Source: a bacterium (GTDB taxonomy: Bacteria; Hydrothermota; UBA3073; JACQXS01). Taken from it: 64,000 bases of DNA. The position numbers and the translations under genes were made by a program. The number at the start of each line of letters is the position of its first letter. Within the stretch, counting starts at the first letter, position 1. Location: assembly GCA_030605695.1 (NCBI GenBank), contig JAUWHX010000012.1, forward strand, positions 31,483-95,482, written 5' to 3'. Positions 1 to 64,000 of the stretch are shown here, piece after piece. A model generated the notes under the pieces. It did not search any database. It saw only the letters and a list, made by a program, of their open reading frames with translations, and had not been told where the DNA came from.

Positions 1-513
1 CTGCGAATATGGGGTATTAACAGTAACAACAATATCGGTATCACCGTCAGCATCTACATCTCTTACCCTTATCTGTTTGTAACGTCCGTCAAGAGTACCT
101 ATGATTTTTGTTGTAAAATTACCTCCTCCAAGGTTATCACTGAGTCCCAGGGATGATACGGTAAAGTTAGCACTCGCCATATCTACCGAAACAGCATCTA
201 CAGTTCCATTTTCATCAAAGTCAGCTCCGGCTATCTCCAAATTATAAAGGTCTCTGGGAGTAGTCCATACATCCTTTCTTGGCGACCAGCTCTTTCCCCA
301 ATTACTATTTGCATACCATACTGCTTGAGCCGGGACAGTAATTGTTGCGAAAATATCTAACTGATATGGAGGGCTGGTTCCATCTATGTCTCCAGCCCAG
401 TTTCCGTGAGGCTTAGGTACCAAAGAGTCAACGGTGTATCTATTGAAGGTAACCGTTCGCCCACTTACCTGCACTGAAACTAAAGCCAGAATCACGAATA
501 TCCACACTCTCAT
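1..513 (-). CDS. secreted FG-GAP/VCBS-like repeat protein, N-terminal part (gene continues past the left edge)
   Basis: Absent from the ORF track because there is no stop in the window. Reverse-strand ATG at 513-511, preceded by AGGAGG (rc of 522-527). Translation starts MRVWIFVILALVSVQVSG (signal peptide). Later DFDENGTVD and DVDADGDTDIV resemble FG-GAP calcium-binding loops. The frame stays open to position 1. Confidence 0.55.
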   Translation of the reverse strand, partial: MRVWIFVILALVSVQVSGRTVTFNRYTVDSLVPKPHGNWAGDIDGTSPPYQLDIFATITVPAQAVWYANSNWGKSWSPRKDVWTTPRDLYNLEIAGADFDENGTVDAVSVDMASANFTVSSLGLSDNLGGGNFTTKIIGTLDGRYKQIRVRDVDADGDTDIVVTVNTPYSQ

Positions 514-727
514 TTTTGCTACCTCCTCTTTATAACTCACTACGATTAATTAAATACACTTATTATCAGAATTCTTATGTATGCACGATTAGTTCGTGTT
601 TTTAGAGCGTTAGCCTCCTATTATAATATATAATATAAAATGTTCGTTTTGTCAAGCACTTTTTAAGGACTTTCTTTGATTTAAGACTTGACAATATGAG
701 TTCGGGAGTTTAAAGGTTTAATGATGT

Positions 728-799
728 GCGGGTGTAATTCAGTGGTAGAATGTCAGCTTCCCAAGCTGGACGTCGTGGGTTCGAGTCCCATCGCCCGCT
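728..799 (+). tRNA. tRNA-Gly (anticodon CCC)
   Basis: Cloverleaf read by eye. Acceptor GCGGGTG/CGCCCGC, D-arm ATTC-AGTGGTA-GAAT, anticodon stem TCAGC/GCTGG with loop TTCCCAA, T-arm GTGGG-TTCGAGT-CCCAT. No CCA is encoded. Confidence 0.9.
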
Positions 800-905
800 T
801 GAAATAGGGGTTAGGGTTTAGGAGTTCAAGAGTTGAATTGCAGATTACAAAAAAAGATTAACCACAAAGACACAAAAATTAGAGATTGGAGATTGCAAAT
901 TATGC
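800..905. repeat. degenerate 7-9 bp tandem 'word' repeats in the tRNA-tRNA spacer
   Basis: GGGGTTAGGGTTTAGGAGTTCAAGAGTTGAA..GCAGATTACAAA..CCACAAAGACACAAA..AGAGATTGGAGATTGCAAATT. Each word is immediately followed by a near-copy of itself. Confidence 0.8.
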
Positions 906-941
906 TTGCGGGAGGTTGCTCCTACGAGAGTAGTAATTGCT

Positions 942-1015
942 GGGCACTTGGCGCAGTTGGTTAGCGCGCTTGCTTGACATGCAAGAGGTCAGAGGTTCAA
1001 ATCCTCTAGTGCCCA
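942..1015 (+). tRNA. tRNA-Val (anticodon GAC)
   Basis: Acceptor GGGCACT/AGTGCCC, D-arm GCGC-AGTTGGTTA-GCGC, anticodon stem CTTGC/GCAAG with loop TTGACAT, T-arm AGAGG-TTCAAAT-CCTCT. Confidence 0.9.
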
Positions 1016-1016
1016 G

Positions 1017-1327
1017 ATTAGAGTTTAAGAGTCCATATTCTTTTTTTCACCACAAAGACACGAAGACACAAAGATTACAGATTACAAATTACAGAAAAGA
1101 TTAGCCACAAAGAAAAGATATGAAACCGCAGATAAACACAGAGAAAAGAAAAATTACAATAAGAGTTTAAAGGTTCAAGGGTTTAAAGGGTTCAAAAGTT
1201 CTGAGAGGAAATTTTTATGAACTTTTATGCAAGATTTAAGTTTTTTTGGTTGACTTCTGTAAAGAAAGAAGATATAAGAGTTGAGAGTTTAAAAGTTGAA
1301 GGGTTTAAAGGTTGAGCTACAGAGGTT
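1017..1327. repeat. degenerate 7-9 bp tandem word repeats upstream of thrS
   Basis: CACAAAGA CACGAAGA CACAAAGA (8-mers), TTACAGA TTACAAA TTACAGA (7-mers), CCGCAGATAAACACAGAG, GAGTTTAAAGGTTCAAGGGTTTAAAGGGTTCAAAAGTT, GAGTTGAGAGTTTAAAAGTTGAAGGGTTTAAAGGTTGAG. Confidence 0.8.
1250..1278 (+). promoter_or_regulatory. sigma70-like promoter candidate for thrS
   Basis: TTGACT (1250-1255), 17-nt spacer, TATAAG (1273-1278). It is embedded in the repeat block about 50 nt upstream of the thrS ATG. Confidence 0.4.
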
Positions 1328-3196
1328 ATGACGAGAGTGAAAGATAAGATAAAAGATAAGAATGCTATTGCTGGATTGGTAGATGGAGAGCCAAGAGACC
1401 TTTCCAATATTTTAGATGGCTCTGCGAAAGTAGAACCCCTTAAATTTGAGGATGAGGAAGGGAAGAAAATATATTGGCACTCCACTGCTCATATAATGGC
1501 ACAAGCAGTTAAGGAGCTTTGGCCTGATACTAAACTTGGTATAGGACCTCCTATTAGTGAGGGGTTTTATTATGATTTTGAGACTTCGCATCGTTTTACT
1601 CCAGAAGACCTTGAGAAAATAGAAAAGAGGATGAAGAAAATAATAAAAGCAGATGAGGGATTCAAAAGACGGGAGCTTAAAAAAGAAGAAGCAGTTAAAT
1701 TGTTTAAAGGTTTAAAAGAGGACTACAAGGTTGAGCTTATTAAAGAGTTAGATGGGAATATATCTATTTATGAGGTGAGAAGTGAAAAGTTGAAAGTGAA
1801 AAGTGAGAATGGAGAGTTTGTTGATTTGTGTAGGGGACCACATATTCCAAGTGCTGGCAGGATTAAAGCGTTTAAATTACTAAAAATAGCAGGAGCATAT
1901 TGGAAGGGCGACGAGCATAACCCAATGTTGCAAAGGATATACGGGATAAGTTTTCCGACAGATGTAGAACTTGAGGATTATTTGAAGAAGCTGGAAGAGG
2001 CGAGAGCAAGAGACCATCGGAAGCTTGGGAAAGAGCTTGAGTTATACAGCATTTTTGAGGAAGCGGGACCGGGGCTTGTAGCATGGAATCCGGATGGAGC
2101 AATAACAAGAGATGTAATAGAAAGTTTCTGGAAAAAAGAACACATAAAAAGAGGTTATCAGCTTGTTAATACTCCTCATATAGCGAAAGCAGGTTTGTGG
2201 CGGACTTCAGGACATTATGATTATTATGAACATTTGACAACCCTAAAATTTGATGATGAGGATTATGTGCTAAAACCAATGAATTGTATATATCATATTT
2301 TACTTTACAAATCCAGAATTCGGAGTTATCGTGAACTTCCAGTAAGATATGCGGAGCTGGGGACGGTTTATAGGTGTGAGAAATCTGGCGTTTTGCATGG
2401 GCTTACAAGAGTAAGGGGCTTTACACAAGATGATGCACACATATTTTGTCAGGAAGAACAGGCGTTTTCAGAAGTTATGGGAGTGTTGGAATTAGCTCAG
2501 TATATGCTGGAGTCGTTTGGGTTTAGAGATTATAAGATTAATTTGTCTGTCAGAGAGCCCGGCGGCGGTGGAAAATATGCGGGTAGTGATAAAGAATGGG
2601 AGCATGCAGAAGGAGTGTTAGAGGAAGTTCTTTCAAGTAAGGGTTTGGCATACAAAAGGGCGGAAGGAGAGGCGGTATTTTATGGGCCTAAAATAGATAT
2701 AGAGCTCTTTGATGCACTCGGGAGAGCGTGGCAGGGACCGACAATCCAGTTTGACTTTAATCTGCCGAGAAGATTTAATGTGGAATATATAGGCAAGGAT
2801 AACAAGTCGCATCCGGTGATAATGGTTCATAGGACGGTGCTTGGTGCGATGGAGCGGTTTTTTGGGATGTTAATAGAGCATTATAACGGGGCTTTCCCAG
2901 TATGGTTAGCACCTGCTCAGGTGGTAGTGGCAAGCGTAACAGAGAAGTCAACAGATTATGCGAGAGAAGTGGCGTCTGAGCTTGAAGGATATAGAGTTAA
3001 GTCATCACTTGGGGATGAGCAGATAGGAGCCAAGATAAGGAAAGAGAGCAAAAGCCCTTATGTTTTAATAGTAGGTGAGCGAGAGAAGAAGGCAGGAACG
3101 GTAAGCGTGAGAGCACGGGGAGCAGGAGATATAGGGAGCTATAGTATAAAAGATTTCATAAACTTGTTAGATAAGAAAATTGAAGCCAGGATATAA
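1328..3196 (+). CDS. thrS: threonine--tRNA ligase (short N-terminus, TGS domain incomplete)
   Basis: 622 aa. WHSTAHIMAQAVKELWP (second additional/editing domain), DLCRGPHIPS, class II catalytic core (FRRE-type region YRELPVRYAELGTVYRCE, GLTRVRGFTQDDAHIF), C-terminal anticodon-binding domain. SD AGAGG at 1321-1325. Confidence 0.95.
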   Translation: MTRVKDKIKDKNAIAGLVDGEPRDLSNILDGSAKVEPLKFEDEEGKKIYWHSTAHIMAQAVKELWPDTKLGIGPPISEGFYYDFETSHRFTPEDLEKIEKRMKKIIKADEGFKRRELKKEEAVKLFKGLKEDYKVELIKELDGNISIYEVRSEKLKVKSENGEFVDLCRGPHIPSAGRIKAFKLLKIAGAYWKGDEHNPMLQRIYGISFPTDVELEDYLKKLEEARARDHRKLGKELELYSIFEEAGPGLVAWNPDGAITRDVIESFWKKEHIKRGYQLVNTPHIAKAGLWRTSGHYDYYEHLTTLKFDDEDYVLKPMNCIYHILLYKSRIRSYRELPVRYAELGTVYRCEKSGVLHGLTRVRGFTQDDAHIFCQEEQAFSEVMGVLELAQYMLESFGFRDYKINLSVREPGGGGKYAGSDKEWEHAEGVLEEVLSSKGLAYKRAEGEAVFYGPKIDIELFDALGRAWQGPTIQFDFNLPRRFNVEYIGKDNKSHPVIMVHRTVLGAMERFFGMLIEHYNGAFPVWLAPAQVVVASVTEKSTDYAREVASELEGYRVKSSLGDEQIGAKIRKESKSPYVLIVGEREKKAGTVSVRARGAGDIGSYSIKDFINLLDKKIEARI

Positions 3197-3701
3197 AAAA
3201 TATAAACCGAGGACGAGAGTAAACGAAAGGATTAGGTTCTTTGAGTTAAGGATAATAGATTCTGATGGGAAGCAAATAGGGGTTCTCAAGAGAGATGAGG
3301 CATTGAGAAGAGCTTTTGATCAGGGACTTGACCTTGTAGAGATTGTTCCGACAGCGAGGCCTCCTATATGCAAGATAATGGATTATGGAAAATATAAGTA
3401 TGAGCAACACAAAAAGGATAAGCAGAAACATAAATCGGTGCAGACAAAGGAGATAAAATTGGGTCTGAATATTCAAGAGGGTGATATAGCCGTGAGAATG
3501 AAGCAGGCAGAGAAGTTTTTGGCTCAGGGTAATAAAATAAGAGCAAAGCTTAGATTTAGGGGTAGAGAGATAATTTATGCTAATAGAGGGAAGGAGGTTC
3601 TTTTAGATTTTGCAAAAGGTTTACCCGGGGCTATAGAACAAGCCCCAAGAATAGATGGAAAGATAATGAGCATTGTAATTGCTCCGAAACACGATGCCTA
3701 A
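3180..3701 (+). CDS. infC: translation initiation factor IF-3
   Basis: [24 protein letters not shown] plus the C-terminal domain [25 protein letters not shown]. The only in-frame start is TTG at 3180, overlapping the thrS stop by 17 nt. A non-AUG start fits the start-codon autoregulation known for infC. Confidence 0.85.
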
Positions 3702-3885
3702 GATAAAAACAAAGAAGGCAGCCCAGAAGCGTTTTAAGAAACGGGCACATTCTTTTAAAAGGAAGCATGCCTCTCATTCGCATTTACTTACAGGGAAAAC
3801 AAGAAAGAGAAAAAGGCAACTAAGAAAGAGTGCGGCAGTAAGTAACGGAGATAAAAAAAGGATAGAGAGGCTTATTCCTTATTAA
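3694..3885 (+). CDS. rpmI: 50S ribosomal protein L35
   Basis: [16 protein letters not shown]... The track ORF begins 5 codons earlier; the canonical MPKxKT start is at 3694. Sits in infC-rpmI-rplT synteny. Confidence 0.9.
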
Positions 3886-3933
3886 AGATACAAAAATTGA
3901 TAACAGGCAAAATGTCTGTTTCACCAGAGAGAT

Positions 3934-4287
3934 ATGGCAAGAGTAAAAAATAGAGTAAGACAGCGAAGAAAAAGGTGGCTCAAGCTTGCTAAGGGATATC
4001 GCGGGAAAAGAGGAAAATTGTATCGGATAGCGAGAGTGCAGGTAATGAAATCCCTTGTCTATGCATATCGGGACAGAAGGAGGAAAAAGCGTGAGATGAG
4101 ACAGCTTTCCATCCTTCAGGTAAATGCAAAATGCAGGGAGTTTGGACTTTCTTATAGCAAATTTATTTGGGGGCTTAAGAAGTTGGAAGTAAAGATTAAT
4201 CGCAAAGAACTGGCACTACTTGCACGCGAGAATCCAGATGCTTTTTCCGAACTTACAGAACGAGTGAAAAACTGCTTGACCTCTTAA
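3934..4287 (+). CDS. rplT: 50S ribosomal protein L20
   Basis: MARVKNRVRQRRKRWLKLAKGYRGKRGKLYRIA... is a typical L20 N-terminus. Confidence 0.95.
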   Translation: MARVKNRVRQRRKRWLKLAKGYRGKRGKLYRIARVQVMKSLVYAYRDRRRKKREMRQLSILQVNAKCREFGLSYSKFIWGLKKLEVKINRKELALLARENPDAFSELTERVKNCLTS

Positions 4288-4305
4288 TTTGCTTTAAGTG
4301 CAGTA

Positions 4306-4863
4306 TTGGTGATGAGAAAAGAATGGATTATATTGTTTGTGCTTATAATATCCTGCAGCAAAAAGGGAGAGTATCATCTTTTAAGATGGAAAACAGGACA
4401 ATGGGTTTGTTACAAGATAAACGATGAACCGATTCGTATATCAATAGTTGGCAAAGATTCCACTCTTTTCTGGGTTGAGACTGCGGAGTCGGAACTTGTA
4501 GCGAAAGTTTTGGCAGAAGAAGGACAGTTAGAAGAAGCAAAGAGATTAATTGTGAAGAAAGTAAGCGAGTCTCCTTTTGAAATGCAAGCAGAGAAATTTT
4601 CTATAAAAAGTGGGTTTCCGGATATAAGTGTAAGAGAATCTGGAGAAAAGGAACTCGTTACTTTGCCATGTGGAAAGTTTAGGACGTTCCACATAAGACA
4701 AAAAGAGGAGGATGTGTGGTTATCAAATAAAGTGCCAATATTGGGAATAGTAAGATATAAGAGTAAAGATAAAGAGATAGTACTTTGGGATTATGGACTC
4801 AAAGGAGCAAAGAGTGAAATTAAAGAAAAAGTAAAAAGTATTAGTTTAGAGGAGGCATCTTAA
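4306..4863 (+). CDS. hypothetical lipoprotein
   Basis: N-terminus WIILFVLIISCSKK has a lipobox-like LIISC. No family recognised. Confidence 0.5.
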   Translation: MVMRKEWIILFVLIISCSKKGEYHLLRWKTGQWVCYKINDEPIRISIVGKDSTLFWVETAESELVAKVLAEEGQLEEAKRLIVKKVSESPFEMQAEKFSIKSGFPDISVRESGEKELVTLPCGKFRTFHIRQKEEDVWLSNKVPILGIVRYKSKDKEIVLWDYGLKGAKSEIKEKVKSISLEEAS

Positions 4864-5043
4864 TTGGGAACCGAGAAGGAAACATTTCAGGTTTTGGAAT
4901 TGCGAGCAAGAGAAATAGTAGAGAGAATGAAACTCATGAAAGAGGAGAATACGAAGATAAAAATGCAAAACAGCGAGCTTTTATCCCGGCAGGAAAAAAT
5001 CCGTGTGAAAACGAGAAAATTACTGGATAGACTTTCAAATTAA
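4864..5043 (+). CDS. small coiled-coil protein upstream of zapA (ZapB-like, tentative)
   Basis: 59-codon ORF below the track cutoff. TTG start directly abuts the previous stop. Sequence ..LELRAREIVERMKLMKEENTKIKMQNSELLSRQEKIRVKTRKLLDRLSN is heptad-like. It ends 5 nt before zapA. Confidence 0.35.
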   Translation: MGTEKETFQVLELRAREIVERMKLMKEENTKIKMQNSELLSRQEKIRVKTRKLLDRLSN

Positions 5044-5048
5044 GTAAG

Positions 5049-5291
5049 ATGAGCACAGAATTGCAGATATGTGGCGAGAAAATCACGATAGAAAGTGGTG
5101 TTTCTGTTGAGTATATGAATGATATTGCAGAGTATGTGAATTCTAAATTTGATGAATTGAAGGGGGCTTCAAAGCCTCCACTTGATATTGCGGTTCTTGT
5201 TGCTTTAAATATTGCCGATGAACTTTTTCAGGAACGAGAATTAACTGGACGAGCTGTTAGCATTTTAGAAAAAGAGCTTTTTGACATTTAA
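5049..5291 (+). CDS. zapA: cell division protein ZapA
   Basis: 80 aa. ICGEKITIESGVSVEYMNDIAEYVNSKFDELK...LDIAVLVALNIADELFQ matches the ZapA pattern. Confidence 0.75.
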   Translation: MSTELQICGEKITIESGVSVEYMNDIAEYVNSKFDELKGASKPPLDIAVLVALNIADELFQERELTGRAVSILEKELFDI

Positions 5292-5454
5292 TTTGGTTCC
5301 CTGCAGCGTTTGTGATGGGTTGCGATTCTTGAGCCAGCAACTTTTAAAAGGGAGCTGTCTTGAGTAAACAGACGGTACCCACCTTTTTTTAGGGTTCAAA
5401 GATGTCTTCCTACACGGCACTTGCGGGGAACTTTTTTTAAAAAACCACAAATGG

Positions 5455-5560
5455 CACAAATTAAACGAATAACACGAATAATAAAGTTTCCATCTCAGTT
5501 TGCAGAGTCTGTGAGAGGATAATTCGTGCGATTCGGAACTTTCGTGTAATTCGTGTTTTA
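5455..5560. repeat. tandem word repeats in both orientations upstream of rny
   Basis: AAACGAATAACACGAATAATAAAG at 5463-5486, then the complementary family AATTCGTGCGATTCGGAACTTTCGTGTAATTCGTGTTTT at 5521-5559. Confidence 0.7.
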
Positions 5561-5577
5561 GAAAGGCGGTGATTTAA

Positions 5578-7128
5578 ATGCAAATAATTGGATATATCTT
5601 GACTGCTATAGCCTTTTTTGCAATTGGGTTTTTAATCCAAAAATGGCTTCGCACTTCCAATATCAAGAAAGCAGAAGAAACTGCTAAGAAGATAGTAGAA
5701 GATGCAAAAAAGGGAGCAGCACAGCACAAATCAACTGCAGAGTTAGAGTTAAGAGCAGAGTGGAGTAAACGGAGAAGTGATTTTGAGCGTGAAATTCGTG
5801 CGAGAAAAGAAGAAGCTGAAAAAAAGGAGAAGTATCTTGATGAAAGGGCTACAAATTTAGACCGAAAGGCTGACCTTATAGCACGGAAAGATGCTGAATT
5901 GAGCAAAAAAGAGGTGCAACTTCTGGAGGCAGAAAAACAGGTCACGGTGAAGAACGAGAGGTTAGATAGCATAATTATAGAGGAAAACCGCAAGCTTGAA
6001 AAGATTGCTGGTATGACTCAGGATGAAGCAAAACGACAACTGAGGCAGAATCTTGAGACAGAGGCAAGAGAAGAAGCTCGTGGGTTTATAAGAGAGGAGA
6101 TGGAACGCGCTCGCTCTGAAGCAGAAAGGCAAGCAAAAAAGATTGTCTCCACCGCTATAGAAAGATGTGCTACAGAGCATGTCCTTGAATCCACAATTTG
6201 TACCGTCTCCCTTCCATCAGATGAGATGAAAGGACGGATAATAGGAAGAGAAGGTAGAAACATTCGCGCTTTTGAAACTCTTACAGGTGTGGACCTCGTG
6301 ATTGATGACACTCCGGAAAGTGCCTATATTTCATCCCTTGACCCTATGCGACGGGAAGTTGCAAAAAAATCACTTGAACGGCTTATAATAGATGGCAGGA
6401 TTCACCCGACGAGAATAGAAGAAATTGTGGAACAGGCAAAAAAAGAATTTCCAGGAATTGTGCAGAAAGTAGGAGAAGATGTGGTGGCAGAACTTAAAGT
6501 ATCAGGATTACATCCAGAGCTCGTAAAACTCTTGGGGCAACTTAAATTCCGGACTTCTTATGGACAAAATGTTTTGGCACACTCAAAAGAAGTGGCTAAT
6601 CTTGCGTTTTTGATGGCAACGGAGCTTGGACTTCCTAAGGATACAGCAAAACGAGCAGGGTTACTCCATGATATTGGGAAAACGGTATCTCAGGAATATG
6701 AGGGGACTCACCAGAAGATAGGTGCCGAATTTGCAAGAAGGTATGGCGAATCCGATATTGTAGTTAATGCCATTGAAGCACATCATAAGGATATTGAGCC
6801 AACTTCTGCGATTGCAGTCCTTGTGGAAGCAGCAGATTCTATATCAGGAGCTCGTCCGGGGGCAAGAAGAGAAGCTTTTGAGGCTTATATCGAAAGAATT
6901 GAGAAACTTGAATCTATCGTCTCAGAATTTGATGGAGTGGATAAAGCATACGCAATACAGGCAGGCAGAGAGATTAGAGTTATAGTAGAGCCAGAGAAAG
7001 TTCCAGATGAGGGTATATCGCAACTTGCAGTTGACATTTCGCATAAGATTGAGGAAGAAATGAAGTATCCCGGAGAAATAAGGGTAGCTGTAATCAGAGA
7101 AAGAAGAGCAGTTTCCACTGCCAAGTGA
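5578..7128 (+). CDS. rny: ribonuclease Y
   Basis: 516 aa. N-terminal TM helix, long charged coiled coil, KH domain (MKGRIIGREGRNIRAFETLTGVDL), HD domain (HSKEVANLA...GLLHDIGK). Confidence 0.95.
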   Translation: MQIIGYILTAIAFFAIGFLIQKWLRTSNIKKAEETAKKIVEDAKKGAAQHKSTAELELRAEWSKRRSDFEREIRARKEEAEKKEKYLDERATNLDRKADLIARKDAELSKKEVQLLEAEKQVTVKNERLDSIIIEENRKLEKIAGMTQDEAKRQLRQNLETEAREEARGFIREEMERARSEAERQAKKIVSTAIERCATEHVLESTICTVSLPSDEMKGRIIGREGRNIRAFETLTGVDLVIDDTPESAYISSLDPMRREVAKKSLERLIIDGRIHPTRIEEIVEQAKKEFPGIVQKVGEDVVAELKVSGLHPELVKLLGQLKFRTSYGQNVLAHSKEVANLAFLMATELGLPKDTAKRAGLLHDIGKTVSQEYEGTHQKIGAEFARRYGESDIVVNAIEAHHKDIEPTSAIAVLVEAADSISGARPGARREAFEAYIERIEKLESIVSEFDGVDKAYAIQAGREIRVIVEPEKVPDEGISQLAVDISHKIEEEMKYPGEIRVAVIRERRAVSTAK

Positions 7129-7130
7129 TA

Positions 7131-7277
7131 TGAGAATTTCTAAATCCGAAATTCTAAATCCGAAACAAATTCCAATAGTTCAAGCACCAAATCCCAAACA
7201 AAACCATAATGATGTTTGGGAATTGTGATTTGGGATTTAGATATTGTTTAGAATTTAGGGCTTAGAATTTAGGATTT
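7131..7277. repeat. word-repeat spacer with inverted symmetry (rny-ymdB)
   Basis: Left half ATTTCTAAATCCGAAATTCTAAATCCGAAAC...AAATCCCAAACAAAACC. Right half GTTTGGGAATTGTGATTTGGGATTTAGA...TTTAGAATTTAGGGCTTAGAATTTAGGATT. For example AAATCCCAAA (7189-7198) pairs with TTTGGGATTT (7229-7238). Confidence 0.75.
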
Positions 7278-8084
7278 TTGAGCATGAAGGTTTTATTTGT
7301 AGGAGATATTTATGGTAAACCCGGCAGGAGAGTCGCAAGCTCTATCATCCCGAGATTGAGGGACAAGGAGTCTATTGACTTTGTGATTGCTAATGGAGAA
7401 AATTCTGCCGGAGGGTTTGGGATTACTCTACCTATATTGCGTAAACTTGAAAGATATGGAGTAGATTGTATTACCTCTGGCAATCATCTCTGGGATAAAA
7501 AAGAGATAATACCAAAAATAGACACTCTCCCAAATCTCCTCAGACCTGCTAACTATCCTGAATTAGCAGGTGGAAGAGGCTCTCAAATTTTCAATGTAGG
7601 CACCGTACAGATTGGAGTTATGAATCTAATGGGAAGAACTCTTATGCCTCAGGCAGATTGTCCTTTTAGGACTGCGATTAGAGAGATTGAGAAACTAAAT
7701 ACCCCTGTCCACTCCGAAGGAGTCTGCGACAGGAGTCTGCGAATGATAATAGTAGATTTCCACGCAGAAAGTCCAGCCGAAAAAAGAACTATGGGCTTTT
7801 GGCTTGATGGGAAAGTATCAGCAGTCTTGGGCACACACACTCATGTTCAATCAGCAGACGAACAAATCTTGCCTCAAGGAACAGCTTACATAACAGATGC
7901 TGGGATGACAGGAGGTTTTGATTCTGTAATAGGTGTGAAATCCTCTAAATCCATTAAATATTTTACATTAGGAACTCCCCAACGATTTGATTCAGCAAGA
8001 GGGAATGAACATTTAAACGGAGTACTGTTAGATATAGACGAAACTTCCGGGAAAGCAAAATCAATCCAACGGATTAGAATTTAA
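7278..8084 (+). CDS. ymdB: YmdB-family metallophosphoesterase (2',3'-cyclic-nucleotide phosphodiesterase type)
   Basis: VLFVGDIYGKPGR, ANGENSAGGFG, VDFHAE, GTHTHVQSADE. rny-ymdB synteny as in Firmicutes. Confidence 0.85.
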   Translation: MSMKVLFVGDIYGKPGRRVASSIIPRLRDKESIDFVIANGENSAGGFGITLPILRKLERYGVDCITSGNHLWDKKEIIPKIDTLPNLLRPANYPELAGGRGSQIFNVGTVQIGVMNLMGRTLMPQADCPFRTAIREIEKLNTPVHSEGVCDRSLRMIIVDFHAESPAEKRTMGFWLDGKVSAVLGTHTHVQSADEQILPQGTAYITDAGMTGGFDSVIGVKSSKSIKYFTLGTPQRFDSARGNEHLNGVLLDIDETSGKAKSIQRIRI

Positions 8085-8200
8085 GTAGAGAGTAAAGCCA
8101 TAGAAATTCACAGAAAATATTAGAAATTAGTGGAGATTCATAGAAATTTGTCACTCTTGGAATCTGTGACAGACTCTGTACGAGATTCTGCGAACTGTGG
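8085..8200. repeat. tandem word repeats in a convergent spacer
   Basis: CATAGAAATTCACAGAAAATATTAGAAATTAGTGGAGATTCATAGAAATTTGTCAC..GGAATCTGTGACAGACTCTGTACGAGATTCTGCGAACTGTGG. Confidence 0.7.
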
Positions 8201-8773
8201 CTAAATTTGGAACAAGAGCTTTGCTAACTCTAATTCAATCCTTTCTCGCTTACTCTGCAAGATAGCAGAAAAGGAACTATCTATCTCGATTCGTCCACGC
8301 CGTAGGATAAATCCTCCCTTTATTTGAGCTTTCTCATCAGATACGGAAAAATTAGCGCCCAGTTCCTTATTCATATCTTCTATGAACTTCTGGTCTATTT
8401 TGCTTTCTTCTTTTCCAAGCACAATTTCTCCGTCCTTAACTCCTGTCTCTTTAAGCAATTTCTTTATCCTGTCAAGATATTCCCCACGCTCTTTTGATAT
8501 GAGTGTGTCCAAAGCTTCGCTGAATATGCGGTCCATAATTTCCCTTTTTGCTTGTAGAAGTTCATTCCTTGTGCTCAGTTTTACCATTCCCACAAGTCGG
8601 CGTCGCTCTCGTAGAAGTGCCTCTTTTACAAGCTCCTCGGTCTCCTTTTCCAATTTGTCAAGTTCTTCATCGGTTTGCTTTTTTATTTGAGTCACCTCTT
8701 GTTCCGCAGATTTAATTATTTCGTCTCGTTCCTTTTGTGCGTCGTCCAGAATCTTTTTTGATATTTTTTCCAT
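8201..8773 (-). CDS. ntpE: V-type ATP synthase subunit E
   Basis: Start taken at MEKISKKILDDAQKE (ATG 8773), 1 nt after the subunit K stop. Charged helical N-terminus and a C-terminal ..IKGGFILRRGRIEIDSSF..LF typical of V/A-type E. Confidence 0.8.
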   Translation of the reverse strand: MEKISKKILDDAQKERDEIIKSAEQEVTQIKKQTDEELDKLEKETEELVKEALLRERRRLVGMVKLSTRNELLQAKREIMDRIFSEALDTLISKERGEYLDRIKKLLKETGVKDGEIVLGKEESKIDQKFIEDMNKELGANFSVSDEKAQIKGGFILRRGRIEIDSSFSAILQSKRERIELELAKLLFQI

Positions 8774-8774
8774 T

Positions 8775-9254
8775 TTACCCAACCTGAATCCCAAGCATAA
8801 TTACCAAAAGGGATATTAGGAATCCAAGAACCGCATAGGTCTCTACCATTACCCCGTATATAAGTATCTTCATTGTTGATTCCGGTTGCTTTGCCGCCAT
8901 CTCAATCCCACCAGCACATACCTTCCCCTGGTGAATTGCGGAAATCAGTCCTGTAACAGCAATCGGAAGTGAGGCAAGAAGCAATTGTAATCCCTGATGT
9001 GGAGTTGGAATAACTCTTGCTCCACCGAGCAAACCAAGTTTTATCATAAGAAGAAGTGCTATAATAAAACCATAAAACCCCTGTGTTCCGGGCAAGAAGA
9101 CGAGAAGAAATATTTTCCCAAACTTCTCCGGGGCTTCAGTTAATAAACCTGCTGCAGTTCTTCCAGTGATGCCTATGGCAATAGAAGAGCCACAGCCTGC
9201 AAGGAAGCAAGCTATTGCTGCTCCTGCAATCCCATATACAAGTCCTATCTCCAT
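8775..9254 (-). CDS. ntpK: V-type ATP synthase proteolipid subunit K (16 kDa, 4 TM)
   Basis: 159 aa. PEKFGKIFLLVFLPGTQGFYGFIIALL, ISAIHQGKVCAGGI and GVMVETYAVLGF align, from memory, with Enterococcus hirae NtpK. Confidence 0.9.
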   Translation of the reverse strand: MEIGLVYGIAGAAIACFLAGCGSSIAIGITGRTAAGLLTEAPEKFGKIFLLVFLPGTQGFYGFIIALLLMIKLGLLGGARVIPTPHQGLQLLLASLPIAVTGLISAIHQGKVCAGGIEMAAKQPESTMKILIYGVMVETYAVLGFLISLLVIMLGIQVG

Positions 9255-9265
9255 TTTTCCTCCTT

Positions 9266-9706
9266 TTACTCTATCTCCTCAATTTTTTCTAATAAGCTAG
9301 GCTTTCTTTTTCTTCCTTTCGCTCCTACAATGTTCACTTTAAGGTTTTCTCCTCCAACAGCTTCAAATCCTATAGTAGTAAAATACTTCGTAGATTTAAG
9401 AGGGTCTGCATAACCCTCTTTTGGCTCGAAAACATATTTTCTTGAGAGCTTTTCGCTCCCCTCCGGATTTTCAACTGTAATTAATACTATAACCCCTTTT
9501 ATATACCAATTCGTGCCATTATATATATTAGCTGTAGCTCTTCCTGAAGAAAAACTTATTTCCTCATTTAATTCTAATTTTGATATTTCCGAATGAGGCA
9601 AATTCCCTTCCTCGTTTTCAGTTTCTACAGTTTTACAACAAATGATAGCCCAGATTATACTTGAAACCACGATCCCGCCAATAAAACCCCAAAAACATTT
9701 CTTCAT
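9266..9706 (-). CDS. hypothetical membrane-anchored protein inserted in the V-ATPase operon
   Basis: 146 aa with one N-terminal TM helix (FWGFIGGIVVSSIIWAIICC). Its ATG overlaps the subunit I stop as ATGA (9706-9703). No family recognised. Confidence 0.5.
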   Translation of the reverse strand: MKKCFWGFIGGIVVSSIIWAIICCKTVETENEEGNLPHSEISKLELNEEISFSSGRATANIYNGTNWYIKGVIVLITVENPEGSEKLSRKYVFEPKEGYADPLKSTKYFTTIGFEAVGGENLKVNIVGAKGRKRKPSLLEKIEEIE

Positions 9707-11685
9707 TCTTGCCCTTCACTCTCCACCAATATATACTTTGCTTTTTTTCTAAAAGGCTCGAACTTTTCTCCACCGCCTTCAAAGAACTTTGTGAAGAATT
9801 CAGCATATTGGAGTCTTAAAGTATGGACATATGCACCGAGAACATTTATTCCAACAGAGAATAAATGTCCACCGATGAAAATAAGTATTCCGAGTACAAT
9901 TCCAATCACAGGAATTTTGCCTACGAGTTCAACAAATATATTTACAGCCATTGCAATCCCTGCTGTTACAAGTCCAAGTGCCATAAGTCTTGAATAAGAA
10001 ATAATATCTGATATAGTGCCCATAAACCCTTGGTAGAAGTTGAATCCTCCCTTTGCGACTCTAAAAAACCAATTTCTTGATGGTCCGCCTGAGCCAAAAA
10101 GGATAAGAACTGTTGAAGCCAATATCACAATGCCACTTATGAGTTTAAAATTCTGTAGTCTGGGCACCTTGAATGAGAATCCGAATATGAGAATGGCTAT
10201 CCAGAAAAAATCCCAGGATAACTTATTTGATATACCTTCAAATACTCTTCCCTGTCGCACTGCTTTTATGAATCCTAAAAAATAACCAAAAGCCACATGC
10301 ACAAACCCAATTCCAAGTGATAGGATAAAGAAAGCAAGTGGTTTCTCCATTGGATTAAATACTTGGACTTTGCGTGCAAAAGTTGAAAAAACTCCTAAAT
10401 TAAATCTTTCTGCCATATCACCACACCATCCTCCTGTTGCGGCTCCTGCAAATATCGTAGCTATTCCACCCGCAAACAAGACCCATAATAATCTTTTATC
10501 GCCCTTAATTTTTCGTGCAAGAAACAAACACATTGCTGCAAATATAAGTCCATAAAGTGCATCCGTGAGGCACAAGGCAAAAAAGAGCACAAAAAAGGGA
10601 GCCAAAAACGGAGAGGGGTCTAATTCCTTCGGATGTGGCGAGGCATAGAGTTCGGTTATGGACTCAAAGATATGTGCCCCTTTCCGATTCTCTAATTCCA
10701 CTGGCATCTCTTCCCCGGGCTCTGGAGTAGCTTTTGATAAACTCGCAGTCTCAAATTGCTCCGTCAACTTTTCCAATGCTTTAAATTGTTTTGCCTTAAT
10801 CCATCCCTCTATACATATCGTGGTTTCAGTGTTTAGAGCGAAATTTTCTACCTTCTTTTGAGAAAGCAGATTTGAATAATAATCAAAAAGTATATGAAGT
10901 TTATTCAACTTTTCCGCAAAGACCTTGGATTCGCGAACAATCCTTGCCTCTCGCGTCTCAAATTCAGTCAATTTTTTCTCAAGTTCCTGAATAATTTCTT
11001 TTGGTTTTCCTTTAAAGTCTCCAAAGTTTACGGCTTCAAACCCTATTTCTGTCAAGAATTTCTTAATATCTTTCTCGTCCTCTTCAAGATAAGAAACCAG
11101 AATATAGGATTTCCTTGCATCCTCACGAACAATTTCAATATCTAATCTTAATTCTCCAGCTTTCTCTTTCCAGTCTGTCGGCGGATTGGCTAATACCCCA
11201 GCACTTGAAATTGCTGACCTCAAGGAACCGATTGCCTCAAGCTCGGTATCCCATTCCTGCCAGGGGAGCAAGGTTTCTCTTTGCAAGCTGACTGCAGTGT
11301 ATTCTCTATTTATCTCTGTAAGCTCATCTTCAAGCTCCTTTACCTTGCTGGCAATATCTAATAATGGCTCTCTGGAAGAAATAACCTCAGTATAAATGGC
11401 TTCGGAGACCACTGTCTTTTGTGGCAAAAAGGCATCTATAAATCCTGCCCCACCATTAAATTTTCTCAAGTAGTCTATTGTCCTTCCAAGCAAAGTGATG
11501 TTATTCTCAATCTCTTTATCTGTTATTTCTTCTTGTGATAGGAGTTCAGGGTAATCTTTAGTTAATTCACTCTCTCGGACATCTTTTATGTGCAAAATTG
11601 CGTTGTCTTGCAATACTTCAAGGAGATTTGCTTTCTCGTCCTGATGCACAGCAATCATCACTTTCTGCATTCTTGCAATACCCAT
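9703..11685 (-). CDS. ntpI: V-type ATP synthase subunit I (a-subunit)
   Basis: Start taken at MGIARMQKVMIAV (ATG 11685); the track ORF extends 14 codons into repeat DNA. Cytoplasmic coiled-coil N-half, multi-TM C-half with ISYSRLMALGLV (stator arginine region). Confidence 0.85.
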   Translation of the reverse strand: MGIARMQKVMIAVHQDEKANLLEVLQDNAILHIKDVRESELTKDYPELLSQEEITDKEIENNITLLGRTIDYLRKFNGGAGFIDAFLPQKTVVSEAIYTEVISSREPLLDIASKVKELEDELTEINREYTAVSLQRETLLPWQEWDTELEAIGSLRSAISSAGVLANPPTDWKEKAGELRLDIEIVREDARKSYILVSYLEEDEKDIKKFLTEIGFEAVNFGDFKGKPKEIIQELEKKLTEFETREARIVRESKVFAEKLNKLHILFDYYSNLLSQKKVENFALNTETTICIEGWIKAKQFKALEKLTEQFETASLSKATPEPGEEMPVELENRKGAHIFESITELYASPHPKELDPSPFLAPFFVLFFALCLTDALYGLIFAAMCLFLARKIKGDKRLLWVLFAGGIATIFAGAATGGWCGDMAERFNLGVFSTFARKVQVFNPMEKPLAFFILSLGIGFVHVAFGYFLGFIKAVRQGRVFEGISNKLSWDFFWIAILIFGFSFKVPRLQNFKLISGIVILASTVLILFGSGGPSRNWFFRVAKGGFNFYQGFMGTISDIISYSRLMALGLVTAGIAMAVNIFVELVGKIPVIGIVLGILIFIGGHLFSVGINVLGAYVHTLRLQYAEFFTKFFEGGGEKFEPFRKKAKYILVESEGQE

Positions 11686-11689
11686 AATT

Positions 11690-11827
11690 TTATAACACAA
11701 ACAACACAAACGGGACGAATACCACAAATTTATTTTTTCTATTCGTGTAATTCGTGTTCATAGGAACTTCTTCAACAGATGACTTCATTTCACCTCGGCG
11801 TCTAAACCCTAATCCCTAAACCCTTTA
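11690..11827. repeat. tandem word repeats including a telomere-like C-strand word
   Basis: ACACAAACAACACAAACGGGACGAATACCACAAATT, ATTCGTGTAATTCGTGTTC, CTAAACCCTAATCCCTAAACCC. Confidence 0.75.
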
Positions 11828-12142
11828 TTAGAGATTCAGAGCTTTTTCAAGAACAAGCGAGACCGCTTCTTTCTTTTTCGTTTCTGCTTGCGTGGTCAAG
11901 GATTCCTTTTCTTTGTGTGCCTCTTTTTTAAGAGCAGATATTTCCTCAAGGGCTTCTTGCTCGGCGTCTTCGGCTACTTTCTCCATAAGAAATTCTCGCC
12001 CTTTCAATGCCTCTTTCAACTTACTTTCTCGCTCAAGCTCTGCTTCTTTTATCTTTTTGCTTTTCTCTTCTCGTGCTTGTTGGATGAGTTCAGATGCCTT
12101 TTTCTCGGTTTCCTTTATGCTTTTTATTAACCCTGTTTCCAT
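11828..12142 (-). CDS. V-type ATPase peripheral-stalk-like small coiled-coil subunit (G/H type, tentative)
   Basis: 104 aa, entirely charged helix (KKASELIQQAREEKSKKIKEAELE...). It is the first gene of the operon upstream of subunit I, the usual position of the small stalk subunit. Confidence 0.5.
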   Translation of the reverse strand: METGLIKSIKETEKKASELIQQAREEKSKKIKEAELERESKLKEALKGREFLMEKVAEDAEQEALEEISALKKEAHKEKESLTTQAETKKKEAVSLVLEKALNL

Positions 12143-12210
12143 CTTTAAAATAGACTAAAGACATAAGACTATAGACAAAAAGTCTCTTGTCTCTGGTCTT
12201 AAGTCTATAG
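12143..12210. repeat. word repeats with inverted symmetry
   Basis: TAGACTAAAGACATAAGACTATAGAC followed by AGTCTCTTGTCTCTGGTCTTAAGTCTATAG. Confidence 0.7.
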
Positions 12211-12747
12211 CCCTAACTCCTCGTGAATTTTCTGCATCCCCTTTAGAGCTAAATCAATAAAATCTTCAAGCGAAAGCCCAAGTCGCTCACAACTTTTTAT
12301 TTGCTCGCGATTTGCCCCTGCCGCAAATCTGTTTTCCTTAAATCTACGGAGTATAAAATCCTTATCCAGATACTCAAGTTTCTTCTCCGGATGCATAAGG
12401 CAGGATGCTACTATTAGCCCTGTAAGTGGGTCAAGTGCATAGAGAGCTATGTCAAGCTTTGATTTTGGAGGCACATGCCCCGGATGTGATTTAATCGCAT
12501 ATAAAATCTCCTCACCTACTTTTCCTTCGAGCATCTCTACAGTCCTTATCCCATGTCTTGGAAAATCGTCTTTTGTCTCCTCGTAATCCAAATCATGCAG
12601 TAGCCCCGTAAGCCCCCAGGTTTCTGTATCTTCTTTAAAATAATTGGCAAGCTCTTTCATCCCTGCTTCTGCTGCAAGACAATGTTTTACAAGGTTTTTT
12701 GTCTTTATTTTGGAATTAACAAGATTTAGTGCCTCTGTTCGTTCCAT
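12205..12747 (-). CDS. HD-domain hydrolase (HDIG/COG2316-like)
   Basis: 180 aa. LVKHCLAAEAGMKELA...GLLHDLDYEE...KSHPGH. Confidence 0.75.
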   Translation of the reverse strand: MERTEALNLVNSKIKTKNLVKHCLAAEAGMKELANYFKEDTETWGLTGLLHDLDYEETKDDFPRHGIRTVEMLEGKVGEEILYAIKSHPGHVPPKSKLDIALYALDPLTGLIVASCLMHPEKKLEYLDKDFILRRFKENRFAAGANREQIKSCERLGLSLEDFIDLALKGMQKIHEELGL

Positions 12748-12755
12748 TCTGTGAA

Positions 12756-12783
12756 ATTATAATCTGCTTTCTCGGTGTGTCAA
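12756..12783 (-). promoter_or_regulatory. strong sigma70-like promoter of the HD gene (near-leaderless)
   Basis: Reverse strand: TTGACA (rc 12778-12783), 16 nt, TATAAT (rc 12756-12761). Only 8 nt separate the -10 from the ATG at 12747. Confidence 0.5.
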
Positions 12784-12849
12784 GAAAAAGATTTTATAAA
12801 GATTTTGAACCACAAATTACACGAATTTTACGAATTAGATTTTAAGTAG

Positions 12850-12877
12850 TTGACAAGAAAATAAAACTATCTATAAT
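12850..12877 (+). promoter_or_regulatory. sigma70-like promoter
   Basis: TTGACA (12850-12855), 16 nt, TATAAT (12872-12877), upstream of the 12928 gene. Confidence 0.5.
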
Positions 12878-12927
12878 CTCACTGATACATAGGATTTGAT
12901 AAATCAAATCCTTGCAAAGTAATAAAT

Positions 12928-13161
12928 ATGGAAGAACGGAGGCGAAGAATTATAGCCACTTTGCTTTCAACTGTTATAGTAGGTGCTGGACAATTGTATA
13001 GAAAGCGATATGCGGCTGGGATTGTTTTTATGCTTGTTTTTTTCTCCTCTATTTTCTTCTTTAAAATAGTATGGGCGGGCTTTAATTACGCATTCTTTGC
13101 TGTCCTCTTTACATGGATAGTTCTCTGGATAGTCAATATCATAGATGCATACAAAGGATAA
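12928..13161 (+). CDS. small membrane protein (2 TM)
   Basis: 77 aa. RRRIIATLLSTVIVGAGQLYRKRY then two hydrophobic stretches. Overlaps the next gene by 17 nt. Confidence 0.4.
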   Translation: MEERRRRIIATLLSTVIVGAGQLYRKRYAAGIVFMLVFFSSIFFFKIVWAGFNYAFFAVLFTWIVLWIVNIIDAYKG

Positions 13162-14068
13162 AAAATCTTCAGACAAAGTAGATTATGGGTTAAAGTTTTA
13201 TAGTGGAGTTTTAGGTCTTGAAGAACTGCACTGGGGATACTTTCCAGAAAAACATTTTCCAGGCGATGAACTTACTCTTAGCAACTTCAAAAAGGCACAA
13301 CAAGACTACACTTTGCACTTATTATCCTATATCCCGGAGTCAGTCCACTCAATTTTAGATGTAGGTTGCGGTCTGGGGAAAATGGCAAAAACGCTGACGG
13401 ATAGGGGATATAAAGTAACTTGCATCTCCAATGACGAATATCAGGAAACACTTATCAAGCAGAAATATCCGTCTTTACAATTTGTTAGAACGAAATTTGA
13501 GGACTTTTCTGCATCAACCGCGGATGTCGCAGATACCGCAGATAAATCATTTCCACAGGACTTTTCTATATTTCCACGAGATTCTGTGAACGAACATTTT
13601 GACCTCTTGCTGATGAGCGAGAGTGTGCAGTATTTATCTTTAGACTCTGCATTAAAAAATGCCAAGAGATTATTAAATCCTTCAGGGTATCTTTTAATAT
13701 CTGATTACTTTCGTAAATCTGATACCAAATATTATAGAACTTGCAAAGTATTAAGCGATTTTATGAAAGCTTCAGAAGAGAATTCGTTCTCCCTCTGCAA
13801 AGAAGAAGACATTACAGAATTCGTGCTTCCCACTTTATATTTTGCTAATCATTGTTATAGCAAATATGCACTTCCAAGCATTAATATCCTCAGGGATTAC
13901 GCCGATTCTCAACTCCCAAGAGCAGTTATTTCGCTGGCAAAGTGCTTGTTTAAAAAATGGTTAAATAAGTTGACCTATTATATCGGGGAACATACTTCTA
14001 AAAAGCTCAACAGTTCTCTTTTTAGAGAAAAAGTCTCTTATCTTATACAATTGTGGCAGATGGAATAA
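13145..14068 (+). CDS. class I SAM-dependent methyltransferase
   Basis: Motif I ILDVGCGLGKMAKTL, acidic loop KVTCISNDE, post-II DLLLMSESVQY. Confidence 0.7.
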   Translation: MHTKDKKSSDKVDYGLKFYSGVLGLEELHWGYFPEKHFPGDELTLSNFKKAQQDYTLHLLSYIPESVHSILDVGCGLGKMAKTLTDRGYKVTCISNDEYQETLIKQKYPSLQFVRTKFEDFSASTADVADTADKSFPQDFSIFPRDSVNEHFDLLLMSESVQYLSLDSALKNAKRLLNPSGYLLISDYFRKSDTKYYRTCKVLSDFMKASEENSFSLCKEEDITEFVLPTLYFANHCYSKYALPSINILRDYADSQLPRAVISLAKCLFKKWLNKLTYYIGEHTSKKLNSSLFREKVSYLIQLWQME

Positions 14069-14089
14069 GAAAGAAAACGGACAGAATCT

Positions 14090-14917
14090 CTACTTGTCAA
14101 TCCCTGCACTAATAGTTATAGCCTTTTGTGGACAGGCGGATTTGCACATTAAACATTTTATGCAATCGGTTGAGTTTGTGGCTGATTCATAAATCTTTAT
14201 GTCCATCGGGCATACCTTGTAGCAAGTTCCACATTTATTACATTTCTCATGGTCAACCTTTAATCGGAAGAAGGTAACTTTATTTAAAAGTCCTAATATC
14301 GCTCCCAAAGGACATAAGAGGCGACAAAAAGGTCGCTTGATGAGTATGGCGAAAGTTACTACAAGAATGAGTATAGCATATTTCAGGTAGAAGAGGAAAC
14401 CGACCATACTTCTCAAATGGGCATTGAGGGCAAGTTGTGGGACTGCGGCTCCAATGGTGCCGACAGGGCAGAATTTACAGAACCAGGGCTCGCTGGTAAT
14501 ATATGCTACCGCTATTACAACGACAAGAACAACATATTTAAAATAACCCACCTTTCTTGGAAGCTTTATCTTAAAAGTGCGTAGCTTGTAAAGTAATTCC
14601 TGGAAGAAGCCAAAAGGGCACAAGAATCCGCATATAAATCTACCCGATACTACACCAATAAGTCCTATAAACCCAAGTATGTAAAATGGGAATTGCCGTA
14701 TTGTAATGAAATGTTGAAGAGAACCTATAGGACAGGAAAATCTTGCGAGTGGACAGGCGTAGCAGTTAAGCCCTGGGAAACAGAATTTCTTAAGCGGTCC
14801 TTGATAGATACCTCTGTGGAAATGATTATTAGCAGCGAAAAAGGCGGCAACCTGGATAATATATCTTGTTATTCGATGTCTATACATGCGAGAATAAGAT
14901 GCACGGAGGAATCCCAC
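14090..14917 (-). CDS. membrane-bound 4Fe-4S ferredoxin-type protein (NapH/MauN-like)
   Basis: 275 aa, several TM helices. CYACPLARFSCPIGSLQ, FCKFCPVGT, and two ferredoxin motifs CNKCGTCYKVCP and CIKCLMCKSACP. Confidence 0.75.
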   Translation of the reverse strand: MGFLRASYSRMYRHRITRYIIQVAAFFAANNHFHRGIYQGPLKKFCFPGLNCYACPLARFSCPIGSLQHFITIRQFPFYILGFIGLIGVVSGRFICGFLCPFGFFQELLYKLRTFKIKLPRKVGYFKYVVLVVVIAVAYITSEPWFCKFCPVGTIGAAVPQLALNAHLRSMVGFLFYLKYAILILVVTFAILIKRPFCRLLCPLGAILGLLNKVTFFRLKVDHEKCNKCGTCYKVCPMDIKIYESATNSTDCIKCLMCKSACPQKAITISAGIDK

Positions 14918-15308
14918 CTCCGGAGACCCGAATCACAGAACTACCTAAATGAGCTGAAATTATGTCTCCACTTGGGAAAGAGAGGCACCCCCTCTTATTC
15001 GAGCCCTATTCACGAAAGACAGAGAAGAGTAGCGTTTCTCTCTACTTCTACAAGCTCCTGGAACTTAATCCCATACACGAGCATAGTTGTGGCAATTATA
15101 ATCCCGATGATATAAAACAGCTTTCTTTTGAACATAGGTTATTCAAGGATAAATAGAGATATTTTTTTGTCAAGCGTTTTCCGAGTTATCTATAAAATAT
15201 TATGTCTTTTTAAGTTTTCCGTAAAAGTGTGAAGCAAACAGGTCATCAGCCAATTTTTTAAAGAGAAAACTGGACAAGATTCATTTTCGGAAGTATTATA
15301 TAATTAAG

Positions 15309-16574
15309 ATGAAAGTTTTGGAGCACGGGGGTGGAAAAACATTCGCCTCAGCTTTGTTCGTATTTGCAGGTATCCTGCTATCTGTTGGAAGAGTGATGGC
15401 TCAGCCGGATACTTTGTGGACAAGAAGATATGATAGTGGGTATAGTGACTATGCCTATGGTGTAGCGGTGGATAAGGAAGGGAATATTATTGTTACAGGC
15501 GGCTTTAACAATGGTTCAAGCTATAATTGCTTGACAATAAAATACAGCCCCTCAGGAGATACTATCTGGACCCGACGCTATGATGGTGGTCGTGATGATA
15601 AAGCTTGGAATATAGCAGTTGATGATTCGGGAAATATTGTTGTTACGGGTAAGTCTGATAATGTTTCAATGTTTAGCTACTTTACGATAAAATATAACTC
15701 ATCAGGAGATACTCTGTGGACCAGACGTTACGATGGTGGTAGTGCTACCGATGTAGTGGTTGACGATTCAGGGAATATCATTGTTATGGGTACTTTTTAC
15801 AATGCGGCGCCGTTTGGAGGTGACTATCATATGATAAAATATAGCCCCTCAGGAGATACAATTTGGACCGGAAGTTATCTTAGTGAAGATAGTGACTTTC
15901 CTCGTGCCGGAGCATTGGATGATTCGGGCAATGTTATTATGGTGGGCTGGATGAATTATGATTGTGGGGGTCCATACGACTACTGGATTATGAAGTATAG
16001 TCCCTCATTGGAGGATACTCTCTGGCTTAGATGCTACGAAGAAGGTCATACTCCTCGGGGTGTAGTGGTAGATGATTCCCAGAATATCATTGTTACGGGA
16101 GGAGGTGACCAATGGCCTTTAACGATAAAGTACACCCCTTCAGGTGATATTATCTGGAGTATGGAAAGTGGTGGTTGTGCTATAGCTATGGATGATTCAG
16201 GAAGTATTATTCTTGCAGGTGCGATTGACAACGGTTCGGATTGCGACTGTATTACAATAAAATATGGTTATTCCTCTGGAATTGAAGAGGATGAAAATAC
16301 AAAACACAAAATACAAAGTGCAAAATTAGAAATTCAACCAAATCCGTTTGTCAAGTTCACAACTATCAAGTATCAGATTCCAGTTAAGAGCAAAGTGTCC
16401 TTAAAGATTTATGATGTAGCAGGTAGATGTGCAAAGACGCTGATAGGCGAGGAGAAGAATGTCGGGCATTACAAAGTCAAGTGGGACGGAGAAGGACTCC
16501 CTACAGGCATCTATTTTGCAAAATTCAGCATAGGTGATTACAAATCTACCAAGAAACTCATTTTAATCAGGTAA
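15309..16574 (+). CDS. secreted beta-propeller (SBBP-type) repeat protein with T9SS C-terminal sorting domain
   Basis: Signal peptide. About 7 repeats of the form DxxGNIIVTG...Y..IKYsPSGDTiWTRRYDgG. C-terminus PNPFVKFTTIKYQIP..VSLKIYDVAGR...GIYFAKF...KKLILIR. Confidence 0.75.
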   Translation: MKVLEHGGGKTFASALFVFAGILLSVGRVMAQPDTLWTRRYDSGYSDYAYGVAVDKEGNIIVTGGFNNGSSYNCLTIKYSPSGDTIWTRRYDGGRDDKAWNIAVDDSGNIVVTGKSDNVSMFSYFTIKYNSSGDTLWTRRYDGGSATDVVVDDSGNIIVMGTFYNAAPFGGDYHMIKYSPSGDTIWTGSYLSEDSDFPRAGALDDSGNVIMVGWMNYDCGGPYDYWIMKYSPSLEDTLWLRCYEEGHTPRGVVVDDSQNIIVTGGGDQWPLTIKYTPSGDIIWSMESGGCAIAMDDSGSIILAGAIDNGSDCDCITIKYGYSSGIEEDENTKHKIQSAKLEIQPNPFVKFTTIKYQIPVKSKVSLKIYDVAGRCAKTLIGEEKNVGHYKVKWDGEGLPTGIYFAKFSIGDYKSTKKLILIR

Positions 16575-16830
16575 AACCTCCTTCCATTTACATCCATAGC
16601 ATTAGCCACTACGTCAGTCAACATAATCCCCTCTCAACATAATCCCCTCAAAACGAGCCTGCGACAAAAAAGAGGCACCCCACTCCAACACCGAGACCCC
16701 TCTACAATATACTATAACGGCCATTTTAAGTCTATTTGGCACAAAAGAAGAAGGAAACCCATCTTTTCATCGTAAATCTGAAATAAATGAGCAAAGAATA
16801 ATAAATTTTAATTTTTTTGTAAAAAAAGAC

Positions 16831-16859
16831 TTGACAAGGATGTAGAGATACGGTATTCT
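16831..16859 (+). promoter_or_regulatory. sigma70-like promoter of the serine operon
   Basis: TTGACA (16831-16836), 17 nt, TATTCT (16854-16859), about 70 nt upstream of ATG 16932. Confidence 0.4.
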
Positions 16860-16931
16860 GTAAATGCAAGCAGGGTCTTTGATTAGAGACGAGACTCTGG
16901 TTCATTGATATTTCTGCGAATAGGAGGGATT

Positions 16932-18068
16932 ATGAGAAAGGTGTATTTGATGACGCCAGGTCCTACGCCTGTGCCTGATAGAGTTAGACGGGTAGAGTCG
17001 CAGGAGATAATTCACCACCGCACGAAAGAGCATTCCGCAATTTTCGGGAGAGTTTCGGAGAATTTGAGACCCCTTTTCAAGACTGAGAATCCGGTTCTTA
17101 CTTTTACATCCAGTGGCACAGGGGCAATGGAAGGTGCGGTTGCCAATATGCTTTCGTCGGGTGATAAGGCGTTGGTTCCAATAGCAGGTAAATTTAGTGA
17201 ACGATGGGCTGAAATATGTAATGCCTATGGAGTTAAGGTAATACCTATAGAAGTAGAATGGGGAAATATAGCTGAGCCTCCGGTGGTTAAAGAATATTTG
17301 GACAAGGACCCTGATATTAAGGCATTGCTTGTCCCGTTGTGCGAGACTTCAACAGGCACGATATTTCCAATACAGGAGTATGGAGAGATAGTGAGAGAGA
17401 AAGCTGGCACTATTTTAGTGGTTGATGCGATTTCGGGACTTGGGGCTTGTGATATTCGGAACGATGAGTGGGGAGTGGATATTTGTGTATCCGGGTCGCA
17501 AAAAGGGTTGATGTTACCCCCGGGACTTGCGTTTGCAAGTGTATCAAATAAAGCATGGGAATTTGCCGAGCAATCCAATCTCCCGAAATACTACTTTGAC
17601 TGGAAAAAAGCTCGCAAGTCATGGGAGAAGGCAGATACTCCTTATACTCCAGCCGTTTCTTTGATTTTAGCACTTGATGAATCGCTTAAGATGTTAAACG
17701 AGGAAGGAATTGATAAAGTATTGGCAAGACACTCTATGCTTGCAAATGCAACGAGAACAGCGGCTGGTGCATTAGAGTTAGAGCTGCTCTCAAAGTATCC
17801 TGCGAATTCGGTAACTGCAATTAAAGTTCCTGAAGGAATAGATGGAATAGAATTAAAGAATACACTTGACAAGAAGTATGGAGTAAAGGTAGCGGGTGGA
17901 CAGGCGCATTTAAAAGGTAAGATATTCAGGATAGCACATCTCGGGTATATGGATAAATTTGATGTTCTAACGGCAATTTCGGCAGTCGAATTAACGCTTA
18001 AGAATTTAGGGTATCCTGTGGAACTGGGAAATGGAGTACGAGCGATGGAAGAAATGTTTTTGAAATAA
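16932..18068 (+). CDS. class V aminotransferase (serine-pyruvate / phosphoserine aminotransferase type)
   Basis: Start at MRKVYLMTPGPTPVP, with AGGAGGG 6 nt upstream. PLP-lysine motif VSGSQKGLMLPPGL. Confidence 0.85.
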   Translation: MRKVYLMTPGPTPVPDRVRRVESQEIIHHRTKEHSAIFGRVSENLRPLFKTENPVLTFTSSGTGAMEGAVANMLSSGDKALVPIAGKFSERWAEICNAYGVKVIPIEVEWGNIAEPPVVKEYLDKDPDIKALLVPLCETSTGTIFPIQEYGEIVREKAGTILVVDAISGLGACDIRNDEWGVDICVSGSQKGLMLPPGLAFASVSNKAWEFAEQSNLPKYYFDWKKARKSWEKADTPYTPAVSLILALDESLKMLNEEGIDKVLARHSMLANATRTAAGALELELLSKYPANSVTAIKVPEGIDGIELKNTLDKKYGVKVAGGQAHLKGKIFRIAHLGYMDKFDVLTAISAVELTLKNLGYPVELGNGVRAMEEMFLK

Positions 18069-18128
18069 TAGATTTTTCGCTATTGTTAAGAATAACAGAA
18101 AAGAAATGAGTTTTAAAAGGAGGAGGAA

Positions 18129-19025
18129 ATGAGAGTATTGGTAGCGGACCCACTTGCCCCTCAGGCAATTCAGGGATTAAAAGAGGCAGGGCTTGAAGTA
18201 GAAGACTTATCAGCATTGCCAAAAGAAGAACTTCTAAATAAGGTAAACGACTTTGATATTATGACTGTGAGGAGTGCTACAAAGGTGAGAAGCGATATGA
18301 TAGACAAGATGCAAAATATGAAACTCATTGTTCGAGGTGGAGTAGGACTTGATAATGTAGATGTGGAATATGCAAAATCCAAGGGTATAGAAGTAAAGAA
18401 TACACCTGCGGCATCAAGTGCGAGTGTGGCAGAACTTGTGCTTGCACATATGTTTGCTTTGTCAAGACATATTGTGAGAGGGACCAAGGGACTAAGTGAA
18501 GGACAGTGGGAAAAGAAGAAGTTAAAGGGTATAGAGCTTGCTGGCAAGACACTTGGAGTAATAGGACTTGGAAGAATTGGACGAGAGCTCATTAATCGCT
18601 CTCGCGCTTTAGGGATGAAGGTAATAGGGTATGACCCTTATGTAAAAGATGTAGAAGGTGTGGAGCTTGTAGAACTTGATAAATTGCTTAGGGAAGCTGA
18701 TTATATATCTGTGCATACTCCTCTCACCGACGAGACAAGGCATTTTATTGGAGATAGTGAGTTTGAGAAAATGAAGGAAGGTGTGATTTTGGTAAACTGT
18801 GCACGAGGAGGAGTGGTAGATGAAGAGGCATTGCTAAGAGCATTAAAGAGTGAGAAAATAAGAGGAGCAGGGCTTGATGTGTTTGAAAAGGAACCGCCTC
18901 CTCAAAATGAACTACTAAAACTTCCAAATGTGACATTTACCCCGCATATAGGGGCATCAACTAAGGAAGCACAGGCAAGAGTAGGAGAGGAAGTAGTAAA
19001 TATAATAAAGGAGTTTGCAAAATAA
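18129..19025 (+). CDS. serA: D-3-phosphoglycerate dehydrogenase, short form without ACT domain
   Basis: 298 aa. GKTLGVIGLGRIGRELINRSRALGMKVIGYDP (NAD fold), CARGGVVDEEAL, TPHIGAST. Confidence 0.85.
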   Translation: MRVLVADPLAPQAIQGLKEAGLEVEDLSALPKEELLNKVNDFDIMTVRSATKVRSDMIDKMQNMKLIVRGGVGLDNVDVEYAKSKGIEVKNTPAASSASVAELVLAHMFALSRHIVRGTKGLSEGQWEKKKLKGIELAGKTLGVIGLGRIGRELINRSRALGMKVIGYDPYVKDVEGVELVELDKLLREADYISVHTPLTDETRHFIGDSEFEKMKEGVILVNCARGGVVDEEALLRALKSEKIRGAGLDVFEKEPPPQNELLKLPNVTFTPHIGASTKEAQARVGEEVVNIIKEFAK

Positions 19026-20257
19026 TGGCAGAGATTAAACCGTTTAAGGGATTAAGATACAATCAAGAGAAAGTTAAACTTGAGGATGTGGTGACACAGC
19101 CATACGATAAAATTACCAGAAAGAGGCAAACTGCCTATTACGAGGAAAGTCCATATAACATAGTAAGAATTATTCTTGGGAAGAGCGAGAGTCCTTACAC
19201 TAAAGCGAGCGGTTTTTTTAGAGACTGGCAAGACAAAGAGATGTTAATACAGGATGGAGAGTCAAGCATTTATCCTTATTGGCAGGAGTATAATTTTCTG
19301 GGCGAAGGAAGAATTCGCAAGGGTTTTGTGGCACTTTTGAAGCTTGAGGAATTCTCAAGTGGAGTGGTGATACCACACGAGCGGACATTATCAGGTCCCA
19401 AAAAAGATAGGTTAGATTTGCTCAGGGCTACTCGTGCGAATTTTGGGCAGATATTTATGCTTTATTCTGACCCGGAGCATAAAATCTCAACGCTCATTGA
19501 CGAAAAGATTTCAGGAATGACACCGTTAGCAGATGTTTGTGAGTCTTATGAGCCCGGGGTGCATCATAGATTATGGAGAACATGGAGTGAGGATATAATT
19601 AAGGAAATTCAGGATTTAATGAGGCAAAAGACACTTCTTATTGCTGATGGGCATCATCGGTATGAAACTGCTCTGAACTATCGTAGAGAGAACAAAGATG
19701 CTAATTATAGAATGATAACATTTGTGGGAATGGAAGACCCGGGGCTTGTGATTTTGCCCACACATAGAGCGATTTATGGGGTGGAAACAGGTGATTTTGC
19801 CAATAGAGTTTCGCCGTATTTTGAGCTTGAGGAGTGTAAAAATAAAGATGAACTCCTTGATAAGCTTTCCTGCAAGCATCATCAATTTGGGCTTTATGAT
19901 GGGAGATTTTGGTGGCTTAGATTAAAGGATGAAAATCTAATAGATGGATTTGTAAGCAAGGAGAAAAGTGCTGATTACAAGAAGTTAGATGTTGTGGTAT
20001 TGCATAAAATTATGCTTGAGGGGATATTGAGCATTTCTGAGGAAAGGATTTTAAAAAAGGAATGTATAGACTATATTAGAGATATAGAGAATGGGATTAA
20101 AGGAGTGAATGAGGGCAAATATAAATTATTATTTATCTTGAACCCCACTTCTATAGAAGAGACACAAAAGGTCTCGGCTCATCAGGAATCAATGCCACAG
20201 AAATCAACTGATTTTTATCCCAAGCTTATTACTGGACTTGTAATAAATAAATTATGA
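19025..20257 (+). CDS. DUF1015 family protein
   Basis: 410 aa. IKPFKGLRYN, QPYDKI, PHERTLSGPKKDRLDLLRAT.ANF, LLIADGHHRYETAL, ILPTHR. Its ATG shares 1 nt with the serA stop (TAATG). Confidence 0.75.
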   Translation: MAEIKPFKGLRYNQEKVKLEDVVTQPYDKITRKRQTAYYEESPYNIVRIILGKSESPYTKASGFFRDWQDKEMLIQDGESSIYPYWQEYNFLGEGRIRKGFVALLKLEEFSSGVVIPHERTLSGPKKDRLDLLRATRANFGQIFMLYSDPEHKISTLIDEKISGMTPLADVCESYEPGVHHRLWRTWSEDIIKEIQDLMRQKTLLIADGHHRYETALNYRRENKDANYRMITFVGMEDPGLVILPTHRAIYGVETGDFANRVSPYFELEECKNKDELLDKLSCKHHQFGLYDGRFWWLRLKDENLIDGFVSKEKSADYKKLDVVVLHKIMLEGILSISEERILKKECIDYIRDIENGIKGVNEGKYKLLFILNPTSIEETQKVSAHQESMPQKSTDFYPKLITGLVINKL

Positions 20258-20277
20258 AAATAAAGGAGGTGATTTAA

Positions 20278-20550
20278 ATGAAGAAGGCAGATCTCGTTTC
20301 CAAAGTCGCTTCAGATGCCGGCATTACAAAGAAAGCCGCAGAATGTGCTATTAACGCATTTATGGGTGGTGTAAGTAATGCTCTTTCAAAAGGCGACAAA
20401 GTTACTCTCGTAGGATTTGGCACCTTTTCAGTCAGAAAACGTGCTTCCAGAAAGGCGAGAAACCCAAGAACTGGCAAGCCAATTAATGTTCCGGCAAAGA
20501 AGGTTCCTAAGTTCCAGCCTGGAGCCAAACTGAGAGAAGCTGTTAAGTAA
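20278..20550 (+). CDS. hup: DNA-binding protein HU
   Basis: MKKADLVSKVA...VTLVGFGTFSVRKRASRKARNPRTGKPINVPAKKVPKFQPGAKLREAV. Confidence 0.95.
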   Translation: MKKADLVSKVASDAGITKKAAECAINAFMGGVSNALSKGDKVTLVGFGTFSVRKRASRKARNPRTGKPINVPAKKVPKFQPGAKLREAVK

Positions 20551-20557
20551 TAAAATT

Positions 20558-20644
20558 GAGGGAGACACACTCTACAAAACTCAAAATGCATCCCGAAGTT
20601 TCGGGATTAGATTTGATTTTTGAGCTTTTATCTGTGTCTCCCTT
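20558..20644 (+). terminator. nested stem-loop downstream of hup (terminator or small structured RNA)
   Basis: Outer perfect 10-bp inverted repeat GGGAGACACA (20560-20569) / TGTGTCTCCC (20633-20642). It encloses the hairpin ATCCCGAA..TTCGGGAT (20590-20607), which is followed by TAGATTTGATTTTT. Confidence 0.4.
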
Positions 20645-20657
20645 AATTTAATACCAG

Positions 20658-21266
20658 ATGACAAAACTTAGAATACAGAAGTCAGACCCCGTCCAGTTAG
20701 GTGCTACGAACCTACAAAGGGGCGCCGATAGGCAACACAGAATACAGAGTCCGGGGAACAGAAATTCCCTATATATTGTCTTCTGTTTCCTATTTTCTGT
20801 CTTCTGTCTTGTATCCTCTTGTTCAAGCAATAAAGAGCAAATTCTCTTTATAACAGGTACTTATCCTGCAAAACCGGGGTGGGCAAAGAAATCTGTTGCC
20901 GAAGGAGAGAACTTTATGTATTTCACAGGTGTAAGCAACTATAAAAGAACTGAAAAAGAGGCAAGAAATGAGGCTATTGATGAGGCAGTCAAAACCTTTT
21001 TAATATATGCTGGGGTCAAAGAAGGAGAGAATCTTGAGGCATTCAGAAAAGAGTTTACTTCCCAAATAATTACTTTAAGAGGAAAAGAACCTGCCCTGTA
21101 TAATATCACAATTGATGATTTTTACTGGGAAAAGTATGCTCTGAAGAAAAGAAAATTTCGGCTCTACAAAGGTTATATCCTGCTTAAATGGCCTACTCCA
21201 AGGTGGACAGAATTTCGCAGATATGTTAGACAAAGTTCCAGACAGAGGTTTGCTCCGAAACGCTAA
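20658..21266 (+). CDS. hypothetical lipoprotein (start uncertain)
   Basis: FCFLFSVFCLVSSCSS looks like a lipoprotein signal, but it begins about 40 codons after the only in-frame ATG. Those 40 codons lie in repeat-type DNA. Confidence 0.45.
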   Translation: MTKLRIQKSDPVQLGATNLQRGADRQHRIQSPGNRNSLYIVFCFLFSVFCLVSSCSSNKEQILFITGTYPAKPGWAKKSVAEGENFMYFTGVSNYKRTEKEARNEAIDEAVKTFLIYAGVKEGENLEAFRKEFTSQIITLRGKEPALYNITIDDFYWEKYALKKRKFRLYKGYILLKWPTPRWTEFRRYVRQSSRQRFAPKR

Positions 21267-22591
21267 GATTGTATAAAGCCCGTATGGAGTTCTCCTCTCC
21301 TGAATCTCTCATCCTTAATTATGCTTCGATGAAATGGAATAGTAGTATGTATGCCATCTACTAAAAATTCAGATAATGCTCGCTCAATTATTGCTATACA
21401 TTGCGCCCTTGTCTCCCCCTGCGCAATTAGTTTAGCTATTAAAGAATCATAATTGGGTGGAATCTTGTACTCCCCATATATGTGTGTGTCAACCCTTACC
21501 CCCAGACCTCCGGGAATATAGAGTGATTCAATCTTCCCAGGTGAAGGAGCAAAATCGTTGTTTGGGTCTTCAGCATTGATTCTACACTCTATCGCATGAC
21601 CCTTAATATGAATATCCTTTTGCTTAAATTTAAGCTTTTCACCTCCTGCAATTCGCAATTGTTCTTTTATTATATCTATTCCTGTTACCATTTCGGTAAC
21701 AGGGTGCTCAACCTGAACCCTTGCATTTATCTCAAGAAAATAAAAATTGTTATCCTGGAGTAAGAATTCAACTGTTCCAGCTGAGCAATATCCAATTGAG
21801 CGCATTACAGTTACAGCATATTCTCCTATTTTCTCCCGTTGTTCTGCTGTGATGCCAGGAGATGGAGCTTCTTCTATAAGTTTTTGGTGCCTACGCTGAA
21901 TAGAACATTCACGCTCACCCAGCCATACAATATTATTATATTCATCTGCGAGTATCTGAACCTCAATATGTCTTGGTTTCTCAAGATACTTCTCAATATA
22001 TACTTTCCCTTCCCCAAAAGCTCCTTTTGCCTCCTGCCTTGCAACTGTAATTGCTTTCTCTAATTCTTCCGGATTATTCACAATTCGCATTCCTCGTCCA
22101 CCTCCACCGAGCACCGCTTTTATTATCATAGGATATCCGGTCTCTTCTCCTATTCTCTTTGCTTCATCCAACGAATCAATTGATGCATTGCTTCCTGGAA
22201 TTACAGGAATCCCTGCCTTTTTGGCTGACTCACGGGCATTCGTTTTATCTCCAACTGCAAGGATTGCCTCTGGTGAAGGACCTATAAATTTAAACCCATT
22301 CTCCTCGCAAATCTCCGCAAACTTCGGGTTTTCGGCTAAAAAGCCATACCCGGGATGCACTCCTTCCACTCCAGTTACTTCACAAGCACTCATAATACGA
22401 GGGATAGAAAGATAAGATTCTTTGGGTGCAGGAGGTCCAATACAAACTGCCTCATCAGCAAATTTTGTATGCAGAGAATTTGAATCCGCCTCAGAGTAGA
22501 TGGCTACTGTTTCAATGCCTAACTCCTTGCAAGCCCTTATTATTCGAATCGCTATCTCTCCACGATTCGCTATTAAGATTTTCTTTAACAT
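21263..22591 (-). CDS. accC: acetyl-CoA carboxylase biotin carboxylase subunit
   Basis: 442 aa. MLKKILIANRGEIAIRIIRACKELGI, ATP-grasp GGGGRGMRIV, EINARVQVEHPVTE. Confidence 0.95.
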   Translation of the reverse strand: MLKKILIANRGEIAIRIIRACKELGIETVAIYSEADSNSLHTKFADEAVCIGPPAPKESYLSIPRIMSACEVTGVEGVHPGYGFLAENPKFAEICEENGFKFIGPSPEAILAVGDKTNARESAKKAGIPVIPGSNASIDSLDEAKRIGEETGYPMIIKAVLGGGGRGMRIVNNPEELEKAITVARQEAKGAFGEGKVYIEKYLEKPRHIEVQILADEYNNIVWLGERECSIQRRHQKLIEEAPSPGITAEQREKIGEYAVTVMRSIGYCSAGTVEFLLQDNNFYFLEINARVQVEHPVTEMVTGIDIIKEQLRIAGGEKLKFKQKDIHIKGHAIECRINAEDPNNDFAPSPGKIESLYIPGGLGVRVDTHIYGEYKIPPNYDSLIAKLIAQGETRAQCIAIIERALSEFLVDGIHTTIPFHRSIIKDERFRRGELHTGFIQS

Positions 22592-22674
22592 ATTAGAGAA
22601 TTACAAGATAGAAAATTCAAAGATTACAGATTTATCGTCAATCTTTTAATCTTTAATCTTCTAATCTTTGAATT
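22592..22674. repeat. word repeats with inverted symmetry (accB-accC spacer)
   Basis: GAGAATTACAAGATAGAAAATTCAAAGATTACAGATT followed by AATCTTTTAATCTTTAATCTTCTAATCTTTGAATTTT. Confidence 0.75.
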
Positions 22675-23121
22675 TTACTCCGGCTCCACCAAGAAAAGAG
22701 ATTGCCCGTATTCTACTGCTTCTTCGTTTTTTACAAGAATTTCAACTATTGTTCCGGATACATCAGATTCTATCTCATTCATTACCTTCATTGCCTCAAT
22801 TATGCAAACAGCTTTACCAACAGTAACTTTATCTCCAACCTCTACATATGGAGGAGCTTCGGGTGAAGAGGAATTATAAAAAGTGCCTACCATTGGAGCT
22901 TTTATGCTTACACCTTCATCTTCAGGAGCATCCTCAGCTTCCTGCTTTTTCTCAATAACTATTTCTTTTTGACCTCGGGGAGGATCTTTTGTTGTAGGAA
23001 CAACCTTTGTAGTTGCCTTTTTTGACACACGCACACTGCGGAAGAACCCTTTTATCTCAAGCTCTTCAATATCGCTTTCTTCAAGGACTTTTATGATTTC
23101 TTGGAGTCTTTTTAGTCTCAT
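22675..23121 (-). CDS. accB: biotin carboxyl carrier protein
   Basis: Start at [16 protein letters not shown]. Biotinylation motif [12 protein letters not shown]. Confidence 0.9.
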
Positions 23122-23162
23122 AAAATAGAACCCGCCACGATTCACTAATTACGATTCACGAT

Positions 23163-23465
23163 TTAAAATCCTATTTCTTTTGGTGGTTCCTGCTCAATTT
23201 TTATATCACCAAATTTCTTTTCGTATTTCTCAATGTTCTCTTTAAGGGTTCGCATAAGTAATTTTGCATGCTGGGGAGCTAAGATGATTCTGGAATAGAC
23301 CTTTGCTTTTTTGAGCCCGGGCATTATGCGAGTGAAGTCAACTACAAACTCACTCGGTGAATGTGAGACAATAGCAAAATTGGAGTAAATTCCCTGTCCC
23401 GCCTCATCAGGGAGTTCTATATTTATCCGCTGTCCCTTGCCTTCCATTTTTTCTTTTCCATTCAT
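23163..23465 (-). CDS. DUF3467 family protein
   Basis: INIELPDEAGQGIYSNFAIVSHSPSEFVVDFTRIMPG. Start taken at MNGKEK, with AAGGAGG upstream. Confidence 0.7.
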   Translation of the reverse strand: MNGKEKMEGKGQRINIELPDEAGQGIYSNFAIVSHSPSEFVVDFTRIMPGLKKAKVYSRIILAPQHAKLLMRTLKENIEKYEKKFGDIKIEQEPPKEIGF

Positions 23466-23482
23466 ATTTTCCTCCTTCACCT

Positions 23483-23510
23483 GATATAATACAGAATATC
23501 CTATTGTCAA
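23483..23510 (-). promoter_or_regulatory. sigma70-like promoter of the DUF3467-accB-accC operon
   Basis: Reverse strand: TTGACA (rc 23505-23510), 16 nt, TATATC (rc 23483-23488). Confidence 0.45.
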
Positions 23511-23615
23511 GAAAAGAAATTTCTAACATCAGAGGATGTAGAAATTCGCAAGTTAGAAGACGAAATCACATCCCTTTTTCCTTGACTTAAGAATTAAGCA
23601 CCTTAAAATCACATT

Positions 23616-23825
23616 GTGCAGGTAAAATGGTATTCAGGCTATAAAGGAGAAGAAAAACCGTCCACAATTACCATAAATGGCGAGGAACAGCAGATAAAAA
23701 AAGTTATTAGTGAAAAACTCATAGAAGATTCTTTAACCCGCAAAAGAAAAAGACTTTTTGTGGTTCAGGCAGAGAAAGGGGTCTATAAACTTATATATGA
23801 TGGAAATAATTGGAGGTTATTATGA
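23616..23825 (+). CDS. hypothetical small protein
   Basis: 69 aa, GTG start. Its stop overlaps the next gene's ATG as ATGA (23822-23825). TTGACT-16-TAAAAT promoter at 23582-23609. Confidence 0.35.
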   Translation: MQVKWYSGYKGEEKPSTITINGEEQQIKKVISEKLIEDSLTRKRKRLFVVQAEKGVYKLIYDGNNWRLL

Positions 23826-24964
23826 TTCGAGAAAAGAGATTGGTGGATGAATTTCTTGAGTTCGTAAAAGTCGGGAGTGAGTCTTTAAGGGAAGGAGAAT
23901 TTTGCAATATCGTTACAGAAAGACTCCGTGGGCTTGGAGCTCAAGTCCTTTTAGACAAAACAGGAGAGAAAATCGGCTCTGACGGCTCAAATATTATTGC
24001 AAAAATAGATGGCGACAATAATCTTCCTGCCATCTTACTTAATGCTCATCTTGATACTGTAACTCCTGGAACCAATATAAAACCAATACTTGAGGATGGA
24101 GTCATAAAAAGTGATGGGACAACGATTCTTGGAGCAGATGACAAGTCTGGAATTGTAATTATACTTGAGGCATTGAGAGTCTTAATTGCTGAGAAAACAT
24201 CTCATCCTCCAATTGAAATAGTTTTTACTCTTTCTGAAGAGATAGGGCTTCTTGGGGCAAAGAATTTAGATTATTCTCTTTTACAGGCAAAATATGGTTA
24301 TTCTCTGGATAGCCACTATGTAGATAAAGTTACAACAGGTGCCCCTTCGCATAACAAGATTTATATAAAAATTTATGGAGTAGAATCTCATGCCGGAGCA
24401 TCACCAGAGCAAGGAATATCTGCAATTGAGCTTGCAGGAAAAGCAATATCCCGCCTAAAGCTTGGGAGGATAGACGAGGAAACGACCTCAAACATTGGCA
24501 AAATTAAAGGTGGAACAGCCACAAATATCGTAGCTGGTTATGCCGAGCTTGAAGGAGAAGCGAGAAGTCATAAAGAGGAAAAACTTGAGCAAGAAACTAA
24601 TCGCATTATCAATGCCTTTAAAGATGTAGCACAAGAAAGCGAGAAAACAGTTGACGGGAAATTACTCGTTGCAACTATAAAAGAAAAGGTAAGCCGCGAA
24701 TATAATAGGTTTAATCTCCCTGTTGAATCTCCTGTGGTTCAGAGAGCAATTGAAGCAGGCAAGCGAATAGGACTTGACATCCAGACAGAAAAGGGAGGCG
24801 GAGGCTCAGATGCAAATATATTCAATGAGAAAGGGATTCCTACCTGTGTGATTGGAACGGGAATGCAAAAAGTGCATACAAAAGAGGAATTCATTAAAAC
24901 ACAGGACTTAGTATTAGGAGCAAAACTTCTCTTGGAAATCTTAAGTTTTGGTAAAAAAGCTTGA
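23822..24964 (+). CDS. M20-family metallopeptidase (peptidase T / tripeptidase-like)
   Basis: NAHLDTV, LGADDKSG, LSEEIGLLGA, GGGSDAN. GGAGG lies 5 nt upstream of ATG 23822. Confidence 0.85.
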   Translation: MIREKRLVDEFLEFVKVGSESLREGEFCNIVTERLRGLGAQVLLDKTGEKIGSDGSNIIAKIDGDNNLPAILLNAHLDTVTPGTNIKPILEDGVIKSDGTTILGADDKSGIVIILEALRVLIAEKTSHPPIEIVFTLSEEIGLLGAKNLDYSLLQAKYGYSLDSHYVDKVTTGAPSHNKIYIKIYGVESHAGASPEQGISAIELAGKAISRLKLGRIDEETTSNIGKIKGGTATNIVAGYAELEGEARSHKEEKLEQETNRIINAFKDVAQESEKTVDGKLLVATIKEKVSREYNRFNLPVESPVVQRAIEAGKRIGLDIQTEKGGGGSDANIFNEKGIPTCVIGTGMQKVHTKEEFIKTQDLVLGAKLLLEILSFGKKA

Positions 24965-24988
24965 CATCAAAAATAAAAGCATTAATAT
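24961..24988 (+). promoter_or_regulatory. sigma70-like promoter of rpmF
   Basis: TTGACA (24961-24966), 16 nt, TAATAT (24983-24988). Confidence 0.45.
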
Positions 24989-25016
24989 CAAAGTCTAAGC
25001 AAGATTAATACATAAA

Positions 25017-25205
25017 ATGGCAGTTCAAAAACGAAGACAGTCAAAAACACGAGGAAGAAAACGTAGAACCCACTGGAAAGCAACAATGCCAAATCTTATT
25101 CCCTGCCCTAACTGTAAAACTCTGATATTACCTCATACCAGATGCTACAATTGCGGTCAATATAAAGGCAAAGAAGTCATTATCCCCCGTATGTCCACGA
25201 AATAA
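25017..25205 (+). CDS. rpmF: 50S ribosomal protein L32 (zinc-ribbon form)
   Basis: MAVQKRRQSKTRGRKRRTHWK...CPNCKTLILPHTRCYNCGQYKG. Confidence 0.9.
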   Translation: MAVQKRRQSKTRGRKRRTHWKATMPNLIPCPNCKTLILPHTRCYNCGQYKGKEVIIPRMSTK

Positions 25206-25255
25206 TCTTATCTATTAGCCACAAAACTTCACAGAAAAAAAGCAGGAAGGAATTT

Positions 25256-26704
25256 CTATTTTACTATGATTAATTTATGCACTTTGTTTGTATCAGTCTT
25301 TAAAAAATATACTCCTGGTTTTACATCTCCTTTATAACTAATTGAATGCATTCCCTTTTCCTTGTATCCAGTCATAATTTCCTTAACTAATCTTCCTGAT
25401 ACATCATATAATTTTAATGAGACCTCACCAGATTTCGGTATCATAAAATCAACATTAAATCCCCCATAAGATGGATTTGGATAAACTCTTAATTTTGAGA
25501 TTTGGGTCTTAGCTTTTGACTTTTCTTCAACTCCGAACAATCTCCAATTCATAAGTTTTGCATATATATCCCAATTCCCATTTCTGTTGTCCATCCACAC
25601 AAATCCACATACACTATCATTTATTACCACAGATTGCCGTCCACATATATGAGAACAAGTATCTTCATTATTAATTCTCGCTGCTTCACCATAGGGCAAG
25701 CTATCATTGTAATACTTTTGTGCAAACACATTTGATTTTCCATACCTCTTATCGTTCCACACAACAATAAACTTTCCTGAATCATCCATCGCAACACATG
25801 CTGAGCTGATACCTGAATCAACCAGAAATGCTGCACACTGTGGAGTTCCAGAATCACTGAATGAACGAGCGAATTCCCCTCGTAGAGCATGCCATACAAC
25901 TATAAATTCTCCTGAATTATCCGTAGCTACTAAAGGACAAGCGAAACTCTCTTCTTGAAACTCTGATGCTACCCCAATTCTCCCTATTTGGGTTCCTAAG
26001 GAATCAAATCTTTCCCCCTCTATATCCATCCCGTACGTAGTAGAACTCCAATACCAGATAGAACGCCAAATAACTACAAAGTTGGGATAACTACCCCAAC
26101 TAACTGAGGAATGGGATATGTCCATACCGCAGGATCCTATAATAAAATTTGCTCCTTCTGGTATACCTGATTTATTATACATTTGCCCTTTTATTCCATT
26201 CCCGCTAATCGTTTCACTAGACCATGTAATCACAAACCTTCCGTTCTTATATATTCCAATAGAAGGACTCGAATACCAAAGCGATGATGATGTATCATTC
26301 ACTCTAAAATTGCTGTCTAATGAGGTTCCCAAATTATTATATCGTTGTGCGTAAATGTTAGTTGTATCATTGCGAGAGTCTGCCCAACTTACTACAAACC
26401 CAGAATCATTCATTGCTACTGAAGGAGAGCCCTGTGATGCACTGCCTGTATCGTCATTAACCTTAAAATTTATTCCCTGAGGATTACCCAGAGAGTCATA
26501 CATTTGGCAATATATGTCTCCAGTATCTTCACGCTCATCCATCCATACTATTACAAAATTACCTAATCCATTCATTGCCATTGCAGGGGCTCTTTGTGCG
26601 GCAGTGCCTGTATCAGCATTTACCCGAAAATCACCTTTTACTGTCCCAGCAACTAATGTAACAACAAATAAAATGCACATTGCGAGTAATCTTATTTTAA
26701 ACAT
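25256..26704 (-). CDS. secreted repeat protein with T9SS C-terminal sorting domain
   Basis: Signal peptide. Repeats of about 55 aa (F.VN.dT...Q..P.vAM...G.FVVvW.D.R....diY.Q.y). C-terminus VYPNPSYGGFNVDF...VSLKLYDVSGRLV...GVYFLK...HKLIIVK. Confidence 0.7.
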   Translation of the reverse strand: MFKIRLLAMCILFVVTLVAGTVKGDFRVNADTGTAAQRAPAMAMNGLGNFVIVWMDEREDTGDIYCQMYDSLGNPQGINFKVNDDTGSASQGSPSVAMNDSGFVVSWADSRNDTTNIYAQRYNNLGTSLDSNFRVNDTSSSLWYSSPSIGIYKNGRFVITWSSETISGNGIKGQMYNKSGIPEGANFIIGSCGMDISHSSVSWGSYPNFVVIWRSIWYWSSTTYGMDIEGERFDSLGTQIGRIGVASEFQEESFACPLVATDNSGEFIVVWHALRGEFARSFSDSGTPQCAAFLVDSGISSACVAMDDSGKFIVVWNDKRYGKSNVFAQKYYNDSLPYGEAARINNEDTCSHICGRQSVVINDSVCGFVWMDNRNGNWDIYAKLMNWRLFGVEEKSKAKTQISKLRVYPNPSYGGFNVDFMIPKSGEVSLKLYDVSGRLVKEIMTGYKEKGMHSISYKGDVKPGVYFLKTDTNKVHKLIIVK

Positions 26705-26749
26705 ACGTTTTTATATTAACTGTCTCCATTTACCTAAATTGTCAAGTAG

Positions 26750-26770
26750 AAAACCGGGGGTTCATCCCCC
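26750..26770 (-). terminator. rho-independent terminator candidate for ligA
   Basis: Reverse strand GGGGG-ATGAA-CCCCC followed by GGTTTTC. It lies 33 nt downstream of the ligA stop. Confidence 0.45.
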
Positions 26771-26802
26771 ATCAATTATCCATAAGGCAGTGAAGTTCTG
26801 TG

Positions 26803-29201
<2,399 letters not shown>

Positions 29202-29211
29202 ATCTTTATTT

Positions 29212-29239
29212 AATATACTTCTGATTTCTGAAATGTCAA
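29212..29239 (-). promoter_or_regulatory. sigma70-like promoter of ssrA
   Basis: Reverse strand: TTGACA (rc 29234-29239), 16 nt, TATATT (rc 29212-29217). The predicted start is a few nt upstream of the mature 5' end at 29201. Confidence 0.5.
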
Positions 29240-29328
29240 GCAGAAAACCTCATTATGGCTTTTTAGGGGTTTTCAGAAAAAAGAATTGACTTCTGGTAGA
29301 ATTATTATAGTATAAAGAAAACTCCATT

Positions 29329-30831
29329 ATGAAAGTTGTTTTGGCTGGTATTAATGTTCCCGTAAAGGTTCTTGAGGATTTGCCGGAAGAGGAAAAGAAA
29401 AAAGCAACCCCAGAGGTAATATCTGCGGCTTATGCCAGAATAAGCAGAAGCGAGAAAGATGTTGATGAATTGGTTGATGAGTCCATAGAAGATATTTCTA
29501 AGGCAAGGAAATCAAACGAGACAATTATTTATGGTATGGGACATCATTCGGTTGCTGACCATACCATTTTTAACTTAAATATAAAAGGTGTTTCAAGACT
29601 CCTTGTAGAATCAATAGAGAAAAGAAGATTAGCAGGATATACCGAAAAATCCCAAAGATATGTTACATTAGACGGTGATTATGTCAAGCCAGAGGAGTTT
29701 AGTTTAGAGGATTTGGCGAAATTTGATGAGCTTGTAAAACTTCAAAATGATTTTTATTTCAAAGCTAATCCGAAGCTTTTTGAATTCTTAAAGAGGAAAT
29801 TTCCTAAGAGAAACTTGAGAGAATTAGAAGGCAGTGCAAAAGAAGATGCGAGATATAGTTTGTGCTTAGCAACTGAAGCCCAGCTTGGGTGTTCTTATAC
29901 GGGGCAGACAGCAGAGCTGGCAATAAGAGAATTAAAGTACGGCAGATTAAAAGAGGAGAGAGAGTTTGCTAAGTTGTTGTATGATGCGATAGTAGAAAAA
30001 GCCCCTTCTATAATTCAACTCACTGACCCAGAATTATTTAAGCAACACAATCCGGGACAGGAATTAAAAGATGATAATTTTAAATATACAGAGAATAATT
30101 TAAGAGACTTGGTTGAAAAAAGCTTTAATCAATACAAGAATTTAGGAAGTAAAAATTCAGGAGAAGATGTAGCTTTTGTAAGCCACAATAATCCGGACAG
30201 ACAAATCATTGCGGCTTTGTTGCACACATATTCAAAAAAGCCAACAAATGATTGCTATATTCTGGCAGATAAATTGCTTGATGAAGGAAAAGCCAAAGAT
30301 TTTGTTAAAGACTCCCTAAAACACATCAGCGAATTTGATAAAGTCCCACGAGCATTTGAAACTGGCTTCCTAATTTATGAAGTTATTGTAAGTAGCAGCT
30401 GTTTTGCACAGATAAAGAGGCATAGGATGAATACTCTCTTAAGTCAGGACTACGACCCTGAACTTGGATATATGATTCCACCAAATATTGAAGAAATCGG
30501 GTTGTCGCAAGAGCTAACGGATGTTTGCGACAGGTCTGTTGATTTGTATAATGAATTTAGAAAATATGGGAAGGCAGCTGAATATTGTTTGACAAATGCA
30601 CACAGAAGGAGAGTAGTTGTTGCAACAAACATAAGGCAGCTATATCACATTTCAAGAATAAGAGAGGACGAGACTGCACAGTGGGAGATTAGAGATAAAA
30701 CAAGCACAATGTCAAAATTGGCAAGGACAGTGGCTCCTATTACAACTATGCTTCTTGGCGGCAAGCATAACTTTAAAAACATTCATTCTCGGGTAATGAA
30801 AAAGAAGGGAGTTAAAGCAAGGGGGTATTAG
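29329..30831 (+). CDS. thyX: double-domain (fused) ThyX-like flavin-dependent thymidylate synthase
   Basis: 500 aa. N-half GMGHHSVADHTIFNLNIKGVSRLLVESIEKRRLAGYTEKSQRY (RHR degenerated to KRR, SQRY kept). C-half FAQIKRHRMNTLLSQDY (RHR-x6-S kept). Confidence 0.7.
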   Translation: MKVVLAGINVPVKVLEDLPEEEKKKATPEVISAAYARISRSEKDVDELVDESIEDISKARKSNETIIYGMGHHSVADHTIFNLNIKGVSRLLVESIEKRRLAGYTEKSQRYVTLDGDYVKPEEFSLEDLAKFDELVKLQNDFYFKANPKLFEFLKRKFPKRNLRELEGSAKEDARYSLCLATEAQLGCSYTGQTAELAIRELKYGRLKEEREFAKLLYDAIVEKAPSIIQLTDPELFKQHNPGQELKDDNFKYTENNLRDLVEKSFNQYKNLGSKNSGEDVAFVSHNNPDRQIIAALLHTYSKKPTNDCYILADKLLDEGKAKDFVKDSLKHISEFDKVPRAFETGFLIYEVIVSSSCFAQIKRHRMNTLLSQDYDPELGYMIPPNIEEIGLSQELTDVCDRSVDLYNEFRKYGKAAEYCLTNAHRRRVVVATNIRQLYHISRIREDETAQWEIRDKTSTMSKLARTVAPITTMLLGGKHNFKNIHSRVMKKKGVKARGY

Positions 30832-31469
30832 TCAACTACTGTTGAATCCTCGTTTTTTCGTTTGAATAAAAGTGGAAAGAGCATCCCGGTTGTCTTCCGA
30901 TAAATTTTATATTCCTCGCCAAAGACTTCTATAAGTAGATTTTCCTCTAATTTTGCTTGCATATACAACAAAGGTAGCAAAATCACAATGAGTATCAAGA
31001 AAAAGAAGTTCTGGGAAAGCAAAAACAGTCCAATGTACGCCAAAACTCTTGATGAGTAAAGGGGATGTCTAACATAACGATATAATCCAGTTTTAACGAT
31101 TTGATGCCCGTCCTTCAAACGAGACCATCGTGCCGCACTAAATTCACCCAATGATAGAATTCCCCACCAAGCCAAGATTATCCATAGAGTCAACGATACC
31201 ATTCCTACTAATTGGAGGAAAGAGTTAAGTTGGTAGGATAGGGCTACGAGAAAGTTTTCGTCCCTAATAAAAAAAAATGCGAACACAAAGATAAAAAATA
31301 CAAACATGCGGTCAAACACTGCGGTTATAAGTGTCAACAATCTGGGTGTTCTTGGCATTTCGGAGCTTGGATTTCGGCGTCTGCTCACCTTTGTATATAC
31401 TATCATAAGAATCAGGAATGCACTGATTAGGAGTATTAAGAAAACTTTCACAAAAAGAGGATTCAACAT
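30828..31469 (-). CDS. isoprenylcysteine carboxyl methyltransferase (ICMT)/phospholipid methyltransferase family membrane protein
   Basis: Multi-TM. GLYRYVRHPLYSSRVLAYIGLFLL signature. Start is either ATG 31469 (preferred) or TTG 31499 (track). Overlaps the convergent thyX end by 4 nt. Confidence 0.7.
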   Translation of the reverse strand: MLNPLFVKVFLILLISAFLILMIVYTKVSRRRNPSSEMPRTPRLLTLITAVFDRMFVFFIFVFAFFFIRDENFLVALSYQLNSFLQLVGMVSLTLWIILAWWGILSLGEFSAARWSRLKDGHQIVKTGLYRYVRHPLYSSRVLAYIGLFLLSQNFFFLILIVILLPLLYMQAKLEENLLIEVFGEEYKIYRKTTGMLFPLLFKRKNEDSTVVD

Positions 31470-31559
31470 TCCAAATACTTTAAACCAACTTTTTAGCAAG
31501 TCAAGAACTTTTTCTAAAATAATTCATTTTACCACCCCATACTCATTAAAAAACTATGT

Positions 31560-31748
31560 CAAGTGAAATGTTCACCAACACAAGCGAGAAATTCACTTGG
31601 TCAAGTCAAGTATTCACTATGCCAAGTGAGAAGTTCACTATGCCAAGCGAAATGTTCACTAATGCAAGTGAAATGTTCACTATGTCAAGTGAAAGTTTCA
31701 CTTGGTCAAGTGGAATGTTCACTGAAGGTAGTGAAATGTTAGCGGAAG
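31560..31748. repeat. tandem array of 8 good and 1 degenerate 21-bp units, each with the 15-bp palindrome AGTGAA-N3-TTCACT
   Basis: Units start at 31560, 31581, 31602, 31623, 31644, 31665, 31686, 31707 and 31728 (degenerate). Examples: CAAGTGAAATGTTCACCAACA, CAAGCGAGAAATTCACTTGGT, CAAGTGAGAAGTTCACTATGC, CAAGTGAAATGTTCACTATGT. Confidence 0.9.
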
Positions 31749-31761
31749 GTAGGAGCAACTT

Positions 31762-32628
31762 TCAGTTGCGACCCTTAATTGTATTATCGCAGGTAAAACC
31801 TGCTCCTACTAGAATCTGATATGCGGCAGATAAGAACTGATACACTTCGTTTGAATTCCTGCAAAAATACTGTGCACTTGAGTTCTCTCTATTACCGACT
31901 ACTACGGATATTTCTTCCTTCCCCAAAACCTTAAAAGCATCTTCGTCGGTGAGGTCATCCCCAATATAAATTCTTAAGGTTTTATTGGTAATGCCACTCC
32001 GTGGCGAATCAAGCAATTCGGAGACTTTTGATATGGCTTCCCCTTTATTCCAGTCAATAATGGGTCTTATCTCATAAACTTTTTTCCCTCTGCCAATACA
32101 AAATATCTTACTATAAGGGCTTACTATCTTAGATACTATATTTCTTATCTCTTTTGCAGATTTTCCAGTAACCAACCGATAATGAATGCTCACGATTAAT
32201 CCTTTGTCTTCTATTAGAACCCCGGGAATCTCTTTGGCAAAACCTTTCACATCGGAGAGAATCTTTTTTATCATAGGTCTAATTTGAGTAGTTGCTGGGT
32301 GAACCCAGTATTTCTCTCCACTCCATTTTGAAGGTCGTGGTGAACCACATTCTATTTCAAGTCCATGATTCCCTATATATATAATCCCCTCAATATCAAT
32401 CAAATCTTTAATTTCTTTAAACGACCTGCCTGTGACTATGGCTAAATAAATTTTTGGAAGGCTCGAGAGCTTCTTTATCAGCTTCCTTGCGGAAATAGGC
32501 AAAACCGCCAGTTCAGGTCGAGATTTAATTGGGACAAGCGTCCCATCGTAATCCAAGAACAAAAAGACTCTCTCTGCAGACTGAACTTTTTTTTCTACCT
32601 CTTTTATTTCTTCAAAGAGGCATTTCAT
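31762..32628 (-). CDS. otsB: trehalose-phosphate phosphatase-like HAD hydrolase
   Basis: FLFLDYDGTLVPI, AIVTGRS, GNHGLE, YIGDDLTDEDAF. Confidence 0.8.
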   Translation of the reverse strand: MKCLFEEIKEVEKKVQSAERVFLFLDYDGTLVPIKSRPELAVLPISARKLIKKLSSLPKIYLAIVTGRSFKEIKDLIDIEGIIYIGNHGLEIECGSPRPSKWSGEKYWVHPATTQIRPMIKKILSDVKGFAKEIPGVLIEDKGLIVSIHYRLVTGKSAKEIRNIVSKIVSPYSKIFCIGRGKKVYEIRPIIDWNKGEAISKVSELLDSPRSGITNKTLRIYIGDDLTDEDAFKVLGKEEISVVVGNRENSSAQYFCRNSNEVYQFLSAAYQILVGAGFTCDNTIKGRN

Positions 32629-33863
32629 TTATTAAGACAAGCCACGCCTCGTCCGGGATGCTTGACGGAGAGAAGAACACAAAGCAGGTTTCGCAAATAA
32701 TGAGGAGGTAAAAAGTTAGCCCTTACTCTATCATAAGCCTGTTCTCCTAAAAGAGTAGCGAGTTTCGGATTTGACAGAAGTTGACGGGTCCAGAAAGCCG
32801 CTCCTTCCACAGTATTGACCAGGAACCCAGTTGCCTCATCTACTATCTGATATCGGATACCACCGGTGTCACCTCCAATAACAGCTTGCTTCTTCCACAT
32901 TGCTTCTGTAACTACCAAGCCAAAACCTTCGCGAATTGACTTTTGCAATATCACACTCGCACTACGCTGAAATGCATTCACCACAAGGTCATTTGGGTCA
33001 GGATTTGCAATAACTGTAACTCCAGGCACTTTATTTGCTTCTTGGATAAACTCTTCATAGACTTTTTTCCCTGGTGGGTCATCTGGAGCAAAGTTTCCTA
33101 TATACACAAAAGGGACTTTAAAAGATTTTTGCACTATTTTAAATGCTTGCAAAGCTCCTAATGGGTCCTTCAGTTTATCAAACCGACTAACTTGCAAGAT
33201 AAATTTCTCATCTGTTGAGAACCCATATTTCTTCAGAAACTTATAAATCTCAGACTCTCTCAAATCTCGGTTTTTGTCAGAAAACGCGTCAATAAAAGGA
33301 GGCATTACATATTGAGGAATATCTAAATCAGCTTTGGTAAATTGTGGGATATGAAAAATCGCACCATCGACAAGGTCAACAAGCGGAGATAGAAACCTCC
33401 ACACCCTCGTATCTGCTTCTGAAATGTCAATATGACAGCACCATATCCATTTGCTCTTTTCTCTTTGACGAAATTCCGAAAGCCCCAAAGGTTGAGGGTC
33501 ATGAAGAATTACAAAATCCGCATTTTTATCAATCTTTTCCTGATTAACTACTTGCATCTTTTTATATATCTGAAACATCTTTTGAGTAATCCGTGTTCTC
33601 GCACCATGAAGGGCAACATGAAAAGATTTTGTCAGGTCAAAAAATTCTTCAGTTCCCTCAATTACATCCCATTCTACTTCTAATCCTATTTCGTTCATAA
33701 GAGGAACAAGCTGATTTAGTATTTCTGCAACTCCACCTCCTGTTTTGGTTGAGTTAATATGCTGTACCCGAGCTCCTTTTAATTGTTGTGCCAAAAGCTT
33801 GATTTCCTCTATCGTTGCTTCACCTACTAAGGGAATATAGTCTTCTAATTTAACTTTTTTCAC
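32625..33863 (-). CDS. GT4 glycosyltransferase of the TreT (trehalose glycosyltransferring synthase)-like type
   Basis: 412 aa. KLEDYIPLVGEATIEEIKLLAQQLKGARVQHINSTKTGGGVAEILNQLVPLMNEIGLEVEWDVIEG resembles, from memory, archaeal TreT N-termini. C-terminal REGFGLVVTEAMWK. 4-nt overlap with otsB. Confidence 0.65.
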   Translation of the reverse strand: MKKVKLEDYIPLVGEATIEEIKLLAQQLKGARVQHINSTKTGGGVAEILNQLVPLMNEIGLEVEWDVIEGTEEFFDLTKSFHVALHGARTRITQKMFQIYKKMQVVNQEKIDKNADFVILHDPQPLGLSEFRQREKSKWIWCCHIDISEADTRVWRFLSPLVDLVDGAIFHIPQFTKADLDIPQYVMPPFIDAFSDKNRDLRESEIYKFLKKYGFSTDEKFILQVSRFDKLKDPLGALQAFKIVQKSFKVPFVYIGNFAPDDPPGKKVYEEFIQEANKVPGVTVIANPDPNDLVVNAFQRSASVILQKSIREGFGLVVTEAMWKKQAVIGGDTGGIRYQIVDEATGFLVNTVEGAAFWTRQLLSNPKLATLLGEQAYDRVRANFLPPHYLRNLLCVLLSVKHPGRGVACLNK

Positions 33864-34503
33864 GATATGCCTTTAATATATCTATAGTCTTATCTCTTAA
33901 AGTCTCAAGGTCATATAGATAAGGATTCAACTTATCCAATTTTTGAGCCGCTTCTTTTGCTCCATAAGTCTCAAGCCATTCAGAAAAATCGTTGTGATAT
34001 TTCCCCTTTCGTCTATACCGTGCTTCAATAAAGTGATGTAACATAGCTCCTCGCCCAAGTCTCCGCAATCCATTGATAAAATCATTCAAGTTCTCCACTT
34101 CTACTTGAGCTGGGATAACAAAACTTCTTAACTCCATAAAGTAAAGTTCTCGCACTTTTGGGACGCGAGGAAAAACCTGAATCTCCCCAATATAACTTTC
34201 TACGTATCGGATAAGTTTTTCTCTGGCACCTCTTATAGAATCAAATTGCAATGGGTCAACCGAAGCTAATTTTTCTGCTAATGGCTTCTCTTCCAATGTA
34301 TTATGAACCCAACGAGCAAAATCATTCATTACATAATGAAGAGTAAGTCTTTGACGATGAAACAGGGCATGATGCAGATGATAAAAAATAGATGAACCAG
34401 GAACATCTCGTAGTCCTTCTAAAAGGGAACCTAACGAATCTGCTGTAAACCCTGTCCACCTAACTACCCCAATTTCTGTGAAAAACTGGAACTTATCTTT
34501 CAT
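33850..34503 (-). CDS. hypothetical protein made of two tandem copies of a ~100-aa domain
   Basis: The two halves align: ..SLGSLLEGLRDVPGSSIFYHLHHALF..NDFARWVHNTLEEKPLAEKLASVDPLQFDSIRGAREKLIRYV versus ..NLNDFINGLRRLGRGAMLHHFIEARY..NDFSEWLETYGAKEAAQKLDKLNPYLYDLETLRDKTIDIL. 14-nt overlap with the GT4 gene. Confidence 0.5.
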   Translation of the reverse strand: MKDKFQFFTEIGVVRWTGFTADSLGSLLEGLRDVPGSSIFYHLHHALFHRQRLTLHYVMNDFARWVHNTLEEKPLAEKLASVDPLQFDSIRGAREKLIRYVESYIGEIQVFPRVPKVRELYFMELRSFVIPAQVEVENLNDFINGLRRLGRGAMLHHFIEARYRRKGKYHNDFSEWLETYGAKEAAQKLDKLNPYLYDLETLRDKTIDILKAYREKS

Positions 34504-34719
34504 ATGATGAAATTAAACGGGCTAATTTTAGAAAAGTCAAGCTTTATTTTTCTTTTTTTGGCTAAAGACTACACAATGTCTGCCCAAAACTGCTTTTCTT
34601 GTCATACCTCATCTCGACAGAATTCAACATTTCAGTTTTTTCGTGCCTCAGTGGTAATTTTTTATCTTTTTATACAATTAAGACTTGACTTCTTGAGGAA
34701 ATATTATAAATATCAACCT

Positions 34720-37464
34720 GTGAATTACAAAGAGACCATACAACTTCCGCACACTGATTTCCCTATGCGTGCAAATCTCCCTGAAAAAGAATCAGAAATT
34801 CTACAGGACTGGGCTCGCATCCAGGTATACAAATGCATTCAAGAATCAAGAAAAGATAGCGAGCCATACATTTTTCATGACGGTCCTCCTTATGCAAATG
34901 GCCATATCCATATGGGCACAGCTTTTAACCGCATCCTTAAAGATATAATTGTAAAATACAAGACTATGGCAGGTTATAAAGTTCCTTTTATTCCTGGCTG
35001 GGACTGTCATGGAATGCCTATAGAGCGTGAAGTAATTAAAGAATTAAGAGAAAAAGGACAAAACTTATCTAATGAAGAATTAAGAGAATCCTGCAAAAAA
35101 TTTGCTCAAAAGTTTGTGGGCATTCAAAAGGAAGAGTTTACGAGACTTGGAGTATTTGGAGAATGGGATAATCCATATATCACGATGGATCCTGAATACG
35201 AGGCAAAAGTTATTGATATATTTAGAGTGTTAGTAGAAAACGGATATGTTTATAGAGACAAACGGCCAGTTCATTGGTGCACAAGTTGCAAGACAGCTCT
35301 TGCAGAAGCTGAGCTTGAGTATAAAGAAATTGGCTCGCCCTCTATATATGTTAAATTTAAAACACAGAACCCCAAGGTGTCTATCTTTATATGGACTACT
35401 ACTCCTTGGACGCTTCCTGCTAATGTTGCAGTAGCACTCAATCCAAAGCTCCGGTATGACTTTGTAAAAGTCGGAAGCGAGACCCTAATCATTGCCAGCG
35501 ATTTAAAAGATGCAGTCCTTGAGAAACTCGGTATAAAAGATTACGAGATAGAAAAAAGTGTTGCCGGCGAGGAACTCGAGGGAATGACCTACAAACATCC
35601 GTTATTTGATAAAGAATGCAAGGTTATTTTGTCAACTTTTGTTAGCAAAGAATCCGGGACAGGATGCGTGCATATTGCTCCGGGACACGGATATGAAGAT
35701 TATCAGGTAGGTCTCTTATATAAACTCCCTGTGATTTCACCTGTAGATGAGTCTGGTTGTTTTACTGACGAGGTTTCTGAATTTAAGGGAAAGTATGTTT
35801 TTGACGCAGATAAACACATAATAGAAGCTCTCAAGAAGAAAGGAACACTTGTTCATAACGAAGAGTTTTCTCACTCATATCCACATTGCTGGAGATGCAA
35901 GAATCCACTTATATTTAGGGCTACACCTCAATGGTTCTTGCGGATTGACCATAAAAACTTACGAGAACGATGTGTTAATGAGATTGAAAATGTTCATTGG
36001 ATTCCCAGATGGAGCAAGGAACGTATTTTGCATAATATATTAGACCGTCCTGACTGGTGTCTTTCCAGGCAGAGAAGGTGGGGAATCCCAATTCCTGTAT
36101 TATATTGTAAGGGCTGTGGGGCTCCCGTTCTTGATACAAAAGTTATAGAACAAGCAAGGGACATCATTAAAAAGGAAGGTTCTATTGGATGGTTCACTCA
36201 CCCTGTCAAAGATTTTATCAAAGATTCGTGCCGAGAGTGTGGCAACAAGGAATTTGTAAAAGAAAAAGATATTTTTGATGTATGGTTTGATTCAGGGGCA
36301 AGCTGGACAGTGATAAAATCGCAGGGTTTATTTCCAGCTGACCTCTATTGTGAAGGGGTAGATCATCATCGTGGATGGTTCCAGCACTCATTTTTGCTTT
36401 CAATGACTAATGAGGAGAAATCTTGCTTTAAGTCTGTTCTTACTCATGGGCTTATTCTTGATAAGGAAATGAAGAAAATGTCCAAATCGCTTGGGAATGT
36501 TATATCTCCAATGAGCATAATTGAGAAGCAGGGGGCAGATATTCTGAGACTTTATTTCTCGGCACTTGATTATACTTGTGATGTGCCATTTGACCCCGAT
36601 GGACTTGAATCAGCTGTCACGGCTTACCGAAGAATCCGTAATACATTTAAGTTCTTGCTCGGCAACCTTTATGACTTTGAAACAAAGCTCCCTTATGATA
36701 AATTGCTTGAGCTTGACAGGTTAATATTACACCGGCTTGCCTTGCTCATAAAAAAAGTTAAGCAGGGTTATGAAAACTTTGAATTCTATAAAGTTTACCA
36801 TAGCATTTACAACTACTGCACGCTTGATTTATCAAAATTTTATCTTGATATATTAAAAGACAGACTTTATACTTATGGCAAGAATTCTCCGGGGCGGAGG
36901 AGCGCCCAAACAGTATTACATGAAACTTTATTGGCTCTTGTGAAACTTGTAGCACCTATAATTCCTTTTACCGCAGAGGAAGTTTGGCAACATATAACTC
37001 TCAACTCTCAACCCTCAACTCATAACTCGCAAAGTGTGCACCTTGAGTTACTTCCTTTTGCCAATCCTGAATGGATAGACGAAAAACTTGCTAAAGACTA
37101 TGAGCTGATAGAAGCTGTACGGGATGATGTTCTGCTTGCACTTGAATCTGCAAGAAACAAAAAACTCATTGGAAATACGCTTGAGGCAAAAGTAACGTTA
37201 TGGACAGAGGATAAAGACACGAGGGACTTTCTTCAGCAGAAACTGCCGAACTTACCAAATATTTTCATTGTTTCACAGGTGAACATTGATAAAGTCCCAG
37301 AAATGTCGCACCTCAAGAAAGTAGATGCATTTGTTGATAAAGCAGAAGGCAAACGATGTGAGCGATGCTGGATATGGTCTAAAGATGTCGGACTGTCTTC
37401 AGAATACCCAACACTTTGTTCTAAGTGTGTCCGTGTATTAAAGGAGGATAATTATGAACGCTGA
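34720..37464 (+). CDS. ileS: isoleucine--tRNA ligase
   Basis: Start at GTG 34720 (VNYKETIQLPHTDFPMRANL). The track ORF's first 72 codons are promoter/spacer read-through. PPYANGHIHMGTAFN (HIGH), KMSKS, C-terminal CERCW...CSKC zinc motif. Confidence 0.93.
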   Translation: MNYKETIQLPHTDFPMRANLPEKESEILQDWARIQVYKCIQESRKDSEPYIFHDGPPYANGHIHMGTAFNRILKDIIVKYKTMAGYKVPFIPGWDCHGMPIEREVIKELREKGQNLSNEELRESCKKFAQKFVGIQKEEFTRLGVFGEWDNPYITMDPEYEAKVIDIFRVLVENGYVYRDKRPVHWCTSCKTALAEAELEYKEIGSPSIYVKFKTQNPKVSIFIWTTTPWTLPANVAVALNPKLRYDFVKVGSETLIIASDLKDAVLEKLGIKDYEIEKSVAGEELEGMTYKHPLFDKECKVILSTFVSKESGTGCVHIAPGHGYEDYQVGLLYKLPVISPVDESGCFTDEVSEFKGKYVFDADKHIIEALKKKGTLVHNEEFSHSYPHCWRCKNPLIFRATPQWFLRIDHKNLRERCVNEIENVHWIPRWSKERILHNILDRPDWCLSRQRRWGIPIPVLYCKGCGAPVLDTKVIEQARDIIKKEGSIGWFTHPVKDFIKDSCRECGNKEFVKEKDIFDVWFDSGASWTVIKSQGLFPADLYCEGVDHHRGWFQHSFLLSMTNEEKSCFKSVLTHGLILDKEMKKMSKSLGNVISPMSIIEKQGADILRLYFSALDYTCDVPFDPDGLESAVTAYRRIRNTFKFLLGNLYDFETKLPYDKLLELDRLILHRLALLIKKVKQGYENFEFYKVYHSIYNYCTLDLSKFYLDILKDRLYTYGKNSPGRRSAQTVLHETLLALVKLVAPIIPFTAEEVWQHITLNSQPSTHNSQSVHLELLPFANPEWIDEKLAKDYELIEAVRDDVLLALESARNKKLIGNTLEAKVTLWTEDKDTRDFLQQKLPNLPNIFIVSQVNIDKVPEMSHLKKVDAFVDKAEGKRCERCWIWSKDVGLSSEYPTLCSKCVRVLKEDNYER

Positions 37465-37813
37465 AAAACTTGAATATTTTAAGAAACTCTTGCTTGCGAA
37501 AAAAAAGGAGCTTGAAGATGAATTGGGTGAACTTGAAGTGAAATTTAATGTCTCGCAACAAGACTCTTCCTCCGACCTCTCTTCTCATCCAACACATGTG
37601 GCTGATATTAGCGGAGATGCAGAAGACAGGGAATCTCGCTCTTGTTTAATCACTTCAATGGTTAAAGAACTTGCTCAGGTCAACCGTGCTATTAAAAAAA
37701 TATATTCTGACTCCTATGGGATTTGCGAAAAGTGTAACTCCAAAATATCGCCGAAAAGGCTTGAGGCAATCCCTTACGCAGAACTTTGTATTAAATGTGG
37801 AAAAAATTCTTAA
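37454..37813 (+). CDS. DksA/TraR-family C4 zinc-finger protein
   Basis: 119 aa. Coiled-coil N-terminus, then CEKCNSKISPKRLEAIPYAELCIKCG. Confidence 0.75.
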   Translation: MNAEKLEYFKKLLLAKKKELEDELGELEVKFNVSQQDSSSDLSSHPTHVADISGDAEDRESRSCLITSMVKELAQVNRAIKKIYSDSYGICEKCNSKISPKRLEAIPYAELCIKCGKNS

Positions 37814-38247
37814 CGCTTTTGCACGGCATTCTGCGAACCAGAATCCTCTGGATAGGTCTAATTGCCCTTGTTGCAGACCAATTAACGAAATTCTGGGTCT
37901 TCAAGACAAATGCGAATATGCCAGTTATTGGAGATTTTCTGAGAATCACGACCACTCAAAATCCTTATGGAATTTTCGGACTCCGTTATAAAGTCCCTAT
38001 TCTCCCAATTACCGGCCTTGCAATTTGTGCAATCTTTATAATATTATATAAATCTAAATTACTTCCGCTTTCTCTGATATTGGGAGGGGCGATTGGAAAC
38101 TTTATAGACCGTATAAGAATCGGCGCTGTTATAGACTGGATTGACATTGGGGTAAATAACACCAGATGGTATGTCTTTAATATTGCAGATGCAAGCATAA
38201 CTATTGGAATCCTCTGGCTCATTATCAAGGAAATAAAAAGGAAATAA
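37795..38247 (+). CDS. lspA: lipoprotein signal peptidase II
   Basis: ADQLTKFWV, GGAIGNFIDR, VFNIADASI. Confidence 0.9.
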   Translation: MWKKFLTLLHGILRTRILWIGLIALVADQLTKFWVFKTNANMPVIGDFLRITTTQNPYGIFGLRYKVPILPITGLAICAIFIILYKSKLLPLSLILGGAIGNFIDRIRIGAVIDWIDIGVNNTRWYVFNIADASITIGILWLIIKEIKRK

Positions 38248-38249
38248 TG

Positions 38250-38335
38250 CAAGAAACGAGATTTGTGTTGGTGGTTCGTGTTCGTGGTAGTCTTTTCTGT
38301 GACCACGATTCACGATTCACGAATTAGGAGGATAT
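38250..38335. repeat. heptamer word repeats in both orientations
   Basis: GGTTCGTGTTCGTGG ... CCACGATT CACGATT CACGAAT. Confidence 0.75.
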
Positions 38336-38336
38336 T

Positions 38337-40010
38337 ATGATGGTAATGCGTAAATTGAGAAAAAAGATGAGAGTATTTCTATGGTTTGCTATCGTTGTAT
38401 TTGTAGCTGGAATGACTGCTATGATGGTGGGTGGCGGAGGACGAAAACCTACTCCAACAGAACAAGGAAAAGTTGGCGAAATTTACATAAAACCAACTTC
38501 TGCTTGGCAGAAAATGAAGAGATGGACTCGCAAAGAGAAAATACCTCTTTCTTATCGGGACTACTCAAATCTCCTTGAACACTACAAGAAACAGGGAATC
38601 CCAGCTTGGAAATGCAAGAACCTTGCTTTCAGCACGCTCGTAGAAGAAGCTTTGGTAATTCAGGAGATGAAAAAGAGAGGAATTGAACTTACAGATGAAG
38701 AAGTTGTTGAGATCATTAAAAATAATCCACCACCTGAATTATTACAGGACACTCTTCTCCTTACAAACGGTGAGTTTGATTATAATAAATACCTTGCTAT
38801 TATATCTGACCCATCGAACACTAAATGGCTCCAGTCTTATGAACTCCTCATAAGAAGTCAGATGCCAAGAGAAATCCTATATCAAACTATAACATCAGCG
38901 GCAAGACCTACAACCATTGACCTTATTGAAGCTTATGCTCATTCCCACTTGAAACTTACACTGGAATACGCACTAATCCCGAACCCCGAACCCCGAACCC
39001 CGAACCCCGAGTTGTTGGAATACTACAATACTCATCAGGATGAATTTATGCTTCAAGAGGAGCCAATTATAAATTATGTTGTCTTTCAAGTTCCAATCTC
39101 CGCAGAAGATGAAGATTACACAAAAGAAATTGCTCAGGAGATTGCAGATTTTGCACAGGGAGGTGCTTCCCTTGACAGCTTGGCAATAGAATACGGCTGT
39201 CAAATCATACAAACTCAATCCCAAACACCGAACACCGAACACCGAATCACGAAAAAAGACGACGGATACCACATAACAAAAGAAGATAAAGAATTAATCT
39301 TACCTGTCCGACCGTCTGATGAAAGCTTTGTGCTCACAGAAGACAAAGCCTCCGATTTTATATCTGCCGCTAAATCCGATTTCCTCTCCGCCGCAAAATC
39401 CTATGATTTAAAAGTCCACAAAGGTGCGGGTTATGAACTGCCTATCCCTGCCGACCTCTCTTACATTAACCTTGCTGAAAAAGATAAAATTATAGGCCCC
39501 ATTGAAGGACTTAATTGCTTTTATGTCCTACATACTCTTGGAATACAAGAATCTCATACTCCGGAATTCTCTACCCTGTCCGATAAAGTGCGAGATAAAT
39601 ATCATCACTCCAAGGCACAAGAACTTGCCCAAAAACTACTTGACAAAACAAAGGGTAGGTTGAAGCCCTCGTTTCAACCTTTCAAAGAAGTCTTACAAGC
39701 TAACGGATTTCCCGTCGAAACCCGGGAATTTTCAGCAGGGGCGATTCACGAATCGCCCATCCAACAGGAAATTTTCCTCAAAGCTTCAAATCTTCCTGAG
39801 AACGAAACCGGAATAGTGTCAACCGAAGATGGCATTTATCTCGTTCATTGCTTAAAGCACGAAAAACCAATCCAAGAAGAAATTGAAAAAGCTATTCCCG
39901 AAGTGTATCCTGACTGGATAAAAGAGGAAAAGGAAATGATTTACGAAGAGTGGCTTGCGAACCTAAAAACATCTGTAGACATAAAAGACTACCGATACAA
40001 AATCCACTAA
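38337..40010 (+). CDS. membrane-anchored periplasmic chaperone of the PpiD/SurA N-terminal-domain type (no clear PPIase motif seen)
   Basis: 557 aa. AGGAGG upstream. N-terminal TM (VFLWFAIVVFVAGMTAMMV) and PpiD-like architecture. Family call is tentative. Confidence 0.55.
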   Translation: MMVMRKLRKKMRVFLWFAIVVFVAGMTAMMVGGGGRKPTPTEQGKVGEIYIKPTSAWQKMKRWTRKEKIPLSYRDYSNLLEHYKKQGIPAWKCKNLAFSTLVEEALVIQEMKKRGIELTDEEVVEIIKNNPPPELLQDTLLLTNGEFDYNKYLAIISDPSNTKWLQSYELLIRSQMPREILYQTITSAARPTTIDLIEAYAHSHLKLTLEYALIPNPEPRTPNPELLEYYNTHQDEFMLQEEPIINYVVFQVPISAEDEDYTKEIAQEIADFAQGGASLDSLAIEYGCQIIQTQSQTPNTEHRITKKDDGYHITKEDKELILPVRPSDESFVLTEDKASDFISAAKSDFLSAAKSYDLKVHKGAGYELPIPADLSYINLAEKDKIIGPIEGLNCFYVLHTLGIQESHTPEFSTLSDKVRDKYHHSKAQELAQKLLDKTKGRLKPSFQPFKEVLQANGFPVETREFSAGAIHESPIQQEIFLKASNLPENETGIVSTEDGIYLVHCLKHEKPIQEEIEKAIPEVYPDWIKEEKEMIYEEWLANLKTSVDIKDYRYKIH

Positions 40011-40190
40011 TCCCGATCAGGATAGCATTAAACTCTTAAAGCTTTAAACCCTTAATCTGTAATCTACGTTTATCCGCGTCCATCTGTGTTGTCTGCGGTT
40101 CCACTTTCCCCTAAACCCCTGAACCCCTCTTTCTTTGTGCACTTTGTGGTTTAAAATATTATATCTGTAAAATCTGTGGTTGCGGTTTTT
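40011..40190. repeat. tandem word repeats (reverse-complement versions of the 1017-1327 words)
   Basis: AAACTCTTAAAGCTTTAAACCCTTAATCTGTAATCTAC, ATCTGTGTTGTCTGCGGTT, CCCCTAAACCCCTGAACCCCTC, CTTTGTGCACTTTGTGG, ATCTGTAAAATCTGTGGTTGCGG. Confidence 0.8.
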
Positions 40191-40192
40191 TC

Positions 40193-40220
40193 TTGACTTT
40201 ATTTTGAAGCATCTTAAAAT
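40193..40220 (+). promoter_or_regulatory. sigma70-like promoter of serS
   Basis: TTGACT (40193-40198), 16 nt, TAAAAT (40215-40220). Confidence 0.45.
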
Positions 40221-40270
40221 CTATGCCAACACGCAAACACTGGTAATCGGATTAAACGGATTTAACTGAT

Positions 40271-41578
40271 ATGTTTGATATAAAATTTACAAGAGAGAAT
40301 ATAGAGCTCATTAATCGTGGCATCAAAGAAAAGGGCGAAAGTGTTGACATCAATAAATTTATTAAACTTGATGAGAAAAGAAGAAAACTCATAGGAGAAA
40401 TAGATGATATAAGGAGAGAGAAGAAAAAACTCTCTCAAGATGTAGCTCAACTTAAAAGAGATGGCAAGGATGCCTCTAATCTGATTAGCGATTCAAAATC
40501 CCTGTCAGAGAAGGAGAAGAATTTGGATAGTGAGCTACAAGATGTTAATTCGGGTATTCAGGAGATAATGGCAGGCATACCGAATTTAGCACACCCAGAT
40601 ATCCCTCGCGACAAGGAAACAGTGGTGAAGGAGTATGGAGAATCAAGTGTAGGGGTGTTAAATTTAACGCCCCCACGAACTGCAGATGAACTTTGTGATT
40701 CCCTTGAGATACTTGATTTTAGCAGAGGAAGTAAGATAGCCGGCACAAACTTTCCTTGTTATCTGGGACTTGGAGCAAGACTTGAGCGTGCACTTATTAA
40801 CTTTATGCTTGATTTGCATATAAAACAGGGATATACAGAAGTATTTCCGCCATTCCTTGTAAATCGGAAATCGATGTTCGGGACAGCTCAACTGCCAAAG
40901 CTTGAGGACGATATGTATTTTATCCCCCGGGAGGAACTTTTTCTAAATCCGACCGCAGAAGTTCCACTTGTAAATCTGCATCAGGACGAGACTTTGAAAG
41001 CAGATAGCTTACCGATTAAGTATGTTGGCTATGCCGCCAGCTTTAGAAGAGAAGCAGGTTCCTATGGCAAGGAAACACGCGGATTAAGGAGAGTTCATCA
41101 ATTTAATAAGGTGGAACTAATAAAATTCACATCCCCTGAGAATTCTTACGAGGAACTTGAGTCAATGCTGAAGGATGCAGAGGAGGTTCTAAAATTGCTT
41201 GGGCTCAGGTATCGTGTATTGCTTCTTCCCGTGAATGACCTCAGTTTTGCATCAAGCAAGACTTATGATATAGAAGTCTGGGCTCCTGCAAGTCAGGAAT
41301 GGCTTGAAGTATCTTCTGTAAGTAATTGTGAAAGCTTTCAAGCACGGCGAGCAGGAATTAGATTTAAAAAGTCGGCAGTCCACAGTCCACAGTCCACAGC
41401 TGACAGTCGGCAGTCGGTGGGCTCTAAAACTTCATTTGTCCATATTTTAAATGGTTCAGGAGTGGCAACCCCACGCACATTTATTGCCCTTATAGAGCAG
41501 TATCAAGAAAAAGACGGGACCATCAAGGTTCCAGATGTCCTCATCCCGTATATGGGCGGGATAGATAAAATCAAGTAA
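40271..41578 (+). CDS. serS: serine--tRNA ligase
   Basis: 435 aa. N-terminal coiled-coil arm. Class II motifs [24 protein letters not shown] and [18 protein letters not shown]. Confidence 0.95.
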
Positions 41579-42291
41579 TGGAGAGAAAGGATAAGCGAGC
41601 ATCAGATGAGCTGAGACCAGTAAAAATAGAGAAGGATTATCTTCGGCATCCCGAAGGAAGCTGTCTTATTGAGCTTGGCAGGACTCAAGTTATATGCTCG
41701 GCTACTGTTGAAGAAAGGGTCCCTTTTTTTCTGAGAGACAAGCGGTGCGGGTGGGTAACTGCGGAATATGGAATGCTTCCACGAAGCACAAAAGAGAGAA
41801 TTCAGAGGAACCGCACATCCGGCAGGATTTATGAGATTCAGAGAATTATTGGCAGGGTTCTTCGGAATGTAACAGACCTTGATTTTATGCCGGGGTTCAC
41901 GATTGCAATAGATTGTGATGTTATTCAAGCAGACGGCGGGACACGAACTGCCGCAATAACTGGCGGATATGTGGCTCTTTACGATGCCTGCCAATATATG
42001 TTGTCTCAAGGGTTAATCGACCATTCGCCAATCCGGGAAGCAGTGGCTGCTGTGAGTTGCGGCATAGTTAATGGAACTCCAATTCTTGACCTTGCTTACG
42101 AGGAAGACTCGCGTGCAGATGTAGATATGAATGTCTCTATGACAGAGTCTGGCAAGTTTGTTGAAATTCAAGGAACTGGAGAAGGAAACGCTTTTACTCG
42201 CGAGGAACTTGACGCAATGCTAAAACTCGCAGACAAAGGAATAAACGAATTAATCTCAGCCCAGAGGGAAGCACTTTTTTTGAAGCTATAG
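41578..42291 (+). CDS. rph: ribonuclease PH
   Basis: [48 protein letters not shown]. Its ATG shares 1 nt with the serS stop. Confidence 0.95.
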
Positions 42292-42295
42292 AGAG

Positions 42296-42688
42296 ATGAA
42301 AGAATATACTTCTGCTGGACTAAAGGCTAAACTCCCAAAGATTGAATGCTTCCCCAGTCAATTCAGAGATTATGAAATTACACATATCATTCCTGAGTTC
42401 ACTTCACTGTGCCCAAAAACAGGTCTCCCGGACTTTGGAACCATAACCATAAAATACATTCCAGACAAATTATGCATAGAGCTTAAGTCCCTTAAGCTAT
42501 ATATAGGAGCTTATCGGAATCTCGGCATCTTTTACGAGAACTCAGTGAATCAAATCTTGAAAGATATAATTAAAGCATCCAAGCCCATTAAAGCAGAAAT
42601 AACAGGTGAATTTAACCCCCGTGGCGGAATCAAGTCCGTTGTCCGAGCAACTTACCCAGATAAAAAAATCTTGCCCATTTTACAGTAG
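42296..42688 (+). CDS. queF: NADPH-dependent 7-cyano-7-deazaguanine reductase (unimodular type)
   Basis: EFTSLCPKTGLPDFGTITIKYIPDKLCIELKSLKLY, catalytic Cys and QueF motif region. Confidence 0.9.
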   Translation: MKEYTSAGLKAKLPKIECFPSQFRDYEITHIIPEFTSLCPKTGLPDFGTITIKYIPDKLCIELKSLKLYIGAYRNLGIFYENSVNQILKDIIKASKPIKAEITGEFNPRGGIKSVVRATYPDKKILPILQ

Positions 42689-42734
42689 TAACAAGAGCTT
42701 ACTTAAATACTTTTCGGTTTTTTAAATTTTTTCC

Positions 42735-42762
42735 TTGACAGATTTAAATTTGGCAGTATTTT
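42735..42762 (+). promoter_or_regulatory. sigma70-like promoter of the TetR gene
   Basis: TTGACA (42735-42740), 16 nt, TATTTT (42757-42762). Confidence 0.45.
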
Positions 42763-42766
42763 ATTA

Positions 42767-42793
42767 TTAGACTATTAAACTATTTTAGTCTAA
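42767..42793. promoter_or_regulatory. palindromic operator O1 (TTAGACTA-N11-TAGTCTAA)
   Basis: Perfect 8-bp arms at 42767-42774 and 42786-42793. It lies immediately downstream of the -10 of the TetR promoter. Confidence 0.6.
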
Positions 42794-42813
42794 ATGTCTA
42801 ATAAAATGAGATA

Positions 42814-43389
42814 ATGAAAGAAGATAGAAAAGAGGGTATTATTGAGACTGCACGAGACTTATTTGCACGATTCGGTTTCAAGAAGACTACCGTTGACGAG
42901 ATTGCCAGAGCTCTTCACATGGGTAAAAGCACAATCTACTATTACTTTGAAACCAAAGAGGATATTTTTAAGGCGGTGATAGAGAGAGAGAGTAAATTCT
43001 TGGCTATGAAAATCAAGAAAGCTGTAGACAAAGTAACTTCTCCAGTGGAAAAACTGCGGGTATTTATACTAACAAGGATGCAGTGTCTCAGGCAACTGGC
43101 TAATTTTTACAGTGTACTTAAAGATGAATATTTAGAGCATTACTCATTTATTGAGAAAGTAAGGAAGAGGGACTTTGAAGAAGAAATTGAAACGATAAAA
43201 ACCTTTCTAAAAGAAGGAGTGGAAAAAGGTATTTTTGCTATCAAAAACCCACGATTGACTTCCTTTGCAATTGTTACTGCCTTAAAAGGATTAGAATATC
43301 CCCTGACAATAGGAACTAAAACGACAGACATCAAAAGAAATGTTAATATCTTGTTAGAAACCTTGTTTAACGGGGTAAAAAAGAGATAA
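42814..43389 (+). CDS. TetR/AcrR-family transcriptional regulator
   Basis: 191 aa. N-terminal HTH ARDLFARFGFKKTTVDEIARALHMGKSTIYYYFETKEDIF. Confidence 0.85.
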   Translation: MKEDRKEGIIETARDLFARFGFKKTTVDEIARALHMGKSTIYYYFETKEDIFKAVIERESKFLAMKIKKAVDKVTSPVEKLRVFILTRMQCLRQLANFYSVLKDEYLEHYSFIEKVRKRDFEEEIETIKTFLKEGVEKGIFAIKNPRLTSFAIVTALKGLEYPLTIGTKTTDIKRNVNILLETLFNGVKKR

Positions 43390-43395
43390 ATTTTT

Positions 43396-43432
43396 TTGTC
43401 AAAATTAGACCAAAAAACTAATATGGTCTAAT
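43396..43432 (+). promoter_or_regulatory. promoter of the radical-SAM operon overlapped by operator O2 (ATTAGACCA-N11-TGGTCTAAT)
   Basis: TTGTCA (43396-43401), 17 nt, TAATAT (43419-43424). The 9-bp inverted-repeat arms at 43404-43412 and 43424-43432 have the same half-site (TTAGAC) and the same 11-nt spacing as O1. Confidence 0.6.
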
Positions 43433-43452
43433 AATCTATGGGGAGGTGTGTT

Positions 43453-44886
43453 ATGGTTGAGGTGAAGGATTTGGGTGCAAAAGCACTTAAGGGAGTTGCG
43501 CGTACCGCGGTTCGGAGCAGTACAATTAGAAAGCTTGCACTCAAAAAGATTGAGAGTGAGATGTATAAATCGATTACCTTGAAAAGAGCGGATACTTATC
43601 CTCCCAAGCAGATACAAGATGTGTTCTATATGGGAGATGCTTTGCTTCACTCGGCGGATAGGTCTATGTCTTGTAATATCTCTTCCGGATGTAGGAATGC
43701 CATTATAAATATTTTAGCAAAGGATATACTTACGGGTGGAGATATTAAGACGAAGGAAAAATTTGAGAGTGAATTTGGATTTATACCTCCGCTATTTCTT
43801 ACTATAAGTCCAAGTAATGCCTGTAATCTGAGGTGTAAGGGTTGTTATGCTAATGCCGGAGTCCAAAGTGTTGATAAACTTACTTTTGATGTGTTTGACC
43901 GAATTATACGAGAGACAAGAGAACTTTGGGGTTCTCGTTTTACAGTTATATCAGGAGGAGAGCCACTTCTTTATAAAGGAATTTTTGAGATAGCAGAAAA
44001 ACACAAAGATACATTCTTTTTGATGTATACAAATGGGACTCTTATTGATGAGAAGGTTGCAAGGAGACTTGCGGAAGCAGGTAATATTACTCCGGCTATT
44101 TCTGTTGAAGGATTTGAAAAGGAGACAGATGCACGAAGAGGAAAAGGAGTTTATAAGCGTATTCGGAAGGCAATGCAAAACTTGAAAGATGCTGGAGTTC
44201 CTTTTGGTTTATCTATCACCGCAACAAAACAAAATGTAGATATAATAACAAGCGATGAGTTTTATGATTTCTATTTTGAAAAAGAACCTAAAGCGACTTA
44301 TGGCTGGATATTTCATTATATGCCAATAGGCAGAAGTTATACAATTGAGCTTATGCCGACTCCGGAACAAAGACTTTTTATGTGGGAGAAGAATAGGGAA
44401 ATGGTGAGAAAACGAAAGATTCTTATTGCGGACTTCTGGAATGATGGGGTCGTCTCAGATGGATGCATATCAGCAGGTAGGACAGGGGGCTATTTTTACA
44501 TAAATTGGAATGGAGATTGTACTCCTTGTGTTTTTCAACCTTACGCTGTTCACAATATCAATAGGGTTTATAAGAATGGTGGCAATCTGAATACCGTTCT
44601 GAATTCTGAGTTCTTCAAGGCAATACGAAAGTGGCAAAATGAATATGGTTATGGGCAACCGAAGAATAAAAAAGAAAATCTCTTAAGACCTTGTGCTATT
44701 AGAGACCACTATGGGATGTATCATAAACTTTTAGAATGTTACAAACCTTATCCTATCGATAAGAGTGCCCGAGATGCCTTGAATGATGAGGAATACCGCA
44801 AGAAACTCACAGCATACGGAGAAAAAATAGGAGAATTAACAAAGGACATCTGGGAGAAGGAGTATCTGCAAAGGGAGGGAATTTGA
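43453..44886 (+). CDS. radical SAM enzyme with C-terminal auxiliary-cluster cysteines (SPASM/twitch-like)
   Basis: Start at the second ATG, with GGAGG 7 nt upstream. CX3CX2C = SNACNLRCKGCYAN. GGEPLL. C-terminal GCISAGRTGGYFYINWNGDCTPCVF (CX17CX2C), later RPCAIRDHY and LLECY. About 115 aa precede the SAM cluster. Confidence 0.85.
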   Translation: MVEVKDLGAKALKGVARTAVRSSTIRKLALKKIESEMYKSITLKRADTYPPKQIQDVFYMGDALLHSADRSMSCNISSGCRNAIINILAKDILTGGDIKTKEKFESEFGFIPPLFLTISPSNACNLRCKGCYANAGVQSVDKLTFDVFDRIIRETRELWGSRFTVISGGEPLLYKGIFEIAEKHKDTFFLMYTNGTLIDEKVARRLAEAGNITPAISVEGFEKETDARRGKGVYKRIRKAMQNLKDAGVPFGLSITATKQNVDIITSDEFYDFYFEKEPKATYGWIFHYMPIGRSYTIELMPTPEQRLFMWEKNREMVRKRKILIADFWNDGVVSDGCISAGRTGGYFYINWNGDCTPCVFQPYAVHNINRVYKNGGNLNTVLNSEFFKAIRKWQNEYGYGQPKNKKENLLRPCAIRDHYGMYHKLLECYKPYPIDKSARDALNDEEYRKKLTAYGEKIGELTKDIWEKEYLQREGI

Positions 44887-45122
44887 CATTATTTGAGAGA
44901 GCAAAGAAGATTATTCTCAAATACACAAATATACCTGAAGAACGGATTACACCGGAAGCATCTTTTACCGATGATTTGGGAGTGGACTCATCCGATATTA
45001 CTGGACTCATTATGAATATTGAGGACGAGTTCGGCATCGATATCATTGATACTGTGGAAAGACTCAGGACAGTGGAAGATGTGGTAGAGCATCTCCGTGC
45101 AAGGTTGCCAGGAAATGAATAA
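44883..45122 (+). CDS. acyl carrier protein (copy 1)
   Basis: 79 aa. FTDDLGVDSSDITGLIMNIEDEFGIDI contains the DS phosphopantetheine site. TTG start overlaps the radical-SAM stop as TTGA (44883-44886). Confidence 0.8.
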   Translation: MTLFERAKKIILKYTNIPEERITPEASFTDDLGVDSSDITGLIMNIEDEFGIDIIDTVERLRTVEDVVEHLRARLPGNE

Positions 45123-45152
45123 TCTTAAGTCAAATAATGGGAGGAACAAAAG

Positions 45153-48098
45153 ATGAGAAGATTTGCTAATCTGGTCATTAAATATCGGGTGATTATTATT
45201 GTTTCGGTGATTGGTTTAACTGGATTTTTTGGCTACCAGTTGAAGAATCTGAAGATAAATAGTGATATCCTCACTTACTTGCCCCAAGACGACCCTTTGG
45301 TAGTTCTATTTAACGAAGTTGGTGATAAGTTTGGCGGTAGTTCATTGGCTATGGTGGCGTTGGAAACCGACAATGTGTTCAACTATGAAACATTGAATAG
45401 AGTTAACGAAATCACTGAGAAATTCAAACAGATGGACGGAGTTTCTCAGGTGATGAGCTTAACAGATATTCTGGATATTAAAAAGACTGAATGGGGTTTG
45501 GAGGTTGGCAAGCTGATTGATAGACGTAATATCCCTGAAAGCCCGGATGAGCTGGAAAAACTGATGGAATATACTCTTTCTAAAGATATGTATAGAGGCA
45601 ACCTGGTTTCCGAAGATGGCAAGATAACGGTTATTATTGCACGTCTTGTAGAAGATATTGATAAAATAGAAGATGGGAAGCAAATGAAAGAACTTGTTAA
45701 AGAGACTCAGGGTGAGGAGAAGATATATTATGGTGGAATGCCATTCCAGATGATTTTCTTGGCAGACATCATTATGAAAGATTTGGGTAAGCTTATCCCA
45801 TTGGTTATTTTATTAGTGATGGCTACTCTCTTTTTCAGTTTTAGAAGTTTTCGGGGAATCTTTTTGCCACTGTCTACTGCTTTGATGAGTACAGTCTGGG
45901 CTTTGGGAATAATGAGTTTGATGAAAATTCCCTTGACCATTGCCGCAGATGCGATTCCAGTTTTGCTTATTGCCATTGGCAGTGCTTATGGAATCCACAT
46001 GCTTTCCAAATACAATGAGGATATTAGATTGGGAGATAATAAGATTCAAGGGATTAAAGATGCCTTGAGCGAAGTAGGGATTCCTATATTTTTAGCTGGT
46101 ATTACCACATTGATTGGCTTTTTGGCATTCTTGTCTTCCGACTTAAGTCTAATTCGGGAACTTGGTATTTTCACTGCTATTGGTGTGATGTTCGCTATGC
46201 TTATCTCTGTAACCTTCCTACCTGCAGTGCTTTCTCTATTAAAAGTCGGGAAGGTCAAACTGAACCATAAAGGAGTAGAAAACAATCTATTAACAAGACT
46301 AATGGACAGATTGGGAGCGTTTGTTCTTCGTCGCGAAAAACTCATCGTGGGAATGGGTATCGCTATTATTTTGGCTTCTTTGGTCGCTATTCCCAGACTA
46401 AAGCGAGAAGTCAATATGATTGACTACTTTGAAAAAGACAGCGAGATTAGGCAGACTGAAGAGATGATGGAAGAGAAACTTGGTGGGTCTATTCCAATTC
46501 AGCTTTTGGTTAAAGGAGATTTAAAGGACCCATTCGTTTTGAAAGAGATGCTCAATTTTGAGAAGTATTTAGAAACCCAACCCAATGTGAATGACCCTCA
46601 ATCTATTGCCGACTTAATTTGTGAAATAAACGGGGTAATGAATGACCATTATACCATTCCCGAAACGAGAGAAGGAGTAGCTAATCTTTGGTTGTTCATT
46701 GAGGGAAACGAAGTATTGAATCAATTGATAAATAGTCAAGCAGACGAAGGTTTAATTCAAGCAAAATTAGGTACAGTGAGCACGGGAGAAGTCAGGACTT
46801 TAGTTGATGCAATTGAGGATTATCTGAAGAATGAATTGAAAACGGATTTGCTTAAAGTCCAAATCTCTCTTGTTTCTTCGGATATGGCTGAGATATTGAG
46901 AATGAAACGAGTAGAGGAGATTCTATCAAAAATAAAACGGGATATTAAGATGAGAAATACCGAGTTTCAGGTTTCTGATACTACTCTGACAAAAGTTATC
47001 CTTGCGGGAATGCAGAGTGGACAGGAAGAAATCGACGAGATTTCAATAAAGAGATTGGAAAAAAGAATCACCGATTACTTCAAAAGTGACGAAGCAGATA
47101 TTCAGATAGAGGAGGTATCACCTCAAACGGAAAGAATTATTGCTAAAGTCGTCGCTGATGTCCTCAAACAATTGAAGATAGATGAGATTGATGAAAAAGA
47201 GATTATCAGCATCTTGAAGCGAGATATTTCTAAAAAGAGTTATGCTGGAGAGCCTGAAGTTTTGGGATATGCTGGTGAATCTATTATGGCAATCATAGCT
47301 GATTTTAGAAAATGGGCAAAGGTTAATAATCTCGTGCAGGGTTTGAACCCACTTCTTCCTGAAAATTTAAGGGATGACAGGGACTTCCTAAAAGACTTAC
47401 GAGATGATTGTTGGGAAATAAACGAAGACTGGCTTGCCGTAGAGAGTTCAAAATATGCTGACGCCTTCAATTCCGAAGATAGAGTGAGCTTAACTGCCAA
47501 ACAAACAGGGATGCCTATAATCTATATGGACATAGATAAAAAAACAATGAAGAGCCAGGCATTAAGTCTTTCCATTGCTATGTTTTTGGTTTTTCTTCTT
47601 TTGTCTTTCCAACTGAAATCCCTGATTGGTGGGTTAATCTCAATATCGCCTATCATTCTTACTATTCTCATCAATTTCATTCTGATGGCGGTTCTGAATA
47701 TTCCGTTAGACATAGTCACGGTTATGATTGGCAGTGTGGCTGTCGGGATTGGTATTGACTATACCATTCACTTTATCAACAGATTTAAGTCTGAGATGGG
47801 AAAGGAAAAGACAATTTTGGAAGCTTTGGACAAAACATTGGAAACGACAGGGAAGGCAATTCTCATCAATGCCATTTCTGTAATGATGGGATTTCTGGTT
47901 CTGGTTTTGGGAAGCATAGTTCCTATGCAGCGATTTGGTTATCTGATAGCATTTACGATGATAACCAGTGCTTTAGGGGCTATTACATTTTTGCCAGCCT
48001 TGATTCTTGTCACTAAGGCTGGGTTTGTTGGTGATTTTGGTCGTCTTGCCGGTAAACTGAAGAAGCGGACGACCGGATTTAACAATTCAGGGAGATGA
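45153..48098 (+). CDS. MMPL / RND-superfamily (HAE3-like) exporter
   Basis: 981 aa. N-terminal TM, periplasmic domain, 5-TM bundle (about aa 200-370), second large periplasmic domain, second 5-TM bundle (about aa 800-960). SD GGGAGG upstream. Confidence 0.85.
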   Translation: MRRFANLVIKYRVIIIVSVIGLTGFFGYQLKNLKINSDILTYLPQDDPLVVLFNEVGDKFGGSSLAMVALETDNVFNYETLNRVNEITEKFKQMDGVSQVMSLTDILDIKKTEWGLEVGKLIDRRNIPESPDELEKLMEYTLSKDMYRGNLVSEDGKITVIIARLVEDIDKIEDGKQMKELVKETQGEEKIYYGGMPFQMIFLADIIMKDLGKLIPLVILLVMATLFFSFRSFRGIFLPLSTALMSTVWALGIMSLMKIPLTIAADAIPVLLIAIGSAYGIHMLSKYNEDIRLGDNKIQGIKDALSEVGIPIFLAGITTLIGFLAFLSSDLSLIRELGIFTAIGVMFAMLISVTFLPAVLSLLKVGKVKLNHKGVENNLLTRLMDRLGAFVLRREKLIVGMGIAIILASLVAIPRLKREVNMIDYFEKDSEIRQTEEMMEEKLGGSIPIQLLVKGDLKDPFVLKEMLNFEKYLETQPNVNDPQSIADLICEINGVMNDHYTIPETREGVANLWLFIEGNEVLNQLINSQADEGLIQAKLGTVSTGEVRTLVDAIEDYLKNELKTDLLKVQISLVSSDMAEILRMKRVEEILSKIKRDIKMRNTEFQVSDTTLTKVILAGMQSGQEEIDEISIKRLEKRITDYFKSDEADIQIEEVSPQTERIIAKVVADVLKQLKIDEIDEKEIISILKRDISKKSYAGEPEVLGYAGESIMAIIADFRKWAKVNNLVQGLNPLLPENLRDDRDFLKDLRDDCWEINEDWLAVESSKYADAFNSEDRVSLTAKQTGMPIIYMDIDKKTMKSQALSLSIAMFLVFLLLSFQLKSLIGGLISISPIILTILINFILMAVLNIPLDIVTVMIGSVAVGIGIDYTIHFINRFKSEMGKEKTILEALDKTLETTGKAILINAISVMMGFLVLVLGSIVPMQRFGYLIAFTMITSALGAITFLPALILVTKAGFVGDFGRLAGKLKKRTTGFNNSGR

Positions 48099-48142
48099 GT
48101 TTAAGAAAATCAAGAAACCGCTGTTTATGAGGTAACCAAAAC

Positions 48143-50257
48143 ATGTCAAGAAAAATTTATGCTTTCGTTTTTCTACTAAGTTTTGTAGAATATGCTTTTT
48201 GCCAGAATATTCTGGTTAATCCAGGATTTGAGAACGGAGAGGAAAGCTGGATAGATTTTTCCACTAATCCGGAACATACCGATTTATCAATAGATTATTC
48301 TGTTAGCCATAGTGGGAATGCCAGCGCGAAGATTTATATCAATGATACTTTGGAAGTTAGCGCTGGCTGGTTACAAGGAGTAAATATAATAGCAGGACAT
48401 CACTATCTTTTAGAAGGTTTTATCAAAACTGATAATGTGCAGGGAATGGTCTTTCCGTATCTCCATTTTAGCGATCAATCAGATTCACTTCTTTATGGAA
48501 TGTTACTTATGCCTTTAAATAGAACAACAAATTGGAAATTAACTCAGTCACGATTTATCGCTCCAGAAAACAGCGTAGGATTGGTTTTATTTCTACTCTT
48601 TGTTGGCGAGAAAGGAACGGGATGGTTTGATGACCTCAGTTTAATTGACCTCACAGATACAACCGCTCATCAATTTTCAATCAATTTCAGCGAAACTATC
48701 GGTGAAATCAAACCGTTTTTGGCAACAAACTGTGGGCCAGTGAGACCAGGAAATCCTAATGATCTTACTTCAAAATTCCAAGAGATTGGAATTGATTTTG
48801 TTAGAACTCATGATTACTATGGTCCTTGTGATATACATACTATATTTCCTGATACATCAAGAGATCCCCTTGATTCTACTGCATATTATTTTGCTTCTAC
48901 AGATTCCGTGATAGAACCAATAATCAATGCCGGATGTAATATCCTTTTCAGACTTGGGGAGAGTTGGGAATACGAGCCAATATATAATGTTCCTCCTGCG
49001 GATTTTGAAAAATGGGCACAAGTATGTGTGCAAATAATAAAACACTATAATGATGGGTGGAATAATGGTTATCATTACAATATTGAATATTGGGAGATAT
49101 GGAACGAACCTAATCTTCAGCATCATTGGGATGGCACAGTAGAACAGTACTGCCATCTGTATCATATTACGGCAAATAGAATAAAAGAATACAATCCATC
49201 GTTAAAGGTTGGTGGACCTGCAATAGCATATATCTACAATGCATCATTTATCGAAACTTTTCTTGACTCAGTTGTGACTTACAATATACCTCTGGACTTT
49301 TTTTCCTATCATTTCTATAATTTTGCCAACCCTTTTGATTATTTATATGCTGATAGCGTTATGAAGAAATATCTTGCAGATGCAGGTTTGTCATACGTAG
49401 AAAGGTTTAATACCGAATGGAATACTTATGTATATGATGAGCAGAACTCAATAGATTGGGGGCGGGATGATGCCTTAAATGCCGCATTAACTGTTTCAGC
49501 GATTTCGTATCTTCAAGATTCTGATTTATCAAAAGCGTTTCGTTATCGCACAGATGAATACCTTTTTGGATTATTCAGAGATAATGGAGATTATTCATAT
49601 TCAGGATTGGCGCTTAAGGCAATAGGTGAATTCAGAAAGACTTCTGTCCGTCTCTACACTACAGGAGGTGATAGTATGGGAACGACTATTTTAGCTGGAA
49701 AGTCGCAAACAGATGATAAAATAAATCTATTAATCTCGGATAACTCATCTATTGCAAATGGGTATGAGTTTGTCGTTAATGGATTATTACAAGACAAAAT
49801 TTATAAATATCAGACATATCGCATTGATAACACAATGGAATGGGAATTTTTACAGGAAGGAAATATTACAGATGCTCAAAACATTATAAAGTGTACAGGT
49901 CAATCGCCCTTTGTGGATATAATTTCTATTTCTCAAACCTCTGGTATTGCTGAAGATAATATTAAGTCTATTGTCAATTCTATATATTTATATCCAAATC
50001 CATTCTGCTCAAAAACAAGTTTAGAGTTTAGAGTTCAGGGTTCAGAGTTAAAAGACTTGCAACTCCAGATTTATGATTTAGCAGGTAGACTCGTCCGAAC
50101 ATTGCCAGTTACACAATCACCTAATAACACTATTACCAAAGTAACTTGGGATGCAAAGGATGACTTGGGTAAAAGTGTGTCATCGGGAATCTATTTTTAT
50201 AAATTGAAAGTGGATGATAAGTTTTCACAAACCAAAAAACTGCTACTCTTGAGGTAG
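48143..50257 (+). CDS. secreted clan GH-A-type glycoside-hydrolase-like protein with N-terminal CBM-like domain and T9SS C-terminal domain
   Basis: 704 aa. Signal peptide. NILVNPGFENGEESW (CBM4/9-like jelly roll start). YWEIWNEPN (clan A acid/base NEP motif). C-terminus LYPNPF...LQLQIYDLAGRLV...GIYFYKL...KKLLLLR. Confidence 0.6.
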   Translation: MSRKIYAFVFLLSFVEYAFCQNILVNPGFENGEESWIDFSTNPEHTDLSIDYSVSHSGNASAKIYINDTLEVSAGWLQGVNIIAGHHYLLEGFIKTDNVQGMVFPYLHFSDQSDSLLYGMLLMPLNRTTNWKLTQSRFIAPENSVGLVLFLLFVGEKGTGWFDDLSLIDLTDTTAHQFSINFSETIGEIKPFLATNCGPVRPGNPNDLTSKFQEIGIDFVRTHDYYGPCDIHTIFPDTSRDPLDSTAYYFASTDSVIEPIINAGCNILFRLGESWEYEPIYNVPPADFEKWAQVCVQIIKHYNDGWNNGYHYNIEYWEIWNEPNLQHHWDGTVEQYCHLYHITANRIKEYNPSLKVGGPAIAYIYNASFIETFLDSVVTYNIPLDFFSYHFYNFANPFDYLYADSVMKKYLADAGLSYVERFNTEWNTYVYDEQNSIDWGRDDALNAALTVSAISYLQDSDLSKAFRYRTDEYLFGLFRDNGDYSYSGLALKAIGEFRKTSVRLYTTGGDSMGTTILAGKSQTDDKINLLISDNSSIANGYEFVVNGLLQDKIYKYQTYRIDNTMEWEFLQEGNITDAQNIIKCTGQSPFVDIISISQTSGIAEDNIKSIVNSIYLYPNPFCSKTSLEFRVQGSELKDLQLQIYDLAGRLVRTLPVTQSPNNTITKVTWDAKDDLGKSVSSGIYFYKLKVDDKFSQTKKLLLLR

Positions 50258-50274
50258 CGAAAGGAGATGGTAGT

Positions 50275-51009
50275 ATGAAAGGGCTTTTGGAAATAGGTGT
50301 TGTTCTACTTCTGCCGATTATTCTTTTGGCAGAGACAGGCAACGAAATCTTGAAGAAGGTAGAGGATGCTATGAATGCTCCGAATGATAGAATGGCAAGT
50401 ATGAAGCTCACGCTGATAGATAAGGATGGGGACTCCAAGGTTCGTGAGATAAAAATGTGGCAATTAGGAAAAGAGAAACGACTTATAAAATTCCTTTCTC
50501 CTGCTGATGTAAAAGGAGTTGGATTCTTAGTGCTCTCAGATAACGAGATGTACCTCTATATGCCTGCATTCAAAAAGATAAGACGTATTGCTTCTCATGT
50601 GAAGAATCAAAGTTTTATGGGCACGGATTTTTCTTACAACGATATCGGCAAGAGTCAATATACTAAAGACTTTACCGCTGAGACTAAAGAGGGAACAGAG
50701 AAAGAGTATGTATTGGAACTTACACCCAGGCCAAAATCAGATATTGATTATGCTAAACTTGTTATGCGGGTGGATAAAGCACATTATATTCCGAGCAAGG
50801 TGGAATACTACAACGAGAAAGGGAAAGTTCTCAAGGTTATGGAAAATGAAGATACAGAAAAAATAGATGGCTACTGGACTCCCAAGAAAGTGACAATGAA
50901 GAATCTAAAAACAGAGCATAAGACTGTTATGGAACTTACAGTTGTTAAGCACGACTCTGGGCTTAAAAAAGATATGTTCACTAAACGAATGCTCAAAAGA
51001 GCGGAATAA
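50275..51009 (+). CDS. LolA-like outer-membrane lipoprotein-sorting protein
   Basis: 244 aa. Signal peptide. KLTLIDKDGDSKVREIKMWQ, LIKFLSPADVKGVGFLVL, MYLYMPAFKKIRRI, SFMGTDFSYNDI. This is the pattern I associate with the LolA_like (PF17131-type) family found next to MMPL/HAE3 exporters. Confidence 0.7.
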   Translation: MKGLLEIGVVLLLPIILLAETGNEILKKVEDAMNAPNDRMASMKLTLIDKDGDSKVREIKMWQLGKEKRLIKFLSPADVKGVGFLVLSDNEMYLYMPAFKKIRRIASHVKNQSFMGTDFSYNDIGKSQYTKDFTAETKEGTEKEYVLELTPRPKSDIDYAKLVMRVDKAHYIPSKVEYYNEKGKVLKVMENEDTEKIDGYWTPKKVTMKNLKTEHKTVMELTVVKHDSGLKKDMFTKRMLKRAE

Positions 51010-51085
51010 GACTTAAGAGTTGAGGGTCGAGAGTTTTGGAACAGTATAATCCATACTTCTCTGCTCTTTTAAATAGAGGTGTATA

Positions 51086-52435
51086 ATGACAAAGATTTCT
51101 TTCTGTGTCATCCCTACATTATTAGGGGTGAGTATTGTAAGTAGTCCCAATCTCTGTATGGGTGAAGTGGATATTTCTGGTAATCTCAAACTGGACAAGC
51201 GTTTTCTCATCACAGATAGTGTGAGAATTGCAGATTATCCATATCACGAACTTAATCTAAGACTGCAATCAAAGCCTTCCAAGAATCTATCTCTCTATAC
51301 CAGTATGAAATTTAGGCTATGGGACCAAAATCTTGCAAGTAGTTCAGCGGAGTTGACTGAATTTTCAACTAACAATCCTTATGAACTGTTTCTATGGGAA
51401 GCTTATGCTGACCTTTACAGTTTTATCTTTGATGAATTAGACCTGCGGATTGGCAAACAGCGTATAGCTTGGGGAACAGCAGATAAACTCAACCCGACGG
51501 ATAATCTAAATCCTGATGATTTCTCCGACCCTCTGAATTTCGGGGAAAAGGTGCCTACCGAAGCTGTAAATGCTACCTATAACTTAACCGATGAATATAA
51601 TTTAAGTGCTGTGTGCCTCCCATCGCTCAAGCCTATTTTGTTGCCCAGAGGCGAGTTTCCTTTATTGGGTGATGCAAATGCTCTTCCGTTACCTCCGGGG
51701 ACAAATCTTGTAGAGTCAATGGAGCATCTTACCTTTCCTGACAGGAAGCCTGAAAACTCTATGTATGCCATAAAATTATCTGGAAAGGTCGAGGAGTACG
51801 ACTTTTCACTATCCTATTTTTGGGGTTATGATGATGTGCCTATTGCAAATAAGCTTGTCGTAACTCCTGTTGATACTTTGGGAAATGTGAAACTTGACAC
51901 CTATTTAGGATTTCCAGAAATCCGTGCTGCTGGCTTTGACTGTGCTGGAGAACTTTTTTCCATAGGTCTCTGGGGAGAAGCAGCGGTATTCTTGCCTGAA
52001 GAAGTAAAGATGAGAATAGAAATGCCAACAGGAGTTCAGGATACAACCATTCTATCTGATGAGTCTTATGTGAAGTTCACTGTTGGTGGAGATTATACTT
52101 CTGAGACCGGAATCTATATCAATGCTCAATGGATGCATGGCTTCTTTACTGAGCGGGGAAAAGATAATCTTGAGGACTACATTATGGCAGGTATTGAGCA
52201 GAAATTCAAGAACGATGAGATTAAGGTCGGTGTAGCTGGTGGTTTAGAGATAAAAGATGTTGAGGATTTAGAAGAAAACTACGGCACTGTGATTATCCCT
52301 GAAGTATCTTATGCTCCAACCGATAATGTAAAGCTCCTGTTTGGAGCATTCTTTTTGGATGGAAAGTTAGGGACCCTCTTTGGCGGATGGAAGGAGCAGA
52401 ACCAACTTTACTTCAAGACAGAAGTAAGCTTCTAA
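51086..52435 (+). CDS. outer-membrane beta-barrel protein (DUF1302-like)
   Basis: 449 aa. Signal peptide. LDLRIGKQRIAWGTADKLNPTDNLNPDD. Alternating beta-strand pattern. C-terminal ...YFKTEVSF (terminal Phe). Confidence 0.55.
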   Translation: MTKISFCVIPTLLGVSIVSSPNLCMGEVDISGNLKLDKRFLITDSVRIADYPYHELNLRLQSKPSKNLSLYTSMKFRLWDQNLASSSAELTEFSTNNPYELFLWEAYADLYSFIFDELDLRIGKQRIAWGTADKLNPTDNLNPDDFSDPLNFGEKVPTEAVNATYNLTDEYNLSAVCLPSLKPILLPRGEFPLLGDANALPLPPGTNLVESMEHLTFPDRKPENSMYAIKLSGKVEEYDFSLSYFWGYDDVPIANKLVVTPVDTLGNVKLDTYLGFPEIRAAGFDCAGELFSIGLWGEAAVFLPEEVKMRIEMPTGVQDTTILSDESYVKFTVGGDYTSETGIYINAQWMHGFFTERGKDNLEDYIMAGIEQKFKNDEIKVGVAGGLEIKDVEDLEENYGTVIIPEVSYAPTDNVKLLFGAFFLDGKLGTLFGGWKEQNQLYFKTEVSF

Positions 52436-52458
52436 AGTAACGAATTGAAGTTAGGATA

Positions 52459-53577
52459 ATGTGGAAGAAACAGGTTATTTTTTCAATTCTATGCTTAACA
52501 TTTTTCTCAAGGGGGTTTGCTGGCACTGAAAAAGCTCCTCTTCTTGAGGGTGCCTATTGGGGGCTGGAAACAGGAGCCAGACCTTTCGCAATGGGAGGGG
52601 CATTTGTTGCTGTCGGTGGCGACGCTAGTTGTATTTACTGGAATCCAGCTGGATTGGGATTACTTCCTCAATCAACAGCAATGTTCGGCTTCAGCGATAT
52701 GAAGGATATAGAGGTTGAGAATATGGAGGTCGTAAATCTCTTTAGAACAGCGACAGGACTGAGTGGTAAGAGATTGTCATTTGTTGCATTTTCAGAAAAT
52801 CAGGGAGCTTTAAGCTGGTGTCCACTATCAAGTGTATGTAGAAACAATATGTATTTTCAGAACATCAATGCGGATGGAGATACGATTGAGAGATGGACAG
52901 ACCTAGAATACAGCATAAACGAATTTGTTCTATCAATGACCACGCTTATGGGAGCCACCGACCAAGAAATCCAGGGAATGCCTTGTATTCTGGGGATGAA
53001 TGTCAAATACCTGAATGGCAGGATAGGAGTTGCAGAAAAAAGTAGAAAAAATGGAGTGTGGGAAGAACCAAATATAAATCTGGATACTGGTAATGGGTAT
53101 AGCATAGACCTTGGTTTCTTATATCCGAAAAAGTGGATTGCTCTTGGTGCCTCAGCACAGAATGTTCTGGCAAAACTATACTGGCACGATTATAGTGCAG
53201 ACCGAATAAATGCGAATTTGCGAGGCGGTATAGCTATAAAACTTTTTAATAGTCTCCTTTTAGCTTCAGATGTTGAAAAAAGGTGGGATGAGAAAGCCCC
53301 TTACATTTATCATATTGGAGTAGAGAAAACATTCATACGAGGGAAAAAGCAAAGAAGCAATTTTGGCACCAAAGATAAGCAATCATTGAAATACGGAGAC
53401 CTCTCAATCCGACTCGGTACTTATGGTACAGATTTATTGGAGGAAGAGAAAATCTACACAGGGGGAATTGGTTACAGTTATTCTAATTATAGGGTAGATA
53501 CATCTGTGTCAGGAAAATATGAAGGGAAGGATTCCAAGCTCTCATTCCGGCTGACAATCTCAGTGCCATTTGAATAA
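52459..53577 (+). CDS. outer-membrane beta-barrel protein (PorV/FadL/TraF-like N-terminal motif)
   Basis: 372 aa. Signal peptide. GARPFAMGGAFVAVGGDASCIYWNPAGLG. Beta-rich. Confidence 0.5.
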   Translation: MWKKQVIFSILCLTFFSRGFAGTEKAPLLEGAYWGLETGARPFAMGGAFVAVGGDASCIYWNPAGLGLLPQSTAMFGFSDMKDIEVENMEVVNLFRTATGLSGKRLSFVAFSENQGALSWCPLSSVCRNNMYFQNINADGDTIERWTDLEYSINEFVLSMTTLMGATDQEIQGMPCILGMNVKYLNGRIGVAEKSRKNGVWEEPNINLDTGNGYSIDLGFLYPKKWIALGASAQNVLAKLYWHDYSADRINANLRGGIAIKLFNSLLLASDVEKRWDEKAPYIYHIGVEKTFIRGKKQRSNFGTKDKQSLKYGDLSIRLGTYGTDLLEEEKIYTGGIGYSYSNYRVDTSVSGKYEGKDSKLSFRLTISVPFE

Positions 53578-53653
53578 TATGTAGTATCTTTAAATGATGG
53601 TTACAATATTTGAGTAAATGAGCAGGGAAAAATATAAGAAAATAGGAGGAGAG

Positions 53654-54058
53654 ATGAAAAAGTTTTACATAATTTTGGTCGGGCTTTTGGTATTTGCTGG
53701 CTGCAAGGATGTGCAAGAGGAAATTGAGCAGTGCACCGTGTCTGGAAAGGTTACAAATGGAGGACAGGCTTTAGCCAATACTTATGTCCTGCTCTTGAAA
53801 TCAAAGGAGGGCGATATTAACTTAAGCAACGGCTGGAAGGCAGGAGACGATGGGACTTATAAGATAATAAGAGTTGACCCTTCTGTCTATTATGTAACAG
53901 TAATAGCAGATACTAACGGTAATATTGCCTATGAACCTGATAAGGATTTGATAGGATGGTATGACCCAGATGATGATCTTGAGCCTGATTCAATTGTAGT
54001 AAACGAGGGAGACGACCTCACAGGCATAGACATTGACACACTATATATTGCACCATAG
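53654..54058 (+). CDS. small lipoprotein with carboxypeptidase-regulatory-like fold (tentative)
   Basis: Start at MKKFYIILVGLLVFAGCKD (lipobox FAGC), with AGGAGG upstream. CTVSGKVTNGGQALANTYVLL. Confidence 0.5.
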   Translation: MKKFYIILVGLLVFAGCKDVQEEIEQCTVSGKVTNGGQALANTYVLLLKSKEGDINLSNGWKAGDDGTYKIIRVDPSVYYVTVIADTNGNIAYEPDKDLIGWYDPDDDLEPDSIVVNEGDDLTGIDIDTLYIAP

Positions 54059-54078
54059 ATATTGAAAAAAGGAGGTGC

Positions 54079-54180
54079 ATGGGTATATTTGAGAAAATAG
54101 TTTCAGCGATAGTAATCGCTTTTGAATGGCTCGGCAGAAAGATACAAGAAATCATTGACATTATGCTGTTCAGGAGATAA
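54079..54180 (+). CDS. 33-codon small ORF with strong Shine-Dalgarno (possible small membrane protein or leader)
   Basis: AAAGGAGGTGC then ATG at 54079. MGIFEKIVSAIVIAFEWLGRKIQEIIDIMLFRR*. Below the track size cutoff. Confidence 0.3.
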   Translation: MGIFEKIVSAIVIAFEWLGRKIQEIIDIMLFRR

Positions 54181-54793
54181 GAAGTTTGTGAAGCACCAAA
54201 ATAGCAAATCAGCTTTTTATTATACAGTTTGTCTGGCCACTCGGATAATCCTTACAATATTTTACTCATTAAAGGTAAGAGGGGCAGAGAATATTTTAGG
54301 CAAAGGGGCTTACATTATTGCAGCAAATCATATCAATTGGCTTGACGGTTTTGTGTTAGTTGCTTTATTTAAGGAGAAAATTACCTTTTTGTCTGCATCC
54401 TATCTGTTTGAAAGACCAATAGTTAGAAGAGCATTCCTATCCAGACTGGGGTGTATTCCAGTTGGTCAGGCACAAACGAGAAAAGCGATTAAAGAAGCCT
54501 TGAATATATTAGAAAAGGGAGGAATAATAGGAATTTTCCCCGAGGGTGGTGTAAGGTTAACAAAAGAGATGCAGGAAATCAAGCGAGGAGCTTTCTTTCT
54601 TGCCCATACAGCAAATGTTCCCATTGTTCCAGTGGGTATTCAAGGAACTAATCATATCTTCTCATTATCTCGTAAAATTCCTCGTCCCGGTGGGATAACT
54701 GTTAATATTGGAAAGCCAATTTATTGTAAAGAAACCGACAGGGAGACTAATGAGATTATTGTTGCTAAAATTACTGAACTTGTGAAGAATTAA
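54122..54793 (+). CDS. PlsC-type (LPLAT) acyltransferase, copy 1
   Basis: IIAANHINWLDGF (HX4D), GIFPEGG, PIVPVGIQG. The track start is TTG 54122. GTG 54188, preceded by AGGAG, is a more likely start. Confidence 0.75.
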   Translation: MNGSAERYKKSLTLCCSGDKKFVKHQNSKSAFYYTVCLATRIILTIFYSLKVRGAENILGKGAYIIAANHINWLDGFVLVALFKEKITFLSASYLFERPIVRRAFLSRLGCIPVGQAQTRKAIKEALNILEKGGIIGIFPEGGVRLTKEMQEIKRGAFFLAHTANVPIVPVGIQGTNHIFSLSRKIPRPGGITVNIGKPIYCKETDRETNEIIVAKITELVKN

Positions 54794-54827
54794 CAAAAGA
54801 CATCTGGGAGAAGGAGTATTTGCAAAG
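54786..54827 (+). pseudogene. relic of a radical-SAM gene 3' end
   Basis: AGAATTAACAAAAGACATCTGGGAGAAGGAGTATTTGCAAAG matches 44832-44873, the last codons of the radical-SAM gene, with 2 substitutions in 42 nt. Confidence 0.7.
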
Positions 54828-54840
54828 TGGAAGATAAGAA

Positions 54841-55497
54841 ATGAGAGCTTCAAAGAAATTATTCGTTCTATTTCTCTTTAGCGTAGCAATGGCATTTGTG
54901 GAAGCAGCGGTGGTAGTCTATCTCAGAGAACTTTACTATCCTGAAGGCTTTTCACTTCAGCTTAAAGCGATACCCCGAGATATTTTTGCCGTAGAACTGG
55001 GTAGAGAGTTTTCAACCATAGTAATGTTAATTGCCATAGGAGTGATAGCCGGAAGAAATTTCATAGAACGGTTTTCTTATTTCCTCTTTTGCTTTGGTGT
55101 ATGGGACATCTTTTATTACATTTTTCTGAAGCAAACATTGAATTGGCCAGAATCATTACTGGCATGGGATATTCTATTTCTTATACCCGTTCCCTGGATC
55201 GCTCCTGTTTTGGCACCCGTGCTTGTTGCTACTACAATGGTGATAATTGCAGTAATATCAGTCCTGAAAATAGAAAAGGGTTATGTGTTAAGATTCTTGA
55301 AATCAGACTGGATATTGGGTTTTACCGCAACTCTGATTATTTTTGTGTCATTTATCCTATACCTTCCGAGAAGCCAGAAGTTATTTTATCCATATCATTG
55401 GGAACTCTTTATACTGGGTAAAGCCGTGGGTCTTTTCGCTTTCTATCGAGTTTTGAAACGAGCAAGCAGTGAACGACCAGTAATTGCTTTAAAATGA
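54841..55497 (+). CDS. integral membrane protein, about 6 TM, unknown family
   Basis: 218 aa. FVLFLFSVAMAFVEAAVVVYLRELYYPEGF, WDIFYYIFLKQTLNWPESLLAWDILFLIPVPWIAPVLAPVLVA. Confidence 0.6.
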   Translation: MRASKKLFVLFLFSVAMAFVEAAVVVYLRELYYPEGFSLQLKAIPRDIFAVELGREFSTIVMLIAIGVIAGRNFIERFSYFLFCFGVWDIFYYIFLKQTLNWPESLLAWDILFLIPVPWIAPVLAPVLVATTMVIIAVISVLKIEKGYVLRFLKSDWILGFTATLIIFVSFILYLPRSQKLFYPYHWELFILGKAVGLFAFYRVLKRASSERPVIALK

Positions 55498-56408
55498 AAC
55501 AGAGAGTTCAAATGCTTAATGGAGTCAAGTATTATTCTATAAGAGTAGCTATTATTTTAAGAAAATTCGTTGGGCGCTCTGTATTCCAAAAGGGAGCAAG
55601 AATAGTTGCATGGCTTTCCTATATTCTTCTTAGACAAAGGAGAAAAATCTTAACAGAAAATCTAAGGCATATAGCACAAGGTGAGTCTCGTCTCGTGAGG
55701 GAGACTTTTATTAACTTTGGATTAGCTTTTGCTGATTTTCTTGCAATACCTTCTATGAATAGCAAGGAGATATGTAGGATGGTAAAAGTTCATGGACTCC
55801 CAAATCTTGATAGAGCACTGTCAGCTGGAAAGGGTGTGATTTTTGTGGGTGCACATCTCGGCAATCCGAACCTTGAAGCGTGCTATATCGCCGGCTTGGG
55901 ATACAAGGTCGTTGGCGTTGCAGAATCTCTTGGTCCTGAGGAAAGATTTTTTAATCTGTACTCAAAACTTAGAGGTAAAACTGGTATGGAAATAGTACGA
56001 TTAGAAGATAAGAGAGTCGGGATGAAAGCAGTAGAAGCATTGAGAAGAAATAAAGTTCTTGTGTTGCTTGGAGATAGAGATATTACAGAAAATGGAGTAA
56101 GGGTCAATTTTTTAGGACAGGAATCCTTACTTCCGAAAGGTCCTGCTCTTCTTTCACTTAAAACAGGTGCTCCTATTGTCACAACATTCTTTGTTCGGGA
56201 TAATGGAAAATACACAGCTATAATAGAATCCCCTATAGAATTTAAAAGGAACAATGGACTTGAGAAAGATATTCAGGACTTAACTCAGCTAATAGCCAAT
56301 AGATTGGAGAGAAATATTCTTACCTATCCCACCCAATGGTATGTGTTTCAGATGGATTGGAAGGAGCAAACAAATGATTATGAAAATCTATTTGAGAAAA
56401 CTTCTTGA
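55494..56408 (+). CDS. LpxL/HtrB-family (lauroyl/myristoyl-type) lipid acyltransferase
   Basis: 304 aa. GKGVIFVGAHLGNPNLEA, VLVLLGDRD, LLPKGPALLSLKTGAPIV. 4-nt overlap with the upstream gene. Confidence 0.7.
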   Translation: MKQRVQMLNGVKYYSIRVAIILRKFVGRSVFQKGARIVAWLSYILLRQRRKILTENLRHIAQGESRLVRETFINFGLAFADFLAIPSMNSKEICRMVKVHGLPNLDRALSAGKGVIFVGAHLGNPNLEACYIAGLGYKVVGVAESLGPEERFFNLYSKLRGKTGMEIVRLEDKRVGMKAVEALRRNKVLVLLGDRDITENGVRVNFLGQESLLPKGPALLSLKTGAPIVTTFFVRDNGKYTAIIESPIEFKRNNGLEKDIQDLTQLIANRLERNILTYPTQWYVFQMDWKEQTNDYENLFEKTS

Positions 56409-56418
56409 CATAGAAGTT

Positions 56419-56496
56419 GTTGGTATTTTCTCTTTCTATCGGGTTTTAAAACGAGCAAGTAATAAATACCATTTAGAGAGAGGAGAATCCATATAA
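56419..56496 (+). pseudogene. relic of the 3' end of a paralogue of the 54841-55497 membrane-protein gene
   Basis: 56419-56466 aligns to 55426-55473 with about 8 substitutions. Conceptual translation VGIFSFYRVLKRASNK versus VGLFAFYRVLKRASSE. Confidence 0.65.
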
Positions 56497-56523
56497 AATC
56501 AAATATCTTTACCTGAGGCGAAA

Positions 56524-57165
56524 ATGCTTTACTCAATCATACATTCAATCCTAAGAGTTATCTTGTCAGTCTATATTAGATTAGGAACTGTTGGGCTTGA
56601 GAATATTCCAAAACAGGGTGGGGTAATACTGGCACCGAACCATCCCAGTGACTTGGATTCATTTGTCCTTGGGGCTGCAATTAAAAGGCAGCTCCATACA
56701 ATGGGCAAAGAGGAACTGTTCAGAAAGCGATTTGCAGAATTTATTTTTAGAAAATTGAACGCCTTTCCTGTAAAAAGGGGAGAAACAGACAGAGAAGCTA
56801 TACGAACTGCTGTTGATATTCTTGAAAGTGGACATGTAATTGATATATATCCCGAAGGAACAGTAAGTAGAGATGGGGCTTTACAAGAACCAAAACTTGG
56901 AATAGCTTTCATTGCCTTACGGTCAAAAGTACCTGTTGTTCCTGTAGCAATAATCGGTATTTTTAACGTTATGTCAAAGGGACAAAAATTTCCTCGTCCT
57001 CATAAGGTAGTCATCAAATTTGGTAAGCCTCTCTATTTTGACGAATACTATGATAAATCTTACAACAAAGAAATATTGAAAATTGTAACCGCACAAATAA
57101 TGAGCAAGATAAAAATACTATTGAACTCGGACGCCTTGGAGAAAACACACTATGTCAGTATTTGA
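56524..57165 (+). CDS. PlsC-type (LPLAT) acyltransferase, copy 2
   Basis: ILAPNHPSDLDSF (HX4D), IYPEGTVSRDG, VPVVPVAIIG. Confidence 0.8.
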   Translation: MLYSIIHSILRVILSVYIRLGTVGLENIPKQGGVILAPNHPSDLDSFVLGAAIKRQLHTMGKEELFRKRFAEFIFRKLNAFPVKRGETDREAIRTAVDILESGHVIDIYPEGTVSRDGALQEPKLGIAFIALRSKVPVVPVAIIGIFNVMSKGQKFPRPHKVVIKFGKPLYFDEYYDKSYNKEILKIVTAQIMSKIKILLNSDALEKTHYVSI

Positions 57166-57394
57166 AAGAGTAAAGAAGGTTATTGTAGAAGTGCTGAGTA
57201 TAAAAGAGACAGAAGTTTTCCCAGAAACTTCTTTTATAGACAATCTGGGAGTAGATAGTCTTGATTATGTTGCACTACTTCAAGCACTTGAAGTAGAGTT
57301 TAATATCCAGATCCCAGACTCAGATGCCGAAAAAATCGGAACGGCGAGAGATACAGCGGAGTATCTTCGTGCAAGGTTGCCAGCAAACGAATAA
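57152..57394 (+). CDS. acyl carrier protein (copy 2)
   Basis: 80 aa. FIDNLGVDSLDYVALLQALEVEFNIQI. Overlaps the PlsC copy 2 end by 14 nt. Confidence 0.85.
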   Translation: MSVFERVKKVIVEVLSIKETEVFPETSFIDNLGVDSLDYVALLQALEVEFNIQIPDSDAEKIGTARDTAEYLRARLPANE

Positions 57395-57433
57395 TCTCAA
57401 ACAAAACAATGGGGAGATATCAGCTTTTAGCCA

Positions 57434-58582
57434 TTAAAAGCAATAGAAGAATATAGTCTCCACATCCTTGGCGTCAAGTGTCTTTAAACTGCCCAAAGGA
57501 GACATACGCATTGACATCTCTGCGAGGACAGGGATTTCCTCCTCTTTCACGCCAAAGCCCTTAAATGAGGTCTCTAATCCTATGGAGATGAACCACTCTT
57601 TTAGTCTCTGTATTCCTGCCTCCGGATTATCTATGCCCCATATTTTTTGAGAAAATCTGGTTATCTTCTTTTCTGCATAAGGCATCATATATTTAAGCCA
57701 GGCAGGAAAAATTATTGCAAGCCCTGCCCCATGTGCAATCTCTGGGTGAATACCACTTAAGGAATGTTCTAACATATGGCTTGACCAGTCTCCCGGCTCC
57801 CTGCCTATTCCGTTCACTCCATTGAGTGCAAACAATGCAGACAATATAACTTGGGCTCGTGCGTGATAATCATCTGGGTTTTTAATCAGTGTCGGAGTAA
57901 AGGAAATCACTGTTCTTAAAATCCCTTCAGAAAACTCATCTTGCAATTCCGTTTCCTCCTCGCCACAGAAATATAGCTCAAAAATATGAGCAATAATATC
58001 AGAAGCACCTGCGGAAGTCTGATAATTAGGGAGCGTAAATTGCAATACAGGGTCAAGTATAGAGACTCTGGGATAAACCGCAGTAGATGTAAAATAAAAC
58101 TTCTCTCTTGTGTCTTCGTTTGTTACAACCGTTGAGGGATTCATTTCGGAGCCAGTTGCAGATAGAGTTAGCACAACAAATATAGGCAATGCCTTCTCCA
58201 CCCGTGCCTTGCGTTGAAAGACTTGCCAGAAATCGCCATCAAAAAATACACCTCCAGCAATCGCTTTTACGCTATCTACTACACTGCCACCACCAACTGC
58301 AAGGATAGCCCCTACGCCCTCTTTTTTGCATATTTCAATCCCCTCAAGCACCTTTGAGAAAACAGGATTTGGTCTTATCCCGCTTAATTCTACATATTGA
58401 ATATTCTCCTTGCTCAAAGAAGTTACTACTTTATCGTATGTGCCAGTGTTTTTTATGCTGCCCTGCCCATAGGCAAGAAGCACTTTATTATATCCAGCAG
58501 ATTTAATCTCTTTGCCAACCTCAAGCACTTTGTCCTTGCCAAAAACAATCTTTGTAGGATTATGAAATACAAAATCTTTCAT
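57434..58582 (-). CDS. iron-containing (group III) alcohol dehydrogenase, butanol-dehydrogenase/YqhD-like
   Basis: Start at MKDFVFHNPTKIVFGKDKV. GAILAVGGGSVVDSVKA. His cluster AHIFE...HMLEHSLSGIHPEIAHGAGLA. The track ORF adds 45 N-terminal codons from a TTG that overlaps the upstream stop as TTGA. Confidence 0.8.
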   Translation of the reverse strand: MKDFVFHNPTKIVFGKDKVLEVGKEIKSAGYNKVLLAYGQGSIKNTGTYDKVVTSLSKENIQYVELSGIRPNPVFSKVLEGIEICKKEGVGAILAVGGGSVVDSVKAIAGGVFFDGDFWQVFQRKARVEKALPIFVVLTLSATGSEMNPSTVVTNEDTREKFYFTSTAVYPRVSILDPVLQFTLPNYQTSAGASDIIAHIFELYFCGEEETELQDEFSEGILRTVISFTPTLIKNPDDYHARAQVILSALFALNGVNGIGREPGDWSSHMLEHSLSGIHPEIAHGAGLAIIFPAWLKYMMPYAEKKITRFSQKIWGIDNPEAGIQRLKEWFISIGLETSFKGFGVKEEEIPVLAEMSMRMSPLGSLKTLDAKDVETIFFYCF

Positions 58583-58713
58583 CTGTTTCTTCTGTAGGTT
58601 AAGCAATGGGGTAGGAAAGTCAAGCAAAAAGTGTTTTTGAGTTCTCTTTGATTGGCAATTCACCTCGTAAGGGACTGAAGGTCTCACGGGGTTCCTGGTT
58701 GGAAGTGAGCGAA

Positions 58714-59712
58714 TCAATTACCTCTACATATACTTTCGTAAACCTTTATGTATTTTTTGCCAATTTTATCATGTCTGAATTCAGATAAGACAAAATCTTT
58801 CCCTTTCAGATTCGGCTCCATTTTAGCGAGCGCAAGCTTAAGTTCCCGGGATATATCTTCTATGCGTTTGACCTGAGAACAATGAGGCATAAAATAGTTC
58901 CAGATAACCCATTTCCCGCGTGCGAGTGCTTCCAAAACCATAGAACTGAGCCCATCATGCTGGGGAAATCTCAAAAGCACTGACACCTCTTCCCATACCT
59001 TGTCCATATTGCTGACCCATCCATGATAATGAATGTTTACATAAATGGGTAGGGACCCGCTATGACATGTTCCTACGACATGAAATTCTACATCTTGAAA
59101 TACCCTGGCGAACTCAAGAACCTCAGCACCCCGATGGAAATCTACTCTATCCCAAGGTATATACACAAGAACTCCTTGTCTGCCTGCAACTGACAATTGG
59201 CTATGAATTGGTGGAATGGTCGGCAAGTAATTTGCAAGAATCCCTGCTTCTTTGAGTTCTCTGACTAAATGAGGAGAGTTTGCAAACTGGATATGAATTA
59301 ACAAGTCAGTAATTCGGGCAAGGAGCTTTGAACGAGCATTTTTTGTCACGCTCAGCACATCTGTTCCAATCCAGTGATTAACAATTTTCTTCCTCCACAA
59401 GCGAGTCCAGATGAGAAGTTTTATTCTTTGATATCCAGAAATAAAGTGAATAATCTCAAACTTTTGGAGCTTTCTCGTGAATTCAACTATCTTTTTCGGA
59501 TTTAGTCCAACTCTATGAGCAGGTAAAAGTTCTGCCTCTACCCCTACTCTCTTGAGCATATCTACCAAATATCTGCCGGGGATTTGAAATTGAGAAATTA
59601 CAAGGATTCGTGGCACTATATCTTTAGGTCTTGCTTTTTTAACAGAGAAAGCTCGGGCTTTCCCTATCCACCTATCTGTATCATTCTGTAGCTCATTTTG
59701 ATAAGTAATCAA
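58714..59712 (-). CDS. GT-B-fold glycosyltransferase-like protein (tentative)
   Basis: 332 aa. C-terminal LLRFPQHDGLSSMVLEALARGKWVIWN resembles the GT1/GT4 EX7E region. The N-half is not recognised. Confidence 0.45.
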   Translation of the reverse strand: MITYQNELQNDTDRWIGKARAFSVKKARPKDIVPRILVISQFQIPGRYLVDMLKRVGVEAELLPAHRVGLNPKKIVEFTRKLQKFEIIHFISGYQRIKLLIWTRLWRKKIVNHWIGTDVLSVTKNARSKLLARITDLLIHIQFANSPHLVRELKEAGILANYLPTIPPIHSQLSVAGRQGVLVYIPWDRVDFHRGAEVLEFARVFQDVEFHVVGTCHSGSLPIYVNIHYHGWVSNMDKVWEEVSVLLRFPQHDGLSSMVLEALARGKWVIWNYFMPHCSQVKRIEDISRELKLALAKMEPNLKGKDFVLSEFRHDKIGKKYIKVYESICRGN

Positions 59713-60634
59713 GTAATTCTTGCATATCAGAAGGCAATGGAGCTTGAAGGCTTATCTCTTTTTTGCTTATCGGATGTGTGAATGCAAGAGACTCTGCATG
59801 TAATGCTTGACGAGTCATTATCTGCACAATCTTGTTAAACTCGGATAAGGGAACTTCTGACGGGCGAGCTCTCCCATCATATGTTAAGTCTCCCACAACA
59901 GGGTGATTCAAATGAGAAAGGTGAACCCTTATCTGATGAGTTCTTCCTGTCTCAAGCTTTACCGCAAGATGGGTTATATACTTAAATTCCTTGATAGTCT
60001 TAAAATAAGTAACGGCACTTCTTGAGCGAAGAGGAGTTACCGCCATTTGCTTTCTCTCAATCGTATGTCTTCCAATAGGCGCATCTATTGTTCCTTCTGG
60101 AAGTCCCATTTTTCCCCACACAAATGCAATATATTTGCGTTTAAATTTATGTAGCTCAACATCACGGGCAAGGAGAGTTAAGGCAATATCTGATTTTGCA
60201 AATACCAACAGTCCACTAGTATGCTGGTCCAGACGATGCAGGACTCCGGGTCTTGTCCGTTCAGTTTGAAAGCTAAGGTCACAGTGATGGAGAAGAGCAT
60301 TTACAAGTGTTCCGGTAGGATGCCCAGGCGCCGGATGAGTTACCATACCGGGTGGTTTATTTACTACGATTACATCTGCGTCCTCATACGCGATATCAAG
60401 AGGAATTGCTTCTGGGATAACTTTAAATCTGGTGGGCTTTTCGTAATTTACAACAACTTTATCCCCGGGATTCAGGTTTGTATGAACTTTTACTGGATGG
60501 TCATTTACAAGGACAGCTCCATCCAGAATTAGTCTCTGAATCCGAGTCCTTGACACACCAATCCCTGCTTTGTATAAATACTTATCGAGTCGTATTTTCT
60601 CTTTGGGTCTTGCTATTCTTGTAAATTCAGTCAT
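59693..60634 (-). CDS. rluD: 23S rRNA pseudouridine synthase, RluD family
   Basis: S4 domain (IRLDKYLYKAGIGVSRTRIQRLI), catalytic HRLDQHTSGLLVFAK, THQIRVHL. Confidence 0.9.
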   Translation of the reverse strand: MTEFTRIARPKEKIRLDKYLYKAGIGVSRTRIQRLILDGAVLVNDHPVKVHTNLNPGDKVVVNYEKPTRFKVIPEAIPLDIAYEDADVIVVNKPPGMVTHPAPGHPTGTLVNALLHHCDLSFQTERTRPGVLHRLDQHTSGLLVFAKSDIALTLLARDVELHKFKRKYIAFVWGKMGLPEGTIDAPIGRHTIERKQMAVTPLRSRSAVTYFKTIKEFKYITHLAVKLETGRTHQIRVHLSHLNHPVVGDLTYDGRARPSEVPLSEFNKIVQIMTRQALHAESLAFTHPISKKEISLQAPLPSDMQELLDYLSK

Positions 60635-60808
60635 CTTTTAAAATCTACTTCTACAAAAACATTCCGTCAACATTTTTTATCCAAGAACCCGAAACCTTTT
60701 TTAAACCACAGAGGGCACAGAGAAATAGATTGAGTTCAAAGGGAAAAAAGTGAAACCCCAAAAGGTAAAGTGCTTGACATTTTGGCTTTATTCCCTATGG
60801 TCTGACAG

Positions 60809-61210
60809 ATGGGAATTTTCATATTTCTTGTCTTGCTCGCCGAGCCATCAGATTCTTTTATACAAGGTGGGTTGAAGCCCTCGCTTCAACCTAATGAGTC
60901 CATCGTGGGGAAGAAATATAGCGGGCAGACACATATATCTGCCCCAGCAACAGATAGATGGATTGGGCGTGATAAGTTTCATCACTTTTCTTATTCGCTT
61001 GGGATTACAGGACTTTCATACCACGTTTATCATTGCCAGTTTAATAACCCAAATCCAGAGGCAAGATATTTTTCTATCTCCCTTACGGCAGTAGCGGGAA
61101 TTTCAAAAGAGTTTTATGATAAGTTTTATAAAAAAAGCAGTTTCTCTTATAAAGACCTTGTCTGGAATGCAGTTGGCATAACAGTTGGCAGTCTTTTGTT
61201 CTTGAGATAA
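60809..61210 (+). CDS. hypothetical protein (DUF2279/YfiM-like, tentative)
   Basis: 133 aa. DRWIGRDKFHHFSYSLGITGLSY...YKDLVWNAVGITVGSLLF. Confidence 0.4.
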   Translation: MGIFIFLVLLAEPSDSFIQGGLKPSLQPNESIVGKKYSGQTHISAPATDRWIGRDKFHHFSYSLGITGLSYHVYHCQFNNPNPEARYFSISLTAVAGISKEFYDKFYKKSSFSYKDLVWNAVGITVGSLLFLR

Positions 61211-61299
61211 ACGAGAAGAAGAAAAATGAATCACAGAGAACACAAAGAAATATTTTTATTTTACTCTGTGGTCTTTGTGCCCTTTGTGGTTAAAATTAA
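61211..61299. repeat. word repeats with inverted symmetry
   Basis: AATCACAGAGAACACAAAGAAA ... CTCTGTGGTCTTTGTGCCCTTTGTGG. Confidence 0.7.
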
Positions 61300-63702
61300 A
61301 TGGAGCATATTTTCCCGCATATTAGAAAACCCTTAAGGTATATAGGAAACGAGATTGGGGCAGTGCATAAAGATTGGAACCAAACTCCTGTTAAATTTGC
61401 TCTCTCCTATCCGGACTTGTATGAACTTGGGATGAGTTGCCTTGGGATAAGAATAATCTACTCGCTCTTAAATTCAAGGGATGACACACTTTGCGAGCGA
61501 GTCTTTGCCCCAGCTCTTGACCTTGAAGAAGCTCTACTTAAGACAAACACTCCTCTCTTTTCTATGGAATCAGGAACTCCATTAAAGAAATTTGATTGCA
61601 TTGGCTTTTCTCTGCAATACGAACTTACATTTACCAATGTCTTAAATATACTAAAACTCTCGCAAGTCCCTATTCATAGAGAAGAGCGAGGCGAGACTGA
61701 CCCTCTTATTATTGCTGGTGGGAGTTGCACCTCAAATCCAGCACCAATAGCAAGGTTTTTTGACTGCCTCTTCGTAGGAGAAGCTGAACATTCGTTGCCA
61801 AAATTTATAGACCTTGTGCGAGAGTGGAAAAGCAAAAAACTAACTCGGCAGGAGCTACTTAAAGAAGCATCCCGGATACGAGGAATCTTTGTTCCCTGGA
61901 TTAGCAAAAATGCGACTCGTGGCTTTTGTGAGGAGCTACAGAATGATTCTGTCATCGGCGGGGCAATTCTCCCTTTTGTAGAAATTACGCGTGATTCTCT
62001 TGTAGTTGAAATTGCAAGGGGATGCACTCGTGGATGCAGATTCTGTCAAGCAGGTATGATTTCAAGACCTTACAAGGAAAGGCAAGCAAAGTCTGTGATA
62101 GAGCTTGTTAAGGCAGGAATCAAGGAGACGGGTTATAGTACTGCCTCGCTTCTTTCTCTTTCTGCAAGTGACCACTCTGAGCTTATCCCAATAATTCAGG
62201 GAATTCGCAGACAGGGTATAGGAGTTTCACTTCCTTCACTTCGTGGAGATGCACTAACGGCTGAGCTTGCAAAACTGATAGGAAAAGGCGGAATAACTAT
62301 TGCTCCTGAAACTGGGACCGAGAGGTTAAGAGAAAAAATCAACAAGCCGATATCTGATGATGAAATCTTAAATTCCTGTGAGCTTGCGGCTCGTTATGGG
62401 TTTACTCATATCAAGTTATATTACATAATTGGGCTACCGGGAGAAACACAGCAAGATATAGATGGAATAGTGAACCTCACCCACCGCATCTCAAAAGCAA
62501 TGAAAGGAAGGCGAGTAAATGCATCTCTTTCTCCTTTTGTTCCAAGACCCCATACGCCGTTTCAATGGGAAGCCCAAGAAAGAGACGAGGAAGTGGAACA
62601 CAAAATAAAATATATCAAGAACAAGCTCCGACATGGAAATATAAGAGTAAAACACAGAAATCCCTTGATGGCTATGCTTGAAGGAATATTCGCAAGAGGA
62701 GATGAGAAAATAGCAGGAGCAATAGAAGTGGCGTGGGAAAATGGAGCAAAGTTTGATGGATGGGGCGACCAGTTTAACTTTAATCTATGGGAAGAAGTGT
62801 TTCAAAAGCTTGGAATAAATCCTTCCGCTTATTTAGGCAGGCGAGAGATAAATTCTCCTCTCTCGTGGGATTTGATAGATGTGGGAGTCAAAAAAGACTG
62901 GCTAAAGGAGGAAGGGCAGAAACAGGAACCAACTTTAGATTGCCGAATTATAGGGTGTTATAAGTGTGGAGCTTGTAAGTCTCCTAATCCTGTGCCTATG
63001 CATAGGGGTGAGGTTTTTTTGACCTCGCCCTCATTCACAGAATCCGATGGACGGGATATAAGCTATGGAAGACCCCCAAAACGCAAAACATCAACTTATG
63101 TTAAGTTAAGATTTAGAGTAAGGTTTGAGAAAACAGAGCCCTTGAGATTCCTGGGGCATCTTGACCTTGTGAAGACAATCACCCGAGCATTCAGGAGAGC
63201 CGATATTCCAATTGTATATTCTCAAGGATTCACCAGGCGACCCAGCATTTCATTTTCTCCACCACTTCCGTTTGGGATAACGAGTAAGGAAGAATATTTT
63301 GACATCTGGCTTGAATCACCTCCCCGCGAGGACATTAAGCTCTTGCTCAACCAAACTCTCCCCGTTGGACTTAAGGCATTACAGGTAACTTCAATATTAA
63401 AAAGCACTCCTTCTTTGTTTGAGGAGCTCAAGAAATGTAAATACAGGATAGCCGATATAAGTGTGTCAGATGTCTTGAAAAGAATACAAGAATTTATGGC
63501 GAAGAAGGAAGTGTTGGTGCGGGATGTAAACATCCGCCCTGCGGTGATTGATATAGAGGAAGAAACGGCATTCGCAAACAGGAGTTTGCTTCTACATATG
63601 CAAATTGGGAAAGCAAAGCCCTTGTGGGTTGTTGAAGCATTACTTGGAATCTCTGAGGATAAAGCACTGGAGTTTAAAATAGAGAGGATTGAGTATTGCT
63701 GA
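61300..63702 (+). CDS. B12-binding-domain radical SAM protein fused to a DUF2344-type domain (TIGR03960/TIGR03936-like fusion)
   Basis: 800 aa. N-terminal B12-like Rossmann region. ARGCTRGCRFCQAGM (CX3CX2C). C-terminal third VRFEKTEPLRFLGHLDLVKTITRAFRRADIPIVYSQGF. Confidence 0.75.
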   Translation: MEHIFPHIRKPLRYIGNEIGAVHKDWNQTPVKFALSYPDLYELGMSCLGIRIIYSLLNSRDDTLCERVFAPALDLEEALLKTNTPLFSMESGTPLKKFDCIGFSLQYELTFTNVLNILKLSQVPIHREERGETDPLIIAGGSCTSNPAPIARFFDCLFVGEAEHSLPKFIDLVREWKSKKLTRQELLKEASRIRGIFVPWISKNATRGFCEELQNDSVIGGAILPFVEITRDSLVVEIARGCTRGCRFCQAGMISRPYKERQAKSVIELVKAGIKETGYSTASLLSLSASDHSELIPIIQGIRRQGIGVSLPSLRGDALTAELAKLIGKGGITIAPETGTERLREKINKPISDDEILNSCELAARYGFTHIKLYYIIGLPGETQQDIDGIVNLTHRISKAMKGRRVNASLSPFVPRPHTPFQWEAQERDEEVEHKIKYIKNKLRHGNIRVKHRNPLMAMLEGIFARGDEKIAGAIEVAWENGAKFDGWGDQFNFNLWEEVFQKLGINPSAYLGRREINSPLSWDLIDVGVKKDWLKEEGQKQEPTLDCRIIGCYKCGACKSPNPVPMHRGEVFLTSPSFTESDGRDISYGRPPKRKTSTYVKLRFRVRFEKTEPLRFLGHLDLVKTITRAFRRADIPIVYSQGFTRRPSISFSPPLPFGITSKEEYFDIWLESPPREDIKLLLNQTLPVGLKALQVTSILKSTPSLFEELKKCKYRIADISVSDVLKRIQEFMAKKEVLVRDVNIRPAVIDIEEETAFANRSLLLHMQIGKAKPLWVVEALLGISEDKALEFKIERIEYC

Positions 63703-64000
63703 TTCCAGGTAATACATTAATTTTTGGAACCACAGATAAACGCTGATGCGCGCAGATATAGATTAACCACAAAGGGCACAAAGAAATACAAATTACACGA
63801 AAAAGATTAGTACACAGATTCACCCCGTTTCCGTGCGGAACGGGGTTCACACAGATTAAAAAGATAATCACAGAATGGGCTGATGGGTTAAGAGTTCAAA
63901 GGGTTTAAAGGTTCAAAGGGCTAGGAGTTTAAGGGTTTAAAGGGTTAGGGGGTTAGAGTTTTTCGGGTTTGGGGTCGCGGGTCATCAGGTCTCGTATCCC
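63703..64000. repeat. tandem word repeats ending in a G-tract-rich block
   Basis: CCACAGATAAACGCTGATGCGCGCAGATATAG, CCACAAAGGGCACAAAGAAATACAAATTACACG, hairpin CCCCGTT-TCCGTGCGG-AACGGGG, then GGGTTAAGAGTTCAAAGGGTTTAAAGGTTCAAAGGGCTAGGAGTTTAAGGGTTTAAAGGGTTAGGGGGTTAGAG..GGGTTTGGGGTCGCGGGTC. Confidence 0.8.

What the first reader, a model, noticed from the sequence alone, without database searches (positions are those of the whole stretch)
791..64000. Nearly every intergenic spacer is filled with degenerate 7-9 bp tandem 'word' repeats drawn from a small shared vocabulary
The same word families recur in both orientations throughout the window. They include GGTTTAAAGG/GTTCAAGG, CACAAAGA, GATTACA/TTACAGA, CACGATT/CGTGAAT, CGCAGATAAAC/CACAGA, TCTAAATCC and TTAGGG-like. 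They are seen at 800-905, 1017-1327, 5455-5560, 7131-7277, 8085-8200, 11690-11827, 12143-12210, 22592-22674, 38250-38335, 40011-40190, 51010-51040, 60640-60770, 61211-61299 and 63703-64000. Each word is typically followed at once by one to three near-copies. Heptanucleotide tandem repeats (STRR elements) are known from heterocystous cyanobacteria. I am not aware of a description of an equivalent, multi-family system in this kind of organism. Promoter hexamers are embedded in or abut these blocks, so the repeats may shape transcription, termination or nucleoid structure.
Basis: partly seen in the sequence, partly recalled or inferred. Interest (0 to 1): 0.6.

Follow-up and report, generated by a model that had tools for sequence, protein, structure and literature searches.

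The report
Hairpin word-repeats tied to small nuclease genes
About half of the gaps between genes in this uncultured WOR-3 bacterium carry short repeated DNA "words"; many pair up into hairpins that match the ends of small cassettes carrying a GxxExxY nuclease-like gene, so they look like an undescribed cousin of known repeat-plus-enzyme systems, not simple slippage repeats.

Summary
Across the 1.98-Mb genome, strict 7-9 bp tandem word pairs cover 9.1% of intergenic bases. Dinucleotide shuffles give 2.45% and coding DNA gives 2.7%. About half of the spacers carry a strict pair (17 of 33 in the window), not nearly all.

There are two kinds of repeat:
- **Phased modules:** two to four copies of a core such as C[AG]C[AG][AG]A[GT], spaced 8-10 bp apart. 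They are mostly paired as purine arm, loop, pyrimidine arm, giving 60-150 nt AT-rich hairpins. Some arms occur alone.
- **One-orientation arrays:** longer RGRGTTYAA 8-mer runs.

The hairpins lack GC-rich stems and U-tracts, so they are not canonical terminators. They are almost as dense in divergent spacers. Small indels against a 92%-identical relative are not clean unit gains or losses.

Six of eight GxxExxY (PD-(D/E)XK) genes and one four-helix-bundle (23S-rRNA-IVS-type) gene each sit in the loop of a purine-arm-first hairpin of this kind; a seventh GxxExxY gene has arms in the reverse order. One cassette's arms match about ten gene-less hairpins. Elements are present, absent, nested or swapped at identical junctions among three related genomes.

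The CACAGA triple-word array occurs in 45 of 151 WOR-3 genomes. It co-occurs with GxxExxY genes (odds ratio 8, not corrected for phylogeny).

Best reading: a repeat population resembling REPIN/RAYT or NTS/Ssn. Mobilisation by the nuclease is inferred, not shown.

The parts
800..905 (.). Single-orientation word block between tRNA-Gly and tRNA-Val: TAGGGGT x3, CCACAAAGACACAAAA, AGATTGGAGATTGC.
   Evidence: TRF gives 805-826 with period 7. Sequence read. Relaxed tandem coverage is 89 of 106 bases vs 20.7 in shuffles.
1017..1327 (.). 310-bp composite, single-orientation array (solo arms). It holds CACAAAGA x3, AGATTAC x3.4, CCGCAGATAAACACAGAG and RGRGTTYAA runs at 1161-1201 and 1275-1315. The RNA is unstructured.
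   Evidence: The stretch 1040-1160 folds at only -0.97 kcal/mol, z +0.68. The same-genus relative CSMAG_437 has a 153-aa ORF here and no arrays.
5440..5557 (.). 118-nt CACGAAT-type word hairpin (CCACAAATGGCACAAAT, ACGAATAACACGAAT ... ATTCGTGCGATTCGG, TTCGTGTAATTCGTG). It lies exactly between the 3' end of 6S RNA and the rny ribosome-binding site.
   Evidence: Folds at -27.4 kcal/mol, z -2.31. Cleanly absent in G001, with TTTTA on both sides. G002 has a different hairpin of about 85 nt at the same junction. Its arms match the arms of the C44 GxxExxY cassette at 84%.
7129..7277 (.). 149-nt hairpin with arms built from TTCTAAATCC and GGATTTAGAA words, downstream of rny.
   Evidence: Folds at -37.6 kcal/mol, z -3.58. 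TRF gives 7134-7165 and 7247-7277. Only the left arm is conserved in G001, and the hairpin is absent in G002.
8085..8200 (.). Convergent spacer with ATAGAAATT and CACAGAA words followed by TCTGTG words. The fold is weak.
   Evidence: z -0.36. Relaxed tandem coverage is 30 vs 15.5 in shuffles. The aligned part (8104-8174) is identical in G001.
11728..11827 (.). Pyrimidine-strand words: TTCGTGTAATTCGTG and CTAAACC x3.3.
   Evidence: G001 carries a different hairpin (AAATACCTAAA type) in this spacer.
12143..12210 (.). 68-nt hairpin built from ATAGACT and AGTCTAT words.
   Evidence: Folds at -24.6 kcal/mol, z -5.25, with no shuffle folding as well.
22592..22674 (.). 83-nt hairpin: AGATTACAGATT paired with AATCTTTT x4.4.
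   Evidence: z -3.80. TRF gives 22640-22673.
38248..38336 (.). Hairpin in the reverse arm order: TTCGTG x2 ... CACGATT x2.7.
   Evidence: z -1.74. G001 has a different hairpin of about 100 nt at this site, of the CACAAAG type with the purine arm first.
40011..40160 (.). Pyrimidine-strand solo arms (TTAAACCC x3.5, TCTGTAATC, CCCCTAAA, CTTTGTG x2), followed by a TTGACT promoter at about 40184.
   Evidence: Unstructured, z +0.34. Differs from G001 by a 16-nt (two-unit) indel and a 12-nt indel.
61211..61299 (.). Hairpin with the purine arm first: CACAGAGAACACAAAGA ... TCTTTGTGCCCTTTGTGGTTAA.
   Evidence: z -2.79. G001 has an extra palindromic element of about 80 nt (GATTAAATAAAATGCCACGAAATCACC...) nested in its loop. 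That element matches the arms of the C82 GxxExxY cassette.
63703..63952 (.). Purine-strand solo arms (CCACAGATAAAC, CGCAGAT, AACCACAAAGGGCACAAAGA) followed by an RGRGTTYAA 8-mer array at 63890-63949.
   Evidence: Relaxed tandem coverage of 63703-64000 is 142 vs 32.4 in shuffles.
60635..60808 (.). Divergent spacer with only two core words (CCACAGAGGGCACAGAGA) and a TTGACA promoter. This is a weak example.
   Evidence: No strict tandem pair, and relaxed coverage is 38 vs 22.8.

Best explanation
Most of the intergenic "words" are the building blocks of a population of small hairpin repeat elements.

**Structure.** Each arm is a module of two to four phased copies of a 6-7 nt core. Examples are CACAGAG, CACAAAG, CACGAAT and CGCAGAT, spaced 8-10 bp apart. 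Two inverted modules stand purine arm first and often end in TTAACCRC...GYGGTTAA. Together they make a 60-150 nt AT-rich hairpin.

**Link to genes.** The same kind of inverted modules brackets small genes in the same genome: seven GxxExxY (PD-(D/E)XK nuclease-fold) genes (six of them purine arm first), one four-helix-bundle (23S-rRNA-IVS-type) gene and one PHP-domain gene. I therefore read the gene-less hairpins as counterparts of gene-bearing cassettes. The parallels are REPINs with their RAYT gene and NTS repeats with the Ssn nuclease gene.

**Dynamics.** Whole elements are gained, lost, nested into each other's loops, or replaced at precise junctions between close relatives. Solo arms and the long one-orientation RGRGTTYAA arrays are decay or expansion products.

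**Shown versus inferred.**
- Shown: enrichment, phasing, hairpin architecture, gene-in-loop cassettes, arm homology for one family, site polymorphism, phylum-wide spread and co-occurrence with GxxExxY.
- Inferred: each nuclease paralogue recognises its own phased words in single-stranded or hairpin DNA, and that activity, together with host repair or recombination, spreads or maintains the elements.
- Possible but secondary: effects on transcript ends.
For: **Enrichment and phasing**
- Coverage and word enrichment.
- Successive core words are spaced 8 bp (88 cases), 9 bp (192) or 10 bp (99), with none at 7 and 2 at 11.

**Hairpin architecture**
- Purine-arm-first order outnumbers the reverse 92:14 in co-directional spacers, 12:1 in convergent and 15:5 in divergent.
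- 35-45% of co-directional and convergent spacers fold with z < -2. The best-folding spacers are word-array hairpins, some of them nested. Window examples reach z -2.3 to -5.3.

**Dispersal**
- 347 of 895 spacers, and 25% of intergenic bases, have a dispersed match in another spacer.

**Cassettes**
- Inverted word arms of 19-47 nt, 74-90% complementary, lie 365-798 nt apart around six GxxExxY genes, the four-helix-bundle gene and a PHP gene, purine arm first. A seventh GxxExxY gene (C49) has arms in the reverse order.
- Gene families are confirmed by NCBIfam and Pfam.
- The catalytic D and E are invariant and K is present in 8 of 9 sequences. The one copy without arms has lost E and K.
- The arms of the C82 cassette match 28 sites, including 10 gene-less hairpins.

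**Turnover between relatives**
- The 118-nt hairpin at 5440-5557 is absent in G001 and replaced by a different hairpin in G002, with the same boundaries.
- G001 has a nested insertion at 61240.
- At one junction G000 has a GxxExxY cassette and G001 has a CACAGAT hairpin.

**Spread**
- The CACAGA triple-word array occurs in 45 of 151 WOR-3 genomes, while the reversed-pattern control is near zero.
- GxxExxY genes occur in 38 of those 45 genomes and in 43 of the other 106. The odds ratio is 8.0, p = 8e-7.
- In other families the module lies next to the gene on one side (G035) or both sides (G071).
Against: - Only one cassette family (C82 type) has many clearly homologous gene-less copies. Arms of the other cassettes give 3-13 hits.
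- Blocks that differ between G000 and G001 have no near-identical full-length copy elsewhere, only module-level matches of 35-154 nt at 79-97%. Recent copy-and-paste is therefore not shown, and deletion in one lineage remains possible. One 172-nt block looks like a deletion between repeated words.
- Only one candidate target duplication was seen (TTTTA).
- The co-occurrence statistic is not corrected for phylogeny.
- No enzymatic evidence exists for any GxxExxY protein, and no homologue has a solved structure by sequence search.
- Long single-orientation arrays and the RGRGTTYAA runs are not explained by a hairpin element.
- The spacer sense strand folds slightly better than the antisense strand (-21.7 vs -20.1 kcal/mol, p = 7e-5). 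That hints at some role at the RNA level.
Confidence: 0.55

Rival explanations
1. The repeats are STRR-like microsatellites. In this reading a lineage-specific tendency to slipped-strand duplication of 7-9 bp units writes tandem arrays wherever selection allows, mainly in spacers. Hairpins and cassettes would be incidental.
For: - Period-7 arrays are the most common in a crude scan (417 of 1280).
- The RGRGTTYAA arrays reach 17 copies with a 16-bp higher-order period.
- An 84-nt array is present in G000 only.
- Indels between G000 and G001 show a small excess at 7 nt (15 cases).
- Perfect heptamer runs occur inside ORFs of the window.
- Earlier notes of this scan report the same in other parts of the genome.
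Against: - Core-word spacing is 8-10 bp with a fixed core plus a variable filler, not head-to-tail identical units.
- None of the 7-18 nt intergenic indels passed a test for being a copy of the neighbouring unit.
- The same 25-nt triple module is kept across WOR-3 families that share only about 50-55% ThrRS identity.
- Slippage does not predict the fixed order of the two arms.
Confidence: 0.15
2. The hairpins are selected RNA elements. They would act as non-canonical transcription terminators or as 3'-end stabilisers against exonucleases, replacing the classical terminators that this genome lacks.
For: - Classical terminators are no more frequent than chance. The window's first 20 kb has 15 against 15.3 expected. 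Of 653 co-directional spacers, 31 have one on the sense strand and 43 on the antisense strand.
- Hairpins start a median of 11 nt after the upstream stop codon.
- The sense strand folds better than the antisense strand (p = 7e-5).
- Some hairpins are followed by a T run and then a promoter, for example 40150-40190.
Against: - Hairpins have 34% G+C and no U enrichment downstream (T 0.34 vs A 0.37).
- Word density in divergent spacers is 6.6 per kb against 8.6 in co-directional spacers, and 26% of divergent spacers fold with z < -2.
- Rho is present.
- Orthologous hairpins are no more stable than randomly mutated ones, and substitutions are not depleted in stems (25 of 31 fall in paired positions, underpowered).
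- Elements are absent or swapped between close relatives without any change to the flanking genes.
Confidence: 0.15
3. The words are arrays of binding sites for a host DNA-binding protein, such as a nucleoid-associated protein or a global regulator. The small genes would simply tend to land in such regions.
For: - The phased 8-10 bp spacing and the conserved CACAGA core across the phylum look like recognition sites.
- The words have no orientation preference relative to transcription (15 purine-strand-only vs 18 pyrimidine-strand-only spacers).
Against: - No candidate protein was identified.
- Many different cores exist within one genome, and the vocabulary changes between families.
- 8-9 bp phasing does not place sites on one face of the DNA helix.
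- Sites are dispensable between close relatives.
Confidence: 0.1
4. The blocks are assembly artefacts of a metagenome-assembled genome.
For: None was found. The genome is a 93-contig draft that is 84% complete.
Against: - The same spacers, with the same words, occur in an independent assembly at about 92% identity.
- Related genomes across the phylum carry the same modules.
Confidence: 0.01

Closest known systems
REPINs and their RAYT transposases (Bertels & Rainey 2011, PMC3116915, read)
   Same: - Over-represented short extragenic sequences.
- Inverted doublets that form hairpins.
- Several sequence groups within one genome.
- A small gene flanked by the same repeats that are dispersed without a gene.
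- Solo copies that decay.
   Different: - The flanked gene is a PD-(D/E)XK GxxExxY protein or a four-helix-bundle protein, not a Y1 HUH transposase.
- The arms are arrays of phased words, not a single 20-nt palindrome beginning with GTAG.
- This genome also has a separate RAYT-like gene with its own, different hairpins.
NTS/SRM hairpin repeats with the Ssn GIY-YIG single-strand nuclease (Chenal et al. 2025, PMC11893778, read)
   Same: - Hundreds of hairpin repeats.
- A small nuclease gene flanked on both sides by its cognate repeat.
- Repeat abundance goes together with presence of the gene across phyla.
   Different: - The nuclease fold differs: PD-(D/E)XK here, GIY-YIG there.
- The repeat is modular and multi-word.
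- Several diverged paralogues (23-59% identical) occur in one genome, each with its own arm words.
- No biochemistry is available.
STRR heptanucleotide repeats of heterocystous cyanobacteria, and the TAACTGA heptamer repeats of Beggiatoaceae (MacGregor 2015, PMC4679880, read). The STRR details come from my own knowledge.
   Same: - Short tandem units in spacers.
- Several families.
- Lineage-restricted vocabulary.
   Different: - The main core here is phased at 8-10 bp with degenerate filler, not exact 7-mers.
- It is mostly arranged as inverted arrays.
- TAACTGA repeats are direct, belong to one family, lie just upstream of start codons, and included a single inverted case.
Intervening sequences of 23S rRNA carrying a four-helix-bundle (S23p / 23S_rRNA_IVP) ORF. 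This comparison rests on my own knowledge and on the Pfam family name.
   Same: A long stem with an optional small ORF of the same family in the loop. The C64 cassette matches PF05635 at 8e-32.
   Different: The element lies in intergenic spacers, not in rRNA helices. RNase III excision was not tested.
MITEs such as the Correia elements of Neisseria (my own knowledge)
   Same: - Small size.
- Terminal inverted repeats.
- Intergenic location.
- Presence/absence differences between relatives.
   Different: - No related transposase-bearing element was found.
- A target duplication was seen at most once.
- Copies are old and diverged (70-90% identity), without bursts of near-identical copies.

Membership tests
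STRR (cyanobacterial short tandemly repeated repetitive sequences) | Head-to-tail tandem copies of a 7-nt unit | tested here: not met
   Period-7 arrays exist. The dominant core family is spaced 8, 9 or 10 bp and never 7, and its copies are degenerate.
STRR (cyanobacterial short tandemly repeated repetitive sequences) | Located in non-coding spacers | tested here: met
   9.1% of intergenic bases against 2.7% of coding bases.
STRR (cyanobacterial short tandemly repeated repetitive sequences) | Host is a heterocystous cyanobacterium carrying the STRR1-3 units | tested here: not met
   The organism is WOR-3 / Stahlbacteria-like, and the words are different.
REPIN / RAYT | Dispersed extragenic repeats arranged as inverted doublets that form hairpins | tested here: met
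   119 spacers have word arrays in purine-arm-first inverted order, with fold z-scores.
REPIN / RAYT | The associated gene, flanked by the repeats, is a Y1 HUH (RAYT) transposase | tested here: not met
   The flanked genes are PF13366 and PF05635. The single Y1_Tnp gene has different flanking hairpins.
REPIN / RAYT | Conserved GTAG at the 5' end of the REP | tested here: not met
   Arms end in TTAACCRC or GCCAC, not GTAG.
NTS-Ssn type repeat/nuclease pair | Nuclease gene flanked on both sides by its dispersed hairpin repeat | tested here: met
   Seven of eight GxxExxY loci have inverted word arms on both sides. The C82 arms recur at 28 sites.
NTS-Ssn type repeat/nuclease pair | GIY-YIG fold | tested here: not met
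   PF13366 PD-(D/E)XK at 7.7e-43.
NTS-Ssn type repeat/nuclease pair | Sequence-specific cleavage of single-stranded DNA at the repeat | not testable with these tools
   This needs purified protein and oligonucleotide substrates.
MITE | Terminal inverted repeats | tested here: met
MITE | Target-site duplication | tested here: inconclusive
   One candidate (TTTTA at 5440/5557). None was seen at C57:21961.
MITE | A parent element encoding a transposase with the same ends | tested here: not met
   The inserts of about 1.8 and 1.9 kb specific to G001 are ordinary genes. The cassette genes are not transposases.
Intrinsic (Rho-independent) terminator | G+C-rich stem followed by a U-tract | tested here: not met
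   Hairpin G+C is 34%. Downstream T fraction is 0.34 against A 0.37. Classical sites are at the chance level.
Intrinsic (Rho-independent) terminator | Found after genes and depleted between divergent genes | tested here: not met
   6.6 words per kb in divergent spacers against 8.6 in co-directional spacers.
23S rRNA IVS-type stem-loop element | Long stem with a 23S_rRNA_IVP ORF in the loop | tested here: met
   C64:8506-8930 has 30-nt arms that are 90% complementary around a PF05635 gene.
23S rRNA IVS-type stem-loop element | Inserted in a 23S rRNA helix and removed by RNase III | not tested

The most novel reading that the evidence does not exclude
GxxExxY PD-(D/E)XK proteins, and in parallel the four-helix-bundle IVS-type proteins, may be the sequence readers of an unrecognised class of hairpin DNA element. 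The ends of these elements are arrays of phased 8-10 bp words. Each diverged paralogue would recognise its own word. The elements would insert, excise or replace each other precisely at hairpin loops and gene junctions without any transposase. Their gene-less copies would make up about a quarter of the intergenic DNA in many WOR-3 bacteria and would also occur in other phyla and on phage-like contigs.
Probability: 0.25. Interest if true: 0.8.

Novelty: new variant of a known kind. Interest (0 to 1): 0.6.

Why it matters
- It would explain what much of the non-coding DNA of an uncultured phylum consists of. It would also give a first testable role to two large protein families of unknown function (GxxExxY/PF13366 and 23S_rRNA_IVP/PF05635).
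- If each small nuclease reads its own phased word, the family would be a natural set of programmable-looking nucleases specific for single-stranded or hairpin DNA. That would parallel the Ssn family reported in 2025.
- For genome annotation, these hairpins mark hot spots where elements and genes come and go between close relatives.
- They should not be annotated as terminators or as phase-variation microsatellites without direct evidence.

Tried and rejected
- **Canonical terminators.** Rejected.
- **Transposase parent element.** The two large G001-specific inserts at spacer positions are ordinary genes: an outer-membrane-like protein and a T9SS repeat protein.
- **RAYT as the mobiliser.** The single Y1_Tnp gene is flanked by a different hairpin family.
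- **DnaA-box reading of TTAACCACA.** Rejected by inspection. Only the first word of a module resembles a DnaA box, and hundreds of copies are spread over the spacers.
- **Recent copy-and-paste.** Blocks that differ between the genomes have no near-identical copy elsewhere.
- **Clean unit slippage.** None of the 7-18 nt intergenic indels passed the neighbour-copy test. Gap placement in poorly aligned spacers may hide some cases.
- **Selection for pairing between G000 and G001.** No signal, but only 10 hairpins and 31 substitutions were usable.
- **Genome-wide inverted-repeat search by BLAST.** It returned nothing usable. A k-mer search was too strict and missed cassettes that the repeat finder then showed.
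- **Known RNA families.** Rfam matches nothing in the word blocks.
- **Protein-arm co-variation.** The identity matrix of the paralogues does not clearly follow arm word type.
- **Replication orientation.** This cannot be assessed on draft contigs.

Full report
**Organism and data.**
The window is contig C81:31483-95482 of a draft genome of 1.98 Mb in 93 contigs, about 39% G+C and 84% complete. Its ThrRS is 78% identical to that of an unnamed MAG and 65% identical to a "Candidatus Stahlbacteria" MAG. Further relatives are labelled candidate division WOR-3. For genome-wide statistics I called genes crudely: greedy, non-overlapping ORFs of at least 80 aa, giving 90.6% coding. This left 895 internal spacers of at least 40 bp, 166 kb in total.

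Yes, with a correction.
- TRF finds period 7-9 arrays at most of the stated coordinates, and the sequences read as described.
- Genome-wide, spacer autocorrelation rises at lags 7-9 (0.300-0.307 against 0.281 in dinucleotide shuffles), with harmonics at 15-17 and 24. Coding DNA shows only the 3-bp signal.
- A strict measure counts a 7-9 bp unit next to a copy with at most one mismatch, with low-complexity units excluded. It covers 9.1% of spacer bases, against 2.45 +/- 0.10% in shuffles and 2.7% in coding controls. 46% of spacers have at least one such pair, against 23% in shuffles.
- In the window the figures are 10.9% of non-coding bases against 2.7% of coding bases, and 17 of 33 spacers.
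- Word 7-mers and 8-mers such as ACACAGA, CACAAAG, AAGGGTT, AACACGAA and TTAACCAC are 6-18 times more frequent in spacers than in genes.
- Loci from other phyla give 2.8% coverage against 1.6% in shuffles. The excess is therefore specific to this lineage.
- "Nearly every spacer" is too strong. About half is the right figure.

**Anatomy.**
The commonest vocabulary reduces to one core, C[AG]C[AG][AG]A[GTA]. It includes CACAGAG, CACAAAG, CACGAAT, CGCAGAG and CACAGAT.
- The core occurs 8.2 times per kb in spacers, against about 1.2 per kb per strand in genes.
- Successive copies on one strand are 8 bp (88 cases), 9 bp (192) or 10 bp (99) apart. None are at 7 bp and 2 at 11 bp. The unit is therefore a fixed core plus a short variable filler.
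- Two to four copies form a module. It often starts with AACCAC or GCCAC and is often preceded by TTAA.
- In spacers with three or more core words, the purine-strand module comes first and the pyrimidine-strand module second. The counts are 92 against 14 in co-directional spacers, 12 against 1 in convergent and 15 against 5 in divergent.
- This arm order reads the same on both strands. It is a fixed architecture and does not reflect the direction of transcription.

Such pairs fold.
- 35% of co-directional, 45% of convergent and 26% of divergent spacers have a minimum free energy more than 2 SD below dinucleotide shuffles.
- The strongest cases are long imperfect hairpins whose arms are word arrays, sometimes one inside another.
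- In the window, 5440-5557, 7129-7277, 12143-12210, 22592-22674 and 61211-61299 fold with z from -2.3 to -5.3.

Other blocks are single-orientation "solo arms", for example 1017-1327, 40011-40160 and a 596-bp spacer on contig C8. As RNA they are essentially unstructured.

A second class is made of longer one-orientation arrays of the 8-mer RGRGTTYAA. There are 19 arrays with up to 17 copies, often with a 16-bp higher-order period.

**Not classical terminators, not simple slippage.**
- Classical terminator-like sites are at the chance level in the window (15 against 15.3).
- In spacers genome-wide they are not oriented with the genes: 31 on the sense strand and 43 on the antisense strand among 653 co-directional spacers.
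- Rho is present.
- The long hairpins have 34% G+C and no downstream T enrichment.
- Core-word density is 8.6 per kb in co-directional spacers, 8.4 in convergent and 6.6 in divergent.
- One hint of an RNA-level role remains. Whole spacers fold slightly better on the sense strand than on the antisense strand (-21.7 against -20.1 kcal/mol, p = 7e-5). Transcription-linked mutation bias could also cause this.

I compared G000 with the close relative G001, using 220 kb aligned at 6.0% coding and 8.5% spacer divergence.
- Spacers have 11 times more indels per kb than genes. There is a small bump at 7 nt.
- None of the 7-18 nt indels passed a test for being a copy of the neighbouring unit.

**Turnover of whole elements.**
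Of 85 spacers with both flanks aligned to G001, 48 are at least 99% aligned and 11 are less than 75% aligned. Specific cases:
1. The 118-nt CACGAAT hairpin at 5440-5557 lies between the 3' end of 6S RNA (Rfam) and the rny ribosome-binding site. It is exactly absent in G001, with TTTTA on both sides. The same-genus outgroup G002 has a different hairpin of about 85 nt between the same boundaries.
2. Spacers 38243-38322 and 11685-11842 carry different word hairpins in the two genomes.
3. At 61240-61272, G001 has an extra palindromic element of about 80 nt nested in the loop of the CACAAAG hairpin.
4. Blocks of 84, 172 and 314 nt are present only in G000. The 172-nt case looks like a deletion between repeated words.
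5. The G000-only blocks have only module-level relatives elsewhere in the genome (35-154 nt at 79-97%). A recent burst of copying is therefore not shown.

Overall, 347 of 895 spacers and 25% of spacer bases have a dispersed match in another spacer.

**The link to small genes.**
I looked at how the CACAGAG module sits in a distant WOR-3 genome (G071). It brackets a 136-aa GxxExxY gene and lies next to a four-helix-bundle gene. Both families were confirmed by NCBIfam: TIGR04256 at 5.5e-44 and TIGR02436 at 3.1e-26.
- In G000, tblastn and an HMM search each find eight GxxExxY loci.
- The repeat finder shows inverted word arms of 19-47 nt, 74-90% complementary and 365-515 nt apart, purine arm first, around six of the GxxExxY genes (L159-L162, L165) and a PF05635 four-helix-bundle gene (L163). 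A PHP-domain gene (L164) has 42-nt arms 798 nt apart.
- A seventh GxxExxY gene (C49, L166) has 41-nt arms that are 78% complementary, in the reverse order (Pfam).
- Each cassette uses a different word: CGCAGAG, CGCAGAT, CACGAAT, CACGAAA/CACTAAG, AGCATTTAGTAG or GGGAAAA.
- The paralogues are only 23-59% identical to each other. They keep the catalytic D and E in all sequences and K in 8 of 9. The one copy without arms (C1) has lost the E of GxxExxY and the K.
- The arms of the C82 cassette recur at 28 sites, including 10 gene-less hairpins. They match the element nested in G001 and copies on C57, C8 and C27.
- At the orthologous junction of the C82 cassette, G001 has a 98-nt CACAGAT hairpin with identical boundaries instead.

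**Spread.**
- Relatives across the class show the same kind of arrays with partly different words, such as GTTGACA, AATGTTA, TAGTTGAT, GTATCAGA and AGGAAGT.
- The triple CACAGA-N1-5-CACAGA-N1-5-CRCAGA occurs in 45 of 151 genomes of the phylum (24 of 76 genera), up to 58 times per genome. The reversed-pattern control hits 3 genomes.
- GxxExxY genes occur in 81 of the 151 genomes: 38 of the 45 with the triple and 43 of the 106 without. The odds ratio is 8.0, p = 8e-7, not corrected for phylogeny.
- In G035, two GxxExxY genes each start about 35 nt after a CACAGAG module.
- The exact module also occurs on 47 IMG/VR stretches. One is a high-G+C phage-like contig with a terminase-like ORF. The module is therefore not confined to WOR-3.

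**Interpretation.**
The best-supported reading is a population of hairpin repeat elements with modular, phased-word arms. It exists in gene-bearing and far more numerous gene-less forms. This parallels REPINs with RAYT genes (PMC3116915) and NTS/SRM repeats with the Ssn GIY-YIG nuclease (PMC11893778). It differs in the fold of the enzyme and in the build of the repeat. That the nuclease recognises the words and drives spread or maintenance is inference.

The terminator or stabiliser reading and the slippage reading remain possible contributors. Slippage is likely for the RGRGTTYAA arrays.

Full-text searches found no description of these repeats in WOR-3 and almost nothing on GxxExxY proteins.

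After I had found the cassette link myself, I searched earlier notes of this scan. They report the same cassette design in many other genomes, and they state that no movement had been seen among near-identical strains. The three-genome junction comparisons here add site-level polymorphism, but they do not prove transposition.

**Limits.**
- Gene calls are crude.
- The genome is a draft.
- Replication orientation is unknown.
- No read-level or RNA data could be used.

Noticed in passing
window 5295-5433 (+): 6S (SsrS) RNA: Rfam RF00013, 71.8 bits. It follows a ZapA-like 80-aa ORF at 5049-5291. The 118-nt word hairpin begins 6 nt after it.
   Followed up: partly
G000 C61:17260-17580 (-) = L119, and C57:23147-23230: The single RAYT-like Y1_Tnp gene is flanked on both sides by GGGACTnGGAAGTCCC-TCCCACAG hairpins. 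This is a separate REP-like family with copies elsewhere in the genome.
   Followed up: partly
genome-wide, e.g. G000 C37:8065, C17:8383, C57:23107: 31 G+C-rich palindromes of the form GTAGGGG(N6-40)CCCCTAC. They form another small repeat family, unrelated to the words.
   Followed up: no
window 31553-31752: A 21/42/63-bp tandem array with 6.8 copies of CAAGCGAAATGTTCACTATGT. The stretch of about 300 nt is missing in G001, which has 48 nt there.
   Followed up: no
window 38978-39010, 39224-39246, 41376-41399: Perfect heptamer runs inside ORFs: CCCGAAC x4.7, AACACCG x3.3 and CAGTCCA x3.4. This is the in-gene heptamer phenomenon that earlier notes report for this genome.
   Followed up: no
window 9267-9719 and about 44874-54786: G001 lacks the ORF at 9266-9706. 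Within the first 20 kb of G001 contig C35, the stretch 44874-54786 is largely unmatched: only short pieces (44879-45141, 49991-50251) align, out of order or on another contig. Gene content therefore differs between relatives that are 92% identical.
   Followed up: no
L197 (IMGVR_UViG_3300009838_001161) and 46 other IMG/VR stretches: The exact 24-nt pattern CACAGAGACACAGAGNNCACAGAG (22 specified bases) occurs on predicted viral contigs. One is a high-G+C contig with a terminase-like ORF and three copies.
   Followed up: partly
window 63890-63949, and G000 C64:2900-3040, C8:8350-8520: RGRGTTYAA arrays place GGG tracts every 8 bp, a spacing that could form G-quadruplexes. The G-rich strand is mostly antisense to the flanking genes (8 vs 2, not significant).
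   Followed up: no
L167:189-611 and L145 (other WOR-3 genomes): ORF calls run through CACAGAG modules and give N-terminal HRGTENTE / HRDTENTE peptides. Annotated start codons of cassette genes may be too far upstream.
   Followed up: no

Follow-up and report, generated by a model that had tools for sequence, protein, structure and literature searches.

A tandem array of 21-bp units between otsB and an ICMT-family gene as a candidate modular intergenic repeat of the WOR-3 lineage

The otsB-ICMT spacer and its neighbourhood

The DNA analysed here, a single stretch of 64,000 nucleotides (hereafter the window), carries on its minus strand the gene order DUF5752, TreT, otsB, array and ICMT/PEMT-family gene, with Pfam support for each gene. 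The gene upstream of the array, otsB, encodes a trehalose-phosphatase (31762 to 32628, minus strand), and the downstream gene encodes a membrane methyltransferase of the ICMT/PEMT family (30828 to 31469, minus strand; start at ATG 31469, as in the relative L001). The spacer between them holds eight head-to-tail 21-bp units (31560 to 31727; consensus CAAGTGAAATGTTCACTATGT), followed in register by one degenerate junction unit (31728 to 31748; GTAGTGAAATGTTAGCGGAAG). An end module (31531 to 31559, minus strand) lies on the ICMT side of the array, and a 61-bp GTAG-tagged, REPIN-like palindromic dimer (31749 to 31809; GTAGGAGCA...TGCTCCTAC) adjoins it on the otsB side. These parts recur in other genomes: the junction unit is kept beside GTAG elements in L227, L229 and L231, and the end module is common to the window, L229 and L227.

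The initial annotation had described a non-random array of 21-bp units, and this was upheld by repeat detection, pattern matching and shuffling. TRF reported a period-21 array at 31553 to 31752, while the pattern AGTGAA-N3-TTCACT, with up to two mismatches allowed, matched 11 times in 64 kb, a count that none of 100 shuffles attained; eight of the 11 matches lie in exact 21-bp register (31562 to 31723). The distances given for the array, 14 nt from the otsB stop codon (31764 to 31762) and about 55 nt from the ICMT −35 hexamer (31504 to 31499), also hold. Each unit is laid out as a tag NNAG, the hairpin TGAA-ATG-TTCA, CT and a free linker of 4 nt. The linker between palindromes, first described as 8 nt, is actually 6 nt (21 − 15), and its CA is invariant in the window, where the invariant positions of the unit are CAAG (1 to 4) and TTCAC (12 to 16). 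With linkers of 4 to 6 nt, the array differs from CRISPRs, whose repeats are parted by unique spacers of about 26 to 72 bp. Intrinsic DNA curvature was considered as the source of the 21-bp period and rejected: in an approximate wedge model with parameters after Bolshoy and Trifonov (1991), the arrays fell at the 65th to 96th straightness percentile, except for L227 at the 8th, and controls behaved as expected.

The adjoining 61-bp element consists of two inverted arms, each formed by GTAG-GA, a 6-bp stem and a 3-nt loop (ΔG −6.2 and −8.6 kcal/mol). Its 23-nt arms, set 15 nt apart, are 78% complementary, and folding of the complete element gives −21.2 kcal/mol (z = −4.7). It thus has the unpaired terminal GTAG, the 6- to 13-bp stem and the short loop that define GTAG-REPs (PMC3733652), and, with inverted REPs and the tags outside, the head-to-head arrangement of a REPIN. 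The window copy is identical to one in L227 at 59 of 61 positions, and is absent from L231 and L001. Two more GTAG...CTAC dimers with different interiors occur in L227 and L229, and the three different dimers, with 6- to 9-bp stems and 3- to 5-nt loops, fit the description of head-to-head GTAG-REP dimers (PMC3733652). A census of about 72.6 kb of the source genome yielded one full and one half copy of the window dimer, with kin at other loci in L227 and L002. The isolated half copy (TGCTCCTAC) matches a GTAG arm and lies at 917 to 925, about 15 nt upstream of tRNA-Val (941 to 1016).

The dimer also encodes the end of otsB, namely its final 15 codons and stop codon (31762 to 31809, minus strand; VGAGFTCDNTIKGRN). 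In relatives, otsB stops three or four codons past ...YQIL or ...YPII (reading ...YQILRK, ...YQILIKQ or ...YPIIRKQ before the stop codon). Compared with these, insertion of the GTAG dimer, specific to the window lineage, has evidently rewritten the otsB C-terminus, with the last three or four codons giving way to 15 new ones. Elsewhere in otsB, a small palindromic element (GTTCACCACGACC...CCACGGAGTG) is inserted in frame at two sites (32305 to 32346 and 31978 to 32016); the window has insertions of 27 nt and 15 nt, L231 has 51 nt and L233 45 nt, and L001 has none. They resemble the in-frame palindromic-element insertions in genes known from Rickettsia.

Downstream, the ICMT-family gene has a native promoter-like site of its own, TTGACT-16-TAAAGT (31477 to 31504, minus strand), which is kept in relatives with and without the array. 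Its −10-like TAAAGT, ending at 31477, is only 8 nt from ATG 31469, and the same arrangement is found in L001 and L231; so short a gap suggests a leaderless mRNA.

Beyond the spacer, the neighbourhood is one of housekeeping genes (ligA, tmRNA, thyX, ileS). Rfam placed tmRNA (tag peptide DETFVARAA) at 28856 to 29201 and 6S RNA at 5295 to 5433, and the thyX product (29329 to 30831) is a ThyX of 500 aa with a duplicated domain. Tandem repeats of short words (7 to 9 bp) are unusually common at many intergenic sites of the window (70 TRF rows in 64 kb), with CCCGAAC ×4.7, CAGTCCA and AAGGGTTTA as examples and 38978 to 39010, 41370 to 41416, 1161 to 1315 and 63890 to 63949 among the sites; similar word repeats occur in L227 and L234. 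The dnaA gene lies about 34 kb from the array (L236:9892-11205), about 1.3 to 2.6 kb past the window end, so that a replication origin may be situated near the window's right end. GC skew in the window tracks gene orientation and gave no replichore signal by which to assign the replication strand.

This setting bears on the initial suggestion that the array is iteron- or centromere-like. With its asymmetric core and its roughly 21-bp direct repeats, each spanning two turns of the helix, the array resembles plasmid-type iterons or a partition centromere of the sopC/parC kind, bound by Rep or ParB/ParR. However, the context is a housekeeping one, no rep or par gene was found among the flanking genes, the 10 small window ORFs or the precomputed neighbour annotations, dnaA is far away, and BLAST gave no similarity to the array in 72,556 plasmids or 50,697 phages. 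Since the array is also absent from the closest relatives (see below), we regard a replication or partition role as highly improbable.

Conservation within the 21-bp unit

Unit statistics were pooled over 29 good units from four arrays (window, L231, L227 and L229), which are not independent of one another. Variation among these units is strongly heterogeneous across positions (χ2 = 129.5, p = 5e-18): A3, G4, T12 and C16 are invariant and CT occupies positions 16 and 17 in 28 of the 29, whereas four linker positions are near random. Every unit begins with NNAG, as CAAG in 21, ATAG in five, GCAG in two and TAAG in one, and GTAG is found on degenerate end units only.

The palindrome itself is not what is conserved. 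An exact right arm (TTCACT) is present in 25 of the 29 units and an exact left arm (AGTGAA) in nine (Fisher p = 0.004); perfect palindromes make up seven of the 29 units, and no compensatory pair was seen in any of them. In the window, two of eight units are perfect palindromes and the remainder have one or two mismatches; conservation within the 15-bp palindromic core of the initial annotation is asymmetric. A symmetric operator for a dimeric HTH regulator was rejected on this unequal conservation of the arms (25/29 versus 9/29), and the unit reads rather as an asymmetric recognition site. The conserved blocks, AG, TTCACT 11 bp on and the next AG 10 bp on, share a single helical face, as would be expected for protein binding. 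A protein-binding array, as first suggested, is in this respect plausible.

The same units were considered as RNA. It had been proposed that the array is transcribed as the otsB 3′ UTR, and a transcript of either this kind or an antisense RNA might use its hairpins to stabilise mRNA or to titrate an RNA-binding protein. No terminator separates otsB from the array, and the 276-nt region folds well below its shuffles on both strands (z = −6.9 and −6.7); a strong fold equal on both strands is, however, automatic for palindromic repeats. Individual unit hairpins are weak, with −4.3 kcal/mol as the most stable value and 0 in variant units, and the stems lack compensatory changes. When G·T pairs are allowed, all six pairs are intact in 18 of 29 units on the plus strand and in 10 of 29 on the minus strand. 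The corresponding bias in G·T-compatible changes (14 versus 5, p = 0.064, from units that are not independent) is suggestive only, and the favoured strand is antisense to both genes. In L227, moreover, the array comes after a terminator-like hairpin and before a promoter, and no Rfam family reached threshold even in a permissive search (best MIR2934, 32 bits versus 100). A role as a transcribed hairpin string is accordingly very unlikely.

An 87-codon open reading frame with SEMFT repeats (31556 to 31819, plus strand) spans the array and the GTAG dimer, running antisense to the otsB end. The initial annotation had noted this frame and held its openness to be uninformative, with which our results agree. 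No stop interrupts the frame in the window, L227 or L231, and gene callers have called it in other assemblies (P0121, P0122 and a 68-aa call in L009), as might be expected if the array coded for a small heptad-repeat protein, (SEMFTxx)n. But L229 has an in-frame TAA, the ORF ends differ in every copy and the L231 ORF is only 40 aa long. Three-base periodicity is lacking: non-consensus counts at codon positions 1, 2 and 3 are 45, 39 and 41, and the TTC codon is never TTT in 29 units. The predicted C-terminus is the GTAG dimer and antisense otsB. No Pfam match was obtained, and no true homologue was present among 1.84 billion representatives. Searches with the repeat ORF and with a three-sequence profile recovered P0121 and P0122 as the only true relatives, the other 85 representatives being unrelated low-complexity heptad proteins. 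The array is non-coding, and a protein product is scarcely credible.

The array in relatives and at an unrelated locus

The distribution of the array does not follow that of its flanking genes. The closest relatives by TreT and otsB DNA (93-95%), L001 and L233, have an otsB of 262 and 277 aa, respectively, and an otsB-ICMT spacer of about 80 bp from which the array is absent. The more distant L231 (89-91%) has an orthologous array of five good and two degenerate units without the 61-bp palindrome; it is collinear with that of the window except for a clean 63-bp (three-unit) indel, the window being longer. In L232, the ancestral otsB 3′ flank is common with L001, and a different 21-bp array stands further downstream. 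The window otsB 3′ end (SAAYQIL) is itself closer to L231 and L232 than to L001. Such patchiness relative to the flanking-gene tree points to loss or to recombinational exchange of spacer alleles.

The array in L232 (1889-2056) belongs to a second, unrelated family (fam2), with eight 21-bp tandem units of the form TC(C/T)GTTAATAA(G/C)TTAC(G/A)GAnn downstream of otsB. Stem position 2/16 covaries among the fam2 units, as C-G in two and T-A in four.

Searching with the 87-aa repeat ORF led to a homologous array elsewhere. The called proteins P0121 and P0122 derive from L227/L228 and L229/L230, orthologous loci of two other MAGs, in a site among small genes annotated without function near Por-secretion-tail protease genes. 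L227 and L229 each carry eight or nine units of the window's 21-bp family in the same register. The window array is collinear with that of L229 over all nine units (about 80% identity), and both contain the same variant units in the same order: AGCGA..., then TTCACTTGGTC, then AAGTCAA. The two loci agree in the order of their modules and in how these are oriented to the flanking genes, running from the 3′ end of the upstream gene through at least one GTAG dimer, degenerate units (AGTGAAATGTTGGCGGAAG, GTAGTAATTTATTGGCGGAGG), n × 21 bp and an end piece of about 30 bp to the start of the downstream gene. The combination of end piece, five to nine units and degenerate/GTAG end is thus present at two unrelated loci in four genomes, which is modularity of the BOX type.

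A collinear homologue with ordered variants at another locus implies that the array was copied as an already diversified block and did not expand in place in the otsB-ICMT spacer. Acquisition of a pre-formed block is likewise indicated by its absence from the closest relatives and presence in the distant L231, by the match of the window's GTAG dimer to one in L227 (59 of 61 positions), and by the shared module order and polarity. With two independent loci only, a single segmental duplication could also have been the source. Within the second locus, the flanking gene is 96% identical between L227 and L229 and the arrays only 83%; linkers have been swapped en bloc (TGCCCATAG versus TTGGTCAAG) while the core was retained, a pattern of concerted evolution under constraint on the core.

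These comparisons can be set against a neutral minisatellite, in which slippage or unequal crossover would have generated an array with no sequence-specific function and core conservation would merely reflect homogenisation. The richness of the genome in short tandem repeats, copy-number change by unit multiples, dispensability in the closest relatives and the similar identity of units (92%) and adjacent spacer (91%) between the window and L231, which indicates no extra constraint, are all in keeping with such an origin. Homogenisation works on whole units, though, and yet linkers are near random while AG and TTCACT are nearly invariant; the core has also outlived en-bloc linker replacement in L227, and at both loci the array is accompanied by GTAG elements and by the same end module. 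We therefore consider a neutral origin quite unlikely.

The end of the array coincides with promoter-like sequence. Where the first unit meets the end piece in L227 and L229, the two make up TTGACA-16-TATGAT, which matches 11 of 12 positions and is directed at the downstream gene, whose Shine-Dalgarno sequence and start codon follow about 25 nt past it; the −35 sits inside the terminal unit. The corresponding motif is decayed in the window (TTGACA at 31562 to 31557, N15, TATGGG at 31541 to 31536) and in L231 (TTGACC-15-TATGTG), both of which have the native ICMT promoter 33 nt downstream of it. In the fam2 array of L232, the last unit holds a −35-like TTAACA as part of a weak promoter match (9/12). 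An array thus abuts a promoter-like −35 at three loci and in two unit families, and in L227 it is placed between a terminator-like hairpin and the promoter.

This adjacency at three loci is the principal support for the main rival explanation, a host regulatory platform whose units would be tandem sites for a transcription factor or nucleoid protein acting on the abutting promoter, with promoter and array duplicated as a cassette into the otsB-ICMT spacer. The placement of conserved blocks on one helical face at intervals of 10 to 11 bp, the near-consensus promoter with its −35 in the terminal unit (L227 and L229), the recurrence of a −35-like hexamer, weak as it is, in the unrelated fam2 array, the L227 arrangement and the persistence of the core through concerted evolution would all be expected of it. 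On the other hand, the closest relatives have no array upstream of ICMT yet the same ICMT promoter, the cassette promoter has decayed in the window and L231, and the genes downstream at the two loci are unrelated. There is also no adjacent regulator gene, and no matching site was found upstream of the sole nearby HTH gene (TetR family, 42814 to 43389, 11 kb from the array). On balance we regard a host platform as a minority possibility, though one to be taken seriously. The initial idea of a promoter-upstream binding platform therefore gains from the near-consensus promoter at the second locus, but a set of operators or activating sites dedicated to ICMT is unlikely: the same array stands at an unrelated locus, and its absence from close relatives, named beforehand as evidence against such a set, is what was found.

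Further copies of the array were sought more widely. None was detected in about 72.6 kb of the source genome (the window plus an extension of about 8.6 kb), and in a metagenome scan that called for two adjacent units with intact invariant positions, none of 93 returned loci carried the unit. In the Logan assembly made from the same sample (SRR14876850), a break falls within the array (L009:5868-6016). An unrelated metagenome contig (L168:1-560, Ga0049107_10157526) has at least 27 copies of a 21-bp unit, CAAGTGAGATATTCACCC(C/T)GT, which agrees with the window consensus at 16 of 21 positions and includes a frame-shifting 20-bp unit; given that 93 loci were screened, the resemblance is probably due to chance. 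A periodic TTCACT pattern was also tried on viral contigs and discarded as too unspecific, since its more than 120 matches were all unrelated period-7 or period-21 repeats.

Proposed reading and comparison with known systems

We propose, as the reading that we hold somewhat more probable than not, that the array belongs, as a single copy, to a small family of intergenic repeats in the WOR-3 lineage, modular and non-coding and similar in kind to BOX and BIME elements, with units that are putative protein-recognition sites. Along the direction of the flanking genes, such an element would comprise one or more GTAG dimers, one or two degenerate units, n × 21 bp and an end piece of about 30 bp, the last of these forming with the last unit an outward sigma-70-type promoter that would be intact at the other locus and decayed in the window. 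The unit would be an asymmetric site presented on one helical face, in a minimal REP format of guide tetranucleotide, hairpin and CT. Binding or processing of the unit would most likely fall to a sequence-specific protein acting for the element, such as an HUH enzyme of the RAYT type, or to a general protein that binds DNA. Presence/absence and copy-number polymorphism in 63-bp steps and the remodelled otsB end accord with a modular repeat of this kind, and the array boundaries in the window, L231 and L229 coincide with the edges of GTAG elements; by inspection, no terminal inverted repeats or target-site duplications were recognised at these three boundaries. Against the modular-repeat reading, stems of good units are only 4 to 6 bp and their tags are CAAG, ATAG or GCAG instead of GTAG, and an array abutting a promoter-like −35 also fits a host regulatory role.

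A bolder variant, which we put forward as speculative and judge unlikely, is that WOR-3 genomes contain a previously undescribed class of portable promoter-upstream cassettes. These would be mini-hairpin sites arrayed head to tail at a constant period of 21 bp, or two helical turns, from two or more unrelated families (AGTGAA...TTCACT and CYGTTAA...TTACRG), coated on one face by a dedicated protein, such as a domesticated HUH/RAYT-like enzyme or a nucleoid protein, and moving together with a promoter and GTAG REP dimers.

REP/BIME, BOX, Correia elements and other small interspersed repeats influence both the expression of genes and the plasticity of genomes, and, to our knowledge, are known almost only from cultured Proteobacteria and Firmicutes. 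The modular repeat proposed here would place an interspersed repeat of known bacterial type in a phylum where none has been described, and it joins bona fide GTAG-type palindromic dimers with a strict 21-bp head-to-tail array in an uncultured candidate phylum. The element can rewrite the end of a gene, as in otsB, and at the other locus a near-consensus promoter takes its −35 from it. Should a RAYT-type enzyme turn out to act on its units, no REPs more minimal than these would be known, and they would illustrate how tandem arrays can arise through such enzymes; should they be bound by a host factor, the element would be a portable regulatory cassette. In practical terms, short-read assemblies break at the array, as L009 does, and spurious ORFs are called in it (P0121, P0122).

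Among known systems, iterons and sopC-type centromeres likewise consist of tandem direct repeats about two helical turns long, in which the core is conserved and the spacer varies, and they too may overlap a promoter. For the window array, in contrast, no rep or par gene was found among the genes checked, and it has neither an AT-rich unwinding element nor the context of DnaA boxes; it occupies a chromosomal housekeeping setting, with absence from close relatives and a second, unrelated locus.

REP families go with a cognate RAYT (Y1/HUH transposase) gene in the same genome, for the most part with REPs on either side of it. No RAYT gene was found in the 72.6 kb available, and no RAYT, Y1 or HUH transposase was present among the 10 small window ORFs or the precomputed Pfam matches of neighbouring genes. 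GTAG-tagged REPs, REPINs and BIMEs have been described from Enterobacteria, Pseudomonas and Stenotrophomonas (PMC3733652, PMC3116915, PMC8266576), and WOR-3 is not among the described phyla. The 61-bp element and the two others in L227 and L229 are REPIN-like as GTAG...CTAC head-to-head dimers, and also in their position, which is extragenic or at gene 3′ ends between co-directional genes, and in being polymorphic between relatives. As in REP/BIME clusters, palindromes are mixed with reiterated flanking DNA. The 21-bp unit recalls a REP in its tetranucleotide ending in AG, short hairpin and CT. In one characterised RAYT system, only the guide A3G4 is selected, pairing with the CT cleavage site (PMC8266576), and the invariant AG and CT of the 21-bp units mirror this guide and cleavage site. 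Good units are, however, tagged CAAG, ATAG or GCAG and lack the conserved GTAG, GYAG or GTRG of REPs; they all point the same way and repeat every 21 bp exactly, unlike BIMEs, in which REPs and inverted REPs take turns across defined linkers, and REPs are seldom arrayed head-to-tail (PMC3733652). Copy number is also low, with one array in about 72.6 kb.

A structural parallel may also be drawn with pneumococcal BOX elements, organised as boxA-[boxB]n-boxC (PMC3049150). No sequence relationship exists between the two: boxB is 45 bp long and not a 21-bp mini-palindrome, neither the terminal inverted repeats nor the target-site duplications of BOX were recognised for the window array, and there are more than 100 BOX copies per genome. 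In both, nevertheless, distinct end modules enclose a variable number of tandem internal modules, and, like the array, BOX elements are dispersed and intergenic, vary in length between strains by module number, and contain frames, open on either strand, that end up annotated as spurious CDSs (PMC3049150). BOX elements can also alter the ends of genes and can affect the expression of genes downstream (PMC3049150), a likeness to the rewritten otsB end and to the promoter motif at the array end.

Follow-up and report, generated by a model that had tools for sequence, protein, structure and literature searches.

An in-frame heptanucleotide repeat array within the seryl-tRNA synthetase gene of a WOR-3 bacterium, a probable passenger of a genome-wide repeat process

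The DNA analysed here, called the window throughout, is a 64,000-nucleotide stretch of a MAG (G000) of the bacterial phylum WOR-3. It carries serS, whose product matched the equivalog HMM TIGR00414 with 435.2 bits (curated cut-off 301.65) over residues 1-428 and matched solved bacterial SerRS structures at E ~1e-116 (phmmer against the PDB). One SerRS gene was matched in the whole MAG, which is 84% complete. SerRS genes were taken from 40 genomes of the same phylum, and 30 sequences, the window's own and those of 29 WOR-3 relatives, were aligned; the columns of class II motif 2 (FRREAGSYG) and motif 3 (GSGVATPR) were invariant across all of them. AF2, run on this alignment, predicted a confident SerRS fold (mean pLDDT 86, pTM 0.83) in which the N-terminal coiled-coil tRNA-binding arm is present as helices 27-63 and 69-100, and a Foldseek comparison of the model gave TM scores of 0.87-0.89 to 6x94, 6r1n and 6r1m. 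With its catalytic motifs intact and its fold normal, the enzyme is probably active despite the insert described below. The features of the locus and of the other repeat-bearing genes in the window are collected in Table 1.

Table 1. Positions in the window of serS and of the repeat features in and around it.
Feature	Position	Strand	Basis
thrS heptamer-array insert, 33 nt, VRSEKLKVKSE	1770..1802	+	TRF, comparison with relatives
ileS heptamer array, AACTCTC type, in frame	36996..37032	+	TRF, G001 comparison
SurA/PpiD-like gene, (CCCCGAA)n array	38978..39010	+	TRF, G001 comparison
SurA/PpiD-like gene, second array, (AACACCG)3 + AATCACG	39216..39255	+	TRF, G001 comparison
serS, bacterial-type seryl-tRNA synthetase, 435 aa	40271..41578	+	ORF, TIGR00414, PDB matches, AF2 model
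Second small insert in serS, 28-nt near-palindrome GTAGGGGTGTTAAATTTAACGCCCCCAC	40649..40676	+	Comparison with relatives, RNA fold
Heptamer array in serS, seven 7-nt units, GC 63%	41371..41419	+	Sequence, TRF, 14-mer count
Lineage-specific in-frame segment of serS, codons S368-V383 (16 residues)	41372..41419	+	DNA and protein alignments, pLDDT

A first-pass annotation made from the sequence alone had reported a block of heptamers inserted in serS with the reading frame preserved, and we confirmed both the seven units and the frame. The units are, in order, GTCGGCA, GTCCACA three times, GCTGACA, GTCGGCA and GTCGGTG, and their GC content stands well above the 38% of the genome. TRF placed a period-7 array of 6.7 copies with 80% matches at 41370-41416, with a perfect core of 3.4 copies at 41376-41399. 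A 14-mer consisting of two core units, GTCCACAGTCCACA, occurred three times when up to two mismatches were allowed, solely at the serS array (expectation 0.12), and three or more occurrences were seen in none of 100 shuffles. The tract is imperfect, its longest run of identical units being three, and lies 1.1 kb into the gene. Within the ORF it is translated in frame and free of stops as the stretch from K367 to G384, with the conserved segments RFK and FVHILNGSG on either side. No significant secondary structure was found for the array (DNA fold -7 kcal/mol, z -1.26), and an origin from a hairpin or cruciform was rejected on these values.

Comparison with relatives showed that the array is peculiar to the lineage of the window. 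In the 30-sequence alignment the extra 16 residues were present in the window protein alone, while a single G occupied the site in 29 of 29 relatives. The PDB sequences 2dq3, 6x94 and 6r1n likewise left a gap of 14-16 residues opposite the insert, and the nearest metagenomic homologues in a collection of 5.8 billion proteins, namely P0003 (from genome G001), P0122, P0004 and P0005, were without it. The first-pass annotation had named an orthologue alignment as the check for an ancient conserved loop; no such loop emerged, the insert being absent from every orthologue examined, those of the same genus included. At the DNA level, the serS genes of G001, P0122 (locus L117) and P0004 are 89.9%, 87.1% and 85.4% identical to that of the window. 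The interval from TTTAAA to TTTGT spans 66 nt in the window compared to 24 nt in both G001 and L117, a net gain of 42 nt (6x7 nt, or 14 codons), and 18 nt in G002, relative to which the window has 48 nt more. Because the relatives' genes also vary around the insert site by small indels of 3 and 6 nt, a gain of exactly six units is suggestive but not proven by these intervals. No seed of the heptamer unit was evident in the relatives' serS genes, and among the orthologues examined the DNA at the insert site is a repeat array in the window's lineage only. The insert is lineage-specific and recent, its gain postdating a DNA divergence of about 10% from the closest relative that lacks it.

The same array was found in other assemblies. 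A 435-aa protein 99% identical to the window SerRS (P0002) is encoded on contigs of GCA_030633585.1 and ERZ23498719, belonging to a strain whose serS is 98.1% identical to that of the window, and the array in both assemblies matches that of the window at every base. The insert has become fixed in two strains or more, and no variation in array length was seen across the three assemblies. Because independent assemblies contain the same array, an assembly artefact is very unlikely to be its source. As a separate observation, the window and the 98%-identical strain (L118) differ in serS at 25 positions, all of which fall in the middle third of the gene, at about 40860-41100, where L118 resembles L117 and the window resembles L120, the P0004 locus. 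This clustering indicates probable mosaic recombination between co-occurring lineages.

In the AF2 model the insert forms a loop of low confidence where a hairpin turns. Only two segments had pLDDT values below 50, residues 261-269 in the motif-2 loop, which is mobile in SerRS, and residues 371-384 in the insert. The insert joins the predicted strands 364-366 and 387-389, and as modelled it would lengthen the beta-hairpin turn that leads into motif 3. Its peptide is hydrophilic, of low complexity and predicted to be disordered; in this it is like many other array products of the genome, and the word VHSPQST recurs in unrelated proteins. The earlier suggestion that the enzyme either tolerates or has exapted a repeat expansion in a surface loop can be divided accordingly: tolerance is favored by the retained frame, the intact motifs and the modelled loop, and exaptation is without support.

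The near-palindrome that forms a second small insert in serS is likewise translated in frame, adding three residues, and is absent from G001, G002 and P0004; at the same site the serS gene of P0122 (L117) has a different version that is still palindromic, GTAGGGGCGGTTCGCGAACCGCCCCCGC. Folded as RNA, the window's copy reached -17.4 kcal/mol (z -3.35). It is a member of a family of 28-nt palindromes of the form GTAGGGG...CCCCTAC, observed at no fewer than 45 loci of the genome (e.g. C42:27940, C22:6026 and C37:47718); one of its other members lies in the window at 39735-39762, in the ppiD-like gene. The interior of these palindromes is variable yet self-complementary. We take the GTAG head of the family to resemble REP/RAYT-type elements, from which the copies described here differ in being intragenic: about three quarters lie within ORF-based gene calls, where they read as VGAVREPPL, VGAIHELPL, VGVQNFEPL and the like.

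The array in serS is not the only one in the window. Within these 64 kb, thrS, ileS and serS each contain one in-frame heptamer array, and the SurA/PpiD-like gene upstream of serS contains two. The thrS insert is absent from five relatives, has GAG on both sides and measures 33 nt, which is not a multiple of 7. The ileS array is also present in G001 at the same position and with the same length, its units having partly diverged. For the SurA/PpiD-like gene, the (CCCCGAA)n array of the window's genome corresponds to a (CCCCAAT)n array of equal length in the G001 orthologue (L111 2657-2690), and the second array likewise has an equally long counterpart made of different units (L111 2899-2934). 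The flanks of these arrays are ~97-99% identical between the two congeners, whereas inside the arrays every unit has been altered alike. This comparison shows arrays that mutate much faster than their flanks, with units evolving in concert while frame and length are held.

A further array was found in serS itself in the sister lineage P0004, which has 88% amino acid identity to the window protein over aligned columns. There, the N-terminal coiled-coil arm contains an (AGACAAG)5.7 array (L120 966-1005; ENA ERZ23498859) that encodes QDKRQETRDRRQKTEE and accounts for 8 additional residues (+24 nt). This array is independent of the one in the window. Arrays have thus reached serS more than once and persist there at distinct positions that permit them. 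At the same locus, a tandem repeat of 138 nt (also 276 and 414 nt) at L120 2489-3345 fills a 502-aa gene on the opposite strand, located between serS and rph and absent from the corresponding position in the window.

We also analyzed heptamer arrays across the whole MAG (1.98 Mb in 93 contigs, 90% coding by ORF-based gene calls). At a TRF score of at least 40 there were 282 period-7 arrays, compared to none in a 3rd-order Markov shuffle. After merging, 277 arrays remained, of which 234 (84%) lie wholly within genes and 31 between genes; the density of arrays is about equal inside and between genes. This does not fit the label of an intergenic repeat type that the first-pass annotation had given to the serS heptamers. 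The intergenic share of arrays with other periods is 45 of 96 for period 8 and 45 of 57 for period 10. Array lengths overall peak at ~32-36 nt (about 4.7 units), and exact heptamer arrays have a sharp mode at 32-33 nt; furthermore, a length of 31-36 nt is found in 57% of genic arrays compared to 29% of intergenic ones (Fisher p = 0.004). The unit vocabulary is skewed, with 104 canonical units for ~280 arrays, the commonest being CACGATT (18), AACTCTT (14) and AACTCTC (13), and peptides such as HDSRFTI and NSQLSTL recur among the products. GTCCACA, the core unit of the serS array, is also arrayed at C8:7387, C58:30535, C22:6249 and C37:44426. Transposition of a (CAGTCCA)n element together with its flanks was rejected, because the flanks of the five arrays are unrelated and show no target duplications; terminal motifs common to the five were likewise absent.

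The relatives were sampled for their heptamer load with five stretches of 17-20 kb and one word-pattern scan. Arrays with an AACTC core numbered 116 in G000, 80 in G001 and 18-50 in G002, G003 and G005, and were close to 0 elsewhere in the class and phylum. From the word-pattern scan, with which the sample stretches agree, the trait appears to be limited to this family together with certain lineages of its order. Loss of mismatch repair was considered as a cause of the arrays and rejected: G000 and the array-rich relatives all encode uninterrupted MutS and MutL.

No paper linking WOR-3 to heptanucleotide repeats was found in the literature, and we compared the serS array with repeats known from other organisms. 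Its closest mechanistic analogue is the poly-psi VNTR of neuO in the E. coli K1 prophage CUS-3, a 5'-AAGACTC-3' heptanucleotide repeat that forms a perfect tract of 2-93 copies located 2 nt after the start codon and acts both as an on/off switch and as an activity dial (PMC3046976). In neuO, three 7-nt units make one heptad, and the frame is kept solely at multiples of three units (PMC3046976). The two systems share tandem 7-nt units in coding sequence that are read through each of the three phases; in the neuO structure the segment so encoded is flexible or could not be resolved. However, neuO is a non-essential surface-modification gene with a variable tract, whereas the serS array is imperfect, has seven units, is invariant in three assemblies and lies inside an essential enzyme's catalytic domain.

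[quoted passage not shown] Unlike these G-rich heptamers and the STRR repeats of cyanobacteria, which comprise one or a few conserved words and are enriched between genes, the arrays described here draw on about 100 words (the 104 canonical units), are 84% genic and belong to the phylum WOR-3. STRR heptamers were reportedly described by Vioque in 1997 inside the essential RNase P RNA gene (rnpB) of heterocyst-forming cyanobacteria. As with the cyanobacterial repeats, we observed a genome-wide excess of heptamers and a small preferred copy number (four there, ~4.7 here), and in both cases an essential gene can harbor an array in one of its variable parts. Low-complexity loop insertions also occur in eukaryotic housekeeping enzymes, aminoacyl-tRNA synthetases included, for example in proteins of Plasmodium and Dictyostelium; they are mostly trinucleotide or codon-level repeats and are generally read as tolerated products of biased mutation. 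The serS insert is similar to these in being hydrophilic, disordered and placed at a surface loop of an otherwise conserved enzyme, but differs in its 7-nt unit, which runs out of register with the codons, and in its host, a bacterium with a 2-Mb genome.

Altogether, we favor the interpretation, to which we give a probability of roughly 0.7, that the serS block is a young, lineage-specific array and a tolerated, translated passenger of a genome-wide heptamer process that is filtered by selection. A process generating heptamer arrays throughout the genomes of this WOR-3 family would have produced a 7-nt tandem array inside serS of one species-level lineage, and the array would be translated as a hydrophilic, disordered extension of 14-16 residues at the beta-hairpin turn just upstream of motif 3. 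Selection would retain those arrays that keep the frame and are free of stops in all three phases traversed, and arrays would survive where the structure permits them, for instance in loops, arm tips and linkers. Their growth and homogenization may proceed by replication slippage or unequal exchange of 7-nt units, and these would account for the gain of six units, the nested variants (GTCGGCA around three copies of GTCCACA) and the concerted changes in the ppiD-like gene. The insert itself is most likely a neutral passenger; neutral or slightly deleterious effects seem more probable to us than a useful one.

Slippage nevertheless fits several of the observations poorly, namely the size mode of ~33 nt, the 33-nt thrS insert, the relatives lacking a seed and the fact that period 7 alone is at home in genes. 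Simple slippage predicts multiples of 7, yet the differences seen include +48 nt relative to G002, +33 nt in thrS and +24 nt in P0004, and the contrast between period 7 and periods 8 and 10 in genes is not readily explained by a random process combined with purifying selection. It is therefore possible, though we consider it doubtful, that a dedicated, lineage-specific mechanism wrote a ready-made block of ~33-48 nt in place of stepwise slippage of a local seed, with templated insertion at breaks, a small mobile element, or polymerase or primase stutter favoring period 7 as candidates. The 32-33 nt peak of exact arrays, the 31-36 nt length of 57% of genic arrays, the exactly 33-nt thrS insert bordered by GAG..GAG, the seedless serS genes of the relatives, the recurrence of a limited vocabulary at unrelated loci (104 canonical units in 280 arrays) and the unlike behavior of period 7 and periods 8-10 all speak for such block writing, as do MutS and MutL, whose integrity means that a general repair defect is not the cause. 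Against it, arrays of the same unit share no flanks, target-site duplications or terminal motifs, orthologous arrays change their units in concert at constant length, which is classic tandem-repeat homogenization, the gain relative to the nearest relatives is apparently exactly six units, and a candidate enzyme was not found. With the same reservation, a clade-specific process may write period-7 blocks of ~33 nt preferentially into transcribed or coding DNA. If true, the clade would have an inbuilt source of protein insertions, drawing on a word vocabulary of its own and continually yielding new loops, linkers and termini, even in essential enzymes such as SerRS, ThrRS and IleRS.

Three further readings are weaker than the passenger interpretation. 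That the loop has been exapted, so that SerRS would interact or be regulated in a new way and selection on the peptide, positive or purifying, would maintain it, could be argued from the identity of the insert in two strains that differ elsewhere in serS, and from neuO, where heptads encoded by heptanucleotides raise catalytic efficiency (PMC3046976). However, the surroundings of the insert are identical in both strains as well and give no signal of selection on the peptide, which is moreover of low complexity, predicted to be disordered, absent from all relatives examined and in part (VHSPQST) recurrent in unrelated proteins; we regard exaptation as improbable. The heptanucleotide tracts that switch neuO (PMC3046976) also raise the notion of a contingency tract that toggles serS between on and off states whenever a single 7-nt unit is added or lost. 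This is implausible: neuO-type contingency loci combine a perfect long tract, a dispensable gene and frequent frameshifts, whereas serS is the sole SerRS gene found and should be essential, and its tract lies 1.1 kb into the gene, has the same length in three assemblies and is imperfect with at most three identical units in a row, which would lessen slippage. Hardly more credible is a block that is an artefact of assembly or binning, or is bypassed or removed before it reaches the protein. The genome is a MAG, repeats can mis-assemble and the block is GC-rich relative to the genome, but three independent assemblies, one with a contig of 103 kb, agree on an identical sequence. Translational bypass, an intein and an intron were each rejected: bypass is unneeded for a block that is in frame, stop-free and without significant secondary structure (z -1.26), and at 48 nt the block has nowhere near the length of an intron or intein.

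The serS insert offers a clean and datable case in which an out-of-phase 7-nt DNA repeat would have become an additional loop of an essential enzyme, within its catalytic domain, with the nearest relatives supplying the "before" state and the sister lineage a second, independent event in the same gene. Its interest lies in the genome-wide phenomenon that it exemplifies and in the mechanism behind the arrays. On the genome-wide counts, this WOR-3 clade runs counter to published work, in which the heptamer repeats of bacteria are seen to avoid coding regions. The clade may thus serve as a natural system for the birth of loops and linkers, for the insertion tolerance of an aminoacyl-tRNA synthetase and for what makes period 7 special.

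Follow-up and report, generated by a model that had tools for sequence, protein, structure and literature searches.

The window, by which we mean the whole stretch of 64,000 nucleotides that was analysed, comes from an uncultured WOR-3 bacterium and contains between positions 42735 and 57394 a block of 14 co-directional open reading frames on the plus strand, to which all coordinates below refer. A preliminary description had reported this block with its spacings and domain assignments, and the ORF listing as well as the Pfam and NCBIfam searches bear it out. The radical SAM (rSAM) and first acyl carrier protein (ACP1) genes overlap in TTGA, the gene of a six-transmembrane (6-TM) protein overlaps its LpxL-like neighbour by 4 nt, and PlsC2 overlaps ACP2 by 14 nt; 30 nt separate ACP1 from the MMPL gene and 17 nt precede the LolA-like gene. 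There are also wider gaps inside the block, 115 nt ahead of PlsC2 and 76 nt ahead of the DUF1302 gene, and promoter-like sites from a scan that barely exceeded shuffled background. Upstream lie the genes for IleRS, a DksA-like protein, LspA, a SurA-like protein, SerRS, RNase PH and QueF, and downstream a convergent Fe-ADH gene, an unknown ORF and an RluD-like gene. Since these flanking genes are housekeeping genes, we take the block boundaries to be correct. As had been claimed, the Pfam and NCBIfam domain calls include no ketosynthase, ketoreductase, dehydratase or adenylation gene in the 14-gene block; furthermore, no acyl-ACP synthetase or FAS gene that would account for ACP loading was found in the window.

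The first gene encodes a TetR-family regulator (42814..43389; PF00440 TetR_N, 61 bits), which in NCBIfam comes closest to the fatty-acid regulator FadR but stays far short of that model's cutoff. It is preceded by a promoter-like site (42735..42762; TTGACA-16-TATTTT, 10/12 consensus matches, a consensus match only) and by the palindrome TTAGAC-N15-GTCTAA (42767..42793), a candidate TetR operator. A second candidate operator with the same palindrome (43405..43431) overlaps the promoter-like site at 43396-43424 ahead of the rSAM gene. The palindrome is thus observed twice in the window against 0.07 expected. The spacer of the second copy is 84% conserved with the related loci L011 and L006, and in L007 the palindrome lies directly upstream of the TetR gene; among 87 loci it occurs only in three close relatives. 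With a conserved palindrome at both promoter regions, the TetR gate that had been proposed is plausible.

The rSAM gene (43453..44886; Radical_SAM 88.5 bits and SPASM 25 bits in Pfam) encodes a member of a family related to Mss, the enzyme that couples two fatty-acyl tails to give membrane-spanning diacids. The ORF finder placed its start at 43438; the true start is probably the ATG at 43453, because a GGAGG motif precedes it and the orthologues in L011 and L006 begin there. Across 47 sequences, the invariant cysteines are those of the CxxxCxxC motif (C129/C133/C136) plus only C343/C364/C419, which make up one auxiliary cluster site. The family spans 579 or more GTDB species, every one of them an uncultured anaerobe, and representatives are also seen in Synergistales, DPANN archaea and Firmicutes, the same distribution as reported for Mss homologues. 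The clade of the window enzyme is a WOR-3-specific paralogue, and the same MAGs hold another copy, with about 50% identity (the pairs L011/L031, L007/L074 and L042/L040).

In BLASTP, the window rSAM aligns over its full length, N- and C-terminal extensions included, with Clostridium ihumii WP_040330614.1 (33% identity, 457 aa, E 4e-79), a protein that stands in the 'Mss homologe' column of Supplementary Table 3 of a 2026 paper (PMC13274423). Note that the comparison went via this listed homologue, a putative Mss by listing, and not via the validated enzymes, Tmari_0825 of Thermotoga maritima and WP_129545148.1 of Thermoanaerobacter ethanolicus (Sahonero-Canavesi et al. 2022, PMC13159169). Radical SAM families can switch chemistry at about 33% identity. 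The window rSAM is placed, by a two-step chain at about this identity, in a family that the literature treats as Mss homologues. The window enzyme and Mss are both radical SAM enzymes of about 460-490 aa that are restricted to anaerobes, with the same distribution over phyla, including candidate phyla, Synergistetes and DPANN. On the other hand, the window enzyme shares its operon with ACP, acyltransferase and exporter genes, whereas the Mss paper gives no gene context (PMC13159169), and its paralogous clade is specific to WOR-3.

The presumed mechanistic model for Mss is provided by the archaeal tetraether synthase Tes/GDGT-MAS (PDB 7TOL) and by Gms. These, too, combine a radical SAM core with auxiliary Fe-S clusters, and they link lipid tails to each other through C(sp3)-C(sp3) bonds. 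However, the sequence match to Tes/GDGT-MAS is limited to the SAM core (E 1.9e-6), and Tes and Gms have two auxiliary clusters whereas in the window family three cysteines outside the core are invariant; Tes has in addition a rubredoxin-type domain, which Gms lacks. In a Foldseek search with the rSAM model, GDGT-MAS was only at rank 26 (TM 0.39), and the nearest structures were the generic SPASM/twitch enzymes SuiB, SkfB and anSME (TM about 0.47).

Two earlier views are supported, namely that the locus is lipid-centred and that the window holds no enzyme of unusual chemistry besides the rSAM. The enzyme is not an unclassifiable orphan, however: it falls among the Mss homologues, and therefore its likely chemistry, a tail-to-tail C-C coupling, would be of a known kind. 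The ACP-bound acyl substrate suggested in the preliminary description finds less support, as the substrate proposed for Mss, and this is a proposal only, is a glycerolipid and not necessarily an acyl-ACP (PMC13274423). Since Mss alone sufficed for diacids in E. coli, the ACPs need not serve the rSAM.

ACP1 (44883..45122; PP-binding, DSS serine motif) and ACP2 (57152..57394; PP-binding, canonical DSLD) are 48% identical. Two PlsC/Aas-type acyltransferases match PF01553, PlsC1 (54122..54793; HX4D motif HINWLD) with a 70% orthologue in L007, and PlsC2 (56524..57165; HX4D motif HPSDLD), and the PlsC-ACP pair is kept in L005, L006, L007 and L011. An LpxL/PatA-type acyltransferase (55494..56408; PF03279 Lip_A_acyltrans, 130 bits) has a 75% orthologue in L007, where it adjoins the rSAM. 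The conserved 6-TM protein (54841..55497) matches no known family or fold; its gene adjoins the rSAM in L011 and L059 and is also present in the L104 cluster. We regard the ACPs, the LpxL-like enzyme and the 6-TM protein as lineage-specific accessories, in place of which patatin, PlsC, FabH, GT2, phasin-like and ABC1-kinase genes are found in other phyla.

The remaining genes mostly form a transport module. Its MMPL/HAE3-type RND inner-membrane exporter (45153..48098; MMPL 194 bits) has HAE3 (TIGR00921) as the best NCBIfam match, at 293 bits, which is below the cutoff of 352 bits; its orthologues show 83-87% identity in the relatives of the window lineage L006, L007 and L094 (the last a metagenome locus), 63% in KSB1 and 50% in Latescibacteria. 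The periplasmic LolA-like carrier (50275..51009; PF17131 200 bits) has a signal peptide and no lipobox. It is followed by a DUF1302-like outer-membrane barrel (51086..52435; 25.6 bits, just above the 23.2-bit cutoff), a second outer-membrane barrel (52459..53577) with a weak PorV/PorQ-family match (52 bits, cutoff 90), an 89% orthologue in L006 and 30% relatives in L089 and L101, and a small lipoprotein (53618..54058; lipobox FAGC) with orthologues in L006 (91%) and L007 (43%). Between exporter and carrier lies a gene for a GH39-like protein with a T9SS C-terminal sorting domain (48143..50257; Glyco_hydro_39 82 bits, Por_Secre_tail 32 bits). This gene is missing at the same position in L006 and L007; it is a window-specific insertion and probably lies outside the pathway.

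The same three protein families are encoded together in AmeABCD of Castellaniella defragrans, which comprises an HAE3 RND protein, a DUF1302 outer-membrane protein, a DUF1329/LolA-like periplasmic protein and AmeC, and which exports hydrophobic compounds (PMC6394551). In both cases the HAE3 pump is thought to carry hydrophobic molecules outward from the inner membrane, and it is from this HAE3 precedent that we assume the direction of transport. HpnN, a hopanoid mover, is a transport analogue, and BstA is another comparable system. The window differs from AmeABCD in having no AmeC-type gene, a short LolA-like protein of the PF17131 type (244 aa, whereas the DUF1329 protein has 451 aa), and an extra second barrel and lipoprotein. 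Furthermore, its module is tied to lipid-biosynthesis genes, that of AmeABCD to a catabolic island.

The 14 genes had been taken as one unit, and this is not conserved. In locus L011, where the flanks are the same and the rSAM is 97% identical, there is only TetR–rSAM–6TM–PlsC–ACP–ACP; the block is a composite, and the MMPL–LolA-like–DUF1302 module is an add-on. Among the neighbours of the rSAM in 84 loci, we find PhaR/phasin-like genes (25), TetR (adjacent in 22), patatin (14) and ABC1 kinase (10), and less often PlsC (8), LolA-like (7), MMPL (6) and ACP (5) genes. Around 30 MMPL relatives from metagenomes, TetR was found 24 times, directly upstream, LolA-like 17, DUF1302 14 and rSAM nine times. 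Of the 13 MMPL loci flanked by 5 kb or more, seven contain the rSAM, as do two shorter loci; in those seven it is always co-directional and often interleaved, for example as TetR-MMPL-rSAM-LolA. Such rSAM-linked MMPL clusters often hold patatin, PlsC, FabH, GT2, phasin-like and ABC1-kinase genes. The MMPL module is missing from about 78 of the 84 rSAM-family loci, and about a third of the informative MMPL loci have no rSAM, so each module can work alone. Nevertheless, the rSAM–transporter coupling is real. The co-occurrence test suggested in the preliminary description gave a positive result: rSAM, MMPL, LolA-like and DUF1302-like genes recur jointly in WOR-3, KSB1 and Latescibacteria as well as on many contigs from metagenomes.

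From the observed gene content, family membership, modularity, co-occurrence across phyla and conserved palindrome, we lean, if only slightly, towards a TetR-regulated island of two modules for making a specialised, tail-coupled envelope lipid and delivering it to the outer membrane. What follows on coupling chemistry and substrate, on where and in which direction the lipid is transported, and on TetR binding is what we infer from them. In the core module (TetR, rSAM, 6-TM protein, PlsC2, ACP2 and ACP1, here also PlsC1 and the LpxL/PatA-like enzyme), the dedicated ACPs and Aas/PlsC-type acyltransferases would place particular acyl chains on a glycerolipid or glycolipid. The Mss-family rSAM, with its SAM cluster and one auxiliary Fe-S cluster, would take hydrogen from unactivated acyl-chain carbons and then link two chains by a C-C bond; the product would be a lipid of the bolaform or membrane-spanning type with a long alpha,omega-diacyl chain. 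The transport module (HAE3/MMPL pump, periplasmic LolA-like carrier, DUF1302-like barrel, the second, PorV/FadL-like barrel and small lipoprotein) would move the product out of the inner membrane, across the periplasm and into the outer membrane. TetR would sit on the palindromes at its own and the rSAM promoter, and would probably be released upon binding a lipid ligand.

It is possible, though we think it unlikely, that architecture and export are as described and the rSAM performs another chemistry on the lipid: intramolecular cross-linking or cyclisation, an H-type bridge as in Gms, or dehydrogenation of a head group or sugar hydroxyl as in BtrN/anSME. The identity to a putative Mss homologue is just 33%, the closest structures belong to SPASM/twitch enzymes that act as dehydrogenases or cross-linkers, and the family has one three-Cys auxiliary site, not the two clusters of Tes and Gms. 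GT2 in related clusters and the PatA-like acyltransferase here would also fit a glycolipid with its head group as the target. The full-length alignment and the Mss-like taxonomic distribution argue against this, and it is acyl-chain enzymes (patatin, PlsC, FabH, ACP) rather than sugar enzymes that prevail among the neighbours.

Alternatively, TetR, MMPL, LolA-like and DUF1302 proteins may serve tolerance to, or efflux (or uptake) of, exogenous hydrophobics, while the rSAM and acyltransferases, under the same regulator, only adjust the membrane of the cell itself and make something other than the transported cargo. We consider this rather improbable. AmeABCD, with the same three families, gives monoterpene tolerance; a TetR gene beside an RND pump, as in 24 of 30 loci, is how efflux systems are classically arranged; the rSAM is missing from four distinct MMPL loci among the informative ones, and the transporter from L011. 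On the other hand, the AmeC-type component is missing, and in several phyla the rSAM sits among the MMPL, LolA-like and DUF1302 genes. The FabH, GT2, PlsC and patatin genes of the same clusters suggest an endogenous product, and therefore biosynthesis is favoured over xenobiotic efflux.

We attach very little weight to two further explanations. The locus might be the anchoring half of an aryl-polyene/flexirubin-type cluster, whose export half unites two ACPs, LPLAT-type acyltransferases, a small membrane protein, a LolA-like protein and an MMPL exporter in one locus. The analogy, drawn in the preliminary description, holds for the architecture and not beyond it: type II PKS genes were not found anywhere in the window, KS/CLF, KR, DH and thioesterase genes are absent from the window and close relatives, no NCBIfam or Pfam match is specific to such clusters, and the chemistry enzyme is an rSAM. 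As for a peptide (RiPP) maturase, the best Foldseek and PDB matches of the rSAM include the maturases SkfB and SuiB, and a 49-aa ORF lies upstream of the rSAM in L005, but across 84 loci no conserved small ORF adjoins the rSAM, its N-terminal domain is an all-helical bundle of five helices and not a winged-helix RRE, and the NCBIfam maturase models are all far from their cutoffs. A chance juxtaposition of independent operons (lipid core, transporter and T9SS glycosidase) is just as hard to credit: the composite block with its core-only counterpart in L011, the GH39 gene unique to the window, the two wider gaps and the internal promoter-like sites, marginal as their scan was, would fit it, but the 14 genes all run in one direction and overlap at three junctions, and the rSAM–transporter association is reciprocal and recurs across phyla in varied gene orders. 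This pairing of an rSAM with a lipid export module, found in several uncultured phyla, was previously undescribed.

For the 14 co-directional plus-strand genes of the block, an ORF finder returned the same coordinates, overlaps and gaps as the preliminary description had claimed, and profile searches (Pfam, NCBIfam) agree with its domain call for every one of them. The host belongs to candidate division WOR-3, and housekeeping genes lie on both flanks. In Pfam the regulator matches TetR_N (PF00440, 61 bits), the radical SAM protein (rSAM, gene 43453-44886) matches Radical_SAM (PF04055, 88.5 bits) together with SPASM, and both ACPs carry a PP-binding domain. The two PF01553 acyltransferases, PlsC1 and PlsC2, have intact HX4D motifs, and their best NCBIfam matches are to acyl-ACP:phospholipid acyltransferase (Aas), in its acyltransferase domain; a further acyltransferase is of the LpxL/PatA type (PF03279). 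The best NCBIfam match of the MMPL protein (PF03176, 194 bits) is HAE3 (TIGR00921, 293 bits, below the 352-bit cutoff), with HpnN next. The LolA-like protein matches PF17131 (200 bits) and DUF1329 (29.9 bits), and the DUF1302 barrel is marginal, that is, just above threshold (PF06980, 25.6 bits against a cutoff of 23.2). The second outer-membrane barrel has a sub-threshold PorV/PorQ match, the lipoprotein has a lipobox, and the GH39-like protein carries a T9SS sorting tail (Pfam/NCBIfam).

The rSAM gene probably starts at ATG 43453 and not at 43438, the annotated ORF then being 15 nt too long; GGAGG lies upstream of this ATG, and the equivalent ATG is the start in the orthologues from two relative loci, L011 and L006. 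An Rfam scan of 42-58 kb of the window gave no matches. Promoter and terminator scans both scarcely exceeded the shuffled background and were therefore not used for defining transcription units. Two more ORFs of the window, at 15309-16574 (+) and 25256-26704 (-), have C-terminal T9SS sorting domains resembling that of the GH39-like protein, so T9SS cargo is common in this genome. Between the Fe-ADH and RluD-like genes there is a 332-aa ORF (58714-59712, -) without a Pfam or NCBIfam match; its counterpart in L011 has 326 aa and the same position.

The claim that the locus is one pathway held in part: two groups of its genes associate repeatedly, but the block is composite. In L011, a MAG locus whose rSAM is 97% identical, the flanks are as in the window (SerRS, RNase PH and QueF upstream; Fe-ADH, an unknown ORF and RluD downstream), and between them there is TetR-rSAM-6TM-PlsC2-ACP2-ACP1 and nothing else. 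L006 (rSAM 82% identical) has TetR-rSAM-rSAM-PlsC2-ACP2-ACP1-MMPL-LolA-x-DUF1302-PorV-like-lipoprotein, and L007 (76%) has TetR-PlsC2-ACP-rSAM-LpxL-like-hydrolase-MMPL-LolA-DUF1302-lipoprotein-patatin-PlsC1. These gene orders separate a core lipid module from a transport module, and the latter is gained, lost and rearranged among the relatives. The GH39/T9SS gene is found in neither L006 nor L007 and looks like an unrelated insertion. In L006 a gene for a 23S rRNA intervening-sequence protein (PF05635, 17796-18170) sits between the LolA-like and DUF1302 genes.

The 6-TM protein of the core (54841-55497) had no match in searches of Pfam, NCBIfam and PDB sequences, and a fold search of the PDB with its confident AF2 model (pLDDT 87) was equally without a match (best E 1.2). 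Its family, of about 5000 sequences, has invariant charged residues (E21, R29, E52, R55, E56, D89, K97 and D110) and includes IALB_0278 of Ignavibacterium album, the gene for which stands alone.

What kind of enzyme is the rSAM protein? Its family is large and tightly conserved, with about 50% full-length identity among members, and is found in at least 579 GTDB species, every one a MAG, from WOR-3, KSB1, Stahlbacteria, Latescibacteria, Aminicenantes, Nitrospirae, Zixibacteria, Ignavibacteria and Planctomycetes, among others. Clustering at 50% (E <= 1e-30) gave 479 representatives, further ones coming from Synergistales, Nanoarchaeota and Firmicutes. One of them, P0204, shares a 90% cluster with WP_040330614.1 of Clostridium ihumii, which Supplementary Table 3 of a 2026 AEM paper on iso-diabolic-acid lipids (PMC13274423) lists under "Mss homologe". 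Mss, the membrane-spanning lipid synthase, couples two fatty-acyl tails to give diabolic-type diacids; its homologues were defined by comparison with a validated Mss, at E <= 1e-50 and >= 30% identity in 2022 and at E <= 1e-30 and > 30% identity in 2026. In BLASTP the window rSAM aligns with WP_040330614.1 over 457 residues (33% identity, E 4e-79), an alignment that takes in the helical domain at the N-terminus as well as the C-terminal extension. The taxonomic spread of the family also agrees with that reported for Mss homologues. Judged by this chain of sequence matches through WP_040330614.1, the rSAM most likely joins the Mss family, known since 2022, as a new paralogue. The CxxxCxxC motif of its SAM core (C129-x3-C133-x2-C136) is invariant across 47 sequences. 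Since C343, C364 and C419 are the only other invariant cysteines among them, the alignment points to one auxiliary cluster only, whose further ligand would be open or non-Cys.

Several WOR-3 MAGs have a second rSAM copy, about 50% identical, on another contig (L011/L031, L007/L074, L042/L040). These second copies stand without the block-type neighbours, which, together with the tree order, argues that the window rSAM is a specialised paralogue. The genomic context of the Mss homologue of C. carboxidivorans (Clostridium) is uninformative. Tandem or near-tandem rSAM duplicates were seen in L006 (10004-12900), L044 (7604-11458) and L040 (3478-6438). The contigs of L010 ('archaeon'), L050 ('Shapirobacteria') and L059 ('Saccharibacteria') carry bacterial WOR-3- or FCB-type rSAM loci under unlikely taxon names and are probably mis-binned.

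Two other readings were rejected because their defining features are absent: for a RiPP maturase, the N-terminus is a five-helix bundle and not an RRE domain, every NCBIfam maturase model is far under its cutoff (indeed, for the rSAM none of the curated NCBIfam models approaches its cutoff) and no recurrent small-ORF family was found among the neighbours of 84 rSAM loci, and for an aryl-polyene/flexirubin cluster, there are no type II PKS genes (KS/CLF, KR, DH) in the 14 genes or their flanks (34.5-60.6 kb). Orthology to Tes/GDGT-MAS was likewise rejected, the phmmer match among PDB sequences (E 1.9e-6) being confined to residues 120-255, that is, to the SAM core; furthermore, Tes/GDGT-MAS has three [4Fe-4S] clusters and a rubredoxin-type site, whereas the rSAM family has only three invariant extra cysteines. 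The main rival for the enzyme is that it performs a different lipid chemistry. The match to the Mss homologue argues for tail coupling; the structure comparison adds no support for or against an Mss/Tes-like function, since a Foldseek search of the PDB with the confident AF2 model (pLDDT 88.7) puts generic SPASM/twitch enzymes at the top and GDGT-MAS at rank 26 (TM 0.39).

The main rival for the transporter is a role in efflux, as in AmeABCD. Like AmeABCD-type systems, the block encodes an HAE3/MMPL pump, a DUF1302 protein and a LolA-superfamily protein together, and its transporter is a variant of the known, poorly understood AmeABCD/HpnN-type module. In contrast, the AmeC component (COG4447, BNR/PSII-like) has no counterpart domain in any of the 14 block proteins. 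In the co-occurrence test that the preliminary description had proposed, rSAM, MMPL and LolA-like genes recur together across phyla, and the association is strong from the MMPL side. Seen from the rSAM side, a transporter is linked in a minority of loci (6/84), which cross phyla and vary in gene order, for example TetR-MMPL-rSAM-x-LolA-DUF1302-phasin-ABC1-DAGK-PlsC in KSB1 (L028), MMPL-LolA-rSAM in Latescibacteria (L034) and TetR-MMPL fragment-rSAM-x-6TM in L059. No transporter was seen beside the rSAM in the Nitrospirae contexts examined, nor in others from Latescibacteria. Scanning metagenomes with an MMPL alignment returned 30 loci (37-83% identity), many on truncated contigs. TetR is directly upstream of MMPL in 24 of these, 17 hold a LolA-like gene and 14 a DUF1302 gene, counts that include the truncated contigs. 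A co-directional rSAM lies within 8 kb of MMPL in 9/30 loci, and in 7 of the 13 with at least 5 kb of flank; after merging near-duplicates there are 8 distinct loci with rSAM against 4 informative ones without. The rSAM gene is frequently interleaved among the transporter genes, as in TetR-MMPL-rSAM-LolA (L088), TetR-MMPL-DUF3108-LolA-rSAM-GT2-patatin-LysE-DUF1302 (L099) and TetR-FabH-x-x-6TM-GT2-MMPL-LolA-rSAM-DUF1302 (L104). The metagenome locus L097 has a tandem MMPL pair (960 and 964 aa) followed by LolA-like and DUF1302 genes (689-6900).

The extra genes that recur in rSAM/MMPL loci (FabH, GT2, PlsC, patatin, phasin/PhaR-like, ABC1 kinase) are lipid-biosynthetic or lipid-remodelling. From the recurrence of rSAM and transporter with such genes we argue that the cargo is endogenous. 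A dedicated FabH (KAS III, about 330 aa) occurs in MMPL-rSAM clusters at L089 2338, L101 1465, L104 6062, and L094 13720 and 18667, and a GT2 glycosyltransferase (about 374 aa) in several (L104 8862 and equivalents); both are placed directly upstream of the MMPL gene in several clusters. Such genes hint at acyl chains derived from special primers and at a glycolipid as the product; in L089 there is an UppS-like prenyltransferase as well. In Aminicenantes, KSB1, Calditrichia and others (L015, L017, L020, L044, L028, L101) a different conserved set surrounds the rSAM, namely TetR, a phasin/PhaR-like protein of about 100 aa, an ABC1/UbiB-type kinase, patatin, PlsC and an unknown protein of about 145 aa; it looks like a separate lipid-remodelling operon.

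The window holds two copies of the palindrome TTAGAC-N15-GTCTAA (0.07 expected). The first (42767-42793) precedes the TetR gene; the second (43405-43431) lies in the TetR-rSAM spacer, which is 84% conserved, and overlaps a promoter-like site. Elsewhere among 87 loci it is found only in the close relatives L006, L007 and L011, at equivalent positions. The features of a TetR-regulated operon are present, a TetR_N HTH protein and a palindrome at the putatively regulated promoter, and the palindrome is a good operator candidate.

While the composition of the locus, the homologies, the modularity, the co-occurrence and the palindrome are results of the analysis, the chemistry, substrate, transport direction and regulation that we infer would be as follows. 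The dedicated ACPs, with Aas/PlsC-type and LpxL/PatA-type acyltransferases, would assemble or remodel a lipid of the glycerolipid or glycolipid type; two acyl tails, which may be phospholipid-bound, as proposed for Mss, or ACP-bound, would be coupled by the Mss-type rSAM; the product would reach the outer membrane via the HAE3 pump, the LolA-like carrier and the outer-membrane barrels; and TetR would gate the whole system. A wider proposal is one that we make only tentatively and consider rather unlikely as it stands: diderms in several phyla of uncultured anaerobes (WOR-3, KSB1, Latescibacteria and others) would own a dedicated pathway in which special acyl chains, made with their own ACPs or FabH, are coupled tail to tail by an Mss-type rSAM, possibly on the two ACPs, and the resulting membrane-spanning or bolaform (glyco)lipid is delivered into the outer membrane by HAE3-LolA-like-DUF1302. 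Were this wider proposal true, membrane-spanning lipids would have their first trafficking system, and new anaerobic sources of brGDGT-type biomarkers would be indicated. The literature searched contains no paper that links Mss to an RND/MMPL exporter or describes the gene context of Mss, and no account of a conserved, TetR-gated coupling of this rSAM and transporter that also takes in ACPs, acyltransferases, FabH, GT2 and patatin.

Palaeoclimate studies make wide use of branched tetraether and diabolic-acid lipids as proxies; which anaerobes produce them, and by what biosynthesis, is known only in part. In phyla without any cultured member, the block links an Mss-related enzyme to its own acyl carriers, acyltransferases, regulator and envelope transporter. 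It gives an operon-level testable hypothesis for how such lipids may be built, regulated and delivered to the outer membrane of a diderm cell, and a candidate endogenous cargo for the widespread, poorly understood HAE3, LolA-like and DUF1302 module. For uncultured anaerobes, the locus offers a testable way into how membrane-spanning-type lipids are made and moved through the envelope.
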